Positions 1-55,784 of a stretch of DNA of 55,784 nt are shown here, in pieces. The stretch comes from Chiloscyllium plagiosum. Lineage: Eukaryota. The notes below the pieces were generated by a model. That model was given only the letters and a program-made list of their open reading frames with translations. It ran no database searches and had not been told where the DNA came from. The position numbers were made by a program, and so were the translations under genes. The stretch is taken from the NCBI RefSeq assembly GCF_004010195.1, contig NC_057719.1, positions 31,321,304 through 31,377,087 of the forward strand, read 5' to 3'. Each line of letters opens with the position of its first letter. The stretch's first letter is position 1.

Positions 1-1240
1 GGTAACCCCCTTCCCCCCCCCCCCCCCCCCCCACCAACATTAACCAAACCCCCCCAGTGTGTGTGTGTGTGTATATATGTATATGTATATATATCCCTCA
101 TATATACCTAAAATAATAAAAGAATACAACCCCGGGGGGGTGAGTATATCAAATCCCTCTCCCCACCCCCCATGATAATATTAAACAGTAAGGTAAGAGA
201 AAAAAAAGGGGGGGATATAAACCAAAGTGGGGGGAAAGGCAAACCAACATCCATTATGTCTTACAGTTTATCTAAGAGAGTCCAAGAATTCCTTAGCCTT
301 TTCTGGCGATCCGAAGTTATATACGGATCCTTCATGGTTAAAGCGTAACGTCGCTGGGTAGCGTAAGGAGTACTGAATATTTAAGTCCCTTAAACGCTTC
401 TTCGCCTCATCGAATGCCTTCCTCTTTCGAACCAGAGCCGGGGAAAAGTCCTGGAATAACATGATCTTGGATCCTTTTATAGATCATAGCTTGGGGGGAA
501 GTATCTGCCTCTCCTTGTAGCTCTGCAGCGGAACAGGACCAGGCATGGGCTCTGGTTCGAGCCGGGCCCGCGTATTGCGACCCGGTAGGCCCATTCTACC
601 CTTACCTGGCCTGATCCAGCCTCCAGATTTAAAAGCTGTGGCAGCCACTGCTGGAGGAATGCTGTAAGCTGGCCTTCCTCTTCCCGTTCGGGAAAGCCCA
701 GCAAACGAATATTTTTTTCGGCGACCTCGATTATTGAGGTCGTCAATGTAATTCTCTAAGGTGTTCGAGAGTCTGGACCCAATCCACGGCCGATTGAGCT
801 GTAGTTTCGGAGGTCGCGGCCTTTAACTCCGCCCCTCCGACTCCGCGCTCGATTTCTTTAATGTATCAGTCGTGCTTCTGCAGCGCGGCCGAGAGTGAGT
901 CCCAGCGATTTCGGGACTCCTCGATAAAAGCGTCGATCTTCGTATCCAGCTTGGAGATCATCTCCACAAGGCTTGTTACTGTAGGTAAGTCCCCCGGGGC
1001 GGCTGTGGACACCTCTGCTGCAGCTGGAGAGGGTGGGGGAGGGGGTCCTGCTTGTTGAGAGCTGCGGGCTCCCTCCCCTTTAGTCATTTTAACTAAAGAT
1101 TAGATTGTTTAAGTTTAAAATTAAACAACTATTATAAATGATTTGGTGAGTGTGGTGGGGGTGGGTGACCCACTCTACCCAAGTCTTGGGAGGAGCACTG
1201 TAGACTCAGACTTGCTGGGACGCGCCGTCTTGGATCCCCT
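1..1240 (-). mobile_element. L1-clade LINE, 5' portion (5'UTR, frameshifted ORF1, inter-ORF spacer); continues off the left edge
   Basis: Three minus-strand ORF pieces (866-1087, 477-746, 268-462) read as L1 ORF1p (…KNIRLLGFPEREE…, …FQDFSPALVRKRKAF…YSLRYPATL). The 5' end reads GGGGATCCAAGACGGCG near 1240, resembling the L1 start with a YY1-like motif. Bases 1-267 are a low-complexity spacer. Confidence 0.85.
268..1087 (-). pseudogene. L1 ORF1p (RNA-binding chaperone, Transposase_22-like), disrupted by frameshifts
   Basis: ORF1 homology is split across three reading frames. Confidence 0.8.
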
Positions 1241-3294
1241 CGCGTGTTCTTAATTAGACAGATAACAGTGAAAGGCAATAATTCGTAAGGAAGAAAAGTT
1301 AATTGACAGGTCTGTGTACGCTTAAATAATCACTCCTGCAGGCCCTAAGTCATTCATCAGGTGGGGAAAAACATACCCAGCTGAGTTAGACACCTGCTAG
1401 CAAGATAAACTCCTATCATAAAGAGGCACCAGTCTGAGCTAATTGGAGAGTTCATAAGGTAAACTTGCACAGCTCAGGTGTCTGATACTATTGTTTTACA
1501 AAATGGTCTCTTAGCAAGGAGGGCAAACTTTTCATCATAAAATGGCTTCCTGACACATATGCCAGAGTCTCTTCAGTGTTAGGCTTAGAATAATTTCTAA
1601 GCTAGGACCACACTCTTGCTCTTTAAACACTGAATCATTCTGTACCTGAGACTGAGATGTTACCATAAGGTTGTATTTAAACTGATTCATTAGTCTTTGA
1701 ATTAAATATGCTTTCTTTTCAGGGTTGTGATTCAAATTCAAATAAGACATAAGATTTGATTAGTTAGAATTGAGTGGGGCAGTCTGTCAGGTCTGTAGAG
1801 TGGGATGCAAGAACAGCAAGAAAGTTAAAGCTTCATCAATAGTACCTTCAGAGTTTGTACTTAATAACATGTAGTGGCTACTCGATATTATCATAAAATC
1901 CCAAAATGCCATTAAATTCAATCCACAGCAGGTAAGCACTGAGTTAATTTTCTACTGGCTCCAACAGCCTTAGCACTAAAATAATCTCTGTCTAGTGTCC
2001 TTTTGAGCTCTCAAGCCAGGGTCTTGTAACGGCAAAGTTTTTTTTGTCTGCCCCGCTTGCAAGAGTTAATAAGAATCCATTATAACTGACAGGATCTGAC
2101 CATTAATTACAAAGCTTTTGATAGTACGGAGTTTCATTTCAGGGTCATTCACTGATGCTAAGGCAAATGTTCTTAATTTTCTTGGTGAGCCCAGATGTCC
2201 TTGTCTTCTGTATTCCTTGAATTCCCCTTCTCTTCTTTCCCCCCACACCTCCCCTTCTGAGCCTTCCTACCTGACTATTTTCTAGTGCAGTAAATGTGTT
2301 CTATAATTCAGCATTCTGTTTTAGTCTAAATGTTTAAAGACAAGTTTTTAATGCTATGGACTTTCTCACTGTGGCATATCTAATAATTGAGGCAATGTGG
2401 AAGGCATATAGAGTTTGGTCTGCACATTTGTGTAAGTGCACTTCAAGGTGACCGATTTTTATAACTTGTATATTGATGGGCGACAACACGGCTGATTAGT
2501 GATGGGAAGCACTGTATTAAAGTTACTTATGACTTTGACTAGCAATTAAACTGGATGTTAATTAATACTTCATGCATTGGACAATGCAATTACTGCATTT
2601 TTAAAATGTTACTATGCTGTCCTGTCACATCTGGGAGTTGAAGCTAGATTCTAATGCTGGAAAATTTTAGACACTGAATTGTCGGAAATAAGTTGGTGTC
2701 AACCCTGGTGACATTGTAGTGAGTGTCGGACAAGTGGAGCAGATGGATAGTTGTCGTTAATGGAATGATCCTCATTTGACAGCATCTTAGAAAGGGTTTG
2801 CTTAATTGATGTTGAAGCACTGGAAGCTAAATGATACAAAGTTGGTTCATGTCCTATTCTTAAAATATTGCCACTGATTCTGTCCCAAAAATAGCATTTG
2901 TTTAAACATTTGTCGGATCCATTATTGATACACTTTGGGCCTTTCCGTACACTTTTTGTGGCTTTAGGAATTAATTGCCTTCCAACTTAAGTCATGTTCG
3001 GGCTTCATACAAAGCTGTTAAAGAGGATTTAATATAGCACAGTATGGGACCTTGAAGTTGTGCTGACCTTTTATCCTACTCCTTAAGATCAAACTAACCT
3101 ACGTACCCTTCACTTTACTATCCTCCATGTGCCTATCCAAGAATCGCTTAAATGACTCGAATGTATCTGACCTCTCTCCTAAAACGTCTTCTAATCACCT
3201 TTAAATTTGGAAGGATTAAAAAGAGCAAATGTTATCAAAAGATTAAATTCAACGGAACATTTCTGGAATCAATTAACTACTTATGTTTGAGTAG

Positions 3295-3425
3295 TAGGAA
3301 GTGAGGACTGCAGATGCTGGAGATCAAAGTTTGGCACTGGAAAAGCACAGCAGGTCAGGTAGCATCCGAGGAGTAGGAGTGTCGACTTGTTGGGCACAAG
3401 CCCTTCATCCGGAATCATCATTCCT
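3295..3425 (-). mobile_element. Penelope-like terminal repeat fragment (family A) with degenerate hammerhead core
   Basis: Reverse complement of the family A repeat at 35560-35694; core decayed to CGGATGA…CAACAA. Confidence 0.7.
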
Positions 3426-4083
3426 GCAGATTTTATACACCTGAAGGATATATTGGGTGTCTACCAATGTCACCACTGAAGTAATTTCTACAAATTCTGT
3501 TGCTTGGAGATGACTTCACATTTGGATACAGTAAATGTAGGAGTGATTTGTTTCTGTTCATTTGGTCGTGTTAGTGTGCTCTTCTGGCTCTGTCTAGCTG
3601 TCTTTATTTTTTTTTTAATTGCTGTTGTCAATGCTGGTAGTTCCTCAGTTATAATTATGCAGTTGGGTGTTGTGCGATTAGCTATATTGTACCCAGATTT
3701 GTAGTAATAAAGTCTGTAATGTACTGATAACGGATGGTTTAAGGTTCCCTATTACACTGTTTATATGAAGTGGCTTTATGGTCAGAAAGCCCCTACATTT
3801 ACTAGTAGGATTAAATTAACACTGTATGCTAGAGCTGGTAAGAAAGAGGGTGAATTGTGCAGACTTGATACAATAATATAACTGTGATATTTTGTGATTG
3901 GTTTCGAATACTTTAATAGCTCACTCCAAATTTGAAGTCATATTTAACTCCATGGATAGTAGTCCAAAGCATCCTGTTCTCCTCTGTATCTCTGAATTTT
4001 AAAATGCTGTTTATTATGTATATTCATCCTTCTACAATGTTTTGCTTGCCCCAAGAATGTCATTAATATTTCTTTAAATTCAG

Positions 4084-4228
4084 GCCCATGTTGAATCCTT
4101 AGAAGGGGTCTCTGCTGTTGACCAAGTGATCCTCTTGGCTGGCACTCCCTTAGATGATGATGCTATCATCGGCCAATGTGGTATCAATGAGCACTGCACA
4201 CTTGAAGTAATTGCTCGATTATTGGGTG
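4084..4228 (+). CDS. FAU: FAU exon (FUBI ubiquitin-like domain, C-terminal part)
   Basis: cag|GCC…GGTG|gt, 145 nt; translates [48 protein letters not shown], matching FUBI. Confidence 0.95.
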
Positions 4229-4721
4229 GTATGTATTATAGTTCTTGAATTTCCCTAATTACTATGTTAAAAATGTAGCGTGTTTACATTTATTGGCAGC
4301 AGTCATTCAGTTGACCTGACTGGTCCAACTTGATGTTACGCTGCAAACAATAGTCTAACAGCATAGCCAACTATTTTTTTTCTCCATGTAATTGTGAAGA
4401 ATTTCCCTTGAAATGCATTTTGTAGAGGTAATATTCACTTCAGTTGATTAGACTGAAGAATCATTTGCCATATAGCCAGACTATTGTGACCAAAATTAAA
4501 CTCAAACTCATTATTCTCTCTACACTGATGTCACTTTCAATTGCCCACCTTCATTTTGTTGCAGATCATGGAACAGTTGAGAAATTTGACTTTGGAATGT
4601 ACAATTAATGTCATTAGACTTTTTTTCTGACCACCTCTAAGATGATGTACTTTTTTGCTTAGAACACAGCTTTGCCACTGCCAACGGTGCAGCTTCTCTA
4701 TCTGAATTAAGCATGGTATTA

Positions 4722-4826
4722 GTTTCTCATCAACCTGGTCAGAGATATTAGACACCCATGGAGCAGGTAGTACATAAACACGTGCTTCCTGGTTGAGAGA
4801 CACCAACCACTGTGCCACAAGAGCTC
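4722..4826 (-). mobile_element. Short tRNA-derived SINE (same family as 9353-9468)
   Basis: Reverse strand GGAGCTCTTGTGGCACAGTGG…CTACCTGCTCC…ATCTCTGA aligns with 9353-9468. Confidence 0.55.
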
Positions 4827-5071
4827 CAAGCATGGAATTTATACTTCGGCAGTGAATCAACTCAAGTGAACAAGCTGTTATTGGTATTGTCCATAATTGC
4901 CAACTTCCCTACAGTAACTGCCAGTAACCAGTTTGTACACCAGCTTTCAGGTAATCCAGGAGCTGTCGCAAGCTTTTGACTTGGGATTTATCATCACTAG
5001 AATATATATTGGCAAAGCTCTGTAGGAAAATGTCTGTGTTGAAATATACTAGCAACATCTCTTCTTTTTAG

Positions 5072-5127
5072 GCAAGGTCCATGGATCCCTTGCTCGAGCT
5101 GGAAAAGTGAAAGGTCAGACTCCCAAG
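5072..5127 (+). CDS. FAU: FAU exon (GG|KVHG cleavage junction, start of RPS30/eS30)
   Basis: ttttag|GC…AAG|gtaag, 56 nt; (G)[18 protein letters not shown]. Confidence 0.97.
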
Positions 5128-5888
5128 GTAAGCTTGACCTGCGACAAAAGTATCTTGAAGGTTTTGCTATAGTTTTGTCTATCCAAATGTGTACCTAAAT
5201 CATATTCAATATCATTGCTAGCAAGGTTGGCAATCAGGTGTTGTGAATTACCTTGCCTCCCCAGCCCTATAGTACATTAATTTTCCTTACCCAAGTCATT
5301 AATATATTGTAGATATGTGGGTCAAGCACTAATCCCCACACCACATCAGTAGAAAGGGGTTGCCAGTCTGAAAATGTGCCCTTATCTCAACCATCTGTCT
5401 TCTATTACTTAGCCAATCCTGGATCCATGCTATTAATCTTATACTAAATTCTTTAAGATTTTACAATTTCTCAGGCATGATTTCCACTTCATGAAGTCGT
5501 GCTGACCCTGATTTTAAGCATTTCTAAATGCTCTAATATGTTTTTATAATATTTGTTTCCCAATAACAAAAGTTAATCTAACTGGACTTTAGTTACCTGT
5601 AGTTTCTCTTTTCCTTTAGTGAAATGTTTTTCAGTCCCCTGGGACTTTCATAATGGTAATAATCTTCCAGGAATCCTCAATGTTTCCACTCTGTGTAGCT
5701 GTTTCCTTCAATATCAGTCTCTAATTTCCCTATCATGTTTTTGCTACATTTTGACTTTGGTTGTATTTTATTTCCTGCTCTTTTACATCTTTACCTCTGC
5801 ATCCTTTTTATTTGAAAAGGGGCAATATCTTCCATCCTACATTTTACACTAATATCTTAAATTTTCACTGATTTATTCTTTTGCATAG

Positions 5889-6014
<126 letters not shown>

Positions 6015-6044
6015 AATGTTTTTCAGCAGAACCTGAATTGATTC

Positions 6045-6050
6045 AATAAA
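6045..6050 (+). terminator. FAU: FAU polyadenylation signal AATAAA
   Basis: AATAAA 30 nt after the stop; short 3'UTR typical of ribosomal protein mRNAs. Confidence 0.8.
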
Positions 6051-7163
6051 TTGATATTTATGCCTCATTACCTCAGACTGGCTAACTTGACTGGAATTGT
6101 TTCAAATGAAGCAACTGGTTTGTATCGTATTCCAATCCTGTAGTAATTTTAAAAACTTTTCAGCAACTTTGACAATTGTCTTATACTGTAGAACAGATTA
6201 ACTGTATACTTCACTAAAATATACAAGTATTCCACCCAATTACAACACTTGTTAATGTACTTTCAAGATTTTCTTCTTTGTATTCTACACATTAAGTCTA
6301 GATTCACGTTCCAATTGCACTATCTACTGGATTCTATATTGTGTGCAAAATTATGCTGAGTGCAATTTCAGTGTTATTGGTAACTATATCTTTGAACTAA
6401 GTTTAAATGAGTTACCTCACTGAAGTGGTACAAAGTCATAAGTAGTGATAACAAATGAGTAATTAACATGCTTCACAGATGGAGTAAAAATATTTTTGAT
6501 AAATCTTTCATAACATACAACATATGCAAAAAGCATTTATCAAACTCTTTCGAGCAAAGATTTGGAATTGAGAATAAACTTTCAATATTTCTAGTTTCTT
6601 TTTAATAGTGTCACATTTAAAGAATCTGAACTGTCCTAATCCCAGCTTGTCTTCAATCATGATCTGAACTCGACCATTTGATGTTTTCAGTACAAATCAT
6701 CGACATGCCACATGCAGAATTTGTTTCTGCCCACGTTTCTCCTGATCCACAAACTCATCTGTTGCTAACTCAAGTAGAAAATAATTCATACTGCTTGGCT
6801 GTCACTAGACGTTAAAGCAGAAGTTGGTACCCTGGTGAGTGCCTACACTTCCAGCAACTTATGAAACCACCTCAAGTGATGTACAAAAGACTAGTAGGCC
6901 TTTAGTATTGTACATGCTAAGTGTAATTCAGTTTCACACCAGCATTTAGAAGTATATTTCATGAACTTACAACTTCCAGTGGTTTCAAAACATTTTATTT
7001 TTGTTTGCAATGTGAACAATTCTCAATACAAGCAAAGCCAGTTCTGAAATGCAAGACTTAATGAAATCAGCAAAAAAAAACCTGCCTTGTGTGTAATTAT
7101 GTTCAACACTCAATTCAATAAAGTTCTATACAAATGCACAATTTTGTTCATAAGCTGCATATT

Positions 7164-7169
7164 TTTATT
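7164..7169 (-). terminator. FKBP3: Candidate FKBP3 polyadenylation signal AATAAA
   Basis: TTTATT on + about 90 nt past the FKBP3 stop; another candidate near 6994. Confidence 0.5.
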
Positions 7170-7256
7170 TAACAAGATTAAGAACAAACTTCCAATAAAA
7201 CATTGGCCAATTCAAAGGCAGTATTTTAAAGCATAGCTCAAGATGTTGCATTCAAA

Positions 7257-7311
7257 TTACTCAATATCCACAAGCTCAACTTCAAATATTAGTTTAGCGT
7301 TTGGTGGAATT
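7257..7311 (-). CDS. FKBP3: FKBP3 exon 7 (last)
   Basis: cag|A ATT CCA CCA…GAG TAA; (K)IPPNAKLIFEVELVDIE*. Confidence 0.95.
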
Positions 7312-8145
7312 CTGATTTTATAGTTAAAGAAAGTTTCATTATGTACCCAAGTTCAAAGTCAGAAACTACCCTTCAGTCCAACTTGTCCATGCCAACCAGA
7401 TATGGCCCATATACCCATCTAAATGCCTTTTAAATGGTGTCATTGTACCAGCCTGCAGACTTCCTCTGGAGCTCATTCCATATGTACACCACCCCCTATG
7501 TGAAAAAGTTGTCCCTTAGGTCCCTTTTAAATGTTTCTCCTCTCACTTTAATCCAATGCAAAAATTTGGACTCTTGCACCCAGGGGAAAAGACCTTGTCT
7601 ATTTACCCTACCCATGCTCATGATTTTATAAGCCTCTTCTAAAGGTCACTCCAACACACTCCAGGGAAAATAACCCCAGTATATTCGGCCTCTTTCCCCA
7701 TAGCTCCAAACTCTCCAACCCTGGCAACATCCTTTAACTCTTTTCTGAATGCTTTCAAGTTTCACAACATCCTTCCTATAGCAGGGAGACCAGAGTTGCA
7801 TGCAGTATTCAGTGGCCTAACCAATGTCTTATATAGTTGCTGCATGACCTCCCAACTCCTATATGCAATGCACCGACCAATAAAGGCAAGCATACCAAAC
7901 ACCTCTGATGAATAAGCTGGTATTGGAAATTTATTAAAGTTGTTCATCTTTTAGTTCCCATAATGTATTCATACCTATGTACTCTCCATAATATATAGTC
8001 TCCAAATGTTATCTTTATAAGGACTAAACAATTTTTCTCAATTTCACTGCTGATTAATTTTGCTAATGCAATTTGGTAAGTTTAGCTGAGCTCTCTACAT
8101 TTTTTACAGAAAAACTATTTTCAACAAGCTATAATAAAAGGATAC
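7312..8145 (-). other. FKBP3: U12-type (minor spliceosome) GT-AG intron, FKBP3 intron 6
   Basis: Donor GTATCCTTTT (8145-8136); branch site TTTCTTTAAC (7332-7323) about 10 nt from the AG; no polypyrimidine tract. Confidence 0.9.
7366..7905 (-). mobile_element. CR1-type LINE 3' fragment
   Basis: Translates to CR1 ORF2 C-terminus (…LYKTLVRPL…) plus 3'UTR like 18200-18560. Confidence 0.8.
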
Positions 8146-8243
8146 TTGGCTTCTGGCTTCCCTTTCTTACCATATCCCCAGTCAGATTCAATCTGTAACC
8201 GGGCCTTTTCCCCTTTACTCATAGTCAAGAGTGCTTCATCCCA
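8146..8243 (-). CDS. FKBP3: FKBP3 exon 6
   Basis: 98 nt; WDEALLTMSKGEKARLQIESDWGYGKKGKPEA(K). Confidence 0.96.
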
Positions 8244-8683
8244 CTATAAAAAAAAAGGATTGAATGATAAATTCAAGTCAGTCAACAAAAAAAATTAGTC
8301 ATTAAAAACAAACTTTCCAAATCTTCAATGGCCTGAATTGGTGAACATTATTATCCAAATAAACCATTAAGGTTTCATAATAGAACTGATCTTTACTGAG
8401 TTGATTGATTTCAAATGCAGTTAGCTTGATTCACGTGGTCTTATTGGCCTTGAAGAAAGGAAATTACAATGAAGGTTCCAGTTCCTCATTGCATTTGATG
8501 TAAAATATGTGTTTGGCTATTATTACAGGATCCACAGATTTGAAATGTCCTTACAAAAAATGAAGAATGGTCACTTTGTGGAGGTCTATCAGTGCTAGTT
8601 GAGAACTCGAGAAGCAAATACCAATTTAAATGCAATGTTAATAAAGATAAATGTACACATTGCTATAAAAACTGCATTCTTAC

Positions 8684-8751
8684 CCCTCGAATAACTTTTC
8701 CAATTCCTACTTTGAAGTTCAGAGGTTTTGTTGCCTTCTTCTTTTTGGAAC
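8684..8751 (-). CDS. FKBP3: FKBP3 exon 5
   Basis: 68 nt; (S)SKKKKATKPLNFKVGIGKVIRG, includes the FKBP25 basic loop. Confidence 0.96.
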
Positions 8752-9352
8752 CTATAGAAAGAAATTCCATTAATCATTTAAGAGTGAATTATCTTAAAGA
8801 TCATTTACTTTTCTTAATTTATTAGGCATTCTCTGCAACATATGAAGCAAGGTCTTTCTTTCCAACTTAATCAAGACAAAAAGACCAGTTATTTATAAAC
8901 AACATTGGAACTACACCTAAGCTCAAATCACTACTTTCAGCAGAAATGTGGAAGAAGCAAGCTTTCAAAACATGTTTATTTAAATTAAAAATCATCAGTA
9001 ATATCCTGGGGGCAATAAACAAAATGAAACTGTGTTTTAGTCATAGAATTACATTTGTTACAGAAGGAACTAATTCAGCCCTCTGCCTTTCTAAGCAGCA
9101 ATCCAGTTAGTCCAACTCTCCAGCTCAATGTCATCCCCGCAAGTTTACTCCCATCAAGTTTTCTTCTGAAATGATTGACCACAAGGCTGGTAGATTCAGA
9201 AACAATGAGCTCCAAATCATAACCATTTGCTGCTTAAAAATGTTCCTCTTCATGTTCTCTTTCCCCAAAATCTTCAACCTGTGTGTTTTCTAGACTTTGC
9301 ATCATCTGCTAATGAGTTTTTTTTGCCCCGGTCTATCTTATAAAAGCTTCAG

Positions 9353-9468
9353 GGTCTCTTGTAGTATGACAGTAGCGCCCCTACCTCTGAGCTAGAAGGC
9401 TGGGTTCAAGCCCTACCTGCTTCAGAGGTCTGTGATAACATCTCTGAATAGAATGTTTAAAAAAAATC
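9353..9468 (+). mobile_element. Short (~116 bp) tRNA-derived SINE with A tail and TSD
   Basis: B box GGTTCAAGCC; A-rich end; flanked by TATAAAAGCT(T/G)CAG at 9339-9352 and 9469-9482. Confidence 0.7.
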
Positions 9469-9965
9469 TATAAAAGCTGCAGTAACCAAACCTTTAAAAA
9501 GGTTCAACACAACTTCCCTCCTCTGTACTCAATGCCTCTATGAAGCCCAAGGCCCCATATGTTTTGCCAACTGCTCACTCTAAAGATCCTTAAGTTGCTG
9601 CCCTCTTAGAAATCAAAATCCAACTAACTGTATCAAATACAATTCAAAACAACAAACTCCAAGGTTAAAACTAAATTCACCAAGTTAACAGAATGTGCCA
9701 TGAATTCTTAGTGTAATTTGTGCCATCAGTGAAAGACTAAATACTTGGTGCAACAATAAAAAAAGAAAATCAAATGCACTGCTCTCAAGTTTCCAATGTA
9801 TTCAGGAAATGTATCCAGAGAAGTTATAGAGACCATTCTAAAATATGTCTAAAATTCTAAAATGCAAAAAGTATTTAACATGTTTAAAAACAGTATCCTA
9901 TATGAATGTATCTCCCAAAAAAATAAGAATGTGCAATGTCAGTCACTACACACATTTTCTTGTTT

Positions 9966-10455
9966 TCACCCAATCTAGTCCCACTTGCCACCACCCAGTC
10001 CATATCCTTCCAAACCCTTCCTATTCATATACCCATCCAGATGCCTTTTAAATGTTGCAATCGTACTAGTCTCCACGACCTCTGGCAGCTCATTCCATAC
10101 ATGCATCACCCTCTGTGTGAAAAAGTTACCCCTTAGGTTTCTTTTATATCTTTCCCCTCTCAACCTAAACCTATGCCCTCTAGTTCTGGGCTCCCCCATC
10201 CCAGGGAACAGACTTTGTCTATTTACCCTATCATACCCCTTATGATTTTATAGACCTCTATAAGGTCACCTCTCAGCCTCTGACGCTCCAGGGAAAACAG
10301 CCCCAGTCTCTTCAATCTGTCCCTATAGCTCATATCCTCCAACATTCTTGTAAATCTTTTCTGAACCCTTTAAAGTTTCATAATCTGGTCGGCATGGACG
10401 GGTTGGATCGAAGGGTCTGTTTTCGTGCTGTATGTCTCTGACTCAATGATTATGA
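9966..10455. mobile_element. CR1 3' end with internal inversion (body on -, terminal ~70 nt on +)
   Basis: 9966-10382 is the reverse complement of CR1 ORF2 end/3'UTR; 10383-10455 is the following CR1 terminus in forward orientation. Confidence 0.75.
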
Positions 10456-10825
10456 CAGCTCTTTAAGAAAAAATGTAAAAGGTTTGTTATTTCTTTAAAG
10501 GTTGAGGAAGAAGTTGAAAGCATTCTGTTTTGTAAAAATAAAAAGGACAGATAATAGAACTACACTTGAAACTACTATAAGAGGTTTCATGTTTACAATA
10601 TTTTCACCATCATAACATCTTATAACCTTTCTCCATTACACAAAATCTGATTAAAAGGTTCTACAGTAAGATCTAAGGTTCAAGTTGAGTTCACAGTCTG
10701 GTTTATCTGCATTTGTAATTAAATAATGTGACAAATTCACTGAATTACAAAGAGAAAAACACAAGATTATATTTTAAATGGAAGGATATAGATAAGTTTG
10801 GAAGAATAGGCAACATCATACCACA

Positions 10826-11009
10826 GTCTAGATTAGAATGGTGCTGGAACAGCACAGCAGGTCAGGCAGCATCTGAGGAGCAGGAAAATCAATGTTGCCC
10901 GAAATGTCGATTTTCCTGCTCCTCTGATGCTGCCTGACCAGCTGTGCTTTTCCGGCACCACTCTAATCTAGACTCTGATTTCCAACATCTGCAGTCCTCA
11001 CTTTTGCCT
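10826..11009 (+). mobile_element. Penelope-like fold-back mini-element (family A) with TSD
   Basis: ~70 bp inverted arms plus ~35 bp tail; flanked by AACATCATA(C/T)CACA at 10812-10825 and 11010-11023. Confidence 0.8.
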
Positions 11010-11089
11010 AACATCATATCACAAACTTGCTCAGAGCCCGAATTATTTATTCTAATTTATAAAACACTGCTACTGTATCAGATTCTTAC

Positions 11090-11225
11090 TAGAAGCAATA
11101 TTTGTGTCAAAAACAGTCCCATCTTCTAACGATCCTGTGTACCAGCAGTGGACAGTGTCACCCTTCTTGGGAAAGTTGGTTTTATCTCCTTTCTGCAAAA
11201 TGGATTTGGTATATTTTGGTGGTTC
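11090..11225 (-). CDS. FKBP3: FKBP3 exon 4 (start of FKBP PPIase domain)
   Basis: 136 nt; EPPKYTKSILQKGDKTNFPKKGDTVHCWYTGSLEDGTVFDTNIAS. Confidence 0.97.
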
Positions 11226-12085
11226 CTAGAAATGATCATAAAAGGTGTTGAAATGGTAGTTAGAACAGAATTTTATTCATTTAATTAACTTACAAATCAT
11301 AATATTTCAAACAAGCAACAGTGAAACAAGATAAACCAACATTATCTAATGCAGAGAGTTTTTGGGAACAGTGGCCCAGACTTTTTTCAAAAAAGTGTTC
11401 TATTAATGTTCAATTCAGCCAGCAATTTGAAACGTGGAAAAAATACTCTTGATTGTGGATTATCGTATTTGTTGGATAATTTGTCCAATTCTATAATCAG
11501 CATCGAGAGAATAACATTGTGCCTTTAACCTGTGATTTTAATGGAATTTAAGCTTAGAAATTAAAAATGCAACTATGCATTTAATAGTGCTATAATCGTC
11601 TGCCAATCAAGTTTGCATACCTGTGTTAACATTTTTTAAAAATGGAGTTCCACTTTCTCAGGTTATAAATTACTGGAGATTTTACAAATGTGGTGTCTTA
11701 AAAATAATCTTCTATTGTCACTTTGTTGTCTCTTAAACCTTTCTTTCTGCTTCTTTTTTGTTTCATAATCTGATTTGACATTTAATTCACCTACTCGAAT
11801 TTACTGTTGTATTTACTCCTCATCCAATTTTCAATTCTTTAAAGTTAAGGAGATTTCTTATTGTTCACTATACTTTTTTTGCATACTCTAATCAACTCAT
11901 ACTTTGTGGACAAAAGTATTTGAAACCAATAAATCTAACAGAGCATACTGTAAAACCACCACACTCCCAACAAAATTTGGACCATTGAATATTGTATCAT
12001 ATTCAAAAGTATATACCTTATATATTTTTAATCCAAGAATGCCGACTCTCTAAAAAGCAAGGATTTTCCAGTTTAGTCTACTAAC

Positions 12086-12199
12086 CTCACTTGCAGTCAC
12101 TTCAGGTTTCTTGGCCTTTGCTTTCTCCTGAGCAGCCCCAAGCTTCACATCTTTAAGCTGCTGAGTCACTTTATCTGCACATTCAGTACCTTTAAACCT
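12086..12199 (-). CDS. FKBP3: FKBP3 exon 3 (linker)
   Basis: 114 nt, phase 0/0; RFKGTECADKVTQQLKDVKLGAAQEKAKAKKPEVTASE. Confidence 0.92.
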
Positions 12200-14081
12200 C
12201 TGCAAGTTAAAGAATCACAGTTTATAAAACAAAAGAAAATACACAATAACCACCAAAACTAAGAACCTGTAATTTTATTTGTCTGTGTAAACATAGTGAA
12301 GTTCATATAAATACTCAATTTGCCATGAATAAACTGGCCTCCCATAGAGGAATGATAATGCTGACAGCACACAAGAACCAGACAACAATATATGGGAATT
12401 TTTTGAAACATTTAACTGTCATTTATTTCATTACCATTTGTTAGATCCTGCAGTGTGTAAAGTTTCTATTACAATGCTATGCCTTTTGGAATAAAACATC
12501 AAACCACAGCCCCAGACATGCTATTAAAGTAATGTAAAAGATACACAATCTTATTCAACAAAGGAAATGAAGGCACCCTTGATGTCTTATCCCTCAACGA
12601 ACAATCAATAAACACATAATAAACAAACCTTACTCTTGTTTATGGAATGCTGTTGTGCATAAGTCAACTGTCTCATTTCTCTATTATAACAGCAATTACA
12701 TTTCAAAAGTACTTGATTGGCAAAAAAGTTTATGAGGATCAGAGATGATAAAAAACTGTTCCATAGATTTTTTTTACATAATTCTCACTGTAACAGAAGC
12801 CTTTCGACATCGTTGACAGCAATCAGAATATACAATAGGAATCTACCAATTTCTTTCCATCTTCCAATTACACAAAATTTATTTCATCCTACTTATATTC
12901 ATGAGGACACAATGATTATACAATGCCTGCATAATTACTATTATATTATTTTCTATCAACTATTTTGACTAATGGTCTAGGTGTAGATGTTGGATTGATG
13001 TGTAAATTTTCAGACTATGCAAAGTTACAAGAGAGTGAGGAATACAAATGAAGCCTTCCACAACAGGAAGTTGAAATGTGCTGGGAGATTGGGCCTGTTA
13101 CTAGCAAATGAAGTTTAACTTGGAGAAATGCAGCTTTATGCATTTGACAAGAAAAGTGTATAAACACATCCTATAGGGAAAAGCATCAAGTAGGTAGGGA
13201 AGGCAATCAAGGAATTCTGATGGATCAATTTCTAACAGTTCATCATCAATTGTTATAAAGTAATGGCTAGCCTAAGTAGCGTACCAAGATACATTTCCAA
13301 GATAATTCACTGAGGCAAAACATACCTATTTCTTCTTTATACAAAACTTTGTTTAAGCTTCAAATAGATTATTCATTTTTGGTCCCTTCATACAGTGGGT
13401 AATATTGAGTTTCTCAAGGGTGGGACAGTAGAGTAATTCCCATTCCAAACCATTTTAGTTACCAAGATAGATTCAAAGAGCAGGTCCACATGTTTTTAAA
13501 GAAGCATAAGATTATAGAGGAGGTGTGTGACTAAAAAATATGAAAAATATGAAAAAATTCTAGTTGCATTCAATGAAGAGAGCAGAAGGGCATGCATGCC
13601 AGGAGGACCACCAGGCAAACCTAAAATTAAATATTAACCTGGTGAACCCAGGTTTTATTTTCCACCTTGATGGTAATAGTGATTTAGGAGCTGGGGTTGT
13701 AAGCATATGGCCATGAAGTTACAGATTGTGTTTGGATACAAACTGCATCTGCCCACGGATTCATGGTTGTCCAGTCTTCAGTTGCTTAATCTGCTTGAAA
13801 TCTATTTCATTCAACCCAAAAGAAGGTATCCTCATTGTGAACAGTGATGGTGGTGATCATATACAAGCCATGTCACCAAAAAGTGCTACAGGAATGAAAA
13901 CGTAACACTATCGTGGCTTGCAAACCATAAATTTGCAATTATAAAATCAAACACAAATTTTGAACTATTAATCTGATGTACTCCAGTAATAAAAATGGTT
14001 CAAATTACAGCAATGTGAACACAAAGTATGTCATTTTCACAAATTCTAGAATTACATCTAATCATATGCATAATTACTCAC

Positions 14082-14183
14082 TTTAGTTTCAAAAAGTTGG
14101 TTGTAGGCAACTACGAGCTGCTCCTTCTTTGTAGTCTTGGCAACATTTTTGATGTTTCCCATTAACTTATGTTCACTAAGAAA
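14082..14183 (-). CDS. FKBP3: FKBP3 exon 2 (BTHB domain)
   Basis: 102 nt; [34 protein letters not shown]. Confidence 0.96.
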
Positions 14184-14683
14184 CTAATTCGAAAAAAAAC
14201 ATGTTAAGTACTAATGTCACCGAAATCCAACTTCCAATACTTCTGATATTCAAAAGTCAACTTTCTAAAATATATGCCTTTTTCACATTTAAAACTGCAT
14301 ATCGTTTTGTATTTGAGACTTTTTTTTTCAATTTGCAATGAAGTCAGGTTTGTGTATTTAAATTAATAAAGATTTGTATTTATGCAGTGAAATATTCAGC
14401 AACTTTACAGCACACCACACCTAACATTTGTGGCGTTAGATCCGAAGGCACGAAGTGGGTGACTGTAATAAAAGTGATCAACATTGATTCTCGCCGCTTT
14501 GCAGTTTTGCAAACGCATCAGGCAAGGAAGGCCAAGTTGCCACATGCCAGACTCCCCGAGCCGCAAGACTGGCTTCTCCAGGCTCGAAGTGGCGCTGCTC
14601 CCGGCACAAACAACTGCCCAAGCCTGGGGGCGGGGAGGTGGGGGGGCAACCAGCAGAAACCCTGCACACACCCCCGCCCTCAC

Positions 14684-14788
14684 CGGCTCCGAAGCGCTCT
14701 GCTGCAGGAACTGGATAATCTCTTTCTTTGCCACATCCTCGCTCTTCAGCTGCTCCTCGGTCCACTGCCTCGCTGGCTCGGCTGCCAT
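14684..14788 (-). CDS. FKBP3: FKBP3 exon 1 (peptidyl-prolyl isomerase FKBP25; 225 aa in total)
   Basis: ATG at 14788; MAAEPARQWTEEQLKSEDVAKKEIIQFLQQSASEP then GTGAG donor. The seven exons sum to 678 nt in frame. Confidence 0.96.
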
Positions 14789-14789
14789 G

Positions 14790-14930
14790 ACCGTCCCAAG
14801 ACTCCCCACTAAACTGCACCGCCACCCAGCGGCCGCCGATAGACCTTATTCACAACCGCCATCTTGGAAAAACGTACCGCAATGCATGGTGGGATGCATC
14901 CGTTTCCAACACACTCCCAGCCGCAACATA
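14790..14930 (-). promoter_or_regulatory. FKBP3: FKBP3 CpG-rich promoter with YY1 and ZNF143/SBS-like motifs
   Basis: CCGCCATCTT at 14856-14865 (YY1); TCCCACCATGCA on - near 14883-14894 (ZNF143-like); local CpG enrichment 14380-14950. Confidence 0.65.
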
Positions 14931-16444
14931 CAATAATCAGCATCGCTGATTCTTTTTAAAAATAAAAACTACCTGCAGGTCTGAAAGAACTACGATAAAG
15001 GTGTTTTCCATTTTTTTACTTAAGAAAGAAGGGGTCTTACAAAGGCATCAAAACAGTACAGACGTCTGAGAATTTGATAAAGAACAACATATTTGCGGGT
15101 ACTAAAAATATGAAATAAAAACAGAATACTGGAAGTTGTAAGCACATCTAGCAATATCTCTGGTTAGAGATTGTTTAACGTCTCAGATCAATAACATTGG
15201 AACAGCGGAGCAGGCTATTTGGCTCTTCAAGCCTCCCCCACTTAATAATATCATGACTGATCTGATTGTGTTCTCAATTCCACTTTCCTGTGTACACCCC
15301 ATCAACCTTAACTCCTATGTCCATTAAAATGGATCTAATTCAGCCTTGATCAAATATTTTATAAAATAAAATTACCAGAAAAGAAAATGGAGGAAAAAAA
15401 TCCGCATTTTGATCTTAAAAGGGAAATCTCTTATTCCTGAATTATGTCTCTGAGTTCTAGTCTCCCAGAAGAGGGAACATCCTCTTTGTATCCACTCTAT
15501 CCAATCCCCTCAACATCTGTTCATCTTTCATTCACCTAAACGCCACAGACATTGCTGCATTCATTATCAAGATGAAGAAACAAGTAAGGTGCATTGCTAC
15601 ATCACTGCTAAGTAGCAGAACAACATCTGCCAGGAATAAAGACGATACTGCCATAAAATCACACCGCAGGGCAGAGTCAAACTCCCTGACTCATTGAAAT
15701 CAACTTTTTTGGAACGTCATTACAATATGACAGAACAAGTGTCCCCATTGACAGTAAACTTGCTCTTTCATTGTAGTGCGAGCAGTGCAGCCAGTGGCCA
15801 GTTTTGCAAACTGCCTGAGAGTTGGAAACACACAGTCCATTGGAGTTAATTACAGGAATCGAATTAATTACATGAACCTTGAGATCTGACCTGCTGTTGT
15901 AGACACACTGTTTATCTGCTGAGTCCAGTTGTGTTTTTGGTCAGTGGTAAGCTTAGGATGTTAATGGTGAGGGATTCAGTGATAGTAACAGCATTGGATG
16001 TCAAGAGGCAATGGTTGGAGATGGTCATTGCCTGATTTTTGAATGGCCAAATAGACCACTTTCTATATAATACTCTAATTTGTACCTCAATCACCGTTCA
16101 ATCTCTCCCTTTCACACAGTTCCTAATAGCTGTGAGAAATGTAATACTTGTTTTTTACCTCCTCCCTTCTCATTATGCAAGTCTCAAACACTTCTTCCAG
16201 TTGAAAACAGGGATTTACTCATATTGCGTTCAATTTAATATTTGATACTCATGACAAGATCTCCTCTACTCTGAGGAGAAAAATGTTGAGATTCATTTAG
16301 TGAAACATTTTCATCTAGAAATGTGTTGCTGAATTTCCAGTCACCAGTTGATTAGTTAACTCACAGGTCAAAGGCTCCTGACTCACCTCCTGAAAAGGAT
16401 AGACCAGATCTAAAAGTTGAAGTTCTTAATTAAAGGATGGCCAA

Positions 16445-18582
16445 TTTTGATGGTAATAGGCAAGAACTTTCAAAAGCTGATTGGGAGCAGACATTCACAG
16501 ATAAAGGGATGGCTAGAAAATGGGAAGCCTTCAAAAATGAGATAATGAGAGTCCAGAGATAGTATATTCCTGTTAGGGTGAAAGGCAAGGCTGGTAGGTG
16601 GAGGGAAAGCTGGATGACTAAAGAAATTGAGGAAGAAATTAAGAAAAAAAGGAAACATATGTCAGGTAAAGACAGCAGAGATCGAGTGACTCCTTAGAAG
16701 AATATAAAGGCAGTAGGAGGGAAATCAAGACGGAAAAAGAGGACATGAGATAGCTTTGGCAAATAGGGTTAAGGAGAATTCAAAGGAATTCTATAAATAC
16801 ATTAAGGACAAAAGTGTAACTAGGGAGAGAATAGGGCCCCCCAAAGATCAGTCTGTGTATGGAACTGCAGGAGATGTGTGAGAAACTAATCGAGTATTTT
16901 GCATTAGTGTTTACTGTGGAGAAGGACATGGAAGATATAGAATGTAGGAAAATAAATGTGACATTATGAACAATGTTCATGTTACAGAGGAGGAGATACT
17001 GGATGTCTTAAAGTGCATAAAGGCCAATAAATACCCAGGACCTGATCAAGTGTACCCCAGAACTTTGTGGGAAGCTAAGGAAGTGATTGCTGGGTCCTTG
17101 CTGAGATATTTGTATCACTGATAGTCACAGGGGAGGTGCCAGAAGACTGGAGGTTGGCTGACGTGGTGCCACTATTTAAGAAAGATGGTAAGAAAAAGTA
17201 GGGAACTATAGACCAATGAGCCTGACGGTGGTGGGCAAGTTGTTGTGGGGAATCCTGAGGGACAGGATGTACATGTATTTGGAAAGGCAAGAACTGATTA
17301 GAGGTAGTCAACATGGTTTTGTGCATGGGAAATCATGTCTCACAAACTTGATTGAGTTTTTTGAAGAAGTAACAAACTGGTTTGGTGAGGACAGAGTGGT
17401 GGACATGATCTATATAGACTTCAGTAAGGCATTCAACAAGGTTCTTCATGGGAGATTGGTTAGCAAGGTTAGGTCTCATGGAATACAGGGAGAACTGGCC
17501 ATTTGGATGCAGAACTGGCTCAAAGAAGACAGAGGGTGATGGTGGTGGGTTGCCTTTCACACTGGAGACTTGTGACCAGTGGTGTGCCAGAAGAATCAAT
17601 GCTTGATCCACTGCTTTTTGTAATTTATATAAATGATTTGGATGTGAACATAGGAGGTACAGTTAGTAAGCTTGCAGATGACCCCAAATTGGAGGTGTAG
17701 TGGACAGCAAAGAGGATTACGTCGGAGTACAACGGGATCTTGATCAGATGGGCCAATGGGCTGAGGAATGGCAGATGGAGTTTAATTTAGATAAATGGGA
17801 GGTGCTGTATTTTGGAAAGGCAAATCAGAGCTAGACTTATACACTTAATGATAAGGGTCCTTGGGAGGGTTGCTGAACAAAGAGACCTTGGAGTGCAGGT
17901 TCATAGTTCCTTGAAAGTGGAGTCGCATGTAGATAGGATAGTAAAGAAGGTATGCTTTCCTTTATTGATCAGAGCATTGACTATAGGAGTTGGGAGGTCA
18001 TGTTGCATCTGTACAGGACATTGGTTGGGCTACGTTTGAATATTGTGTGCAATTCTGGTCTCCCTCTTATAGGAGGGATGTTGTGAACCTTGAAAGAGTT
18101 CAAAGAAAATTAACAAGAATATTGCCAGAGTTGGAGGGTTTGAGCTATGGGGAGAGGCTGAATAGGCTGGGGCTTTTTTTGCTGGAGCATGGAGGCTGAG
18201 GGGTGACCTTATAGAGGTTTATAAAATATGAGGATCATAGATAGGGTAAACAGACAAGGTCTTTGCCCTGGGGTGGGGGAGTCCAGAACTAGAGGGGATA
18301 GGTTTATGGTGAGAGGGGAAAAATTTAAAAGGGACCTAAGAGGCAACATTTTCATGCAGAGGGTGGTGCATGTATGGAATGAGCTGCCAGAGGAAGTGGT
18401 GGAGGCTGGTATAGTTACACCATTTAAAAGGCATCTGGATGGGTATATGAATAGGAAGGGTTTAGAGGGATATGAGCCAAGTGCTAGCAAATGGGACTAG
18501 ATTAGGTTAGGATATCTGGTCAGCATGGATGAGTTGGACCGAAGGGTCTGTTTCCGTGTTGTACATCTCTATGACTCTATGA
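16445..18582 (+). mobile_element. CR1-type LINE, 5'-truncated, degenerate ORF2 (RT)
   Basis: QHGF…KSCLTNL…DFSKAF, SGVP…PLLF.IYINDL, KLADD motifs; ends in (CTCTATGA)2 tail. Confidence 0.92.
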
Positions 18583-19419
18583 CACAATGAAGGATATTCT
18601 CAATGTGAAGGTGGGATTTCATCTCCACAAGGACTGTGTGATGGATACTCTTACCAATTGTATTGTGGGTAGGTGCATCTGCAGCCAGCAGATTGGTGAA
18701 GATAAGGTTAAATACATTTTCCTTCTTGGCTCCCTCACCACCTGCCACAGACCCAACCTGGCAGTTATGTTCTTTGTAACGCAACCAGTTTGAGAAGTGG
18801 TTCTATTGCCAAGCCAGTCTTTGTGGTAGATATTCCCAACCTTAAATATGTTCTGCACCATTGCCACCTTCAGAGCATCCTCCAAGTGGTGTTAAAGATG
18901 GAGGAACACTTATTCGTCAACTCAAGGAGGAGGAAGTAGTACATGATAATCCAGCCCATATTTGACCTGGTGTCTGAGACCTCAAGGGAGTTGGGAGCCT
19001 TTGTTGAGGACTCCCAGGGCAATTTCATCCTGAATGTAAATCACCATGCCACCTCTACCAGGTCTGTCCTGCTGACAGAACAGGACATGTTTGTCAACGA
19101 TGGTGTCTGGAGAATTGTCCTTACATACGATTCTGGGAGTGTGATTGTGTCAGGCTGTTACATTGAACGTAGAACTGTACAGCACAGTACAGGTCCTTTA
19201 GCCCTCAATGCTGTGCTGACGTTTTACACTACTCTAAGATCCTACTCTAACATACATATCCTTAAATGTACCTATCTAAGAGTCGCTTAAATGTCCCTAA
19301 TGTATCTGATTCTAATACCACTGCTGGCATTGCATTCCACACACCCACCACTCTCTGAGTGGTCAGTCTGGTTTGATTCCTTTTTTGAGATATTTTAATG
19401 ATTTTATTACAACTGCATT

Positions 19420-19635
19420 TCAAAGGGCATTAAACAGTCAGCCATTTTGCTGTGGGTCTGGCTCATATGTGGGCCAGACCATATAAGAATAGCAATTTCC
19501 TTCCCGAAACAACATTAGTGAACCAGATGAGTTTTTCTAACATCAACAATGGTTCCATAGTCATCATTAGACTTGTAATTCAGATTATTGAATTAACATT
19601 CCACCATCTGCTGTAGTGGAATTCAAATCCATCAC
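19420..19635 (-). mobile_element. tRNA-derived SINE fragment (family of 33044-33392)
   Basis: Shares AAGGGCA…GTCA.CCA…ACATTAGTGAACCAGATG…GGAATTCAAA with 33044-33392. Confidence 0.55.
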
Positions 19636-19865
19636 ATTTGTTAGATAGTCAGAAAAATATTGAGATCATCCATTCTCCAGAAATCTTGTCATAATAGATA
19701 CAGGTGAAGATAACATAGGCTAAAGATTTTGTAGATTTGGTGTTTAGTACTTATAAAAAACACAGAGCAACAATTAACAGAGACAAAACAATATTGAACC
19801 ACAGTCAACGTGGTAGCACATAAGCCAGAGGAGATATGAAACCTTATAGCAGTTAGGCAAGACTG

Positions 19866-20848
19866 GGAACAGCGGCCAAGTGCAGAGGGTGATGGCTGCA
19901 GTCCAGTGGGGACTGGGGGCAACAGCCCTGTGCATAGTGGGGGCAGTGACTCAGTGTGGACTGGGGGCAGCGGTCCAGTGTGGAGAGGAGGCAGCAGCCC
20001 AATGCGGAGTGGGGGCAGCAGCCCAGTGCAGAGTCTGAGGGCAGCATCCCAGTGTGGAGCCTGGGGGCAGCAGCCCAGTGCGGAGTCAGGGGGCAGTGGT
20101 CCAGTGCGGAGTCAGGGGGCAGCAGCCCAGTGCAGAGTCAGGGGCAGCAGCCCAGTGCGGAGTCAGGGGGCAGTGACCCAGTGTGGAGTCAGGGGGCAGC
20201 AGCCCAGTGCGGAGTCGGGGGGCAGTGACCCAGTGTGGAGTCAGGGGGTAGCAGCCCAGTGCGGAGTCTGGGGCAACATCCCAGTGCGGAATCGGGGGCA
20301 CAGCAGCCCAGTGCGGAGTCTGAGGGCAGTGGCCCAGTGCGGAGTCGGGGGCGCAGCAGCCCGGTGCCGAGTGGGGACAGCGGCCCAGTGCGGAGTCAGG
20401 GGGCAGTGACCCAGTGCGGAGTCAGGGGCAGCAGCCCAGTGCGGAGTCAGGGGGCAGCAGCCCAGTGCGGAGTCAGAGGGCAGTGACCCAGTGTGGAGTC
20501 GGGGGCACAGCAGCCCAGTGCAGAGTCGGGGGGCAGCAGCCCAGTGCGGAGTCGGGGGCGCAGCAGCCCAGTGCGGAGTCGGGGGCGCAGCAGCCCAGTG
20601 CAGAGTGGGGACAGCGTCCCAGTGCGGAGTCAGGGGGCAGTGGCCAAGTGTGGAGTCAGGGGGCAGCAGTCCAGTGCGGAGTCAGGGAGCAGCAGCCCAG
20701 TGCGGAGTCAGGGGGCAGCGGCCCAGTGCGGAATCAGGGGGCAGTGGCCAAGTGTGGAGTCAGGGGGCAGCAGCCCAATGCGGAGTCAGAGGGCAGTGGC
20801 CCAGTGCGGAGTCAGGGGGCAGCGGCCCAGTGCGCATTGGGGGCAGCA
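19866..20848 (+). repeat. GC-rich minisatellite, ~25 bp unit (GGGGGCAGCAGCCCAGTGCGGAGTC), ~40 copies
   Basis: Directly visible tandem array with 22-26 bp variant units. Confidence 0.95.
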
Positions 20849-20899
20849 AATTCAAATGGTTTTGAATTCATTTATTCAAAACCATGAGGGGCATGATTA

Positions 20900-21186
20900 G
20901 TTTGAATAACCAAGATCTTTTTCCCCAGGGAGTCCGAAACTAGAGGGCACTGATTTAAGGTGAGAGGGGAAAGATTTAAAAAGGACCTGAGAGGACTGCC
21001 AGAGAATGTGGTGGAGGCAGGTAAAATTACAACATTTAAACACAACTGGCTGGGTATATGAATAGAAAGGATTTAGAGGGATATGGACCAAATGCTGCCA
21101 AATGGGAATAGATCAGTTTGGGACATCTGGTCAGTGCGAACAAGTTGGACCGAAGGGTCTATTTCGGTGCTGCATGACTCCATGAC
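20900..21186 (+). mobile_element. CR1 3' end fragment
   Basis: Matches 18250-18582 including GGACCGAAGGGTCT and the tail. Confidence 0.75.
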
Positions 21187-22462
21187 ATTTCCTGAGTTCT
21201 TTTGTAACTACATAGTAATTTGATGGAGACCCCAGAAAAATATAACTTTCTTTCCACTACTGTCACCTCAAGAAGATTGGAAAAATGTGTGAGGCCTTTG
21301 TTGTGCAGAATCAAACTGTCAGTTATATTTCCCTCATTACAACAGTAATTATGTATTTTAAATGTACTAATCATCTGTAAAGTGCTCAACAATATCCCAA
21401 GGTCCTGATAGGTGCTATATCTCTTCATATTTATTCATTTTTAATAATTTTGTGCAGCTGGAACACACAGTACATGACAGAAACGGTATGTCATTTATCC
21501 AAGTAGTTGGAAGGCAGTGTGAATGAAGATCATTTCATTTATTGAACACAAATTAAACATTTTTGGTGGCTGACACATGTTGAAACATTAGATTACTGCT
21601 TAATTCAGTCAAAAATCATAATGTGTCTTCCTCCTGAGCATCAACCATTGTACCAAAGCATAAAATTTCACAATAAAATCAAATTATTTTGTTGTGGGTG
21701 ATCTTGAAGAAATATGTGTTTGCAATATGTTTTACAGTAAAATTAACAGATTTTTATGCCTCAATAATTAACCATTTAGTTTGAGTTGCCTGATTTTTGG
21801 TGATCAATATTGCAGAAAAGGGGTAAAGGGAAAGAATAAGAAACTGCAAAGGTATAGTGTATTATCATTCTCCTGAACTTTTTGGATTCCAACAGTGTTA
21901 AAATTAAATTTAAAAATCACACCATTATTATTCATCACTTTACAGCACAGCATGTTAGAATTGTGAGTCCCTTGGAATTTGGGGAGAGAGTGGTGATTTA
22001 TTCTTTTGAGTGTAGACATTTGGCCATGATAGAGTTCAATGATTTACATTGGTCTATTTTAGTTCTTTTAATCCTAGTAAATGTCTGAACATTTCCAGCA
22101 TATTCTGCTGGTACCATTTCATTCCCCCTCTCCCCCTACACCACCCCCCCATCCCCATTCATCACCACCACCAACATCCCATTGTTTATTTATTATTTCC
22201 TTTCCATTTCTCCAATATTCTTGCATTTTCCATGTTTGGTCCTTTCTGTGTTGAGAAAGAAATTTAGGAGGATTTTCTTTGTGTGTATTGACCTTATGCT
22301 GTATCATGGACCTAATGGAGATAGACATGCCATATCTGGCTTCTGATGCAGCAACTTGTACTTATTGTTATCATGCAGTAAATTAGATCTTGTTGTCAGA
22401 TAAGTATCTCTTCTCATTAAGACTCAATAGTGATTTATCGTCTTCCACTGCTCATCAGATAG

Positions 22463-22719
22463 GCCATTTGACTCAACACAGAAAGGAGGATTTTTGACAG
22501 CTCTTTACCTATCCTCAAGCAGTCAGTGGTTTGTACTGTGGCATATGACAAGAGAGAAAGGCATGTTGATGTCTAGATGGTACATAGTGCCATTTGACTC
22601 AACACAGAAAGGAGGATTTTTGACAGCTCTTTACCCTATCCTCAAGCAGTCAGTGGTTTGTACTGTGGCATATGACAAGAGAGAAAGGCATGTTGATGTC
22701 TAGATGGTACATAGTGCCA
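22463..22719 (+). repeat. Near-perfect tandem duplication of 126/127 bp
   Basis: 22463-22588 and 22589-22715 differ by one C; GCCA microhomology at the junctions. Confidence 0.95.
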
Positions 22720-22854
22720 ACAGGTTCAACAAACTAATTGATCCTTCAAATGTTCCTGAGATCTTTATTTTTGCAGAGTTTTCTGCATCTCTATTAAGCA
22801 GTTTGCCTGTTAAATATGTGATTGGAGTACCAATTGTTCACTCTTATTTTACTT

Positions 22855-23185
22855 TATTTATTCTTGCATGGGATGTGCACATGACTGGAAAGGATTGCAT
22901 TTATTCCCATCCACAAGTGCCCTTGAATTGAATGATTTGCTGGGATCTGAATTGACAAATAGCCTAGATTGAGTAAGGAAAAGGCATAAGTGAACCAGAT
23001 GCGTCTTAAAAGAAATAAATGATAGGTTCTTGGTTAACCCTACGAGACTAGTTTCACATTCAGATTGTAATGATTGAATTTAAATTTCACCAGGTGCTGT
23101 GGTGAGATTTAAACCCATGTGGCCATAGTGTTAACCTGGGCCTCTGAGCTACTAGTCCAGTAACATTATCATTAAACCACCAAAT
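22855..23185 (-). mobile_element. tRNA-derived SINE (family of 33044-33392)
   Basis: Reverse-strand tRNA-like head (TGGTTTAATGATAATG…GGGTTTAAATCTCACC) and shared body. Confidence 0.6.
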
Positions 23186-23419
23186 CCCAACTATAGTAAA
23201 ATGCTTGTTTAACTTTCAGTTTTCTGTGATGAAGATGTTAACCCATATATTCACTTTGTGAATGCTGATGGATCTGCCATGTATTAATGCTGAAAAAGAA
23301 TCAAAATAATTGCCGATGCATAATAATACTGGATTGATTACACATGTCTATCATTTCAAGCCCTAGAATTAAAGTGTGCCCAAATTTCTTTGCTGAGCAA
23401 ATGAGTTTTCTGAGCAAGA

Positions 23420-23608
23420 TTACTTCGATGGATCTTTTAGTCTTCCAACAAACAGTATATTGTTTGTGTTTTCCTCATAGATAATCAAAATGAATGGTCG
23501 ATTAAATGCCAGTGTGGGTGGCAATGACATTGGAATAATTTCTACTCCAGTAGCTCCAGCTGCCTCAGTGGATTTCTCATCAATATCCAGCACTGCTTTA
23601 TGAGAAAC
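23420..23608 (-). CDS. SERPINA1: Alpha-1-antitrypsin-like serpin, last exon (reactive centre loop)
   Basis: catcag|GTT…[65 protein letters not shown]. The symbol reflects similarity; orthology is not established. Confidence 0.92.
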
Positions 23609-24517
23609 CTGATGAACCGAAATAAAAAAATAAGCAGGTTACAATTTCCAATTGTATTGTCAACAATTGTCATTGAAAGAAGTTTTAAAAAATCATTGGT
23701 AATCAGCTTCTTATACCCACAAAGCTTTTCAGCCCATCTTGCAATCTCAAATCTTCACACCATAACTCATGGGAATAGAAGTAGGCCATTCAGCTCATCG
23801 AGTCTGCTGCACCATTCAACAAGATCATGGCCGATCTGGTAAACCTCAAATCCACTTTCCTGTCTTTTCCCTATAACCTCTGATTCCATTATTGATTAAA
23901 AATCTGCTTATCTCAGTCTTGGATATACTTAACAATGCAACCTCTACAGATCTATGAAATAAAGAATTCCAGATTCACTAGCCACTATGAGGAAAAATAT
24001 CCTCCTAATTTCTGCCTTAAATTGCCAACAGGTTATTCTGTGATTACGTCCTCTAGTCTTAGACTCTACAAATCAGAAAACAACCTTTCTGCATCTGCCC
24101 TGTCAAGTATGCTAAGAATCTTGTATATTTCAGGAGATCTTGCTAAAACTATATTTGGCATGAGTCAGACCACACCTGGAATACTGTGAGCAGTTCTGGT
24201 TCCTTATTTAAGGAAAGAAAAAACAGGCATTGGGGACAGTCCAGCTAAGGTTCATTACATCCAGTTATGGAAAGACCTCCTTATGAGGAGTGGTTGAATG
24301 GGTAGGATTTGCACTTGGTCAGGTTTAGAAGAACGAAAGGAAATCCTATTGAAATATAACTGAATGGGTCATATGTCTTATGGTCGTGAAAGATTCCCAG
24401 CTAGAACACATACAGCAGAATATAAGTGAGGTTTAAGATTATGTTTTTAGGAATAGAGAGTTTTAACTTTGCAATGCTGGAGGCTGAGGCAATACTTAAA
24501 TAAGATATTTAAATGTT

Positions 24518-24848
24518 GTGGCACAGTGGCTCAGTGATTAGCACTTCTGCTTCATAGCCAGGGACCCGGGTTTGATTCCCGCCTCGGGTGACTGTCTGTG
24601 TGGAGTTTGTACATTCTCCCTGTGTCTGCGTGGATTTCCCTCTGGGTGTTCTGGTTTGCTCCCACAATCCAAAGATGTGCAGGTCAGGTGAATTGGCCAT
24701 GCTAAATTGCCCATAGTGTTCGGTGTATTAGTTGGGGTAAACGTAGGGTAGGGAGAATGGGTTTGGGTAGGTTACTCTTTGGAGGGTTGGTGTGGACTCG
24801 TTGGGCCAAATGGCCTGTTTCCATACTGTAGGGAATCTAATTTAATCT
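24518..24848 (+). mobile_element. HE1-like V-SINE, near full length
   Basis: A box TGGCTCAGTGA, B box GGTTTGATTCC, V-domain CTGTGTGGAGTTTG…TTCTCCC.GTGTCTGCGTGG, CR1-like 3' tail. Confidence 0.88.
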
Positions 24849-25377
24849 ATATATCAAACTATGAAGGCCTAGATGGAGTTGATAGAAAGGACCAAATTCC
24901 TTTAGCAGAGTTATCAATAAGGAGAGACAAAAAATGTAATTGGCAGAAGGATTACAAAGAATGGAGGAGAATTTTCTTCACTCAGGGTGAGCTGGGGTAT
25001 GGGACTTACAGCTTTGATAAGGTGATAGATGAAGAAATCCTAATCACATTTCAAAGTTTGAAAAGGCAGTTGCAATGTCAAAAGAAAGACAATAATATGA
25101 ACTAAGAACTGGAAAGTGGAATTAGGCTTTGGGTTTCTTCAGCCAACACAGACAGGATAGTTTGAATAAACTCCATCTTTGTTGTAAATTTTATGTTTCT
25201 CTTGATTTCTTTCCACTTGTGCAGTTAATTGATGGAAAGCTTCCAATTTCAATGGGAGTACCCTTGCCCTTAACAGACAGCTAGTAATGTTGTGGGTTTC
25301 CAGGGAACCCTTATCAAGTTATCTAATTGAATCAACAGCCAGAAAATTGTTCAGACTACAAATGTTTGTACATATCA

Positions 25378-28050
25378 ACCAGGAGCAGGAGTTGGACATT
25401 CAGCTCCTGAAGCCTGCTCAACCATTTTTTAATTTCATGTCTAACTTGCCTATAACCTCAACTCTATTTTTCTACCTACCCAACTATAACCTTGGCACTC
25501 TTGTCAATCAAGACTTTATCTAATTCAGCCATAAAAATATTCAATGTCCCTGCTTTCACTACTCTCTGGGGATGATAATTCCACAGACAAACATGTTCTT
25601 GAGAGAAAAAGATCTCCTTATCTTTGTCCCAAGTTGGAGACCCTTTAATTTTAATCTGTGTCTTTTAATTCTAGTCTTTCCTAGAAGAAGCATTCTTTAA
25701 GTACCACTCTGTAAAGTCCCCTCAGAACATTGCTTCAATAGGGCTAGCTCACGTTCTCTAAACTTCAAGTGTTACAGGTCCAAATTGTGTAATCCTTCCT
25801 CATAAGATTATTGCTGCATTCTAGAAACCAGCAAAGTGAACCTTCTCTGAAATGCCTCCAGCACAATTATATTATCTCTTAAAAATCAAACTTAAAACCA
25901 AAACTCAACACAATACTCCAGAAGTGATTTCCACAATGCCCTTTAAAACTGTTGAAGTGTCTCCATACTTTTATATTCCCTGGCAATAAACAGAAACATT
26001 CCATTTGTCTCCCAGATCACTTGTTAGTATGAAAGTACAGCATCATATGGTCTCTGTACTAGAACATTCAAATCCCTCTGAACTTCAAAATTCTGTATTC
26101 TCTTCATTTACAAAGTAGGTTAATCTTCTATTTGTCCTCTCAAGTGAATAAGTTCTCATTTTCCCACATTACAGCCATCTGCTAAAAAAACGTCCACTCA
26201 CTTAACTGACCTATATCCCTTTGTAGACTTCTCATGTCATCTTCACAATTTACTCTACTACCTTTAATGTCAGCTTTAAAATTTAGCAGCTATGGATTCT
26301 GCCTCTATATTCAAGTCATTGCAAATACACAAAGCTCAATCACCAATTCCAATGGTGCTCCACTAAATACAGCTTGTTAACCTGAAAATTACACACAATC
26401 ATTTCTACTCCTTTCTTTTTGTTCACCAACCATTCCCCTATCCATGTTAATCTTCCTGGCTGCAATATGATATCTTATTTCATGTAGTAATCTTTGATAT
26501 GGCACCTCATCAAACATCTTTTGAGAATCCAAGTAAAAGCACATCCACAGAGAATATGAACAAGGAACAAAAGTGGGCCACACCATCTTTGGAGTCTGCT
26601 CTGCTATTCAATGAGATCATGGTTGCTCTGACCTTAATTTCAACTCTACATTCATTCAAATTCCTGATAATTTTTTTATCCCATTGGTAACAACGAATCA
26701 ACTTACCTCTATCTATTGCTACCTCAAAAATATTTAAAGATTCTGCAGTTATTGGCTTTTGAGAACCAGAATTCCATAGACTCACTTTGGGAGAATTCTT
26801 TTCCTTATCTGGCTTAAATGACAACCTCCTTACATTTAACAATAGTGCTAAGTTCTCCAATAAGAAGAAACATCCTTTCCACATCTATCCAGTCAAATAC
26901 CCTCAGCATCTAGCGTTTCATTTAAGTCACCTGTGACTCTTCAAAACACCAAAGATACAGTTCTGTCCTGTCTAGACGTTCCTCACAAAGCAGTTTGCTC
27001 ATTCCAGATATTAGTCAAGTAAAACTTCATTGAACTGCTTCCACTTCATTAACATTCTTCCATAAGTATAGTGACTAGTTCTGTACACAGTACTCCAGGT
27101 GCATCTCACTAATGCTCTAAACAGCCACAAAATGTGACAGCCATATCAATGGAGAAGTCTCAATACATCCAACAGTCCTGACCCAGCCAGCCTGAAGGTA
27201 CTGCTTCCATCAGCATAACCCCAGCTAGCTGAAGAAGCAGCAGAGGACCCAGTCCCAATGCCATTTACAGACCTGCACAGCTCAAAGAGCTGAAAGTCTA
27301 ACAGAGTCAGGACAAGGAGAGAATAAGTCCACCCTTCAGGATATTTAGAACTCTCCAACCAGCAAACACTCCTTTAAAAAGCCACACCTCAGGAATTGGT
27401 TCCCCTTTACCCATGTTATTTATTACTTTCTCAAATGACTAATTAGTTAAATCCAATTTTTCTTTCGCAATTCCGTGTTAGCTCCACTTGATCCATTAAG
27501 ACTTTTAAAATAACCTATTATAACTGCCTAAACAATAAAATCTAACTTGGCTGTGGTTTCCTGTTGGCTCAGTCCATCCTTTCTTGTATAGACTATTTGC
27601 CAATCTGATGAGACCTTTTTAGAATGTAGGGAACTTGGGAAAATTACACTTACTACCTTACCAGACATTAATTTTAAGACCTTTGAATATAGGCCATCAG
27701 GTCCCTGGATTTATCAATCTTCAATTCCAATACTTTTTTCAACACTCTGTGTATAACTATTTAGATTCATCTTTTCTTGATGTATATGTATTTCTTGGGT
27801 GCCATTGATTTCTATCTTGTGAAAGCACAAAATGTCTGTTAATTGCTTCTACCATTTCCTCATTTCTCATTATTAATTCTCCAGACACACTGTCCAGAGG
27901 AACAATGTTCACTTTAGTTACTCTTTCCCTTTCAATTTCTTGTTGAAACTCTTGCTATCTGTTTCTATGTTTTTAACTAGCTTTTTCTCATACTCTATTT
28001 TTTTTCCCTTTTTTAGTCATTCTTTGCTGTTTTTTATCAAATTCTGTCCA
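25378..28050 (-). mobile_element. Cluster of old, partly nested CR1/L2 LINE fragments
   Basis: Degenerate RT motifs (YLDSQKMFDEVP) and CR1-type 3' ends at ~25380 and ~26555. Confidence 0.6.
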
Positions 28051-28159
28051 ATCATTTTGGTGATGGACTTAAATCTCAACCTCTTCACACTTTCGCAAGA
28101 GTTAAGTTTTTGATGGAAAAGATCATGGTTGGCCACCCTGCCATGCCAACAATTGAGGC

Positions 28160-29375
28160 CACAATATACATCAATGATTGGACAAAGGAATTGAATGTTA
28201 TATCTCCAAATTTGCAGATGACACTAAACTGGGTGAAAGTGTGTGCTGTGAAGAGGAGGCCAAACTGCTGCAGAGTGACTTGGACAGACTGGCTGAATGG
28301 GTAAAATGCATGCAATATGTAATAGATCAATGTGAGGTTATCTGCTTTGGTTGCACAAACAGTAAGGCAGATTATAATCTGAATGATAGCAGTTTAGGAA
28401 AGGGTGAGATGCAATGAAATCTGGGTCATGGTGGAATAGTTGCTGAAAGTTGGCATGCAGGTGCAGCAGGTGATAAGGAAAGCTAATATCATGCTGACCT
28501 TCATAGCAAGAGGATTTGACGATAGGAGTAGGGATGCCTTACTGCAGTTCTACAGGATCGAAGGATGTGGTGTTGGAAAAGCAAAGCCGGTCAGGCAGCA
28601 TCTGAGGAGCAGGAGAGTCGACGTTTTGAGCATAAGGTCTTCATCAGCTCTTTTTCATGACTGATGAAGAGCTTATGTTTGAAACATCAACTCTCCTGCT
28701 CCTTGGATGCTGCCTGATCGGCTGTGCTTTTCTAGGACGACACTCTTCGACTCTGATCTCCAGCATCTGTTGTCCTCACTTCCTGAAGTTATACAGGCCT
28801 TACTGAGGCTACATCTGAGTATTGTGTACAGTTTTGGTCTCCTAATCTGAGGAAGGACTTTCTTGCTATTGAGAGAGTCCAATGAAGGTTCACCAGACTG
28901 AATCCAGGATAGCAGACTGACATATGAAGACCGACTGGATCGACTGGACTTGTACTCACTGGAATTCAGAATAATGAGGGGGTAATCTCATAGAAATATA
29001 TAAAATCCTGATGGGACTGGATCACCTAGATGCGGGGAAGAATGTTCATAATGTTGGGAAAGTCCAGAACTAGGGGTCACAGTTTAAAATAAGGGGTAAA
29101 CCATTCAGGACCAAGATGAGGAAAAATGTCTCCACTCAGAGAGTATGAAACTGTGGAAAGCTATCACAGAAAGCTGTTGGGACCATTTCATTAGATATAT
29201 TTAAGAGGGAGCTGGACATGACCCTTATGGCTAAAGGGATCAAGCGGTATAGAGAGAAAGTGGGAGTAGAATACTGAAATTGCATGATCAGCTATGATCA
29301 TATTGAATGGTGGTGCAGGCTCAAGGGGCTGAATGGCCTACTCCTGCACCTATTTTCTCTGTTTCTATGTTTCTA
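28160..29375 (+). mobile_element. CR1-type LINE 3' half, interrupted by a Penelope-like element
   Basis: ISKFADDTKLG motif; ends in a TTTCTATG-type tail. Confidence 0.85.
28557..28786 (+). mobile_element. Penelope-like fold-back mini-element (family A) with two back-to-back hammerhead cores
   Basis: Inverted arms; TCATCAG at 28641-28647 and CTGATGA at 28661-28667; TSD AGTT(C/A)TACAGG at 28546-28556 and 28787-28797. Confidence 0.82.
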
Positions 29376-30099
29376 ATTTTCGGTTCATTTTAGCCAGCTC
29401 AATCTTCATAGTCTTGTTGTTTCCTTTATTTAAGTTTAAATGTTGGTCTTAGACCCGTATTGTTTATCCTCAACCTGAATGCAAAATTCACATGTTCTGA
29501 TCACTGTTACCTAAAGGCTTCTTTACATAAGGTCATTAAATATTCCTATCACATTACACATTACCAGATCTAGAATAACATGTTGCTTTAAGAAACTGGC
29601 CTAAATATGAACTCATTTTGCTTTTCCAAGATATCCTTTTCCAATCTGATTTGTGCAATGTACATGTTGATTTAAATCATCCATGATTATTTTGGTCCCT
29701 TTCTTACATTGTTTCTTCCCATATACTCTGTTGCATAGAACAGCTTCTGTAAGGTGGAGTGGGGGGAAGGGAAATAAACTTCTTCCACTAGTAATTTCTT
29801 TCCTTTACTATTTCTTATCTCTACTAAATTGATTCTACATCTTGATCCTTTGAACTAATGTCATCTCTCATTATTGTACTAATGTCATCCTTAATTATAA
29901 GAGCAACCTTATCACCTTTTCCTGTCTACCTGACCTTCCAAAATTGTCAAATACATTCAGTAGTTTGATTTCATTTAGATAACAACAGCTGAAATTGATA
30001 GGCATGTTCTTAATTCCATATTAATTAATTTACACATACATCTGTTGCAAATGGCACCTGCCAGAATAACAGAAAATGTTTTCATCAGAATGAACTTAC

Positions 30100-30250
30100 T
30101 TGTGAAACTTTTAGATTTTCACTTTCACTTATCCCAGACAGGTTGGCTGCAGATGTAAACAAATCTCTGACACCCATTTTCGCTAGGATATTTTTCAACC
30201 CATATGACAATGACAGCGACACTTTTGGAAATTGGAGAATACATTGTTGC
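30100..30250 (-). CDS. SERPINA1: Alpha-1-antitrypsin-like serpin, coding exon 3
   Basis: 151 nt, phase 2/0; (K)QQCILQFPKVSLSLSYGLKNILAKMGVRDLFTSAANLSGISESENLKVSQ|gtaagt. Confidence 0.9.
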
Positions 30251-30381
30251 CTGCTCAACAAATTATTGAAACGATGGGAGAAAGCAAACAAAAAGTTTTT
30301 TTTAAGCAAAAGGACTGGTACTGGTAGAAATATTAAAACTACTTCACATATTTAAATTGATTGAAATGAAATTTTAATTAC

Positions 30382-30655
30382 TTGTGGTGAGCAAGTTGTT
30401 GGACCCATTCATCAAACTTTTCATGGGAAAGATTTTGCTCCACATGTTCTAGTTTCCCGTCTGCAGGCAAGATGGCGATCATTGATGCATTTCCAAGGTA
30501 AGGAAGTTTTATTACTTTACTGAAAAGATTGTAGTCAGATATCATACTGAACCGATTGGTTTGGCGCATCATTTGCACAGTTACGTCTGTAGTTTTGTTC
30601 ACTTTAAATAATGTTTCTCGAGTCTGCGCTGGATCAAATGGATTCTCCCATTTTC
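30382..30655 (-). CDS. SERPINA1: Alpha-1-antitrypsin-like serpin, coding exon 2
   Basis: 274 nt, phase 1/2; (G)KWENPFDPAQTRETLFKVNKTTDVTVQMM…LPYLGNASMIAILP…QQLAHH. Confidence 0.92.
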
Positions 30656-31197
30656 CTGTTAAACATAAATTTGTCAGAGTTTGACAGAGTACATTCGACA
30701 GAAGAAGTCAGCCATAGTTAATTCTTAATGATTAATTCAGAAAAATAGTTGTAATTGGAAAGTATGTGTGAGAATATTGTTACAGTGTTAGGACACGTTT
30801 GTGCACTATATTATGCTAATAGCCAGAGTTATTGTCAATGACATCAGATGATGCCAGATCCCATGTAGCTGGAACATCAGGGAAGAATATTCTAATAAAG
30901 TCTTGCTAAAGTTTATCTTTATAAATTGTCAGCAAATGTTCACTGGTTTGCACCAGCACTGTTTCAGCTTTCTTCTATCAAAGGAACTCAGAATTCAGCT
31001 ATGATACTAATAGAACTTGGAGCTTGAAATTCTGCACTGGCCCATTCACACTGAAACTGTGAGTGGTGGATAATGGAGCAGAATGCTCCATCAGGATTCT
31101 GTTCCCTGGAAAAGAAGCCAGGAAATTTCATTAAGATAGGTTATGGGTGATCTTCTGCCTGTCATTTCTACTTCACAGGGGGCATGTCTCAATAAAT

Positions 31198-33030
31198 CCT
31201 AGAGTCATACAGCACGGAAACAGACCCTTTGCTTCAACTAGTCCACACCGACCATGTCCCCAAACTAAACTAATCCCACCTGTCTGCATTTGGCCCATAT
31301 CCCTCCAGACCTTTCCTATTCATGTACTTATCCAAATGTATTTTAAAAATTGTAAATGTACCAGCATTTACCACTTCCTCTCGTAGTTCATTCCACACGC
31401 TAACCACTCACAGTGTAAAAAAAGTTGTCCCTCATGTCCTTCTAAAACTTTCTCCTCTCACCTGAAAAAATATGCCCCTTCGTTTTGAACTCCCCAATCC
31501 TAGGGAACAGACCCTCAGGATTTTATAAACCTTTATAACGTCACCCCTTGACCTCCTGTGCTCCAGTGAATAAAGTACTAGCCTATCCAGTCTATTTTTA
31601 TAACTGAAACCCTCCATTCCTAGCAATATGCTAGTAAATCATTTCTGAACCTTCTGCAGTTTAATAATAACCTTCTTATAACAAGGCAACCAGAATTGCA
31701 CACAATACTCCGGAAGAGGTCTCATCGAAATCCTGTGCAACCTTAACATGACGTCTCAATTCCTATACTCAAAGGTCTGAGCAATGAAGACATGCATGTT
31801 AAATGCATTCTTAATGACTCTGTCTACCTATGATGCAAAATTATGTATCTGAGCCCCTAGGTCTCCCTTTCTACACTCTACCCAAAGTCCGAGCATTAAT
31901 TGTACAAATGCTACTCTTGTTTGTATTACCAAAATGCAATACCTCACAATTATCCAAATTAAACTCCATCTGCCACTCCTAAGCCCATTGACCTAATTGA
32001 TCAAGGTCTTTTTGTAATCCTAGATAACCTTCTTTTCTGTCCACTATACCACCAATCTTGAGGTCATCCACAAACTTATTAACCATGCCTCCTATATTCT
32101 CATTCAAAGCATTTATATAAATGACAAGCAAAAGTGGACCCAGTACCAATTCCTGTGAAACATCGCTGGTCAAAGGCCTCCAGTCTGAGAAACAACCCTC
32201 CACCACCACCGTCTACTGTATCCAGTAGGCAAGCTCACCCTGAATCCCATGTGATTTAACTTTATTAATCAGTCTACCATGTGGAACCTCATCAAAGGCT
32301 TTACTAAAGTCCAAGTAAACAACATCTACCCTCATTATTCTTTTTGCTTACTTCCTCAAAAAACTCAAGTTTGTGAGACATGATTTCCCTCACACAAAAC
32401 CAAGCTGACTAACCTTAATCCTTGCCTCACTAAATAAATGTACATCTTATTTTTCAGAATCACCTCTGATGTCAGACACAGGTCTACAGTTCCCAGGCTT
32501 CTCCTAACAGCTTTTCTTAAATAAAGGCACAACGTTAGCCACCCTCCAATTCTCTGGCACCTCACCTGTGATTATAAATGATACAAATATTCTTGTTAGG
32601 GCCCTGCAATTTCCTTCCTCACTTTTCACAACATTCTGGGATACACTTGATCAGGTCATGGAGATTTGCCAACCTTTACATTTTCTGAGACCTCTAACAC
32701 TTCTGCTTCTTTGATGTGAGCTGTTTTCAAAATAGGAATATTTATTTCCCTGAGTTCTCTGGCCTCCACTTTGTTCTCCTCAGTAAAAACTGATGCAAAA
32801 TATTCATTTAACATTTTTCTCATCTCATGAGGTTCAATACAAAGATAATCTTGTTGATCTTTAAGGGGCCCTATTCTCTCTCTAGTTGCTCTTTTGCTCT
32901 AAATATACTTGTAGAATCTCTTTGGATTATCCTTAACCTTATCTGTCAAGGATATCTCATATCCTCTCTTTGCACTCCTGATTTCCCTCTTAAGAATGCC
33001 CCTACACCCTTTATATCCTTCAAGAGATTT
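31198..33030 (-). mobile_element. CR1-type LINE, 5'-truncated, degenerate
   Basis: Minus-strand ORFs with VLGPLLLVIYIN…KFVDD and LDRL.LYSLEHRR motifs. Confidence 0.88.
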
Positions 33031-33043
33031 ATTTTTATTTTCC

Positions 33044-33392
33044 TTTATTCATTCAGGGATGAGGGTGTTGCTGGTTAGGCAGCATTTATTGTCCATTCCT
33101 AATTGCCCTGAGGGCAGTTAAGAGTCAACCACAATGCTATGGATCTGGAATCCCATGTAGGCCAGACCAGGTAAGATTGGCAGTTTCGGTCCTTAAAGGA
33201 CATTAGTGAACCAGATGGGTTTTCTCCGACAATCCACAATCCACATGGTCACCAATAGATTCTTTATTCCAGATTTTTAAAAATGAAGTCAAATTCCATC
33301 ATCTGCAGTGGCGGGATTCAAACCCAGGTCCCCAGAACCTTATCTGCATCTCTGGATTAAGAGTCCAGTGATAATACCATTAAACCACTGCC
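33044..33392 (-). mobile_element. tRNA-derived SINE, near full length
   Basis: Reverse-strand head GGCAGTGGTTTAATGGTATTATCACTGGACT…GGGTTTGAATCCC (A and B boxes); 3' end …TGAATGAATAAA. Confidence 0.75.
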
Positions 33393-34723
33393 TTTATTTG
33401 ACAAGATTACAGTGCATTGAATGTAGCAGGCCATGGCAAAGCAAATATGTTGGCATAGAGTCAGATTTGCTAATCTGGGGAAAAGATGAGAGGAACATGA
33501 GCTATAGGAAACAGAATGATTCTAAGACTGAGAGCTCACAGTTGTGTGGATAGACTATAGGAGCTGGATCTGAGAACAGAGAAGGCACATAGAAGATTTG
33601 ATAAAAGTATTTCAAGTCATGAGATAACTAGAGTAAACAAAGGGAAACTGTTTCCAATGGATGAAGGGCATGAATTCAAGGCAATTGGTAAAAAAGAATC
33701 AGATGACATTAGGAAAATAAATTATTTTATGCAGCAACTAATTAAGGTTAGGAATTCAGTGCATGATAGGGTGGTGGAATAGATTCATGGGTAGCTTTCC
33801 AAGGAAGTTTGGATATAATTTGAAAGAAAAAAATAGGGCATTGGAGCAAAAGTGGGGTTAACTGGATTGTTCTTTGAAAAACCTACTGCTGTCTTAATTG
33901 ACTATACAAATTCACTCAATGCTGTGTTATTCTATAATTTTGGGATTTTTAGAGAAGATATGATTCTCCTCCGGAAAGAAATAGAACAACAAATCTCAGA
34001 ACAAATAACAGACAATCTGATTGTAATGTCAATTATTTCATGAGCCTAGATGTCTAATCCCTTATGTTAGTTGTTATGCTGCAATATTTTCCCCAGAATG
34101 GTGTACCATGCTAAACAGAAAAGGTACAATCTGACCTTGAGGGTGAACAGCAGAATGACACTATCTATTATATGTATAACCATTACAGTATAAAAGAACA
34201 TTATTTGATCCATTAGTGTTTTACCAGTATGTTTCCTTTGAAGTAGTTCTTTTCACAATGTGAGCTATTATTCTAATCCCACATTCCTGCTTGTTTCCCA
34301 TGCCTTTCAATATTTCTATTTTCCAAGCATTGATTTCACTACTTTTTATAAGTGTTTATGGATTCTACTGCAACTAATATTCAGCAGGAGTTCCAAAGTC
34401 GAATTTCCCTGTAAAAGTTACCGTTCAATCTTTGTTTTAAATTAGGTTTTATGAATAGACTTTCAGAAGATGCGGATCAAAAATTGCTCTTGTGGTGCAA
34501 AGCTCACCAAAGATTTGTAGCTTTGTATATTTATGTAGATTATCAGCAAAGTAGATTTTGCTAAAAGACAGTTAAGAGTTTAATTTTAAAAGGCAAAATC
34601 TCCAAAGTAATAATCTTTGGATTACAACCTGAGCCACGAGCAAATTGACATATTGTGGATAAAGTCAAAATGTATGCTGCTGGAAAAGCACAGCCGATCA
34701 GGCAGCATCCAAGGAGTAGGAGA

Positions 34724-34758
34724 GTCGACGTTTCGGGCATAAACCCTTCATCAGGAAT
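34724..34758 (-). ncRNA. Minimal type-I hammerhead ribozyme motif (family A), intact core
   Basis: Minus strand: attc-CTGATGA-A-GGGT-TTAT-GCCC-GAAA-C-GTC-ga. Confidence 0.65.
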
Positions 34759-35563
34759 GTTGAGGAGGGGGTGTGGAATGTGTGCAAGGGGGCCGAGAGA
34801 TAAATAAGTGGGGTGTGGGGCTTGGGTGGCTGGTAGCTAGGGAAGTGATAGGTGGATACAGGTGGGAGTGATGGTTATAGGTCAGAGTGGGGGGTGGAGT
34901 GGATAGGTGGGAAGAAAGAGGGATAGATAGGACAGTTCAAGGGTGATGCCGAGTTGGAGGGTTGGATCTGGGATAAGATGGGGGAGGGGAGATGAGGAAA
35001 CTGGTGAAATCAATGTTGATGCTGTGTGGTTGGAGGGTCCCAAGGTGGAAGATGAGGCGTTCTTCCACCAGGCATCGGGTGGCTTAGATTTGGAGGTGGA
35101 GGAGCCCAGGACTTGCATGTCCTTGGCGGAGTGGGAGGGGGAGTTGAAGTGGTTGACCACAGGGTGGTGGGGTTGTTTAGAGCGTGTGTCCCAGAGATAT
35201 TCTCTGAGAACATCTGTTCTCTCTCCCGGTCCTTCTTCACTACCAAATCCGAGCCACTCGATGTCTGGAGGAAGAACGCCTCATCTTCTACCTTGGGACC
35301 CTCCAACCACACAGCATCAACATCAATTTCACCAGTTTCCTCATCTCCCCGCCCCCCCACCTTATCCCAGATCCAGCCCTCCAAATCGGCACTGCCCTCT
35401 TGGACTGCTCCTGCCTGTCCATCTTCTTTCCCATCTATCTGCTCCACCTTCTGCTCTGACCTATCACCATCACCCCCCACCTGCATCCATCTCTCACCTT
35501 CCTACCTTCCCCACCCCCTCCTATTTATCTCTCAGCCCCTAGGGCACCCCCAACCCCCGCCAC

Positions 35564-35598
35564 ATTCCTGATGAAGGGTTTATGCCCGAAACATCGAC
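35564..35598 (+). ncRNA. Minimal hammerhead ribozyme motif (family A), GUC changed to AUC
   Basis: CTGATGA-A-GGGT-TTAT-GCCC-GAAA-C-ATC. Confidence 0.55.
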
Positions 35599-35829
35599 TC
35601 TGCTGCTCTTCAGATGCTGCCTGACCTGCTGTGCTTTTCCAGCACCACACATTTTGAGACTGATGTCCAGCATCTGCAGTCCTCACTTTCTCTTATATTG
35701 TGGATAAAATCAAGGACTTCAGTGCATGGCTCAAAGATTGGTGTGGGTAGAATAGCCTTCCACTCATGGGGCTGTTCTGGTGGAATGGGCTTCACTTGGC
35801 CTGTGCTGGGACCAGTGCTCTGGCTAATC

Positions 35830-38738
35830 AGATGACAAGAGCTATGGAGAGGACTTTAAACTAATTAGAGGGGGGAGTGTTGGGGGAGAGGTGGAAAGTA
35901 GACTTACATAGCAAGAGATTGCGGCAGACTTACAGGGTAGCAATTTGCATAATGGTACCCAGGAAGGGACTGAGTATATAAACATAGAGGAAAAGTAGTA
36001 AATATGGTGAAAGGGGGACATAACAGTAAAAATGTGTGTAGTATTCAAAACAATATGGATGAAATAACTGCACAAATTCAATTTAATACATGCGATCTTC
36101 TAGCCACTACTGTGATGTGGTTACAAGGAAATCAAAGCTGGGAACTAAATATTCGGGGGTAAGAGATTTTTCAAATGTCACACAGGAAGGAAAGAGTGGC
36201 AGAGTAGCATTGTTAGTATGGGTTGGGATAAATATGACAGCAAGAAATTACCTTGAATCGAACCATATAGAGTCAATATTAGCGGAGGTAAGAGAAAGGG
36301 AATGAAGACACCGGTAGGAGAAGTCCATAGACCCCTTAACAATAACTATGTGCTGGGACAGAGAATAAATCAAGAGATAATGAAGACATATGCCAAAGAC
36401 AGTACATTAATTATAGGTGTCTTTTTAATTTTCTTGGAATTGGGATAGTCAGATTGGCTAAGGAAGCCATGCGGAAGAATTCAAGGTGTGTATTTGGGAC
36501 AGTTTCCTCAATATTGTAGATTCAGTCAGGGATTTGACTATCTTGAATCTAGTGGTGTGTAATGAGGCAGTTTTAATACATGATGTCAGAGTAAAATATA
36601 CTCTTGACTCTGATCTCCAGCATCTGCAGTCCTCACTTTCTACTAGAATAAAATATCCCTTTGGAAACAATGACTATAACATGGTCAAATTTATCAATCA
36701 GTTTGACAGGGAAGAACTTGAGTCAGAAACAACAAGATCTGGTTTAAATAAGGGTATTACAATGTTAGAGCTCACTGGAACAAACTGGGAAAGGAGTCTA
36801 GCAGCAGAGACAATTGAGGAACAATGGTAGACTTGCAAGAAAATAGTTCATAGCTCACAGTGAAGACATTATTCCAGTGAAGAAGCATGGTTCTAGGAAA
36901 GGGATATACTAACCATGCTTAACTGGGGAAGTTAAAGATAGCATCAAACTGAAAGAAAAAACACATATAATGTGGCAAAGATTAGTGGTAAGCTGGAGGT
37001 TTGGGAAAATTGTAAAAACCAACAAAAGCTAACCAAAAAACAAAGAGAAGACGAAAATAAACTTTGAGGATAAACTTGAAAGGAATATCAAAATGCATAG
37101 TAAAAGCTACTTTACGTATATAAAAAGGAAGAGAGAAGTCAAGGCAAACATAGGTCGCTTTAGAGAATAAGGCTTGGGAAGCATTAATGAGGAGGCAGAA
37201 AATGGCAGAAAATACATCAGCCTTGACATTAGAAGACACTAATAGCATCCCAAAATTATTAAATATTCAAGGAGCAAAAGAAGAGGCAATAAGTACATTG
37301 ATAATTACTAGAGGAAAAAGTGTTTGAGGAAACTAACGGGCATAAAGACTAGTAAGTCCTGATGGGATGCAGCCAAGGATATTGAAGAAAGTAGTTACAG
37401 AGGTAATGGTTGCACTGGTAGTAAACCTCTTGGAATTCTTTGATTCCAGAAACATCCCAGAGGATTAGAAAGCTGCCAATGTAACACTTTTATTCAGAAA
37501 TAGAGGAGACAGAAGTTAGGAACTCTACAGGCAAGTAGCTTAATAGCTGTTATGGGGAAGTGTCAGAGTCTGGTATACAGGATACAATAACAGAGCATTT
37601 AGATATATACAATAAGATTAAACAGAGTCAGCTTAGCTTCATGAAGGGGAAGTCATGACTTACAAATTTACTACATTCTTTGAGAAAGTAACAAGCAAGG
37701 GGAAGCAATGGATGTAATTTGGATTTTCAGAAGGTATTTGATAAGGTGCCAAACATTAGGCTACTTCATGATATCACACGGTGATGGGAGTAGTATATTC
37801 ACATGGATAGAGGATTGGATAATTAATACAACACAAAGTTGGAATAAGAAGGGAATTTTCAGGGTGGCAATCTCAAATTCATGGAGTGCCACAGGGATCA
37901 GTGTGGGACCACAGTTATTTACATTATGTATTAAATTCTTGGATGCAGAAACTGAATGTACTATAACTTGTGGATGAGACAAAAATAGGCAAATGGTGCA
38001 AAAACTAGCAGATGGAATATAATATGGGGAAGTATGCACTTTGCCAGAAAGAATATTGGAACAGAATATTATTTAAATGGGGAAAGACTGCAGAAAGCTA
38101 TAGAAGAAAGCTTTGGGAGTCCTTGTCCAAAAATCACCAAAACAGCTTAGCATCTGAATTCGTCAGCTAATGGGGAAGGCAAGTGGAATATATAAGTAGG
38201 GATGTTTTCCTAAACCTACAAGGCACTGGTCAGCCCATAGCTAGAATACTATGAATAGTTTTGGGCCCCTTACAAGTAAAGGAAAAATTGGAGGAAGTCC
38301 AGTGAATGTTCCCTCAGCTGATAATGGTATGGAGGACTGTCTTATGAGAAGAGGTTGAGTAAATTGGGCCTGTACAAGATTCTTAGGAGACTTGACAGAG
38401 TAGATACAGAAAGATTGTTGCCCCTTATGGGAAAATCTAGGATAAGTGGGCATACTCTTCGGATAAGATGTGACACATCTTAAGACAGTTGAGGAGGAAT
38501 TAATTCTGTCAGAGGTTGTGAATCTGTGGAATTATTTACTAATAATTTACTAAGGATTTTTGAGGTTGAGTCATTAAGTATATTCATACAGAATAGACAG
38601 ATTTTTAATCTGTAAGGGAATCAAAAGTGATGAAAAAAGGCAGGAAAGTGGAGTTGAGTATTATCAGAACAACCATGATCTTGTTGAATGCTAAGACAGA
38701 CTCAGTGGGTTGAATGACCTTCTTCTCTTGTGGCCTAA
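35830..38738 (+). mobile_element. Old CR1-type LINE, long degenerate copy (endonuclease to 3' end)
   Basis: Decayed ORF2 motifs (ILNLVVCNE, GKS.LTNL, DFQKVFDKVP, SGVPQGSV.GPQLF). Confidence 0.75.
36597..36643 (+). mobile_element. Tail-only Penelope-like (family A) insertion
   Basis: GACTCTGATCTCCAGCATCTGCAGTCCTCACTTTCT flanked by AGA(G/A)TAAAATAT. Confidence 0.6.
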
Positions 38739-38739
38739 T

Positions 38740-39435
38740 GTGTGTGATGCACTTTAATAGGAGGAATTTTGAAAACAGTATAAAATAGAGGATGCAATTC
38801 TAAATGGAGTACAGGACCAGAGGACCCTGAGTGCATGTGTGCAGAGATCATTGCCTGGACTAGTAGGGAGAGCAGTTAATAAATTAGACAGTGTCCTCAG
38901 CTTTATTAATAGGGGCATAGAGTTGAATTTGTATAAGACACTTGTTATACCTTTACAGGTGTATTGTATGCAGTCGTGGGTGCTACATTATAGGAAATAT
39001 GTGAATGCATTGGAGAGAATGCAGAAGCAATCTACACAAATGGCTCCAGAAGTGACGCTAGTTTGAAGAAGTCAGGACTGTTCTGTTTGGAGAGAAGAAG
39101 TTTGAGAGGAGACTAATGGAGACTTTCAAAATCATGAGTGGGCTGGATGGAGTAGGTAGGGAGAAGCTGTTCCTGCTCATGACAAGAACAAGAAAGAGAA
39201 GGCATAGATTTCAAGTGATGTGCAAAAGAAGGCAAGGTGGTAAGAAGCTTTCACACAGTGAGCAGTTAAGGTATGGAATGCACTTCCTGGAACTATTGTG
39301 GAGGCAAGTAGGATTGAATGGATAGTCTGCACGGGTATGGGAAAAATGCAGGAGATTGGCACTAGATAATGGTGCTTGTTGGAAGGGACAACAGATGGAA
39401 TGCCCTCCTTCTGTACTGTAATAAATCTGTGATTG
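38740..39435 (+). mobile_element. CR1/L2-type LINE 3' fragment
   Basis: LSFINRGIE…LYKTLV…ALERMQK motifs. Confidence 0.7.
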
Positions 39436-39935
39436 TTGTGATTTTGAGCTCTTCAACCATCTTGTTTTTCACGTTAGCTTATTTCATTTGAACTGCATAA
39501 TGGCTAGTTCACATCTTTAATGTCAATGTCCCCATCAATAAATAATCTAAGTGCCTATGAGGTTGATTGCACTTTAGTTCATTATAAAACTGGAAAAGGG
39601 GCTCTTCCGATCAGCCTTTATATCAATATTACATGATGATAAAGTCCAATTTCACTGAACTAAATGTAAATGAAATTGTAGATGTTGTTAGTTAAAGTTT
39701 CCATAATAAATATTTAAATAAAATTATTGATACCTGTTACATTTATAAAGCAGAAGAATTTCTATCAAATGATTAAAACAGATCTTTATATTGTGCAAAA
39801 TATCAACAAAGGTGTTTAACTATTTTCACATTACGATCATAGATTTTATAATAGTTGATGCATTACATACAAAACATTCAACAATAAAAATTATGTATCT
39901 TTAAAAAAATGTATCAACAATAAAAATTGATTTAC

Positions 39936-40572
39936 CTTTAAAAAAGATGTAATTAATTAGCATTAGTTTGGTTGAACGGTCAATTGTGTCAAACATGTTT
40001 TTAATTTTCCCTTTTGTCATCTTTTTCACATAATCATTCAGCTGTAACCTGGCATTTTCAGGATCCAGATTGAAATCTAGAGAAAACACCTCAGCATTGT
40101 AAAACTTCTTGGACTCATTTAGAAAGCTTGGCAACACATCATAGCCTTTTTGAATATGAAGAGAGTTTCCCATTAATAGCTGAAGCTCATTTTGTTCTGC
40201 CATCAGGGACTGTAAGAGTTGCTTGTAGTCCCTGTTCATTTCAGCTATTCTTTCCTCTGTCATACTATCAAGGTGAAGTCCCTTGAAAAGCTGCTCACGT
40301 GTCACAGATCTGGTACCCAGAGACAATAAGGCTAAAGCGGTGGAAATACTCATAGGGGAGAAGAAAATATTGGAAGTAGTCTGGTTAGCAATTTCTTTGT
40401 AGAGCTGAAAAGCAAAATCAGTGTTTGCAGAAGAAATCATTGCCAAAGCAGATTCTTGCCCATGATTTTGAAGGTCTTCTGCATGGTTGACATGTTGTTT
40501 CTTCTTTGTTGCAGAAACGTCTGTTCCAGTGACAAGAGTAACGACTAATAGCAAAATTACAGGAGGGAGCAT
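39936..40572 (-). CDS. SERPINA1: Alpha-1-antitrypsin-like serpin, first coding exon (signal peptide; 416 aa in total)
   Basis: Acceptor at 40604, GCCATG at 40572; MLPPVILLLVVTLVTG…NTDFAFQLYK…NIFFSPMSISTALALLSLG…LINYIFFKG|gt. Intron phases 1,2,0 match the clade-A (V2) serpin pattern; the four exons sum to 1251 nt. Confidence 0.93.
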
Positions 40573-40829
40573 GGCTTCTATCAATTCTCTTGCTTTCAAG
40601 GCTCCTGTTTTCAATAGAAGAACAGTTAAATATTTCATAGTTTATTTCTTTTTCCATCTTCTTTATAAATTACTTTTTCTGAGGCAAACCCCACTCCCTA
40701 CATTCCCCATGCTGTAATTTACCATGTTGAAATATTGGGAAGTTATCTCTTCCCAGACTTCTGAAAATGAAATTTCAACTCTTCTATTGAGAAGAATTCA
40801 CCAACAAGAAGAATAATTGCATTTATATA

Positions 40830-41037
40830 AAGTTAAAAATCACACAACACCAGGTTATAGTCCAACTGGTTTAATTGGAAGCACACTAGCTTTCGGAGCG
40901 ACGCTCCTTCATCACCTGATGAAGGAGCGTCGCTCCGAAAGCTAGTGTGCTTCCAATTAAACCTGTTGGACTATAACCTGGTGTTTTGTGATTTTTAACT
41001 TTGTACACCCCAGTCCAACACCGGCATCTCCAAATCA
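40830..41037 (+). mobile_element. Penelope-like fold-back mini-element (family B), young, with TSD
   Basis: ~86 bp near-perfect inverted arms with 2-nt centre, 35-bp tail; perfect 12-bp TSD TGCATTTATATA at 40818-40829 and 41038-41049. Confidence 0.88.
40913..40947 (+). ncRNA. Minimal type-I hammerhead ribozyme motif (family B), intact
   Basis: cac-CTGATGA-A-GGAGC-GTC-GCTCC-GAAA-G-CTA-gtg: stem I cac/gtg, 5-bp stem II, palindromic AGCU stem III, CUA triplet. Confidence 0.72.
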
Positions 41038-43077
41038 TGCATTTATATAGAGCACTAATATAGCAAAACCTACTAAGTGTTTCACAGTGTTGTGAACAAG
41101 TATGACATGAGTCAAATAAGGGGAGATAAGGTCAGATGACCAAGTCATTGGTCAAATAAATAAGATTCTAGGGGTGTATGGGTGTTGATTTACTCATTAG
41201 ATCTCCAAATAGCTTAGAGTGCAATATTATGGGTAGGTGTACGTTTTACAAAACTCTTTCACATCAGTTTGGCTGCAGGCAGTACTTACTGGTATGATTT
41301 CAGTGGATGAAAAATTATGGACAGCATGCCCACTGTTATCTAACATATATTAGGTGAATATAACCATCTACTAGTGATGCAGGAACTTTCAACATTTACT
41401 GTAAAGCATTATTAGAAGATTGAGAAATTGGAATATCTGTCCACTACAGAATTCAATGGTCAGCAGTCATTTTGTGATTGAAAAAAACTCTAATTAGAGA
41501 GCTCTGCAAGGATTCAGAACTAATTTGAAATCACACATTAGGTAATCGTACATTCTTAAGATCATGAACATTATCAGTCGTTCCCAAAGATGTTGGCCGC
41601 ATCCATTTTAGAATTGTTTAAAAGTCCATTATCAATTTTTTCAACAATCATTATACATTTAAATCATTCTTTTCTATGTCACAATCATTCTCAGCTTCAG
41701 TCATGTACTGCTCTTCAAATTGTACTGCTATGCTGACACTGTTTTTACTTCAATAGGACATTCTTTTTGAACATGTCGATCTCTTGTGTTGCTGCCCTGC
41801 ACCCCCAACATTAGATTGCTTGTTGTATATATTTCCTACATTCAACTGTTAGAGGCCAACTTTTCAACAACTGTCTTTTGTAAGTCCATCTGATCTTGTT
41901 ATCTTGCTTCACTCGCAATGGACAAATAGTTGGGAAATTGCTGTGATGATAATATTAATAACAAACACCATAAACTCTACTCATGAGCGACTTTGTTCTT
42001 CAGTAACAAATTTACAACACAATTTACTGCACAAAATAAGCAGAGAACGTTGCATATAATGTCTTTTTGTCTGATATATTACTTGATTTTTAATAAGGTT
42101 CTGTGATCCATGAATATATTATGGATAATCTAAATTACATGCTTAAAAAGTCATTTCAGAGAAACTGTCAATCCCCTCCCACCAGTTTGATGGAGGCCGA
42201 TTCATGATAATTAGCTGTTCAACATTTTTATTGACGTTTTCCATGGAGCAACATAAAAATGACACTGATCATGTAATGTCGTAAGTCATTCACACCATAA
42301 TTTACAATGGTATCTATACCATAACAATGACAGACTATTGAAGTACTATTGCTAGTCTTAAGAAATGTTGACCTTTTTAAAAATAAGATGAAGCAACAGT
42401 TGAAGAAGCAAATGATAGAGGCTGTACACAATAGAACAGCAGAAAAAAATTAGTCAAATACGTTACTGGTTACTGTAGTTTTTACAACTCCACAACATTC
42501 CATTTTCTTCAACAGCATTCTTATCCTTAGCTACTAATTAGAGGTAGAGAGAGTAGAGATAAAAAAAGTTCAGGAACAAAGCTTTTCTTTGCAAAAATAG
42601 TGGGTCAGAATTTGCTGAAAAAGTAATAATGCATGAGCTACACACACCATTATTAAAGCTTTAAACAAACAGTTAAGTCTTTACGAATTGCAAATCGACT
42701 AAAGTTGTTGAGCAATTTGTGACGCTTGCCCTGGCTTTGCATAAACAGCACCTCCAATTTTATATCCGTGTGATTTTCCTGAAGTTGCTGCACTCGCATT
42801 CTAATTATCTATTTTAGCATACCACAAATAGTTAACTTTAATAACAGCATAAGTCCCCTGAAATATTGAAGCATTTGTTAAGGACAGGCAATTAAATTTT
42901 TTGAGCCAGAAAGTGAATCATTATAAATATGGAGTTGTGTTCCTTTTTAGTTCTGAATTATTTTGAGATGTTAGAATTGTTGAATTAAATTAACATTTTT
43001 TTCTTATTTGACATTGCTGCCTCCTCTTTCCTTTATGTTTAATGTTTCTTCTCTTCTCCTCAGTATTTACATTGTAA

Positions 43078-44872
43078 AAGGGCAATGTTAGTTGAGAATA
43101 TGGAGTTACAGGCTACAAGATTAGATGGGATTGAGGTTGAGAAAGAGGAGGTTTTAGCAACTTTGGAAGCTCTAAAAATAGATCCGATCCCCTGGCTGGA
43201 TGGGATTTATCCTTGGATTCTCTAGGAAGCCAGGGAGGAGATTGCAGAGCCTTTGTCTTCGATCTTTATGTTATCATTGTCGATAGGAGTAGTGCCAGAA
43301 GACTGGAGGAAAGCAAATGTTGTTCCCTTGTTTAAGAAGGGGAGACGGTACAACCCTGATAATTATAGGCCAGGGAACCTTACTTCACTTATTGGTAAGG
43401 TGTTGGAAAAGGTTATAAGAGATAGGATTTATAATCATCTGGAAAGGAATAATTTGATTAGGGATAGTCAACACGGTTTTGTGAAGGGTAGGTTGTGCCT
43501 CACTAACCTTAATGAATTCTTCAAGAAGGTGCCAAAACAAGTGGATGAAGGTAAAGCAGTTGATGTGGTGTATATGAACTTCAGTAAGGCATTTGATAAG
43601 GTTCCACATGGTAGGCTATTGCACAATACACAGAGTTTTTGGATTGAACATGGTTTAGTGGTTTGGATCAGAAATTGGCTAGCTGAAAGAAGCCAGAGGG
43701 TGGTGATTGATCGGAAATGTTTATCCTGGAGCTCAGTTACCAGGGGTGTGCCACAAGGATCTGCTTTGGGGCTCCTGCTGTTTATCATTTTTATAAATGA
43801 TTTTGTTGTGGGCATGGAATGACAGATTAGTAAGTTTGCGAATGACACTAAGGGAGGCAGGGTTGTGGATAGTGCTGAAGAATGTTGTGGGTTACAGAGG
43901 GACTTAGATAAGATGCAGAGCTGGGCTGAGAAGTGGCAAATGGAGTTTAATGTGGAGAAGTGTGAGGTAATTCACTTCAGAAGAAGTAACAGGAATGCAG
44001 AGTACTGGCTAATGGTAAAATTCTTGGCAGTGTAGATGAACAATGAGATCTCGGTGTCCAGGTGCATAAATTCCTGAAAGTTGCCACCCAGGTTGATAGG
44101 CTTGTTAAGAAGGCATATAGTGTGTTGGTGTTTATTGGTAGGGGGATTGATTTTCAGACCCATTAGGTCATGCTTCAGCTGTACAAGACACTGGTAAGGC
44201 TGCACCTGGAGTATTGCATACAGTTCTGGTCACTACATTGTAGGAAGGATGTGGAAGCTTTGGAAAGGGTTCAGAGGAGATTTACTAGGATATTGTCTGG
44301 TATGGAAAGAAGGTCTTATGAGGAAATGCTGAGGGAACGGAGGTTGTTTTCGTTGGAGAGAAGAAAGTTGAGAAGTGACTTAATCGAGACATATAAGATA
44401 ATCAAAGGGTTATATAGGGTAGGCAATGAAAGCCTTTTTCCTCGGATGGTGAAGGCTAACAGGAGGGAACATAGATTTAGGACCAATATTAGGGGTAGTT
44501 TCTTCACTCAGAGAGTAGTAGGGGCTTGGAACAGCCTGCTTGCAACAGTAGTAGACTCGCTGATGTGATATGCAGGTCAGGTGAATTGGCCATGTTAAAT
44601 TGCCCATAATGTTAGATACATTAGTCAGAGGGAAATGGGTCTGGGTGGGTTACTCTTCGGAGGGTCGGTGTGGACTGGTTGGGCTGAAGGGCCTGTTTCC
44701 ACACTGTAGAGAATCTAATCGAAAAAAAGGGCATTTAAATAGGCATTGGACATACATATGGATAATAATCAAATGGTGTAGGTTAGATGGACATCAGGTT
44801 ATTTTCACAGGTCGGCACAACATTGAGGGCCGAAGGGCCTGTACTGCGCTGTAATGGTCTATGTTTCTATGT
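43078..44872 (+). mobile_element. CR1-type LINE, 5'-truncated RT
   Basis: ORFs 43253-43822 and 44170-44568 carry CR1 RT motifs (VPEDWRKANVVPLFKKG, QHGF, GVPQGS). Confidence 0.92.
44563..44728 (+). mobile_element. HE1-like SINE 3' half nested in the CR1
   Basis: Matches 24675-24848. Confidence 0.8.
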
Positions 44873-44895
44873 TTGTCTTTCTTTTGAACCTAAAT

Positions 44896-45030
44896 TGATC
44901 TGAAGAAGAATCATACTGTACTCAAAACATTAATGCTCTCTGCACAGATTCTGGTTCACTTGCTCAGTTTCTCCAGCATTCTCTGGTTTTAGTTTGGATT
45001 TCCAGGACCTGCAATATTTTGCTTTTATTG
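44896..45030 (+). mobile_element. Old Penelope-like terminal repeat with decayed hammerhead (CTGAAGA core)
   Basis: CTGAAGAAG…AAAACATTA followed by …TTTCTCCAGCATT…GATTTCCAG.A.CTGCA; related to 54833-54930. Confidence 0.45.
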
Positions 45031-45765
45031 ACGTTAAATTCACCTATTCTAATTTACCCATATTTTTCTGTTATTTCCCAATTCCTTAAATATCTGTCTG
45101 TCATCTGTTATTTAACGATGTTATAACTACTTCATCGATCTCTTATGAGCTCACGATTTTCGCAACTCTGTGGGCGAAACTTTTAATACCTAAACATACA
45201 CAAAAAACTTTCCAAAAAAATCTGCCCACTATGTGGGATTCTGCGCTCCATGATCTAGGGAGTCTAGAATGTGATGGGCATGATTCTTCCAACAGTGCTT
45301 CCTGCGAGTACAAAACTCTCGACAAAAACAATTCTATCACCAAAAGAATTCATCATGAGCTATGAAAGGAAAATATAGGTCACAAAACTGTGAAGTTGAT
45401 GAACTGGCTCTTGAGTTCAAAAATTTAACTTCAAATCCCAATGGAAACTAAACTTGTTTGTCAAATTGCAAATCAGCAATTCTTTCACATTGATGAATTC
45501 AATTAAATTAACAACTTGGAGCACAGGACAACAGAGTCACTCCATTCTCCATTCTATGGAGATAGGACTGACTTAAGCTTTAGGGCTTCTTTATATTATT
45601 TCTGTTAATGACTGTTAACTAATACTTTATATGTGAACATTTCCTCTGGAATTTTCAGCATTCTTTAAATTAAACCCAGAGTTTAGTGAAAAAAATGTTA
45701 ATTTCATAGCGTTAGAAAAAAATGTTGTCTCATTCATAATTAGTGCAAATCTGGAGCTATCCAGT

Positions 45766-48580
45766 AGAACAAAGAACAAAGAACAGTACAGCATGCGAAT
45801 TGGCCCTTTGGCCTACCAAGGTTGTGCCAACACGTGATGCCTTCTTAACTGCTCCCCCCACCCCCGAAAAGCCTTTTGCCTCTATACTGTCCTTTTCCCT
45901 CTATTCCCTACCTCTTCATATATCTATCAAGGTGCCTCTTAAACATTGCTATTGTATCGACCTCCACTCCCTCTTCTGGCACTTACCACCTCTGTGTAAA
46001 ACCCTGCCTCTCTCATCTCCTTTGAACTTGCCTCTTTTTACCTTAAACGTAGTAATTGATATCTCTCCCCTCGGCAAAAGACTGATTATCCATTCTACCC
46101 AAGCGCCTCATATGTTTGTAAATGTCAATCGGGTCACCCCTTATCCTTTGATATCCAAGTGAAAAAAATCTGATTTTGTCCAATCTCTCCTCCTAGCTAA
46201 TATCCTCCAAACTAGGCAACATCCTTCTAAACTATTTCTGTACCCTCTCCGACTCCGTATTGTTCTGATAGTGTGGCAACCAGAACTGTACACAATATTC
46301 CAAATGTGGCCTAACCAAAGTTCAATAAAGTTGCAATATGACTTGCCAATCTTTATACCCTATGCCTTGACTGGTGAAGGCAAACATACTATATGTTTTC
46401 TTGATCACTTTATGCCTAGATCCCTCTGTATTTTAATGCTACTAAGAGTTCTGCTATTTACTGTACAATTCCGATCTGCATTATACCTTCCAAAATGCAT
46501 TGCCTTGTATTTATCCAGATTAAACTTCATATGCCATTTTTCCTTCCAAACTTTCAGCCTATCCATAACCTGCTGTATCCTGTGGCAATCCTCCTCACTA
46601 TCCGCAGCTCCCATGCACTTTGTGTCATCTGCAAATTTATTAATCAGGCCACCTACATTCTCCATGAAATCATTTATATCTATTACAAAGATCAGATGTC
46701 CCAGCACTGATTCTTGTGGAACACCACTGGCCACAGAATTCCAATCTGAAAAATACCCTTCCACTACTACTCTCTGCCGTCTGTGACTAAGCCAGCTCTA
46801 TATACATCTTACCAGCTCACTGCAGATCCTTTGTGTTTTCATCTTTTATATCAGCCCCTGTTATGAGGGACCTTGTCAAAAGTCTTGTTAAAATTCAATA
46901 GACAATAGACAATAGGTGTAGGAGTAGGCCATTCTGCCCTTCGAGCCTGCACCACCATTCATTATGATCTCCATAACTCTTGATTCCACTATCCTTGAGA
47001 GCTCAATCCAACTCTTTCTTAAACGAATCCAGAGACTGGGCCTCCACTGCCTTCTGGGGCAGAGCATTCTACCTGCCCACCACTCTCTGGGTGAAGAGGT
47101 TTCTCCTCATCTCTGTCCTAAATGGCCTACCCCATATTTTTAAGCTGTGTCCTCTGGTTCAGGATTCACCCATCAGCGGAAACATGTTTCCTGGCTCCCG
47201 AGTGTCCAATCCTTCTCAATCAGATACATCTCAATCAGATCCCCTCTCAGTCTTCTAAACTCAAGGGGATACAAGCCCAGTCACTCCAATCTTTCAACAT
47301 AAGATAGTCCTGCCATTCCAGGAATTGACCTCGTGAACCTACGCTGCACTCCCTCAATAGCCAGAATGTCTTTCCTCAAATTTGGAGACCAGAACTGCAC
47401 ACAATATTCCAGGTGCGGTCTCACCAGGGTCCTGTACAGCTGCAGAAGAACCTCTTTGCTTCTATGCTCAATCCCTCTTGTTATGAAGGCCAGCATGCTA
47501 TTAGCTTGCTTCACTACCTGCTGTACCTGCATGCTTGCCTTCATTGACTGGTGTACAAGAACACCCAGATTTCTTTGTACTGCCCCTTTACCTAACTTGA
47601 CTCTAAATTGGGTAGTAATCTGCCTTCCTGTTCTTGCCACCAAAGTGGATAACCATATATTTATCCAATTAAACTGCATCTGCCATGCATCTGTCCACTC
47701 ACCTAACCTGTCCAGGTCACCCTGTAATCTCCTAACATCCTTGTCACATTTCACCCTGCCACCCAGTTTTGTATCATCAGCAAATTTGCTAATGTTACTA
47801 TTAATACCATCTTCTATATCATTAATATAGAATTCATATAGACAACATCTACCACCTATTGACAATCATCTTTGTCACCTCCTCAAAAAACTTAATCAAG
47901 TTTGTGAGACATGACCTTTCCCTCACAAAGCTGTACTGCCTATTTCTATTAAGTCCATATTTCCTTGAATGTTAATCCTTTCCCTAAGAATCTTCTCCTA
48001 CCACTGACGTAAGGCCCACTGGCCTGTAATTTCCCAGATTATCCCTGTTGCCTTTCTTAAACAAAGTAAAAACGATGGCCATTCTACATTCCTCTGTCAC
48101 CTCTCTTGTGACTAAATAGTGTACAAGGACTTTGCACGAGGCCCCAGAATTTTCCTCATTTGCCTCCCTCAACATTCTGGGACAGGTCCTGGAGACTCTT
48201 CTACTTTAAATCTTTTCAAAACACTGAACACCACCACTTTTTTATGTCAACATACCCTAGAATATCAGCACCCACCATGTCATTCTCCTTTGTGAACACT
48301 GATGCAAAGTATTCATTAAGGACCTCACCCACGTTCTCTGACTCCAGGCATAAATTCCATCCTTTGTACTTGAGTGGATCTACTCTTTCTATAGCTACCC
48401 TCTTGCTCCTTACATACATTAAAATGTCTTGGAATTTTCCTTAATCCTGTTTGCCAAAGACATTTCATGGCCTCTTTTAACACTCCTAATTCCTTGTTTG
48501 AGTTCTTTCCTGCTATCTTTGTACTCTTCAAGAGCTCTGTCTTCAGTTTCGTAAACCTTAAATATGCCTGCTTTTTCTAA
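45766..48580 (-). mobile_element. CR1-type LINE with a younger CR1 nested at ~46900-47830
   Basis: INKFADDTK and ISKFADDTKLGG motifs; host RT sequence resumes after the insert. Confidence 0.88.
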
Positions 48581-48712
48581 TTGACTAAGGACATAAGACC
48601 TAACAACATTACACTCAATACACATAACAACACTCATTACAAAGCTGTTCATTAATTGTTTCCTGTCTTACTAAAATGCATCATAATATTCTGCAAAATG
48701 ATTTGTTGAACA

Positions 48713-48945
48713 ACTTACCAATTGTTTCAGGACCTACTTATTCACTGTTCTCTGCTCAAATCAATCCACAATTTGTGATATACTGTTCTCTTGTTTTCTG
48801 TTTGAAAATGTGATATGTTGAAATGCTGTTAGACAGACTTTGGTTTGACAGGGAGGGTACTTAATGTCAATAACCCTGTTGTTTGCTCGATACACAAGCA
48901 TCGTTTGCAAATATCTTTAATCTGTTACTCATTAATGATTAATCT
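48713..48945 (-). promoter_or_regulatory. Candidate liver-type promoter and non-coding exon 1 of the serpin
   Basis: TG|GTAAGT donor at 48719/48718; HNF4-like CCAAAGTCT (48835-48843), FOXA TGTTTGC (48880-48886), overlapping HNF1-like GTTACTCATTAAT/ATTAATGATTAAT (48924-48943). Confidence 0.4.
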
Positions 48946-49754
48946 GCTATTTTAGAGGTACAGCTTTTCTATATTTTTAAAAATGAACATTTGCTATTAA
49001 TTATTTAACTTATTGTTAAATGAAACTTATTTTGATTTAAACAACATTAACTTAATAATAATATGTACGTTTGAATAAGAGGACATGAGAAGTTTTGCAA
49101 TTAAAAAAAAACAGAATCCTGCTTTTAAATATAAAGAGTTACAAGCACAAAGTCAAAGGCTTGCTAAAATTTAATAAAACATTGGCTAAGGCACCAGCTG
49201 GAGTATTGAGTCCAGTTCAGGGCACCACACTTTGTGAACAATGTCAAGATGTTTGAGAGGTGCAAAAGCTGAGGGTATGGGATTTCAGTTACTTGGAGAT
49301 CCGAATTAAGGTTTTTTTTCCTTAGAACTGGGGTCAGTCTGTGATTTGACAAAGGTTTTCAAAATTAATAGGAATTGATTTAGTAAGTAAGGTGAAACTA
49401 TTTCCAGTAGCAGAAGGGTATATGTTTAAGCTGTTACTAGTCCAGAGCAATTGTGCATATTTGTCCATAATATTTGTCCCAGTTGTGGCATAAGGAGAAA
49501 TTGATGGCCCGCTTTGTGGACAGGGAACTGGAAGTCCCAATGGATGGGGTGATGCAGCTGAGGTCTCTCATCTTCCCCTAGGAACAGCAGAGGAGGTGAT
49601 GTCACTAGGTGCTGCCAGTGTGGTCTGAGGTTGCCATCTATGTCAGTGAGATGGCAACCATCAAGAGGAATGAACAATGAAGGTCAATGATCTTATCTCT
49701 GCCAGGCTAAGTGCCACCTTCTCCTACCTCACACTTGGTCTGTCTCAGAATCTG

Positions 49755-49888
49755 GCCTTCTTCTTGAAGAAGGGCTCATGCCCGAAATGTCGATTCTCCT
49801 GCTCCTTGGATGCTGCCTGACCTCTGCGCTTTTCCAGCAACACATTTTCAGCTCTGATCTCCAGCATCTGCAGTCCTCACTTTCCTCT
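49755..49888 (+). mobile_element. Penelope-like terminal repeat (family A) with hammerhead remnant
   Basis: TTGAAGA-A-GGGC-TCAT-GCCC-GAAA-T-GTC followed by the family A tail. Confidence 0.75.
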
Positions 49889-51198
49889 ACTATGGTTACC
49901 ACCTCTTACCAAACTCTTGTGCTATTGCTGTTTGAGTCAAATGCAACATTTTCTCTCAGACACTTCCCAGTCCCCTCAGACCACTATGTGACTTCTGCAG
50001 CCTCCTATTCACTCACTTAGAACACCTCCCTTCCTGCATCAGCACCAATTTTCATCTCACTTATTCCCACTCTTTGTCTCAGTCAAGGAGAAATCAGCTC
50101 CAAATTTCTCTAAGATGGATGGTGGGGTGCCTGACATTTCACTACTCGTCCCTTAATGTAGAGAGAATCTGTCCGTGACTGAAGTGAGTGGTCAACTGGC
50201 TATGCCCAATCTCCTGGACTGATGACAATTAATGTTGAGTTATTATGCTGGCACTCCCTGCCTGAAAGGTGTCTCTCTTGAACTAACTGCAGACTACTTC
50301 CTGTCGACCTTGAGACATGGCCATTTGGTTGAAGCATATTTGATACAAATGCAGCTGGTACATAGCACATATGCCTACAGCAAAGTATCCACTGTCTCAA
50401 TTGTTCACAGCTGATGACCATGAAAAGCTCTCTGGCTTTGTGTCTGCACTAGCTGCAAGGCAAGAAAGGGCTATTAGATTTGGCAAAGACTGTAAAGTGC
50501 AAAAATGCAAGCCAGGGCTCAGATATGGCAAGCATTAAAGTTGGCAAAAAGTAAGAGATTGTGTAAAGAGCCCTTGGATGTATCCTAGTCCAATCCCTGA
50601 GTTGGATGCTACTCTCTGTGTGTAAAATGTCCAGGCTGTAGCATTTTATTGAGGTCTTGGTGTGTTCCAAAGTGCAGTACTGAAGTACAGTGGATGGGAG
50701 AAGTGCCATAATGGTGCAGTGAGGCTGATATATGTTGGATGCCAATGTCAGTATTTTTTGTATGTGTGAGGATGCTGCCCATGAGTGCGCTATGAAATAT
50801 TGGTGTTCAAGATGGTGATCTGGAGGAGCAAGTGGCAAGCTGGAGTTGCTAGGTAACTGCTCTGATTTCATGTCAAGAAATCTTGGCATAAAGTTTCTAT
50901 CTGACAGGTGAAAGAATGAGAAATTGCACATTGATGAGATGTGAAGGAGTAGCAATGAGGATAATCATGAGCAATATTTCTTGCTAATTGGCATCTCGTT
51001 GCTCACTAGAGAGAATCTTGTCTCACCATCCAACACTTGGTTGAAAATTGACTATTTTTGGACTGTTCAGCAAGTTCTCACTGGATTTTATCACCTGTTT
51101 TTTCCTTCCTAACTTTCAGGGGAAGATTCCACTCAATATAACATTAAAAATGCAGACAGTGACTCTGTAAATGTAATAGTACAACAGCTGTTATCTTT

Positions 51199-51633
51199 TG
51201 TTATGGACCAGTCCAAATCCTCGTCAAATATATCAAGGAGATAACCTAGACCCTAACTTTAATCTTATTTAAAGCAAGTGTAAGATACTAAGATGGATTG
51301 GTTACATTACTCAGCTTTAAGCAAAACACCCTTTATTTTTACTCAACTGTTAAAATACAAACAGAAGAAGAAATGGTAAAACTTTACTGGAAAATGTAAC
51401 AGCTTCCCCAACCAACTTTAAAACCCCCTTCAACTGCTGAAAGCTAAACTAAAACCCTGATTCTGTACGAGCCTAAATCTGTCCATTTATGCTGCTTCTA
51501 TTAGTTAAAAACAAAGACCTCAAGCTGATTACTTCATTGGCTTAGAGGAGACAGTTTGTCACTTATGGCTCAAAATCCCTCTTCAAAACCAAACTGGACA
51601 AAATTCAGCTCTCAAAGCCATAGTATCGTGACG
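51199..51633 (-). repeat. 3' LTR of the Gypsy remnant
   Basis: Aligns with 53747-54344 (TTATGGACCAG…CAACTGCTGAAAGCTAAACTAAA…AAAGCCATAGT). Confidence 0.8.
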
Positions 51634-53746
51634 ATTCCCTCCTTATATAAAATGAACCATCGATATGCAAAGATGGCTTCATTTTAAAAACCTTTAATCT
51701 TTCACTATTTAGTACACTACAATACATATACATTACATTGACTGTAAGCATGCAAATATTTCATACTATTTCAATCTATTTCTTCCATCACCAAACACCT
51801 TCATCGTCTTTCATCAAAGTCATGACAACATGTTGACAATTACGTTTCCTCATCCTGCCACGTGTATAATTTTCAAATTAAATGGCTGTAATAATAAATT
51901 TCATTTTAACAGTCTGATATTTTTATCTTTAATATTTTTCCAAAACATTGAGGTTATGATCAGTATATAAAATTATCTCAGACATTTTATGGGCAATGTA
52001 AATATTGAAATGTCACAACACCAACACCAAACTCTGGATTTTCTTCTCAATTGCAGATGTATTTTTGATGTACATTCAACTTTCTGGCAAAATAGTCAAT
52101 AAGCTTTTCTATCTTCACGTCATCCTCTTCCAAGAGTACAGCACCAACACCCCACATCCTTTACATCAGTAGGCACCTTAAAAGGCTTTGCATAATTAGA
52201 TGTGGCTAACACTGGGGCAGTGGTTAACACAGCTTTCAGGCTGCCAAATGCCTTCTGACATTTCTTCCATTGAAATTTTCTGCACTTCTTCAACATGTCT
52301 GTTAGTGATGCAATCACATTGCTAAACTTTGGTACAAATTGCCAATTTAAAACTACTCTGTCCTCAGAATCAGAGCACTTCCCTCTTTGTCAATGGTATG
52401 GGAAACTCCCAAAAAACATTTGTTTTCACATCCTGTGGGGTCATCTGCCCATGTTTGATCATTATGGCTTTGGAACATGATTTGGGAACTCAATGTCAGC
52501 CAGGTTTATCACCAAGCCTGCCTCCTAAAGTTGATAGAACATTTCCGATACTTGCTTCAGATGTTCCTCCCTTGTGTGACTAAAAATCACCAGATTGTCA
52601 ATGTAAATCACACAATTGATATATACAAATGACTTTATTGGTTAGTCATTGAAATGTAGCTGATGCATTTTCAGCATAACTTTAAACTGGTAAAGTTCAT
52701 TTGGTGTCACAAAAACTGAAATTTCCATCATTCTTTTGGATGAAGGTACCTCCCAGTTTCCTTTGAGTAATCTCAGCTTCAAAATATATGTTCCCTGTCC
52801 ACTTTCTCAGTACATTCTTCCAGTTGTGGTATGGATATGAATCAGGTTTCATAACTGTATTGACATTGCGATAGTCAATAATTTGTTGTATACCATGTGG
52901 TTTTGGCACCATCACTCGGGGTGAGCTCTATTTGCTACAACTCACTTTGATTATATTGTCTTTGAGGTTTATTGTTTTCCTTTCCTTTTATTACCTCCTT
53001 TCCACAGTTTTTGTTTTAGTTTTTGCTTAAATTTACCTTCTAAAGAGAGGTCTTTGGTGGGAAGGTGGCTTCAATGGGGTCCAAGGTGGTGTGTCTTCAG
53101 AGGCAGTGTGGCTAAAGAGTTGGCTAAAGAGTTGTGAAGCTTGAAGTGGAACTCTGTGGCAGTAGTGTGGTGTGGACTGGTGAATCCTCATGCGGAATTC
53201 TGGCTATAGAGTGGAGTGGGCTGAAGTCTGAAGAAGGAAAAGTTGGACTGTCATTAAGTTAACTTTCTTTATTTTTTATTTTATTTTAAGTTAATGAGAA
53301 TGATGCAGATTCATGGCAATGGTATAAACTTTTCACGATATTTTATATTGAATATATGTGATAATAAAAGATTCAATTAAATTCAATACCCACATGTCAT
53401 GTGGGTACTTCATTTCATTTGCTTAGCCACTTTCTCAAATGAAATGAAAACAACTTCTAGGTTCCCCATGTCAAACTTTAGTAATGCTTGGACATATTTA
53501 AACAGATTCCCACTAGTTGTTTGGCTACAATAAGTTTGCTCTTCATCACTGGCCCCATCACTATTTCTACCTTTGCCATTTTAAGTCCACTTCCCTTTCT
53601 CAGTGCCAACTTCAGAAGTTCAAAAACTCTCACTTTTTCCATTTCTTTTGCTAGGCCTATCCTTTATTTTTCTTTTTGTTCTGCTGGGGCTATCTTTTCT
53701 TTTTCCTTCCCCTCTCCCCACACCCCTCCCCACACCGGCCAAAGGT

Positions 53747-54344
53747 TATTATGGACCAGACCAAATTCCTTTCAACTTACTAATTTTTATCTTGTTTAAA
53801 GACAAGTGTAAGGTATTGTGTTCCAGATATAATTCAACTGGTTACACTACTCAACTTTAAGTAAAACACACTTTCTTACCCTATAGTTAAAATGAAAGAT
53901 GAATTGGTGTAACCTTAACTTTATTGGAAAACCTAACAGAATAATAGATTATTTACCTAGTAGACAACAAATGTTCCAATAATGTACCATCCCATAAACA
54001 TACCCTTGGCAAAGGCAAAGTCAGTAAAACAGATGGTTTCACATGCAGTTCTGACAGTAGAGAAAAAAACAAAGTTTTTGCTGTGGCAGAGAGATATGTA
54101 ACAGTTTCAACAGCCAACTTCAAAACCACAACAACTGCTGAAAGCTAAACTAAAGCCTTGGTTCTGTGAGAGCCTGACTCTACCTATTCATGCTGCTTCT
54201 TTTATTACTTAAAAAAAAAACCAAGGCTTCACAAGCTGATTACTTTATTGGCTTAGAAGAGACAGCTTGGCATCTATAGCTCAAAACCTTTTTTCAAAAA
54301 GAACTATGGAAAAGTACACCTCTTAAAGCCATAGTTTCATCACA
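53747..54344 (-). repeat. 5' LTR of the Gypsy remnant
   Basis: Starts with TG on the minus strand (54344); aligns with 51199-51633. Confidence 0.8.
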
Positions 54345-54832
54345 CGTTGTACCTTTGGCACTGATGATGAAATGATCTGAGTATTAACAAACATTGAGAG
54401 GAAATAGATGCATTTGCTAACTTTGATCCTGAGAATTTTGAGGGACACTGAGGATGTAGAAAATGACCAGTAAATAATTATAGCAAACATTGTCAATCTA
54501 ATTTAATTAAATTTGAGTTAAGTAGAGCAAGTGAAAGTAAATTCATTGTGAAAATAAGTTAGAAAATGCTTTCAATTATAACATTTAGATTTGTTACAAT
54601 TGTTTCTTAATTTCTTTCTCACAATTGATTAAGTGAACTGTTGAATGAAATTTTTTGGATAGAGGAAATGGTTTGAATAAATGATTTCACACCAGAAGGA
54701 ATATGAATTAAGTGGAATGGTAAAACAGTCCCAAATGTTATAATGAGACAAGTTGTGACTGTCAGCTATTCCCAACTGGCAACAGTTAACATTGGTTGTA
54801 ACCAATCAACTATTACTTTGGAAACAAACCAG

Positions 54833-54930
54833 TTCTGAAGAAGAGTCATACCAGCGTCGAAATGTTAACTCTTTTTTCCTCTCCTCAAAAATAGCCAGAC
54901 CTGTCAAATTTCTTCAGCACTCTGTGTTTG
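54833..54930 (+). mobile_element. Old Penelope-like terminal repeat with decayed hammerhead
   Basis: CTGAAGAAGAGTCATACCAGCGTCGAAATGTTAAC. Confidence 0.45.
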
Positions 54931-55407
54931 TAATCATTGGTTGACTTTCTCTGTCCTAAAAAGTTGTCCTTTTTTATTATCCCATTTCCAATTTTAACAG
55001 GGAATCAGTGAACCCACCCTAATGAATTGATGCATTGGTTATCAGCATGATGGGTGAAATTCTGTAAAACAAGAGAAGAAACTAAAAGATACACTGACCA
55101 TAGGTCAAAATTTCAAATCTTTGTTTGGAAAGCAAAAAAATATCAAATGTTACACAAATCATAAAAATAAACACTTCCTTCACAAAACTTACATATAACC
55201 CAGTTAATCTCCAGGAAATACTTCTCATTAAGATAGTGTGTTTTATTGGAGATGTAGGTTTTCAACTCCTCTAACTCTTGTCACAATCTCCCCAATTGAT
55301 GCTGGGAGCAAGGAAGATGAATGAAGCATACTGGTGTATGAAGAGAGGAAAAAAACAAGGTTCCCCTGAATTGAATGACAGAACATTCTCAATGTGTAAG
55401 CTTCTTT

Positions 55408-55784
55408 TGTTGAAAATCATACAACACCAGGTTATAGTCCAAAGGTTTAATTGGAAGCATACTAGCTTTCGGAGTGTCACTCATTCATCAGGTGATAGTG
55501 GAGAGCTCAATCCTAACACACAGAATTTATAGCAAACATTTACAGTGTGATGTAACTGAAATTATACATTGAAAAATCGATTGTCTGTTAAGTCTTTCAT
55601 CTGTTTGAATGCCATGATTGTTTCACTTCTTTCATGTGTAAATCACAAAACCTTTTTTAAAAAGTTGCATTCTCAGGTTAGCTGTTAACAATGGTGATAG
55701 CTAGACAATATGTTGAAGGTGTTAGCCCCCTGTGTTCTCTGTCTATGCCATGATGTTTAGATTGATTCTAATCTAAAAAGTGAG
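55408..55784 (-). mobile_element. Penelope-like element (family B), longer copy running off the right edge
   Basis: 55408-55492 matches the 40830-40914 arm; minus-strand core cac-CTGATGA-A-TGAGT-GAC-ACTCC-GAAA-G-CTA. Confidence 0.78.

Follow-up and report, generated by a model that had tools for sequence, protein, structure and literature searches.

The minimal hammerhead ribozyme (min-HHR) of Penelope-like elements (PLEs) is a published motif, for which both the features and the low activity have been described (PMC4209133). PLE min-HHRs have been reported to cleave poorly or to depend on the protein of the element (PMC4209133, PMC11167929), and eight of nine Xenopus dimers showed no cleavage in vitro (bioRxiv 10.64898/2026.07.22.740005). 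The integration of PLEs has been described as involving two internal reverse transcriptase (RT) starts, extension of both strands, an uncut RNA template and protein-assisted cleavage (PMC11167929). A CX2-5CxxC linker between RT and the endonuclease is a feature of Neptune elements (PMC8557442); the same linker is also present in Nematis. As for numbers, 126,247 type-I HHRs have been reported for the much larger axolotl genome (PMC7229834).

We analysed a stretch of 55,784 nucleotides from the shark Chiloscyllium plagiosum, hereafter the window, together with copies of its repeats from the rest of the genome. The repeats are, very probably, dead and mostly 5'-truncated pseudo-LTR (pLTR) ends of at least two protein-coding PLE families that carry the known minimal hammerhead.

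Repeat arms and host genes in the window

With profiles built from genome copies, the repeat content of the window came to 14 arms from 10 insertions, and every coordinate at which the original prediction had placed a copy indeed holds one. The features are as follows (strand is given except for head-to-head pairs).

3299..3415, minus: unpaired family A arm with a tail; runs antisense to FAU and has a broken core
4084..5990, plus: FAU exons (ubiquitin-like, S30; PF00240, motifs)
7260..14790, minus: FKBP3-like gene (PF18410, PF00254)
10820..11004: two family A arms, head to head, in an FKBP3 intron, each truncated within the hammerhead
23423..40641, minus: serpin gene, four coding exons (PF00079)
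28542..28782: two family A arms, head to head, in a serpin intron, the plus arm tailed; the host sequence is a LINE-like fragment
34661..35690: family A head-to-head insertion of about 1 kb in a serpin intron, with a 14-bp target-site duplication; minus arm tailless, plus arm tailed
34723..34758, minus: intact minimal hammerhead (C3 at 34754; stem II GGGU/GCCC; ACGU; GUC), sense to the serpin pre-mRNA
34958..35214, minus: remnant of the family A protein (GIY-YIG C-terminus), with a frameshift and a stop (tblastn E 3e-11, 58% over 50 aa)
35232..35378, plus: GIY-YIG C-terminus remnant on the opposite arm (tblastn E 2e-10)
35564..35599, plus: minimal hammerhead, core intact, palindrome changed to ACAU
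36599..36644, plus: family A insertion consisting of the tail alone (profile match 36601-36640), flanked by an 8-bp repeat
40825..41040: family B head-to-head pair (profile match 40825-41037), near-perfect (arms 97%), with a 12-bp target-site duplication
40913..40947, plus: intact family B minimal hammerhead (C3 at 40916; GGAGC/GCUCC; AGCU; CUA), antisense to the serpin gene
40956..40961, plus: ATTAAA hexamer of the family B end
44897..45018, plus: family C arm (old, related to A), G12 lost
49761..49884, plus: unpaired family A arm with a tail; lacks C3 and reads AUGU at the palindrome
54830..54934, plus: family C arm, stem II mismatched
55409..55784, minus: family B 3' end (arm 55409-55495), tailless, stem II broken at its first pair

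A descriptor of core plus stem II gave four matches in the window against a mean of 0.17 in 30 shuffles, which excludes chance, and 77 matches in 0.951 Mb of random genome against one or two in three shuffles. The CUGANGA, GAAA and NUH core with stem II, the extra base before 10.1 and G10.1-C11.1 is complete in four of the 14 arms, and the palindrome is preserved as well in only two, 34754(-) and 40916(+). About ten copies carrying, or derived from, one core had been predicted; they are present, but apart from these two arms their core, stem II and palindrome are not all intact, and 12 of the 14 arms are damaged or truncated. The core is altered at 3411, 28647, 44900 and 49764, stem II is broken at 55491 and 54835, and the truncation of the arms at 10.9 kb falls within the motif. 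In the 28.6 kb pair, the arm with C3 at 28647(-) has lost G12, and the one with C3 at 28661(+), like that at 35568(+), keeps the core but reads ACAU in the palindrome. The window contains no head-to-tail tandem array of hammerhead units.

Several insertions were resolved further. The 10820..11004 pair, with a tailed plus arm, a tailless minus arm and a 14-bp target-site duplication with one mismatch, is flanked by FKBP3 exons at 11073-11225 and about 8750. The insertion at 34.7-35.7 kb bears GIY-YIG remnants on both arms. In the 40825..41040 pair, which likely sits in the serpin 5' UTR intron, the plus arm is tailed and the minus arm is tailless and without C3. At 55409..55784, the upstream untranslated region reaches the window edge with about 95% identity to other genome copies.

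The host genes were located by a Pfam scan that took in 448 of the 550 listed open stretches, the omitted rest being mainly recognised repeats. Copies had been predicted in introns of FAU, FKBP3 and the serpin gene, and the exons located bear this out for FKBP3 and the serpin. The first coding exon of FAU was looked for and not located, so that the 3.3 kb copy, antisense and core-broken, is only presumably intronic.

Coding sequence, motif conservation and abundance

The assignment to Penelope-like elements, an origin of an already published kind (PMC4209133), is supported by RT and GIY-YIG sequences linked to the repeat arms. In genome copies, family A arms are preceded by RT (PF00078 above cut-off) and GIY-YIG in a single frame, PF01541 scoring 23.9 bits in one locus (L042) and 21.2-21.5 in four long copies, just under the 22.6 cut-off. 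One family A locus (L225) has a 749-aa frame with RVT_1 at 35.4 bits and GIY-YIG at 21.5 bits, just under cut-off, and an A arm 175 nt downstream. Family B has an RT frame (RVT_1, 32.2 bits) followed by a cysteine linker, a YIGE-type motif and then the hammerhead motif; its endonuclease gave no Pfam match and was recognised by alignment to family A, the proteins of the two families being 32% identical. A PDB search found no relative. Both families carry a C-X4-CxxC linker between RT and endonuclease and, with the clade judged from this motif, appear as the ends of two Neptune-type PLEs. A family B locus (L057) reads pLTR with tail, ATG, ORF and tailless pLTR, a pLTR-ORF-pLTR partial tandem, and the tail runs into the ATG in 30/30 loci selected by that junction. 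The putative tie of family C to PLEs is a single one, its DNA likeness to family A.

The motif had been predicted to be a minimal type-I hammerhead, and core, stem II, the extra base before 10.1 and G10.1-C11.1 indeed agree with the published form (PMC4209133). The core and G10.1-C11.1 are common to four families despite their different stems, with a short stem II of 4-5 bp and a weak stem I of 3 bp, and the commonest palindrome at 15.2-16.2 is ACGU in families A and D and AGCU in family B. An Rfam scan matched no hammerhead model at E up to 10, and gave only chance microRNA matches to the palindromes. The stem II covariation reported at 28.6 kb (GGGC/GCCC versus GAGC/GCTC) is absent from the window, where no copy reads GAGC/GCTC and the two arms in question read GAGC/GTTT and GACC/GCTC, but it exists genome-wide. 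Counted by eye, GCTC accompanies GAGC in 61 of the first 100 listed matches (355 in the genome) and GCTY accompanies GGGC in 3 of 97 listed matches, and the compensatory GAGC/GCTC subfamily is real. Likewise, the flanks described as unrelated among families are so between A and B, but A and C have their downstream flank in common.

All 11 core bases are intact in 56/95 A, 22/50 B and 8/43 C copies. The main core losses among genome copies are CpG transitions, and CpG-type decay is also seen in the window. Non-CpG core columns of family A are better conserved (0.975) than the flanks (0.896-0.927), which is explained by subfamily structure, with weak selection on the copies perhaps contributing; the motif would more likely be maintained by selection on active elements than on inserted copies.

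The very high number of motifs that had been predicted is real. We counted 110,549 exact intact motifs of family A and 27,833 of family B, a total of at least 138,382 in 3.56 Gb, or 39 per Mb, which exceeds the axolotl figure reported in PMC7229834. The literature searched gave no shark hammerhead count. With 251 arms/Mb against 371/Mb in a random genome sample, the density of the window is ordinary for this genome.

Insertion architecture, RNA ends and cleavage

The majority of insertions consist of two arms head to head, one of them tailed, and have a target-site duplication; this layout is already published. In the genome sample, 90/170 A arms and 60/79 B arms stand in such pairs. Exactly one tail was found in 37/45 A pairs (p 8e-6) and 26/30 B pairs (p 2e-5), 63/75 overall, and target-site duplications scored at least 9 in 32/48 A and 20/31 B pairs (52/79 overall) against 0 in swapped-flank controls, with lengths mostly of 12-15 bp. 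The central junctions differ between nearly all pairs. The partner arm was among the top 5% of look-alikes in 13/45 A pairs and 0/28 B pairs, so that origins of a pair from one template or from two both stand. Single insertions yielding head-to-head pairs account for most copies, an aspect that the original prediction missed.

We propose that the RT-endonuclease of the element nicks both strands, at positions 12-15 bp apart, and that cDNA synthesis begins at two points within the uncut RNA that lie about 30-38 nt from each other; the two starts would yield a tailed and a tailless arm, which are joined head to head. Synthesis would usually end on reaching the 5' edge of the hammerhead or close to it, and the inserted copies would then decay, chiefly via CpG loss. 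About a million independent insertion ends form a natural record of PLE integration, a process still poorly understood.

The 5' ends of family A pile up 3-5 nt before the core (32/127), and solo copies likewise begin at about -2 to -9. In family B, about half of the arms passing C3 are lost within 12 nt, with a broader spread than in family A. Among 30 full-length family B copies read by eye, 4 stop at -14..+2, 15 stop inside the pLTR, 10 continue upstream and 1 was unreadable; this want of a clean stop at the motif edge counts against a simple single start site. A start exactly at the predicted cut was seen in a few loci (both arms of L070, the L075 array and L146), which hints at some cleaved template. 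A pattern for arms beginning at the cut site gave 472 genome matches, and the 30 loci read from them comprised 11 stem I fold-back joints, 4 one-base insertions and, for most others, microhomology. In a hand count of truncations around the cut (first 100 of 8,710 arms, about 80 scorable), there were 6 clear and 5 ambiguous cut starts; two immediately upstream positions had 12-15 starts, and four downstream positions had 6, 6, 7 and 11. There being no spike at the cut in this count, we rejected a genomic cleavage footprint as a general feature.

Family B RNA from one sample is polyadenylated about 30 nt past the uncut ribozyme, and reads on a family B copy other than that at 40825..41040 place the poly(A) 12-15 nt after the ATTAAA hexamer; family A has an initiator-like TCATT/ACATT at -4. 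Tentatively, the PLE RNA may be built like a retroviral R-U5 end, with its start at the hammerhead 5' edge, poly(A) about 30 nt past the cut and the two RT starts beyond. If so, target-primed cDNA synthesis would begin in the 5' copy and proceed to the end of the RNA, and most of the approximately one million short arms would represent 'strong-stop' cDNAs that became integrated. Longer copies would then require a strand transfer via the repeat that bears the hammerhead; this would account for the pseudo-LTR and assign the motif a function other than cleavage. With the one-tail rule, the 5'-end pile-up and the poly(A) position, this strand-transfer model can be tested directly. We found no published account of the family A pile-up or the family B poly(A) position in a search that lay outside subscription papers, Repbase/Dfam and bioRxiv supplements, which may already describe these shark families.

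For the pile-up, and for it only, there is a quite credible alternative, to which we nevertheless give less than even chances: the endonuclease might cut its own new DNA at the ATT before the core, or microhomology might join the ends, in place of an RNA 5' end. At the junction of its own pLTR, the Anolis PLE endonuclease favours 5'-ATT-3' (PMC11167929); at -4, family A has ATTC whereas family B, with its broader spread, has no ATT there, and the 11/30 fold-back joints of the one junction class above join via stem I self-complementarity; however, partnerless solo copies also start at about -2 to -9, and the loss of about half of the C3-passing arms within 12 nt occurs in family B as well. It is unlikely, and largely refuted, that the short copies are an independent non-autonomous family (a non-LTR retrozyme or SINE/MITE-like) amplifying as its own unit, as their usual length of 100-130 nt without coding sequence and the sharp clustering of family A 5' ends might suggest: the copies are not tandem arrays, junctions vary between nearly all pairs, and the same ends extend in a graded series into GIY-YIG and RT coding sequence.

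The further claim, that host introns hold self-cleaving RNA motifs, was not upheld. The sole intact sense intronic copy, 34723..34758(-), is predicted to be fully duplexed with its inverted partner arm, the hammerhead bases at 34754 pairing outside the ribozyme with probability 1.0 in context. Family B poly(A) reads cross the cut site without a drop (1259 vs 1300, a measure that a 30-nt 3' product would escape), no pile-up of molecule starts was reported in these reads, and published min-HHRs are weak. That the intronic copies are active ribozymes shaping host pre-mRNA processing is therefore very unlikely, for although at least 138,382 exact motifs exist, 34754(-) is intact and sense, and the explicit double-hammerhead fold of family B (-16.3 kcal/mol) about equals two monomers with stems I and II, most window arms are damaged, the double-hammerhead fold of family A reaches only -3.7 against -22.0 for the best dimer fold, and the Xenopus dimers mostly failed to cleave. 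Copies in host introns would be antisense, broken or locked in duplex with a partner arm, which makes pre-mRNA cutting unlikely, and motif counts in introns overstate the number of active ribozymes. The likely job of the ribozyme would be to process the RNA of the element itself, slowly and with the help of dimer formation or of the protein.

Comparison with known systems

The kind of element is already known, and the shark copies are a further case. They resemble the PLE min-HHRs of Cervera & De la Pena 2014 (PMC4209133) in the core, the extra base between 9 and 10.1, G10.1-C11.1 and the palindromic 15.2-16.2, as well as in the many consensus families per genome, the mostly single truncated copies and the opposite-strand pairs. 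That work gives about 4,000 for coelacanth and 9,000 for Xenopus against at least 138,382 here, a rough ratio since the descriptors differ, stem I not being required in ours.

Non-LTR retrozymes (PMC7229834; bioRxiv 10.64898/2026.07.22.740005) are alike in having type-I hammerheads at very high copy number and a proposed PLE ancestry, but they are non-coding tandem arrays with canonical tertiary contacts. We rejected this identity, as the window has no array and the shark copies lie dispersed or inverted and run on into PLE coding sequence.

Poseidon of Anolis (PAc; Frangieh et al. 2024, PMC11167929) shares two tail-defining 3' ends, an uncut RNA template and extension of both strands. It belongs to a different clade, its ORF begins in stem II whereas that of family B begins at the tail end, and the portion of the PAc account consulted describes neither a 5'-end pile-up nor a poly(A) site.

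The EN+ Neptune-type PLEs (Craig et al. 2021, PMC8557442; Arkhipova et al. 2013, PMC3846280) are alike in the single ORF with RT, CX2-5CxxC linker and C-terminal GIY-YIG, and also in partial tandems, an inverted 5'-truncated copy, a 30-40 bp tail at one end and a target-site duplication. In comparison with them, the shark pairs have been counted (63/75 with one tail), their target-site duplications mostly measure 12-15 bp, and the predominant form is the minimal two-arm insertion.

Hammerhead-bearing repeats in the window

The original prediction listed a series of hammerhead-bearing repeats, and a motif copy was indeed present at every listed position. Profiles made from genome copies recovered 14 arms (an arm being one repeat copy) from 10 insertions in the window. 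A descriptor of the core and stem II gave 4 matches there against 0.17 in shuffles, and 77 against 1-2 in a random genome sample (100 stretches of 10 kb, 950,954 readable bases); the motif was unmatched by any Rfam model. Core, stem II and palindrome were all kept in two window arms only, 34754(-) of family A and 40916(+) of family B, named by the position of hammerhead base C3. The GAGC/GCTC stem II pair claimed at 28.6 kb dissolved in the window into halves on two separate arms, but stood as a genome-wide subfamily; among the matches listed, GCTC was present in 61/100 GAGC copies versus 3/97 GGGC copies (counted by eye). Other features of the window were as follows.

About 200-1000, minus strand: CpG-rich sequence, which we take by eye to resemble a LINE-1 ORF1 fragment
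17192-17536, 43226-43819 and 46408-46797: LINE-type RT fragments (PF00078), presumably belonging to many CR1-like pieces
19963-20848: minisatellite, 26 bp x 34 copies
22459-22719: tandem duplication, 127 bp, 98% identity
33304-33391, minus strand: tRNA-like match, possibly a SINE head (27.6 bits, under the Rfam cut-off)
36599-36644: tail-only family A insertion with an 8-bp flanking repeat
52123-52389, minus strand: RT-RNaseH fragment of LTR-type elements (PF17919, just below cut-off)

The host genes FAU (+), FKBP3 (-) and serpin (-) were confirmed by Pfam. The sole intact sense intronic motif is 34754(-), which in the predicted fold of 1,071 nt pairs with the opposite arm at probability 1.0; in the remaining three head-to-head pairs, the predicted arm-to-arm pairing probability was 0.64-0.83. 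The implied self-cleavage in host introns was not upheld. Within families, CpG transitions accounted for the commonest losses; the full set of 11 core bases was kept in 56/95 copies of family A, 22/50 of B and 8/43 of C, as expected for neutral decay with age.

Identity and layout of the elements

The repeats are a real and very abundant element of an already known kind. The insertion at 34.7-35.7 kb retains GIY-YIG C-terminus remnants on both arms, and longer family A copies encode RT, a C-X4-CxxC linker and GIY-YIG in a single frame, followed by the same arm. Family B copies carry a parallel frame (32% protein identity to A), arranged at locus L057 as tailed pseudo-LTR (pLTR), ATG, ORF and tailless pLTR; the tail, about 30-38 nt extra at an arm's end, continues into the ATG in 30/30 family B loci, which were chosen by that very junction. 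The downstream flank is common to families A and C. Since these frames are linked to the arms, and the motif agrees point by point with the minimal hammerhead (min-HHR) of PMC4209133, the assignment to Penelope-like elements (PLEs) holds. Such a linker marks Neptune or Nematis elements (PMC8557442), and Neptune and Poseidon are listed as vertebrate PLEs in bioRxiv 2026.07.22.740005.

Head-to-head pairs comprised 90/170 arms of family A and 60/79 of B, against 11 (A) and 6 (B) in tail-to-tail controls, and exactly one arm was tailed in 37/45 and 26/30 pairs, respectively. Including the window pairs, a TSD score of at least 9 was found for 32/48 pairs of A and 20/31 of B, but for 0 swapped controls, which marks each pair as a single event. 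The head-to-head, one-tail layout is already published (PMC3846280, PMC8557442).

Also present in the genome sample is a fourth family, D (28 arms in 0.951 Mb; 0 in the window), in which stem II measures 6-7 bp and the extra base is U (L152, L094, L144, L116). Elsewhere in the genome, family A is nested within family B pLTR or tail sequence (L134, L069, L107, L220), and at L229:4929-5786 a tailed family A arm continues in frame into RT sequence from another PLE-like protein.

Arm ends and a proposed route of insertion

The 5' ends of family A were scored in 127/170 arms (33 lacked an anchor and 10 lay at an edge or N). Of these, 47/127 ended at -10 to -1 from C3 (32 at -5 to -3), only 15/127 extended past -20, and solo copies shared the same edge; in family B (66/79 scored), the ends were spread more widely. 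We found no pile-up of this kind reported in the literature searched. Eleven arms started at the predicted cut, mostly from the single tandem array L075, and a spike there was absent in a wider hand count.

This array (L075:133-645) contains some ten family A units of 47 nt; each starts exactly at the predicted cut, the junctions vary in length, and the array looks like repeated template jumps off a cleaved RNA end. Both arms of a family A pair at L070:4271-4446 also start at the predicted cut, with an 8-nt insert between them. Furthermore, in 11/30 family A loci (L163-L192) the motif 5' edge of one arm is joined to the post-cut base of the other, a junction class that uses stem I self-complementarity.

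In one poly(A) single-cell run, X19, which bears the same species label as the best-matching DNA data set, 3,286 reads aligned, mostly in sense, to one family B copy. Depth was even over the predicted cut (1259, then 1300), where a 30-nt cleaved product would escape detection. A-runs began at +57 (379 reads) and +60 (459 reads) from C3, both 12-15 nt past an ATTAAA/AATAAA hexamer, at points whose DNA is not A-rich. These reads may derive from host transcripts ending in such copies, and thousands of family B copies could provide such 3' ends. We found no pLTR poly(A) site described in the literature searched. A used site on family B ends lies at L128:4323-4326.

According to PMC11167929, RT starts internally at two sites, both strands are extended on an uncut template, and cleavage is protein-assisted. 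Low min-HHR cleavage, dimers included, is described in PMC4209133 and PMC6765202, and an internal pLTR promoter with an initiator in PMC2377424 and PMC3846280. We propose that each nicked strand would be primed at a different RNA site, that the two cDNAs would then join head to head, and that the motif is under selection in master elements. With both RT start sites located downstream of the poly(A) site, priming of an RNA of unit length might, speculatively, fall in its 5' copy, and synthesis would run off where transcription begins. The run-off product would resemble retroviral strong-stop DNA. Only 4/30 full-length family B copies ended at the 5' edge of the hammerhead, which counts against the run-off reading, as does the chance that the family A peak is made instead by an endonuclease cutting at ATT.

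Genome-wide abundance

Exact patterns demanding core, pairable stem II and palindrome matched 110,549 times (A) and 27,833 times (B) in the 3.56 Gb assembly, whose repeats we read as shark-like, with 0 in reversed controls. Extrapolated from chromosome-scale contigs, the descriptor indicated about 2.8 x 10^5 copies, and the profiles, which found 353 arms in 0.951 Mb, about 1.3 million; the window, at 251/Mb, is slightly under the sample's 371/Mb. Our literature search returned no shark hammerhead count. With descriptors other than ours, PMC4209133 and PMC7229834 give hammerhead counts of about 4,000 for coelacanth and 9,000 for Xenopus, and 126,247 for axolotl, respectively.

Follow-up and report, generated by a model that had tools for sequence, protein, structure and literature searches.

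A young hairpin insertion with its symmetry axis at a hammerhead motif has the layout of a Penelope-like element insertion in Chiloscyllium plagiosum

Introduction

A young hairpin lies at 40818..41049 of a 55,784-nucleotide stretch of the Chiloscyllium plagiosum genome (contig NC_057719.1; the whole stretch is called the window, and positions are those of the window). It spans 208 bp between its target-site duplications (TSDs), and its two arms meet at the core of a putative hammerhead ribozyme. What kind of event made this hairpin, and why does its axis fall on the ribozyme? In a preliminary description it was regarded as a MITE look-alike that is in fact a product of reverse transcription. 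Ribozyme structure was thought to set where reverse transcription (RT) stalls or folds back, possibly creating a non-autonomous class of hairpin ribozyme elements.

Penelope-like elements (PLEs) are known to leave related structures. The PLE insertion unit is described in excerpts of PMC3846280 as an inverted pseudo-LTR (pLTR), a 31-bp tail and a TSD of 9-10 bp, and the typical layout is an inverted 5'-truncated copy with a 30-40-bp tail (PMC8557442 and PMC8969392, both in part). According to sections of PMC4209133, hammerheads can occur in pairs, one on each strand and spaced by 100-700 bp, and truncated PLEs account for many solo motifs.

Results

Anatomy and age of the focal element

The element has the following parts, with offsets counted from C3 of the hammerhead core.

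40818..40829, + strand: left TSD, 12 bp, AT-rich, perfect match to 41038-41049
40830..40914, - strand: inverted arm without a tail; pseudo-LTR end of family A, running from the tail start back to core +2..+6
40911..40920, no strand: native micro-palindrome ATCA-CC-TGAT (helix I 5' strand and core start), symmetry axis and 4-nt microhomology junction
40911..41037, + strand: tailed arm in sense orientation, 123-127 nt; over 89 nt its identity to the 55409 copy is 90%
40913..40947, + strand: candidate minimal type I hammerhead, strict descriptor match
40915-40916: centre, 2 bases between the arms
41002..41037 (start 41002/3), + strand: one-sided tail, 35-36 nt, 72% A+C
41038..41049, + strand: right TSD, perfect match to the left TSD

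Both TSD copies read TGCATTTATATA without a mismatch, and the chance probability of such a pair is ~1e-4 over 400 offset pairs. The arms 40830-40914 and 40917-41001 are identical at 83/85 positions, or are 86 bp long if the last TSD base is included. The perfect 12-bp TSD, the arms of ~86 bp with about two mismatches, the 2-nt centre and the 35-bp tail of the preliminary description were thus all recovered. Since arm identity in the other three palindromes of the window is lower (60/65, 74/91 and 358/420), the focal element is the youngest of them. It is a real and recent insertion of repeat family A, probably a dead-end stub of the tail end of a PLE.

We assume that the element is intronic in a serpin gene. 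The first coding exon, on the minus strand, has its acceptor AG at 40606/40605, which leaves 224 nt to the focal arm (~225 nt had been given before), and the serpin exon matched Pfam Serpin at 2e-49. Minus-strand serpin exons were placed at 30378-30707 and 39901-40605. A signal-peptide-like start is seen in the first coding exon, and the frame at 30378 is serpin-like by eye. Elsewhere in the window we noted a GC-rich 26-bp minisatellite of ~34 copies (19860-20848), a near-perfect tandem duplication of 127 bp with 98% matches (22459-22719) and a GC-rich exon-like frame on the minus strand (14405-14845), which we take to resemble the beginning of the peptidyl-prolyl isomerase FKBP3. Fragments of decayed LINE reverse transcriptases, 65-80% alike and presumably CR1/L2-like, are numerous at 16714-18574, 31197-32992 and 43225-48478.

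The hammerhead motif and the symmetry axis

The focal descriptor match consists of a helix I of 3 bp, the core at 40916-22 (C3 at 40916), a helix II of 5 bp, GAAA at 40937-40 and a minimal helix III that is palindromic, with a predicted cut after 40944. The strict descriptor had two matches in the window, both inside repeats of families A and B, and 1 of 200 shuffles gave any match. The claim of a complete minimal hammerhead on the + strand is upheld at the level of sequence. An Rfam search returned 0 families at the gathering score. Like the metazoan PLE pLTR hammerheads described in part of PMC4209133, the motif is of type I, with an extra base before helix II, a G-C closing pair and a palindromic minimal helix III. 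It differs from them in that its helix I has only 3 bp and that it is known from sequence; sharks are unnamed in the portion of PMC4209133 compared.

The copy of the core on the minus strand, which is the serpin direction, lacks C3. When the transcript of the whole element was folded, it reached -150 kcal/mol and the probability of helix II was 1e-18, compared to 0.83 in native sense RNA. In RNA that spans the entire hairpin the ribozyme is therefore predicted to be buried and unable to fold.

Reads and contigs were mapped to the second family A copy, at 55409. Family A is abundant in two species, with 15,583 contigs mapped in sample X1 and 16,107 in X14 from another species; RNA runs X21, a poly(A) single-cell library, and X22 gave 2,579 and 0 reads, respectively. 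The axis ATCA-CC-TGAT is native family A sequence, present in the second copy and in most family reads. The five bases upstream of C3 are the same in the focal element and the 55409 copy, and a differing base at the matching place made up 9-11% of the summed contig depth (26,484 of 249,556 for X1; 22,229 of 256,705 for X14) and 30% of the RNA reads (230 of 764). Because ATCAC at 40911-40915 is native, the focal junction floats within the 4-nt microhomology: the tailed arm starts somewhere in -5..-1, the tail-less arm ends somewhere in +2..+6, and the last 4 bases of the inverted arm are the shared microhomology. It had been stated that the minus copy is cut exactly at the first C of the core; with a floating junction this point is indeterminable. 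Of random junctions in the window sequence, 2.4% have at least 4 nt of microhomology; the share is 3.8% for those near the diagonal.

Other insertions in the window

BLAST with ten window queries identified 8 insertions with 12 arms, 2 insertions of family A and 6 of family B. Besides the focal element they are as follows, each with the short name used below.

55409..55784, - strand: second family A copy (55409), tail-less, with at least 293 nt upstream of the core, reaching the window end
34650..35713, + strand: family B long palindrome (34664), carrying the putative GIY-YIG end of a PLE ORF
28546..28797, + strand: family B palindrome (28557), both arms ending at ~+1 of the core, 13-nt filler between them
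10812..11023, + strand: family B palindrome (10826), arms ending at +16 (tailed) and +23 (tail-less), no core in either
49753..49890, + strand: family B sense stub (49755), from -3, ~5 non-native inverted bases at the 5' junction, no convincing TSD
3292..3426, - strand: family B sense stub (3296), from -4, 7-8-nt inverted patch at the 5' junction, absent from the preliminary description
36588..36656, + strand: family B stub (36597), ~45 nt (tail and ~10 nt) between 12-bp TSDs, no inverted arm

Remnants of a third family at 54835 and 44886 were excluded from all counts. They belong to an old hammerhead-like repeat (54835-54935 and 44886-44991) with a core variant and a 61% match between both places.

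TSDs of 11-19 bp (11, 12, 12, 14 and 14-19) flank 5 of the 8 insertions; at 3296, 49755 and 55409 a TSD was sought and none was found. The layout of the focal element, with TSD, had been reported for 10826, 28557 and 34664, and it holds at all three: 10826 has a 14-bp TSD with one mismatch and ~1 nt of junction homology, 28557 an 11-bp TSD with one mismatch, and 34664 a TSD of 19 bp with one mismatch or of 14 perfect bases, with a short filler at the junction. A miniature version had been claimed for 36597 and 49755 and was seen at neither. The TSD is present at 36597, where the look-alike bases overlap the target, and 49755 has nothing beyond its few inverted bases and no convincing TSD. The tail is 35-36 nt in family A and 33-34 nt in family B.

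At 34664 the joins are at -336 (tailed arm) and ~-460 (tail-less arm), and the tail-less arm carries ~120 nt of native coding sequence that is absent from the tailed arm. In 28557-28784, with arms identical at 74/91, the 13-nt centre resembles templated fill-in from the arms; its tailed arm starts at +1, or at -5 if two changed letters are allowed. The centres of the four palindromes all differ (4-nt microhomology, ~1 nt, 13-nt filler, short filler), and the proposal that identical short palindromes recur at several loci found no case among the 4 in the window.

Identity of families A and B

With a 58-residue piece of family B as the query, 6 proteins matched at an E value of 0.001 or lower, and in 4 of the 6 the motif is alike. 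A search from one of these, P0005, picked out 15 longer proteins from 78 candidates; the top two are named from whale shark and zebra shark. The Pfam scan covered 5 of the 15. P0010 matched RVT_1 at 22.7 bits (E 9e-5), below the Pfam cut-off of 29.6, and GIY-YIG at 23.2 bits (E 9e-5), just above the cut-off of 22.6. Its identity to the window pieces is 59-66%, and tblastn placed its residues 378-457 on the inverted arm and 415-456 on the sense arm of 34650..35713. Another of the proteins, P0011, continues into the hammerhead region, hence the motif sits downstream of the family B ORF. These matches tie family B to a predicted PLE protein with reverse transcriptase and GIY-YIG parts. The Cys-rich linker of P0010 suggests the Neptune or Nematis type, following the description in part of PMC8557442. 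In the ESM Atlas, GIY-YIG clusters at 0.91-0.92 were obtained for part of P0005, which we regard as a lead. Pfam found 0 families in three short family B translations. Contigs of viral, metagenome and prokaryote genomes were also scanned for motifs of families A and B and contained no such locus.

No ORF of family A was recognised within the window, which the longer copy at 55409 leaves first. We infer from its anatomy that family A is a PLE too: it has the ribozyme type, the tail and the offsets from the core in common with family B (tail start +87 in A and +91 in B, tail end +122 and +124). The insertions show an inverted truncated copy adjoining the sense 5' end, a tail of 30-40 bp, a variable TSD and a pLTR hammerhead recognised by its sequence, as in PLEs. 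Upstream of 55576-55577 the reads and contigs diverge, sharing one loose end, which points to a second family A subfamily with another upstream region.

Arm ends gather at the front edge of the core

With families A and B pooled, 4 of the 7 tailed arms in the window start at -5..+1 from C3, and 6 of the 12 arms, from 4 of the 8 insertions, end within -5..+6. The tailed arm of the 36597 stub starts at ~+83. Under a fitted exponential truncation model, finding 4 of the 7 starts within some 7-nt interval has p = 0.003, a post hoc value for n=7 and two families; across three assumed means it varied from 0.0004 (longer mean) to 0.023 (shorter mean). The native sequence of family B upstream of the core comes from one insertion. 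A plot of breakpoints against the core and the NUH site had been suggested, and within the window it shows this clustering at the front edge, with 0/12 arms ending at the cleavage site (+29). Ribozyme self-cleavage as a cause of truncation is ruled out by the latter count.

The statement that most short copies fold back near the core stands for these 4 of 7 tailed arms. It is partly circular, since only 122-124 nt separate the core and the tail end in the two families. The joins lie at -336 and ~-460 at 34664, and at +16 and +23, without the core, at 10826; 55409 runs more than 290 nt upstream of the core.

The genome-wide reads were also considered. Summed contig depth of family A in X1 was 1.1-1.7 million at 45-90 nt upstream of the core and 1.3-1.4 million downstream; depth is not copy number, and with this limit the equally high upstream depth means that many family A copies extend past the core, a result that runs counter to the preliminary description. 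Strand-change joints numbered 4 among the 15 joints listed of 32, and none was at the core, which is a weak test with short de Bruijn contigs on a diverged reference. In open-licence papers we found no report of PLE breakpoints clustered at the hammerhead, nor of the present shark family.

Why the arms end there may be explained in four ways. A good candidate, to which we give somewhat less than even weight, is that the element RNA has its 5' end a short way upstream of the core. A stall of reverse transcription at a folded or protein-bound ribozyme is possible and less likely; capture by microhomology is unlikely, and so, to the same degree, is chance or ascertainment. Ends do gather at the front edge, but that ribozyme structure sets the stop is only one possibility: the focal axis is explained by native microhomology, and an upstream RNA 5' end fits equally. 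Penelope transcription starts within the repeat, 46 bp before an intron (PMC2377424, in part), and the end of the Penelope intron abuts helix I (PMC4209133, in part).

Polyadenylation of family A RNA

Two further features concern RNA ends.

40956..40976, + strand: ATTAAA as poly(A) signal at 40956-61, the poly(A) site of the family at ~40974-76, then a GU/U-rich stretch
40875-40870, - strand: mirrored poly(A) signal on the serpin's strand, ~270 nt upstream of the first-coding-exon acceptor

In run X21, a poly-T loose end was seen in 652 reads at the corresponding position of the 55409 copy, ~13-15 nt past ATTAAA, in genomic sequence that is not rich in A. These reads are family-wide and are assigned to family A, not to the focal locus. 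Family A sense RNAs are polyadenylated between ribozyme and tail (55434-55454 in the 55409 copy). As RNA polyadenylated there is without both RT start sites, the template of the insertion was presumably an RNA reading through the poly(A) site. The depth of the family A RNA reads does not fall across the ribozyme cut site, and no accumulation of molecule ends is among the features listed; a cleaved 3' piece of 30 nt would escape a library of this kind. The mirrored signal in the serpin direction could in principle end some serpin transcripts early.

Discussion

The layout of the focal element is that of a published PLE insertion product and not of a new kind of element. We think that the hairpin probably records a single recent target-primed insertion of a family A PLE, in which two cDNAs were joined by microhomology. 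The element endonuclease would make a 12-nt staggered cut in AT-rich DNA, and both free 3' ends would prime reverse transcription on element RNA uncleaved by the ribozyme. One start, at the tail end, would give the tailed arm and the other, at the tail start, the tail-less inverted arm. Both cDNAs would halt at the front edge of the hammerhead, and their complementary 4-nt ends ATCA and TGAT, native there, would anneal and join them; the hairpin would then be created at insertion itself, as a dead-end stub. The two cDNAs, the annealing step and family A's own ORF are what we infer here. That the template was uncleaved is shown by both arms, which extend across the cut site. The last 4 bases of the target match the template at 3, 3, 3 and 2 of 4 positions in the four left ends (11/16, by eye), as expected with an annealed primer. 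Experiments in vitro with a PLE protein showed cutting and extension of both DNA strands, a preference for AT-rich targets and two RT start sites that bound the tail, with ribozyme cleavage not required (PMC11167929, in part).

Could one cDNA have made both arms? The tailed cDNA would fold back at the micro-palindrome, prime the second arm and then be cut or joined at the tail boundary, which yields an identical product for the focal copy. The focal centre, a native 4-bp stem with a 2-nt loop, and the greater length of the tailed arm fit such a course, and the tailed arm is at least as long as the other in 3 of the 4 palindromes. Such synthesis does take place, as is shown by short snap-back patches where 3296 and 49755 have their 5' junctions, and palindromes have been reported, and self-priming proposed, at Penelope inverted junctions (PMC3846280, in part). 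However, fold-back cannot produce 34664, with a tail-less arm that is ~120 nt longer; it has ~1 nt of homology to work with at 10826 and meets a 13-nt filler at 28557; it would have left unused the stronger native hairpin of helix II 9 nt away; and the fixed tail boundary is directly explained by a second RT start site. The longer tail-less arm of 34664 and the left-end target bases that match the template are the reasons why we favour two cDNAs, and we consider fold-back doubtful.

That the hairpin is itself a non-autonomous ribozyme element, transcribed and retroposed as a unit in the manner of retrozymes, appears very unlikely to us. It is young (2 arm mismatches), short and bounded by TSDs, it carries a full minimal hammerhead on the + strand, and non-autonomous PLE derivatives are known in retrozymes (bioRxiv 10.64898/2026.07.22.740005, in part) and Chlamys elements (PMC8557442, in part). 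But the centres differ in all 4 window palindromes; within 10826 and within 28557 the two arms agree in variants that the other copies lack, an indel in the former and letters in the latter. The ribozyme would also be buried in the -150 kcal/mol hairpin of the unit's own transcript, and no tandem array of the focal unit occurs within the window. The class proposed in the preliminary description is therefore not supported by the four different centres, the published PLE layout and the predicted misfolding. The non-LTR retrozymes are short, non-coding, hammerhead-bearing and PLE-related like the focal element, but in the sections of that preprint compared they are head-to-tail tandems with a ribozyme per unit, whereas the focal copy is head-to-head with one intact core.

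Two further readings concern the reality and the class of the hairpin. Perfect hairpins are a known assembly hazard, and an assembly fold-back or a later rearrangement of a longer copy might give one; we rejected this as highly improbable, since it would not yield a 12-bp TSD, two arm mismatches and a tail boundary equal to that of the independent 55409 copy, and 0.86-0.87 of the words of 40300-41500 are present in runs of two samples, one of which may be the source of the assembly. A DNA-transposon MITE with long terminal inverted repeats is suggested by a short, non-coding element with near-perfect inverted arms between direct repeats. The 36-nt tail at one end, outside the inverted repeat, and the variable TSD length (11, 12, 12, 14 and 14-19 bp) refute it, and it has practically no chance of being right; in cut-and-paste DNA transposon superfamilies the TSD length is fixed. 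Copies are moreover 5'-truncated at varying places, and a long sister copy encodes a putative GIY-YIG end. With a one-sided tail and TSDs of 11-19 bp, termini of the DNA-transposon kind were not what we found, and the asymmetric tail, the variable TSDs and the RT and GIY-YIG protein match of family B support the earlier view that these elements look like MITEs and are retro-products.

The insertion by two cDNAs may be compared with known systems. The EN+ PLE insertion unit, as described in parts of PMC3846280 and PMC8557442, has in common with the focal element the TSD, the inverted, tail-less truncated copy, the sense copy and the one-sided tail of 30-40 nt, as well as a palindrome at the inverted junction and an AT-rich target. 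The focal unit differs in being only 208 bp long without an ORF, and in that its junction lies on the front edge of the ribozyme, which is unmentioned in the PLE descriptions compared. For Poseidon of Anolis (PAc) in vitro, two tail-bounding RT starts, extension of both strands and an uncleaved RNA template are as proposed here, and the ribozyme lies ~110-120 nt upstream of the tail end, as in the focal family (PMC11167929, in part). On the other hand, 5' joins are unaddressed in the sections of PMC11167929 compared, and the family B linker suggests a Neptune or Nematis type.

The symmetry of the hairpin deserves a separate comment. In LINE-1 twin-priming inversions two cDNAs from two target ends are joined through short microhomology and the TSD is kept. 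There the second primer anneals at variable internal sites, and the arms are not mirror images. The focal arms, unlike those, are mirror images because both RT starts are fixed 35 nt apart.

A bolder and tentative reading, which we hold to be possible though rather unlikely, is that the pseudo-LTR of shark PLEs behaves like a retroviral R. RNA would start just upstream of the hammerhead, and the 3' copy would be polyadenylated between ribozyme and tail. The two tail-bounding RT starts would run off the RNA 5' end, leaving cDNAs of ~125 and ~85 nt, and if these failed to jump to the 3' repeat they would anneal at the micro-palindrome into a 200-bp hairpin. The contig depth of family A, as high upstream of the core as downstream, speaks against this strong-stop reading.

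The focal hairpin is a clean young example of a published pattern and is useful for annotation, since such hairpins are easily misfiled as MITEs. If the clustering of ends reflects the start of the RNA, the stubs would make the completion of PLE reverse transcription and the formation of pseudo-LTRs testable from genome sequence alone. If the strong-stop reading is true, hairpins of this kind would map, as fossils, where PLE transcription starts, and would record a strand-transfer step.
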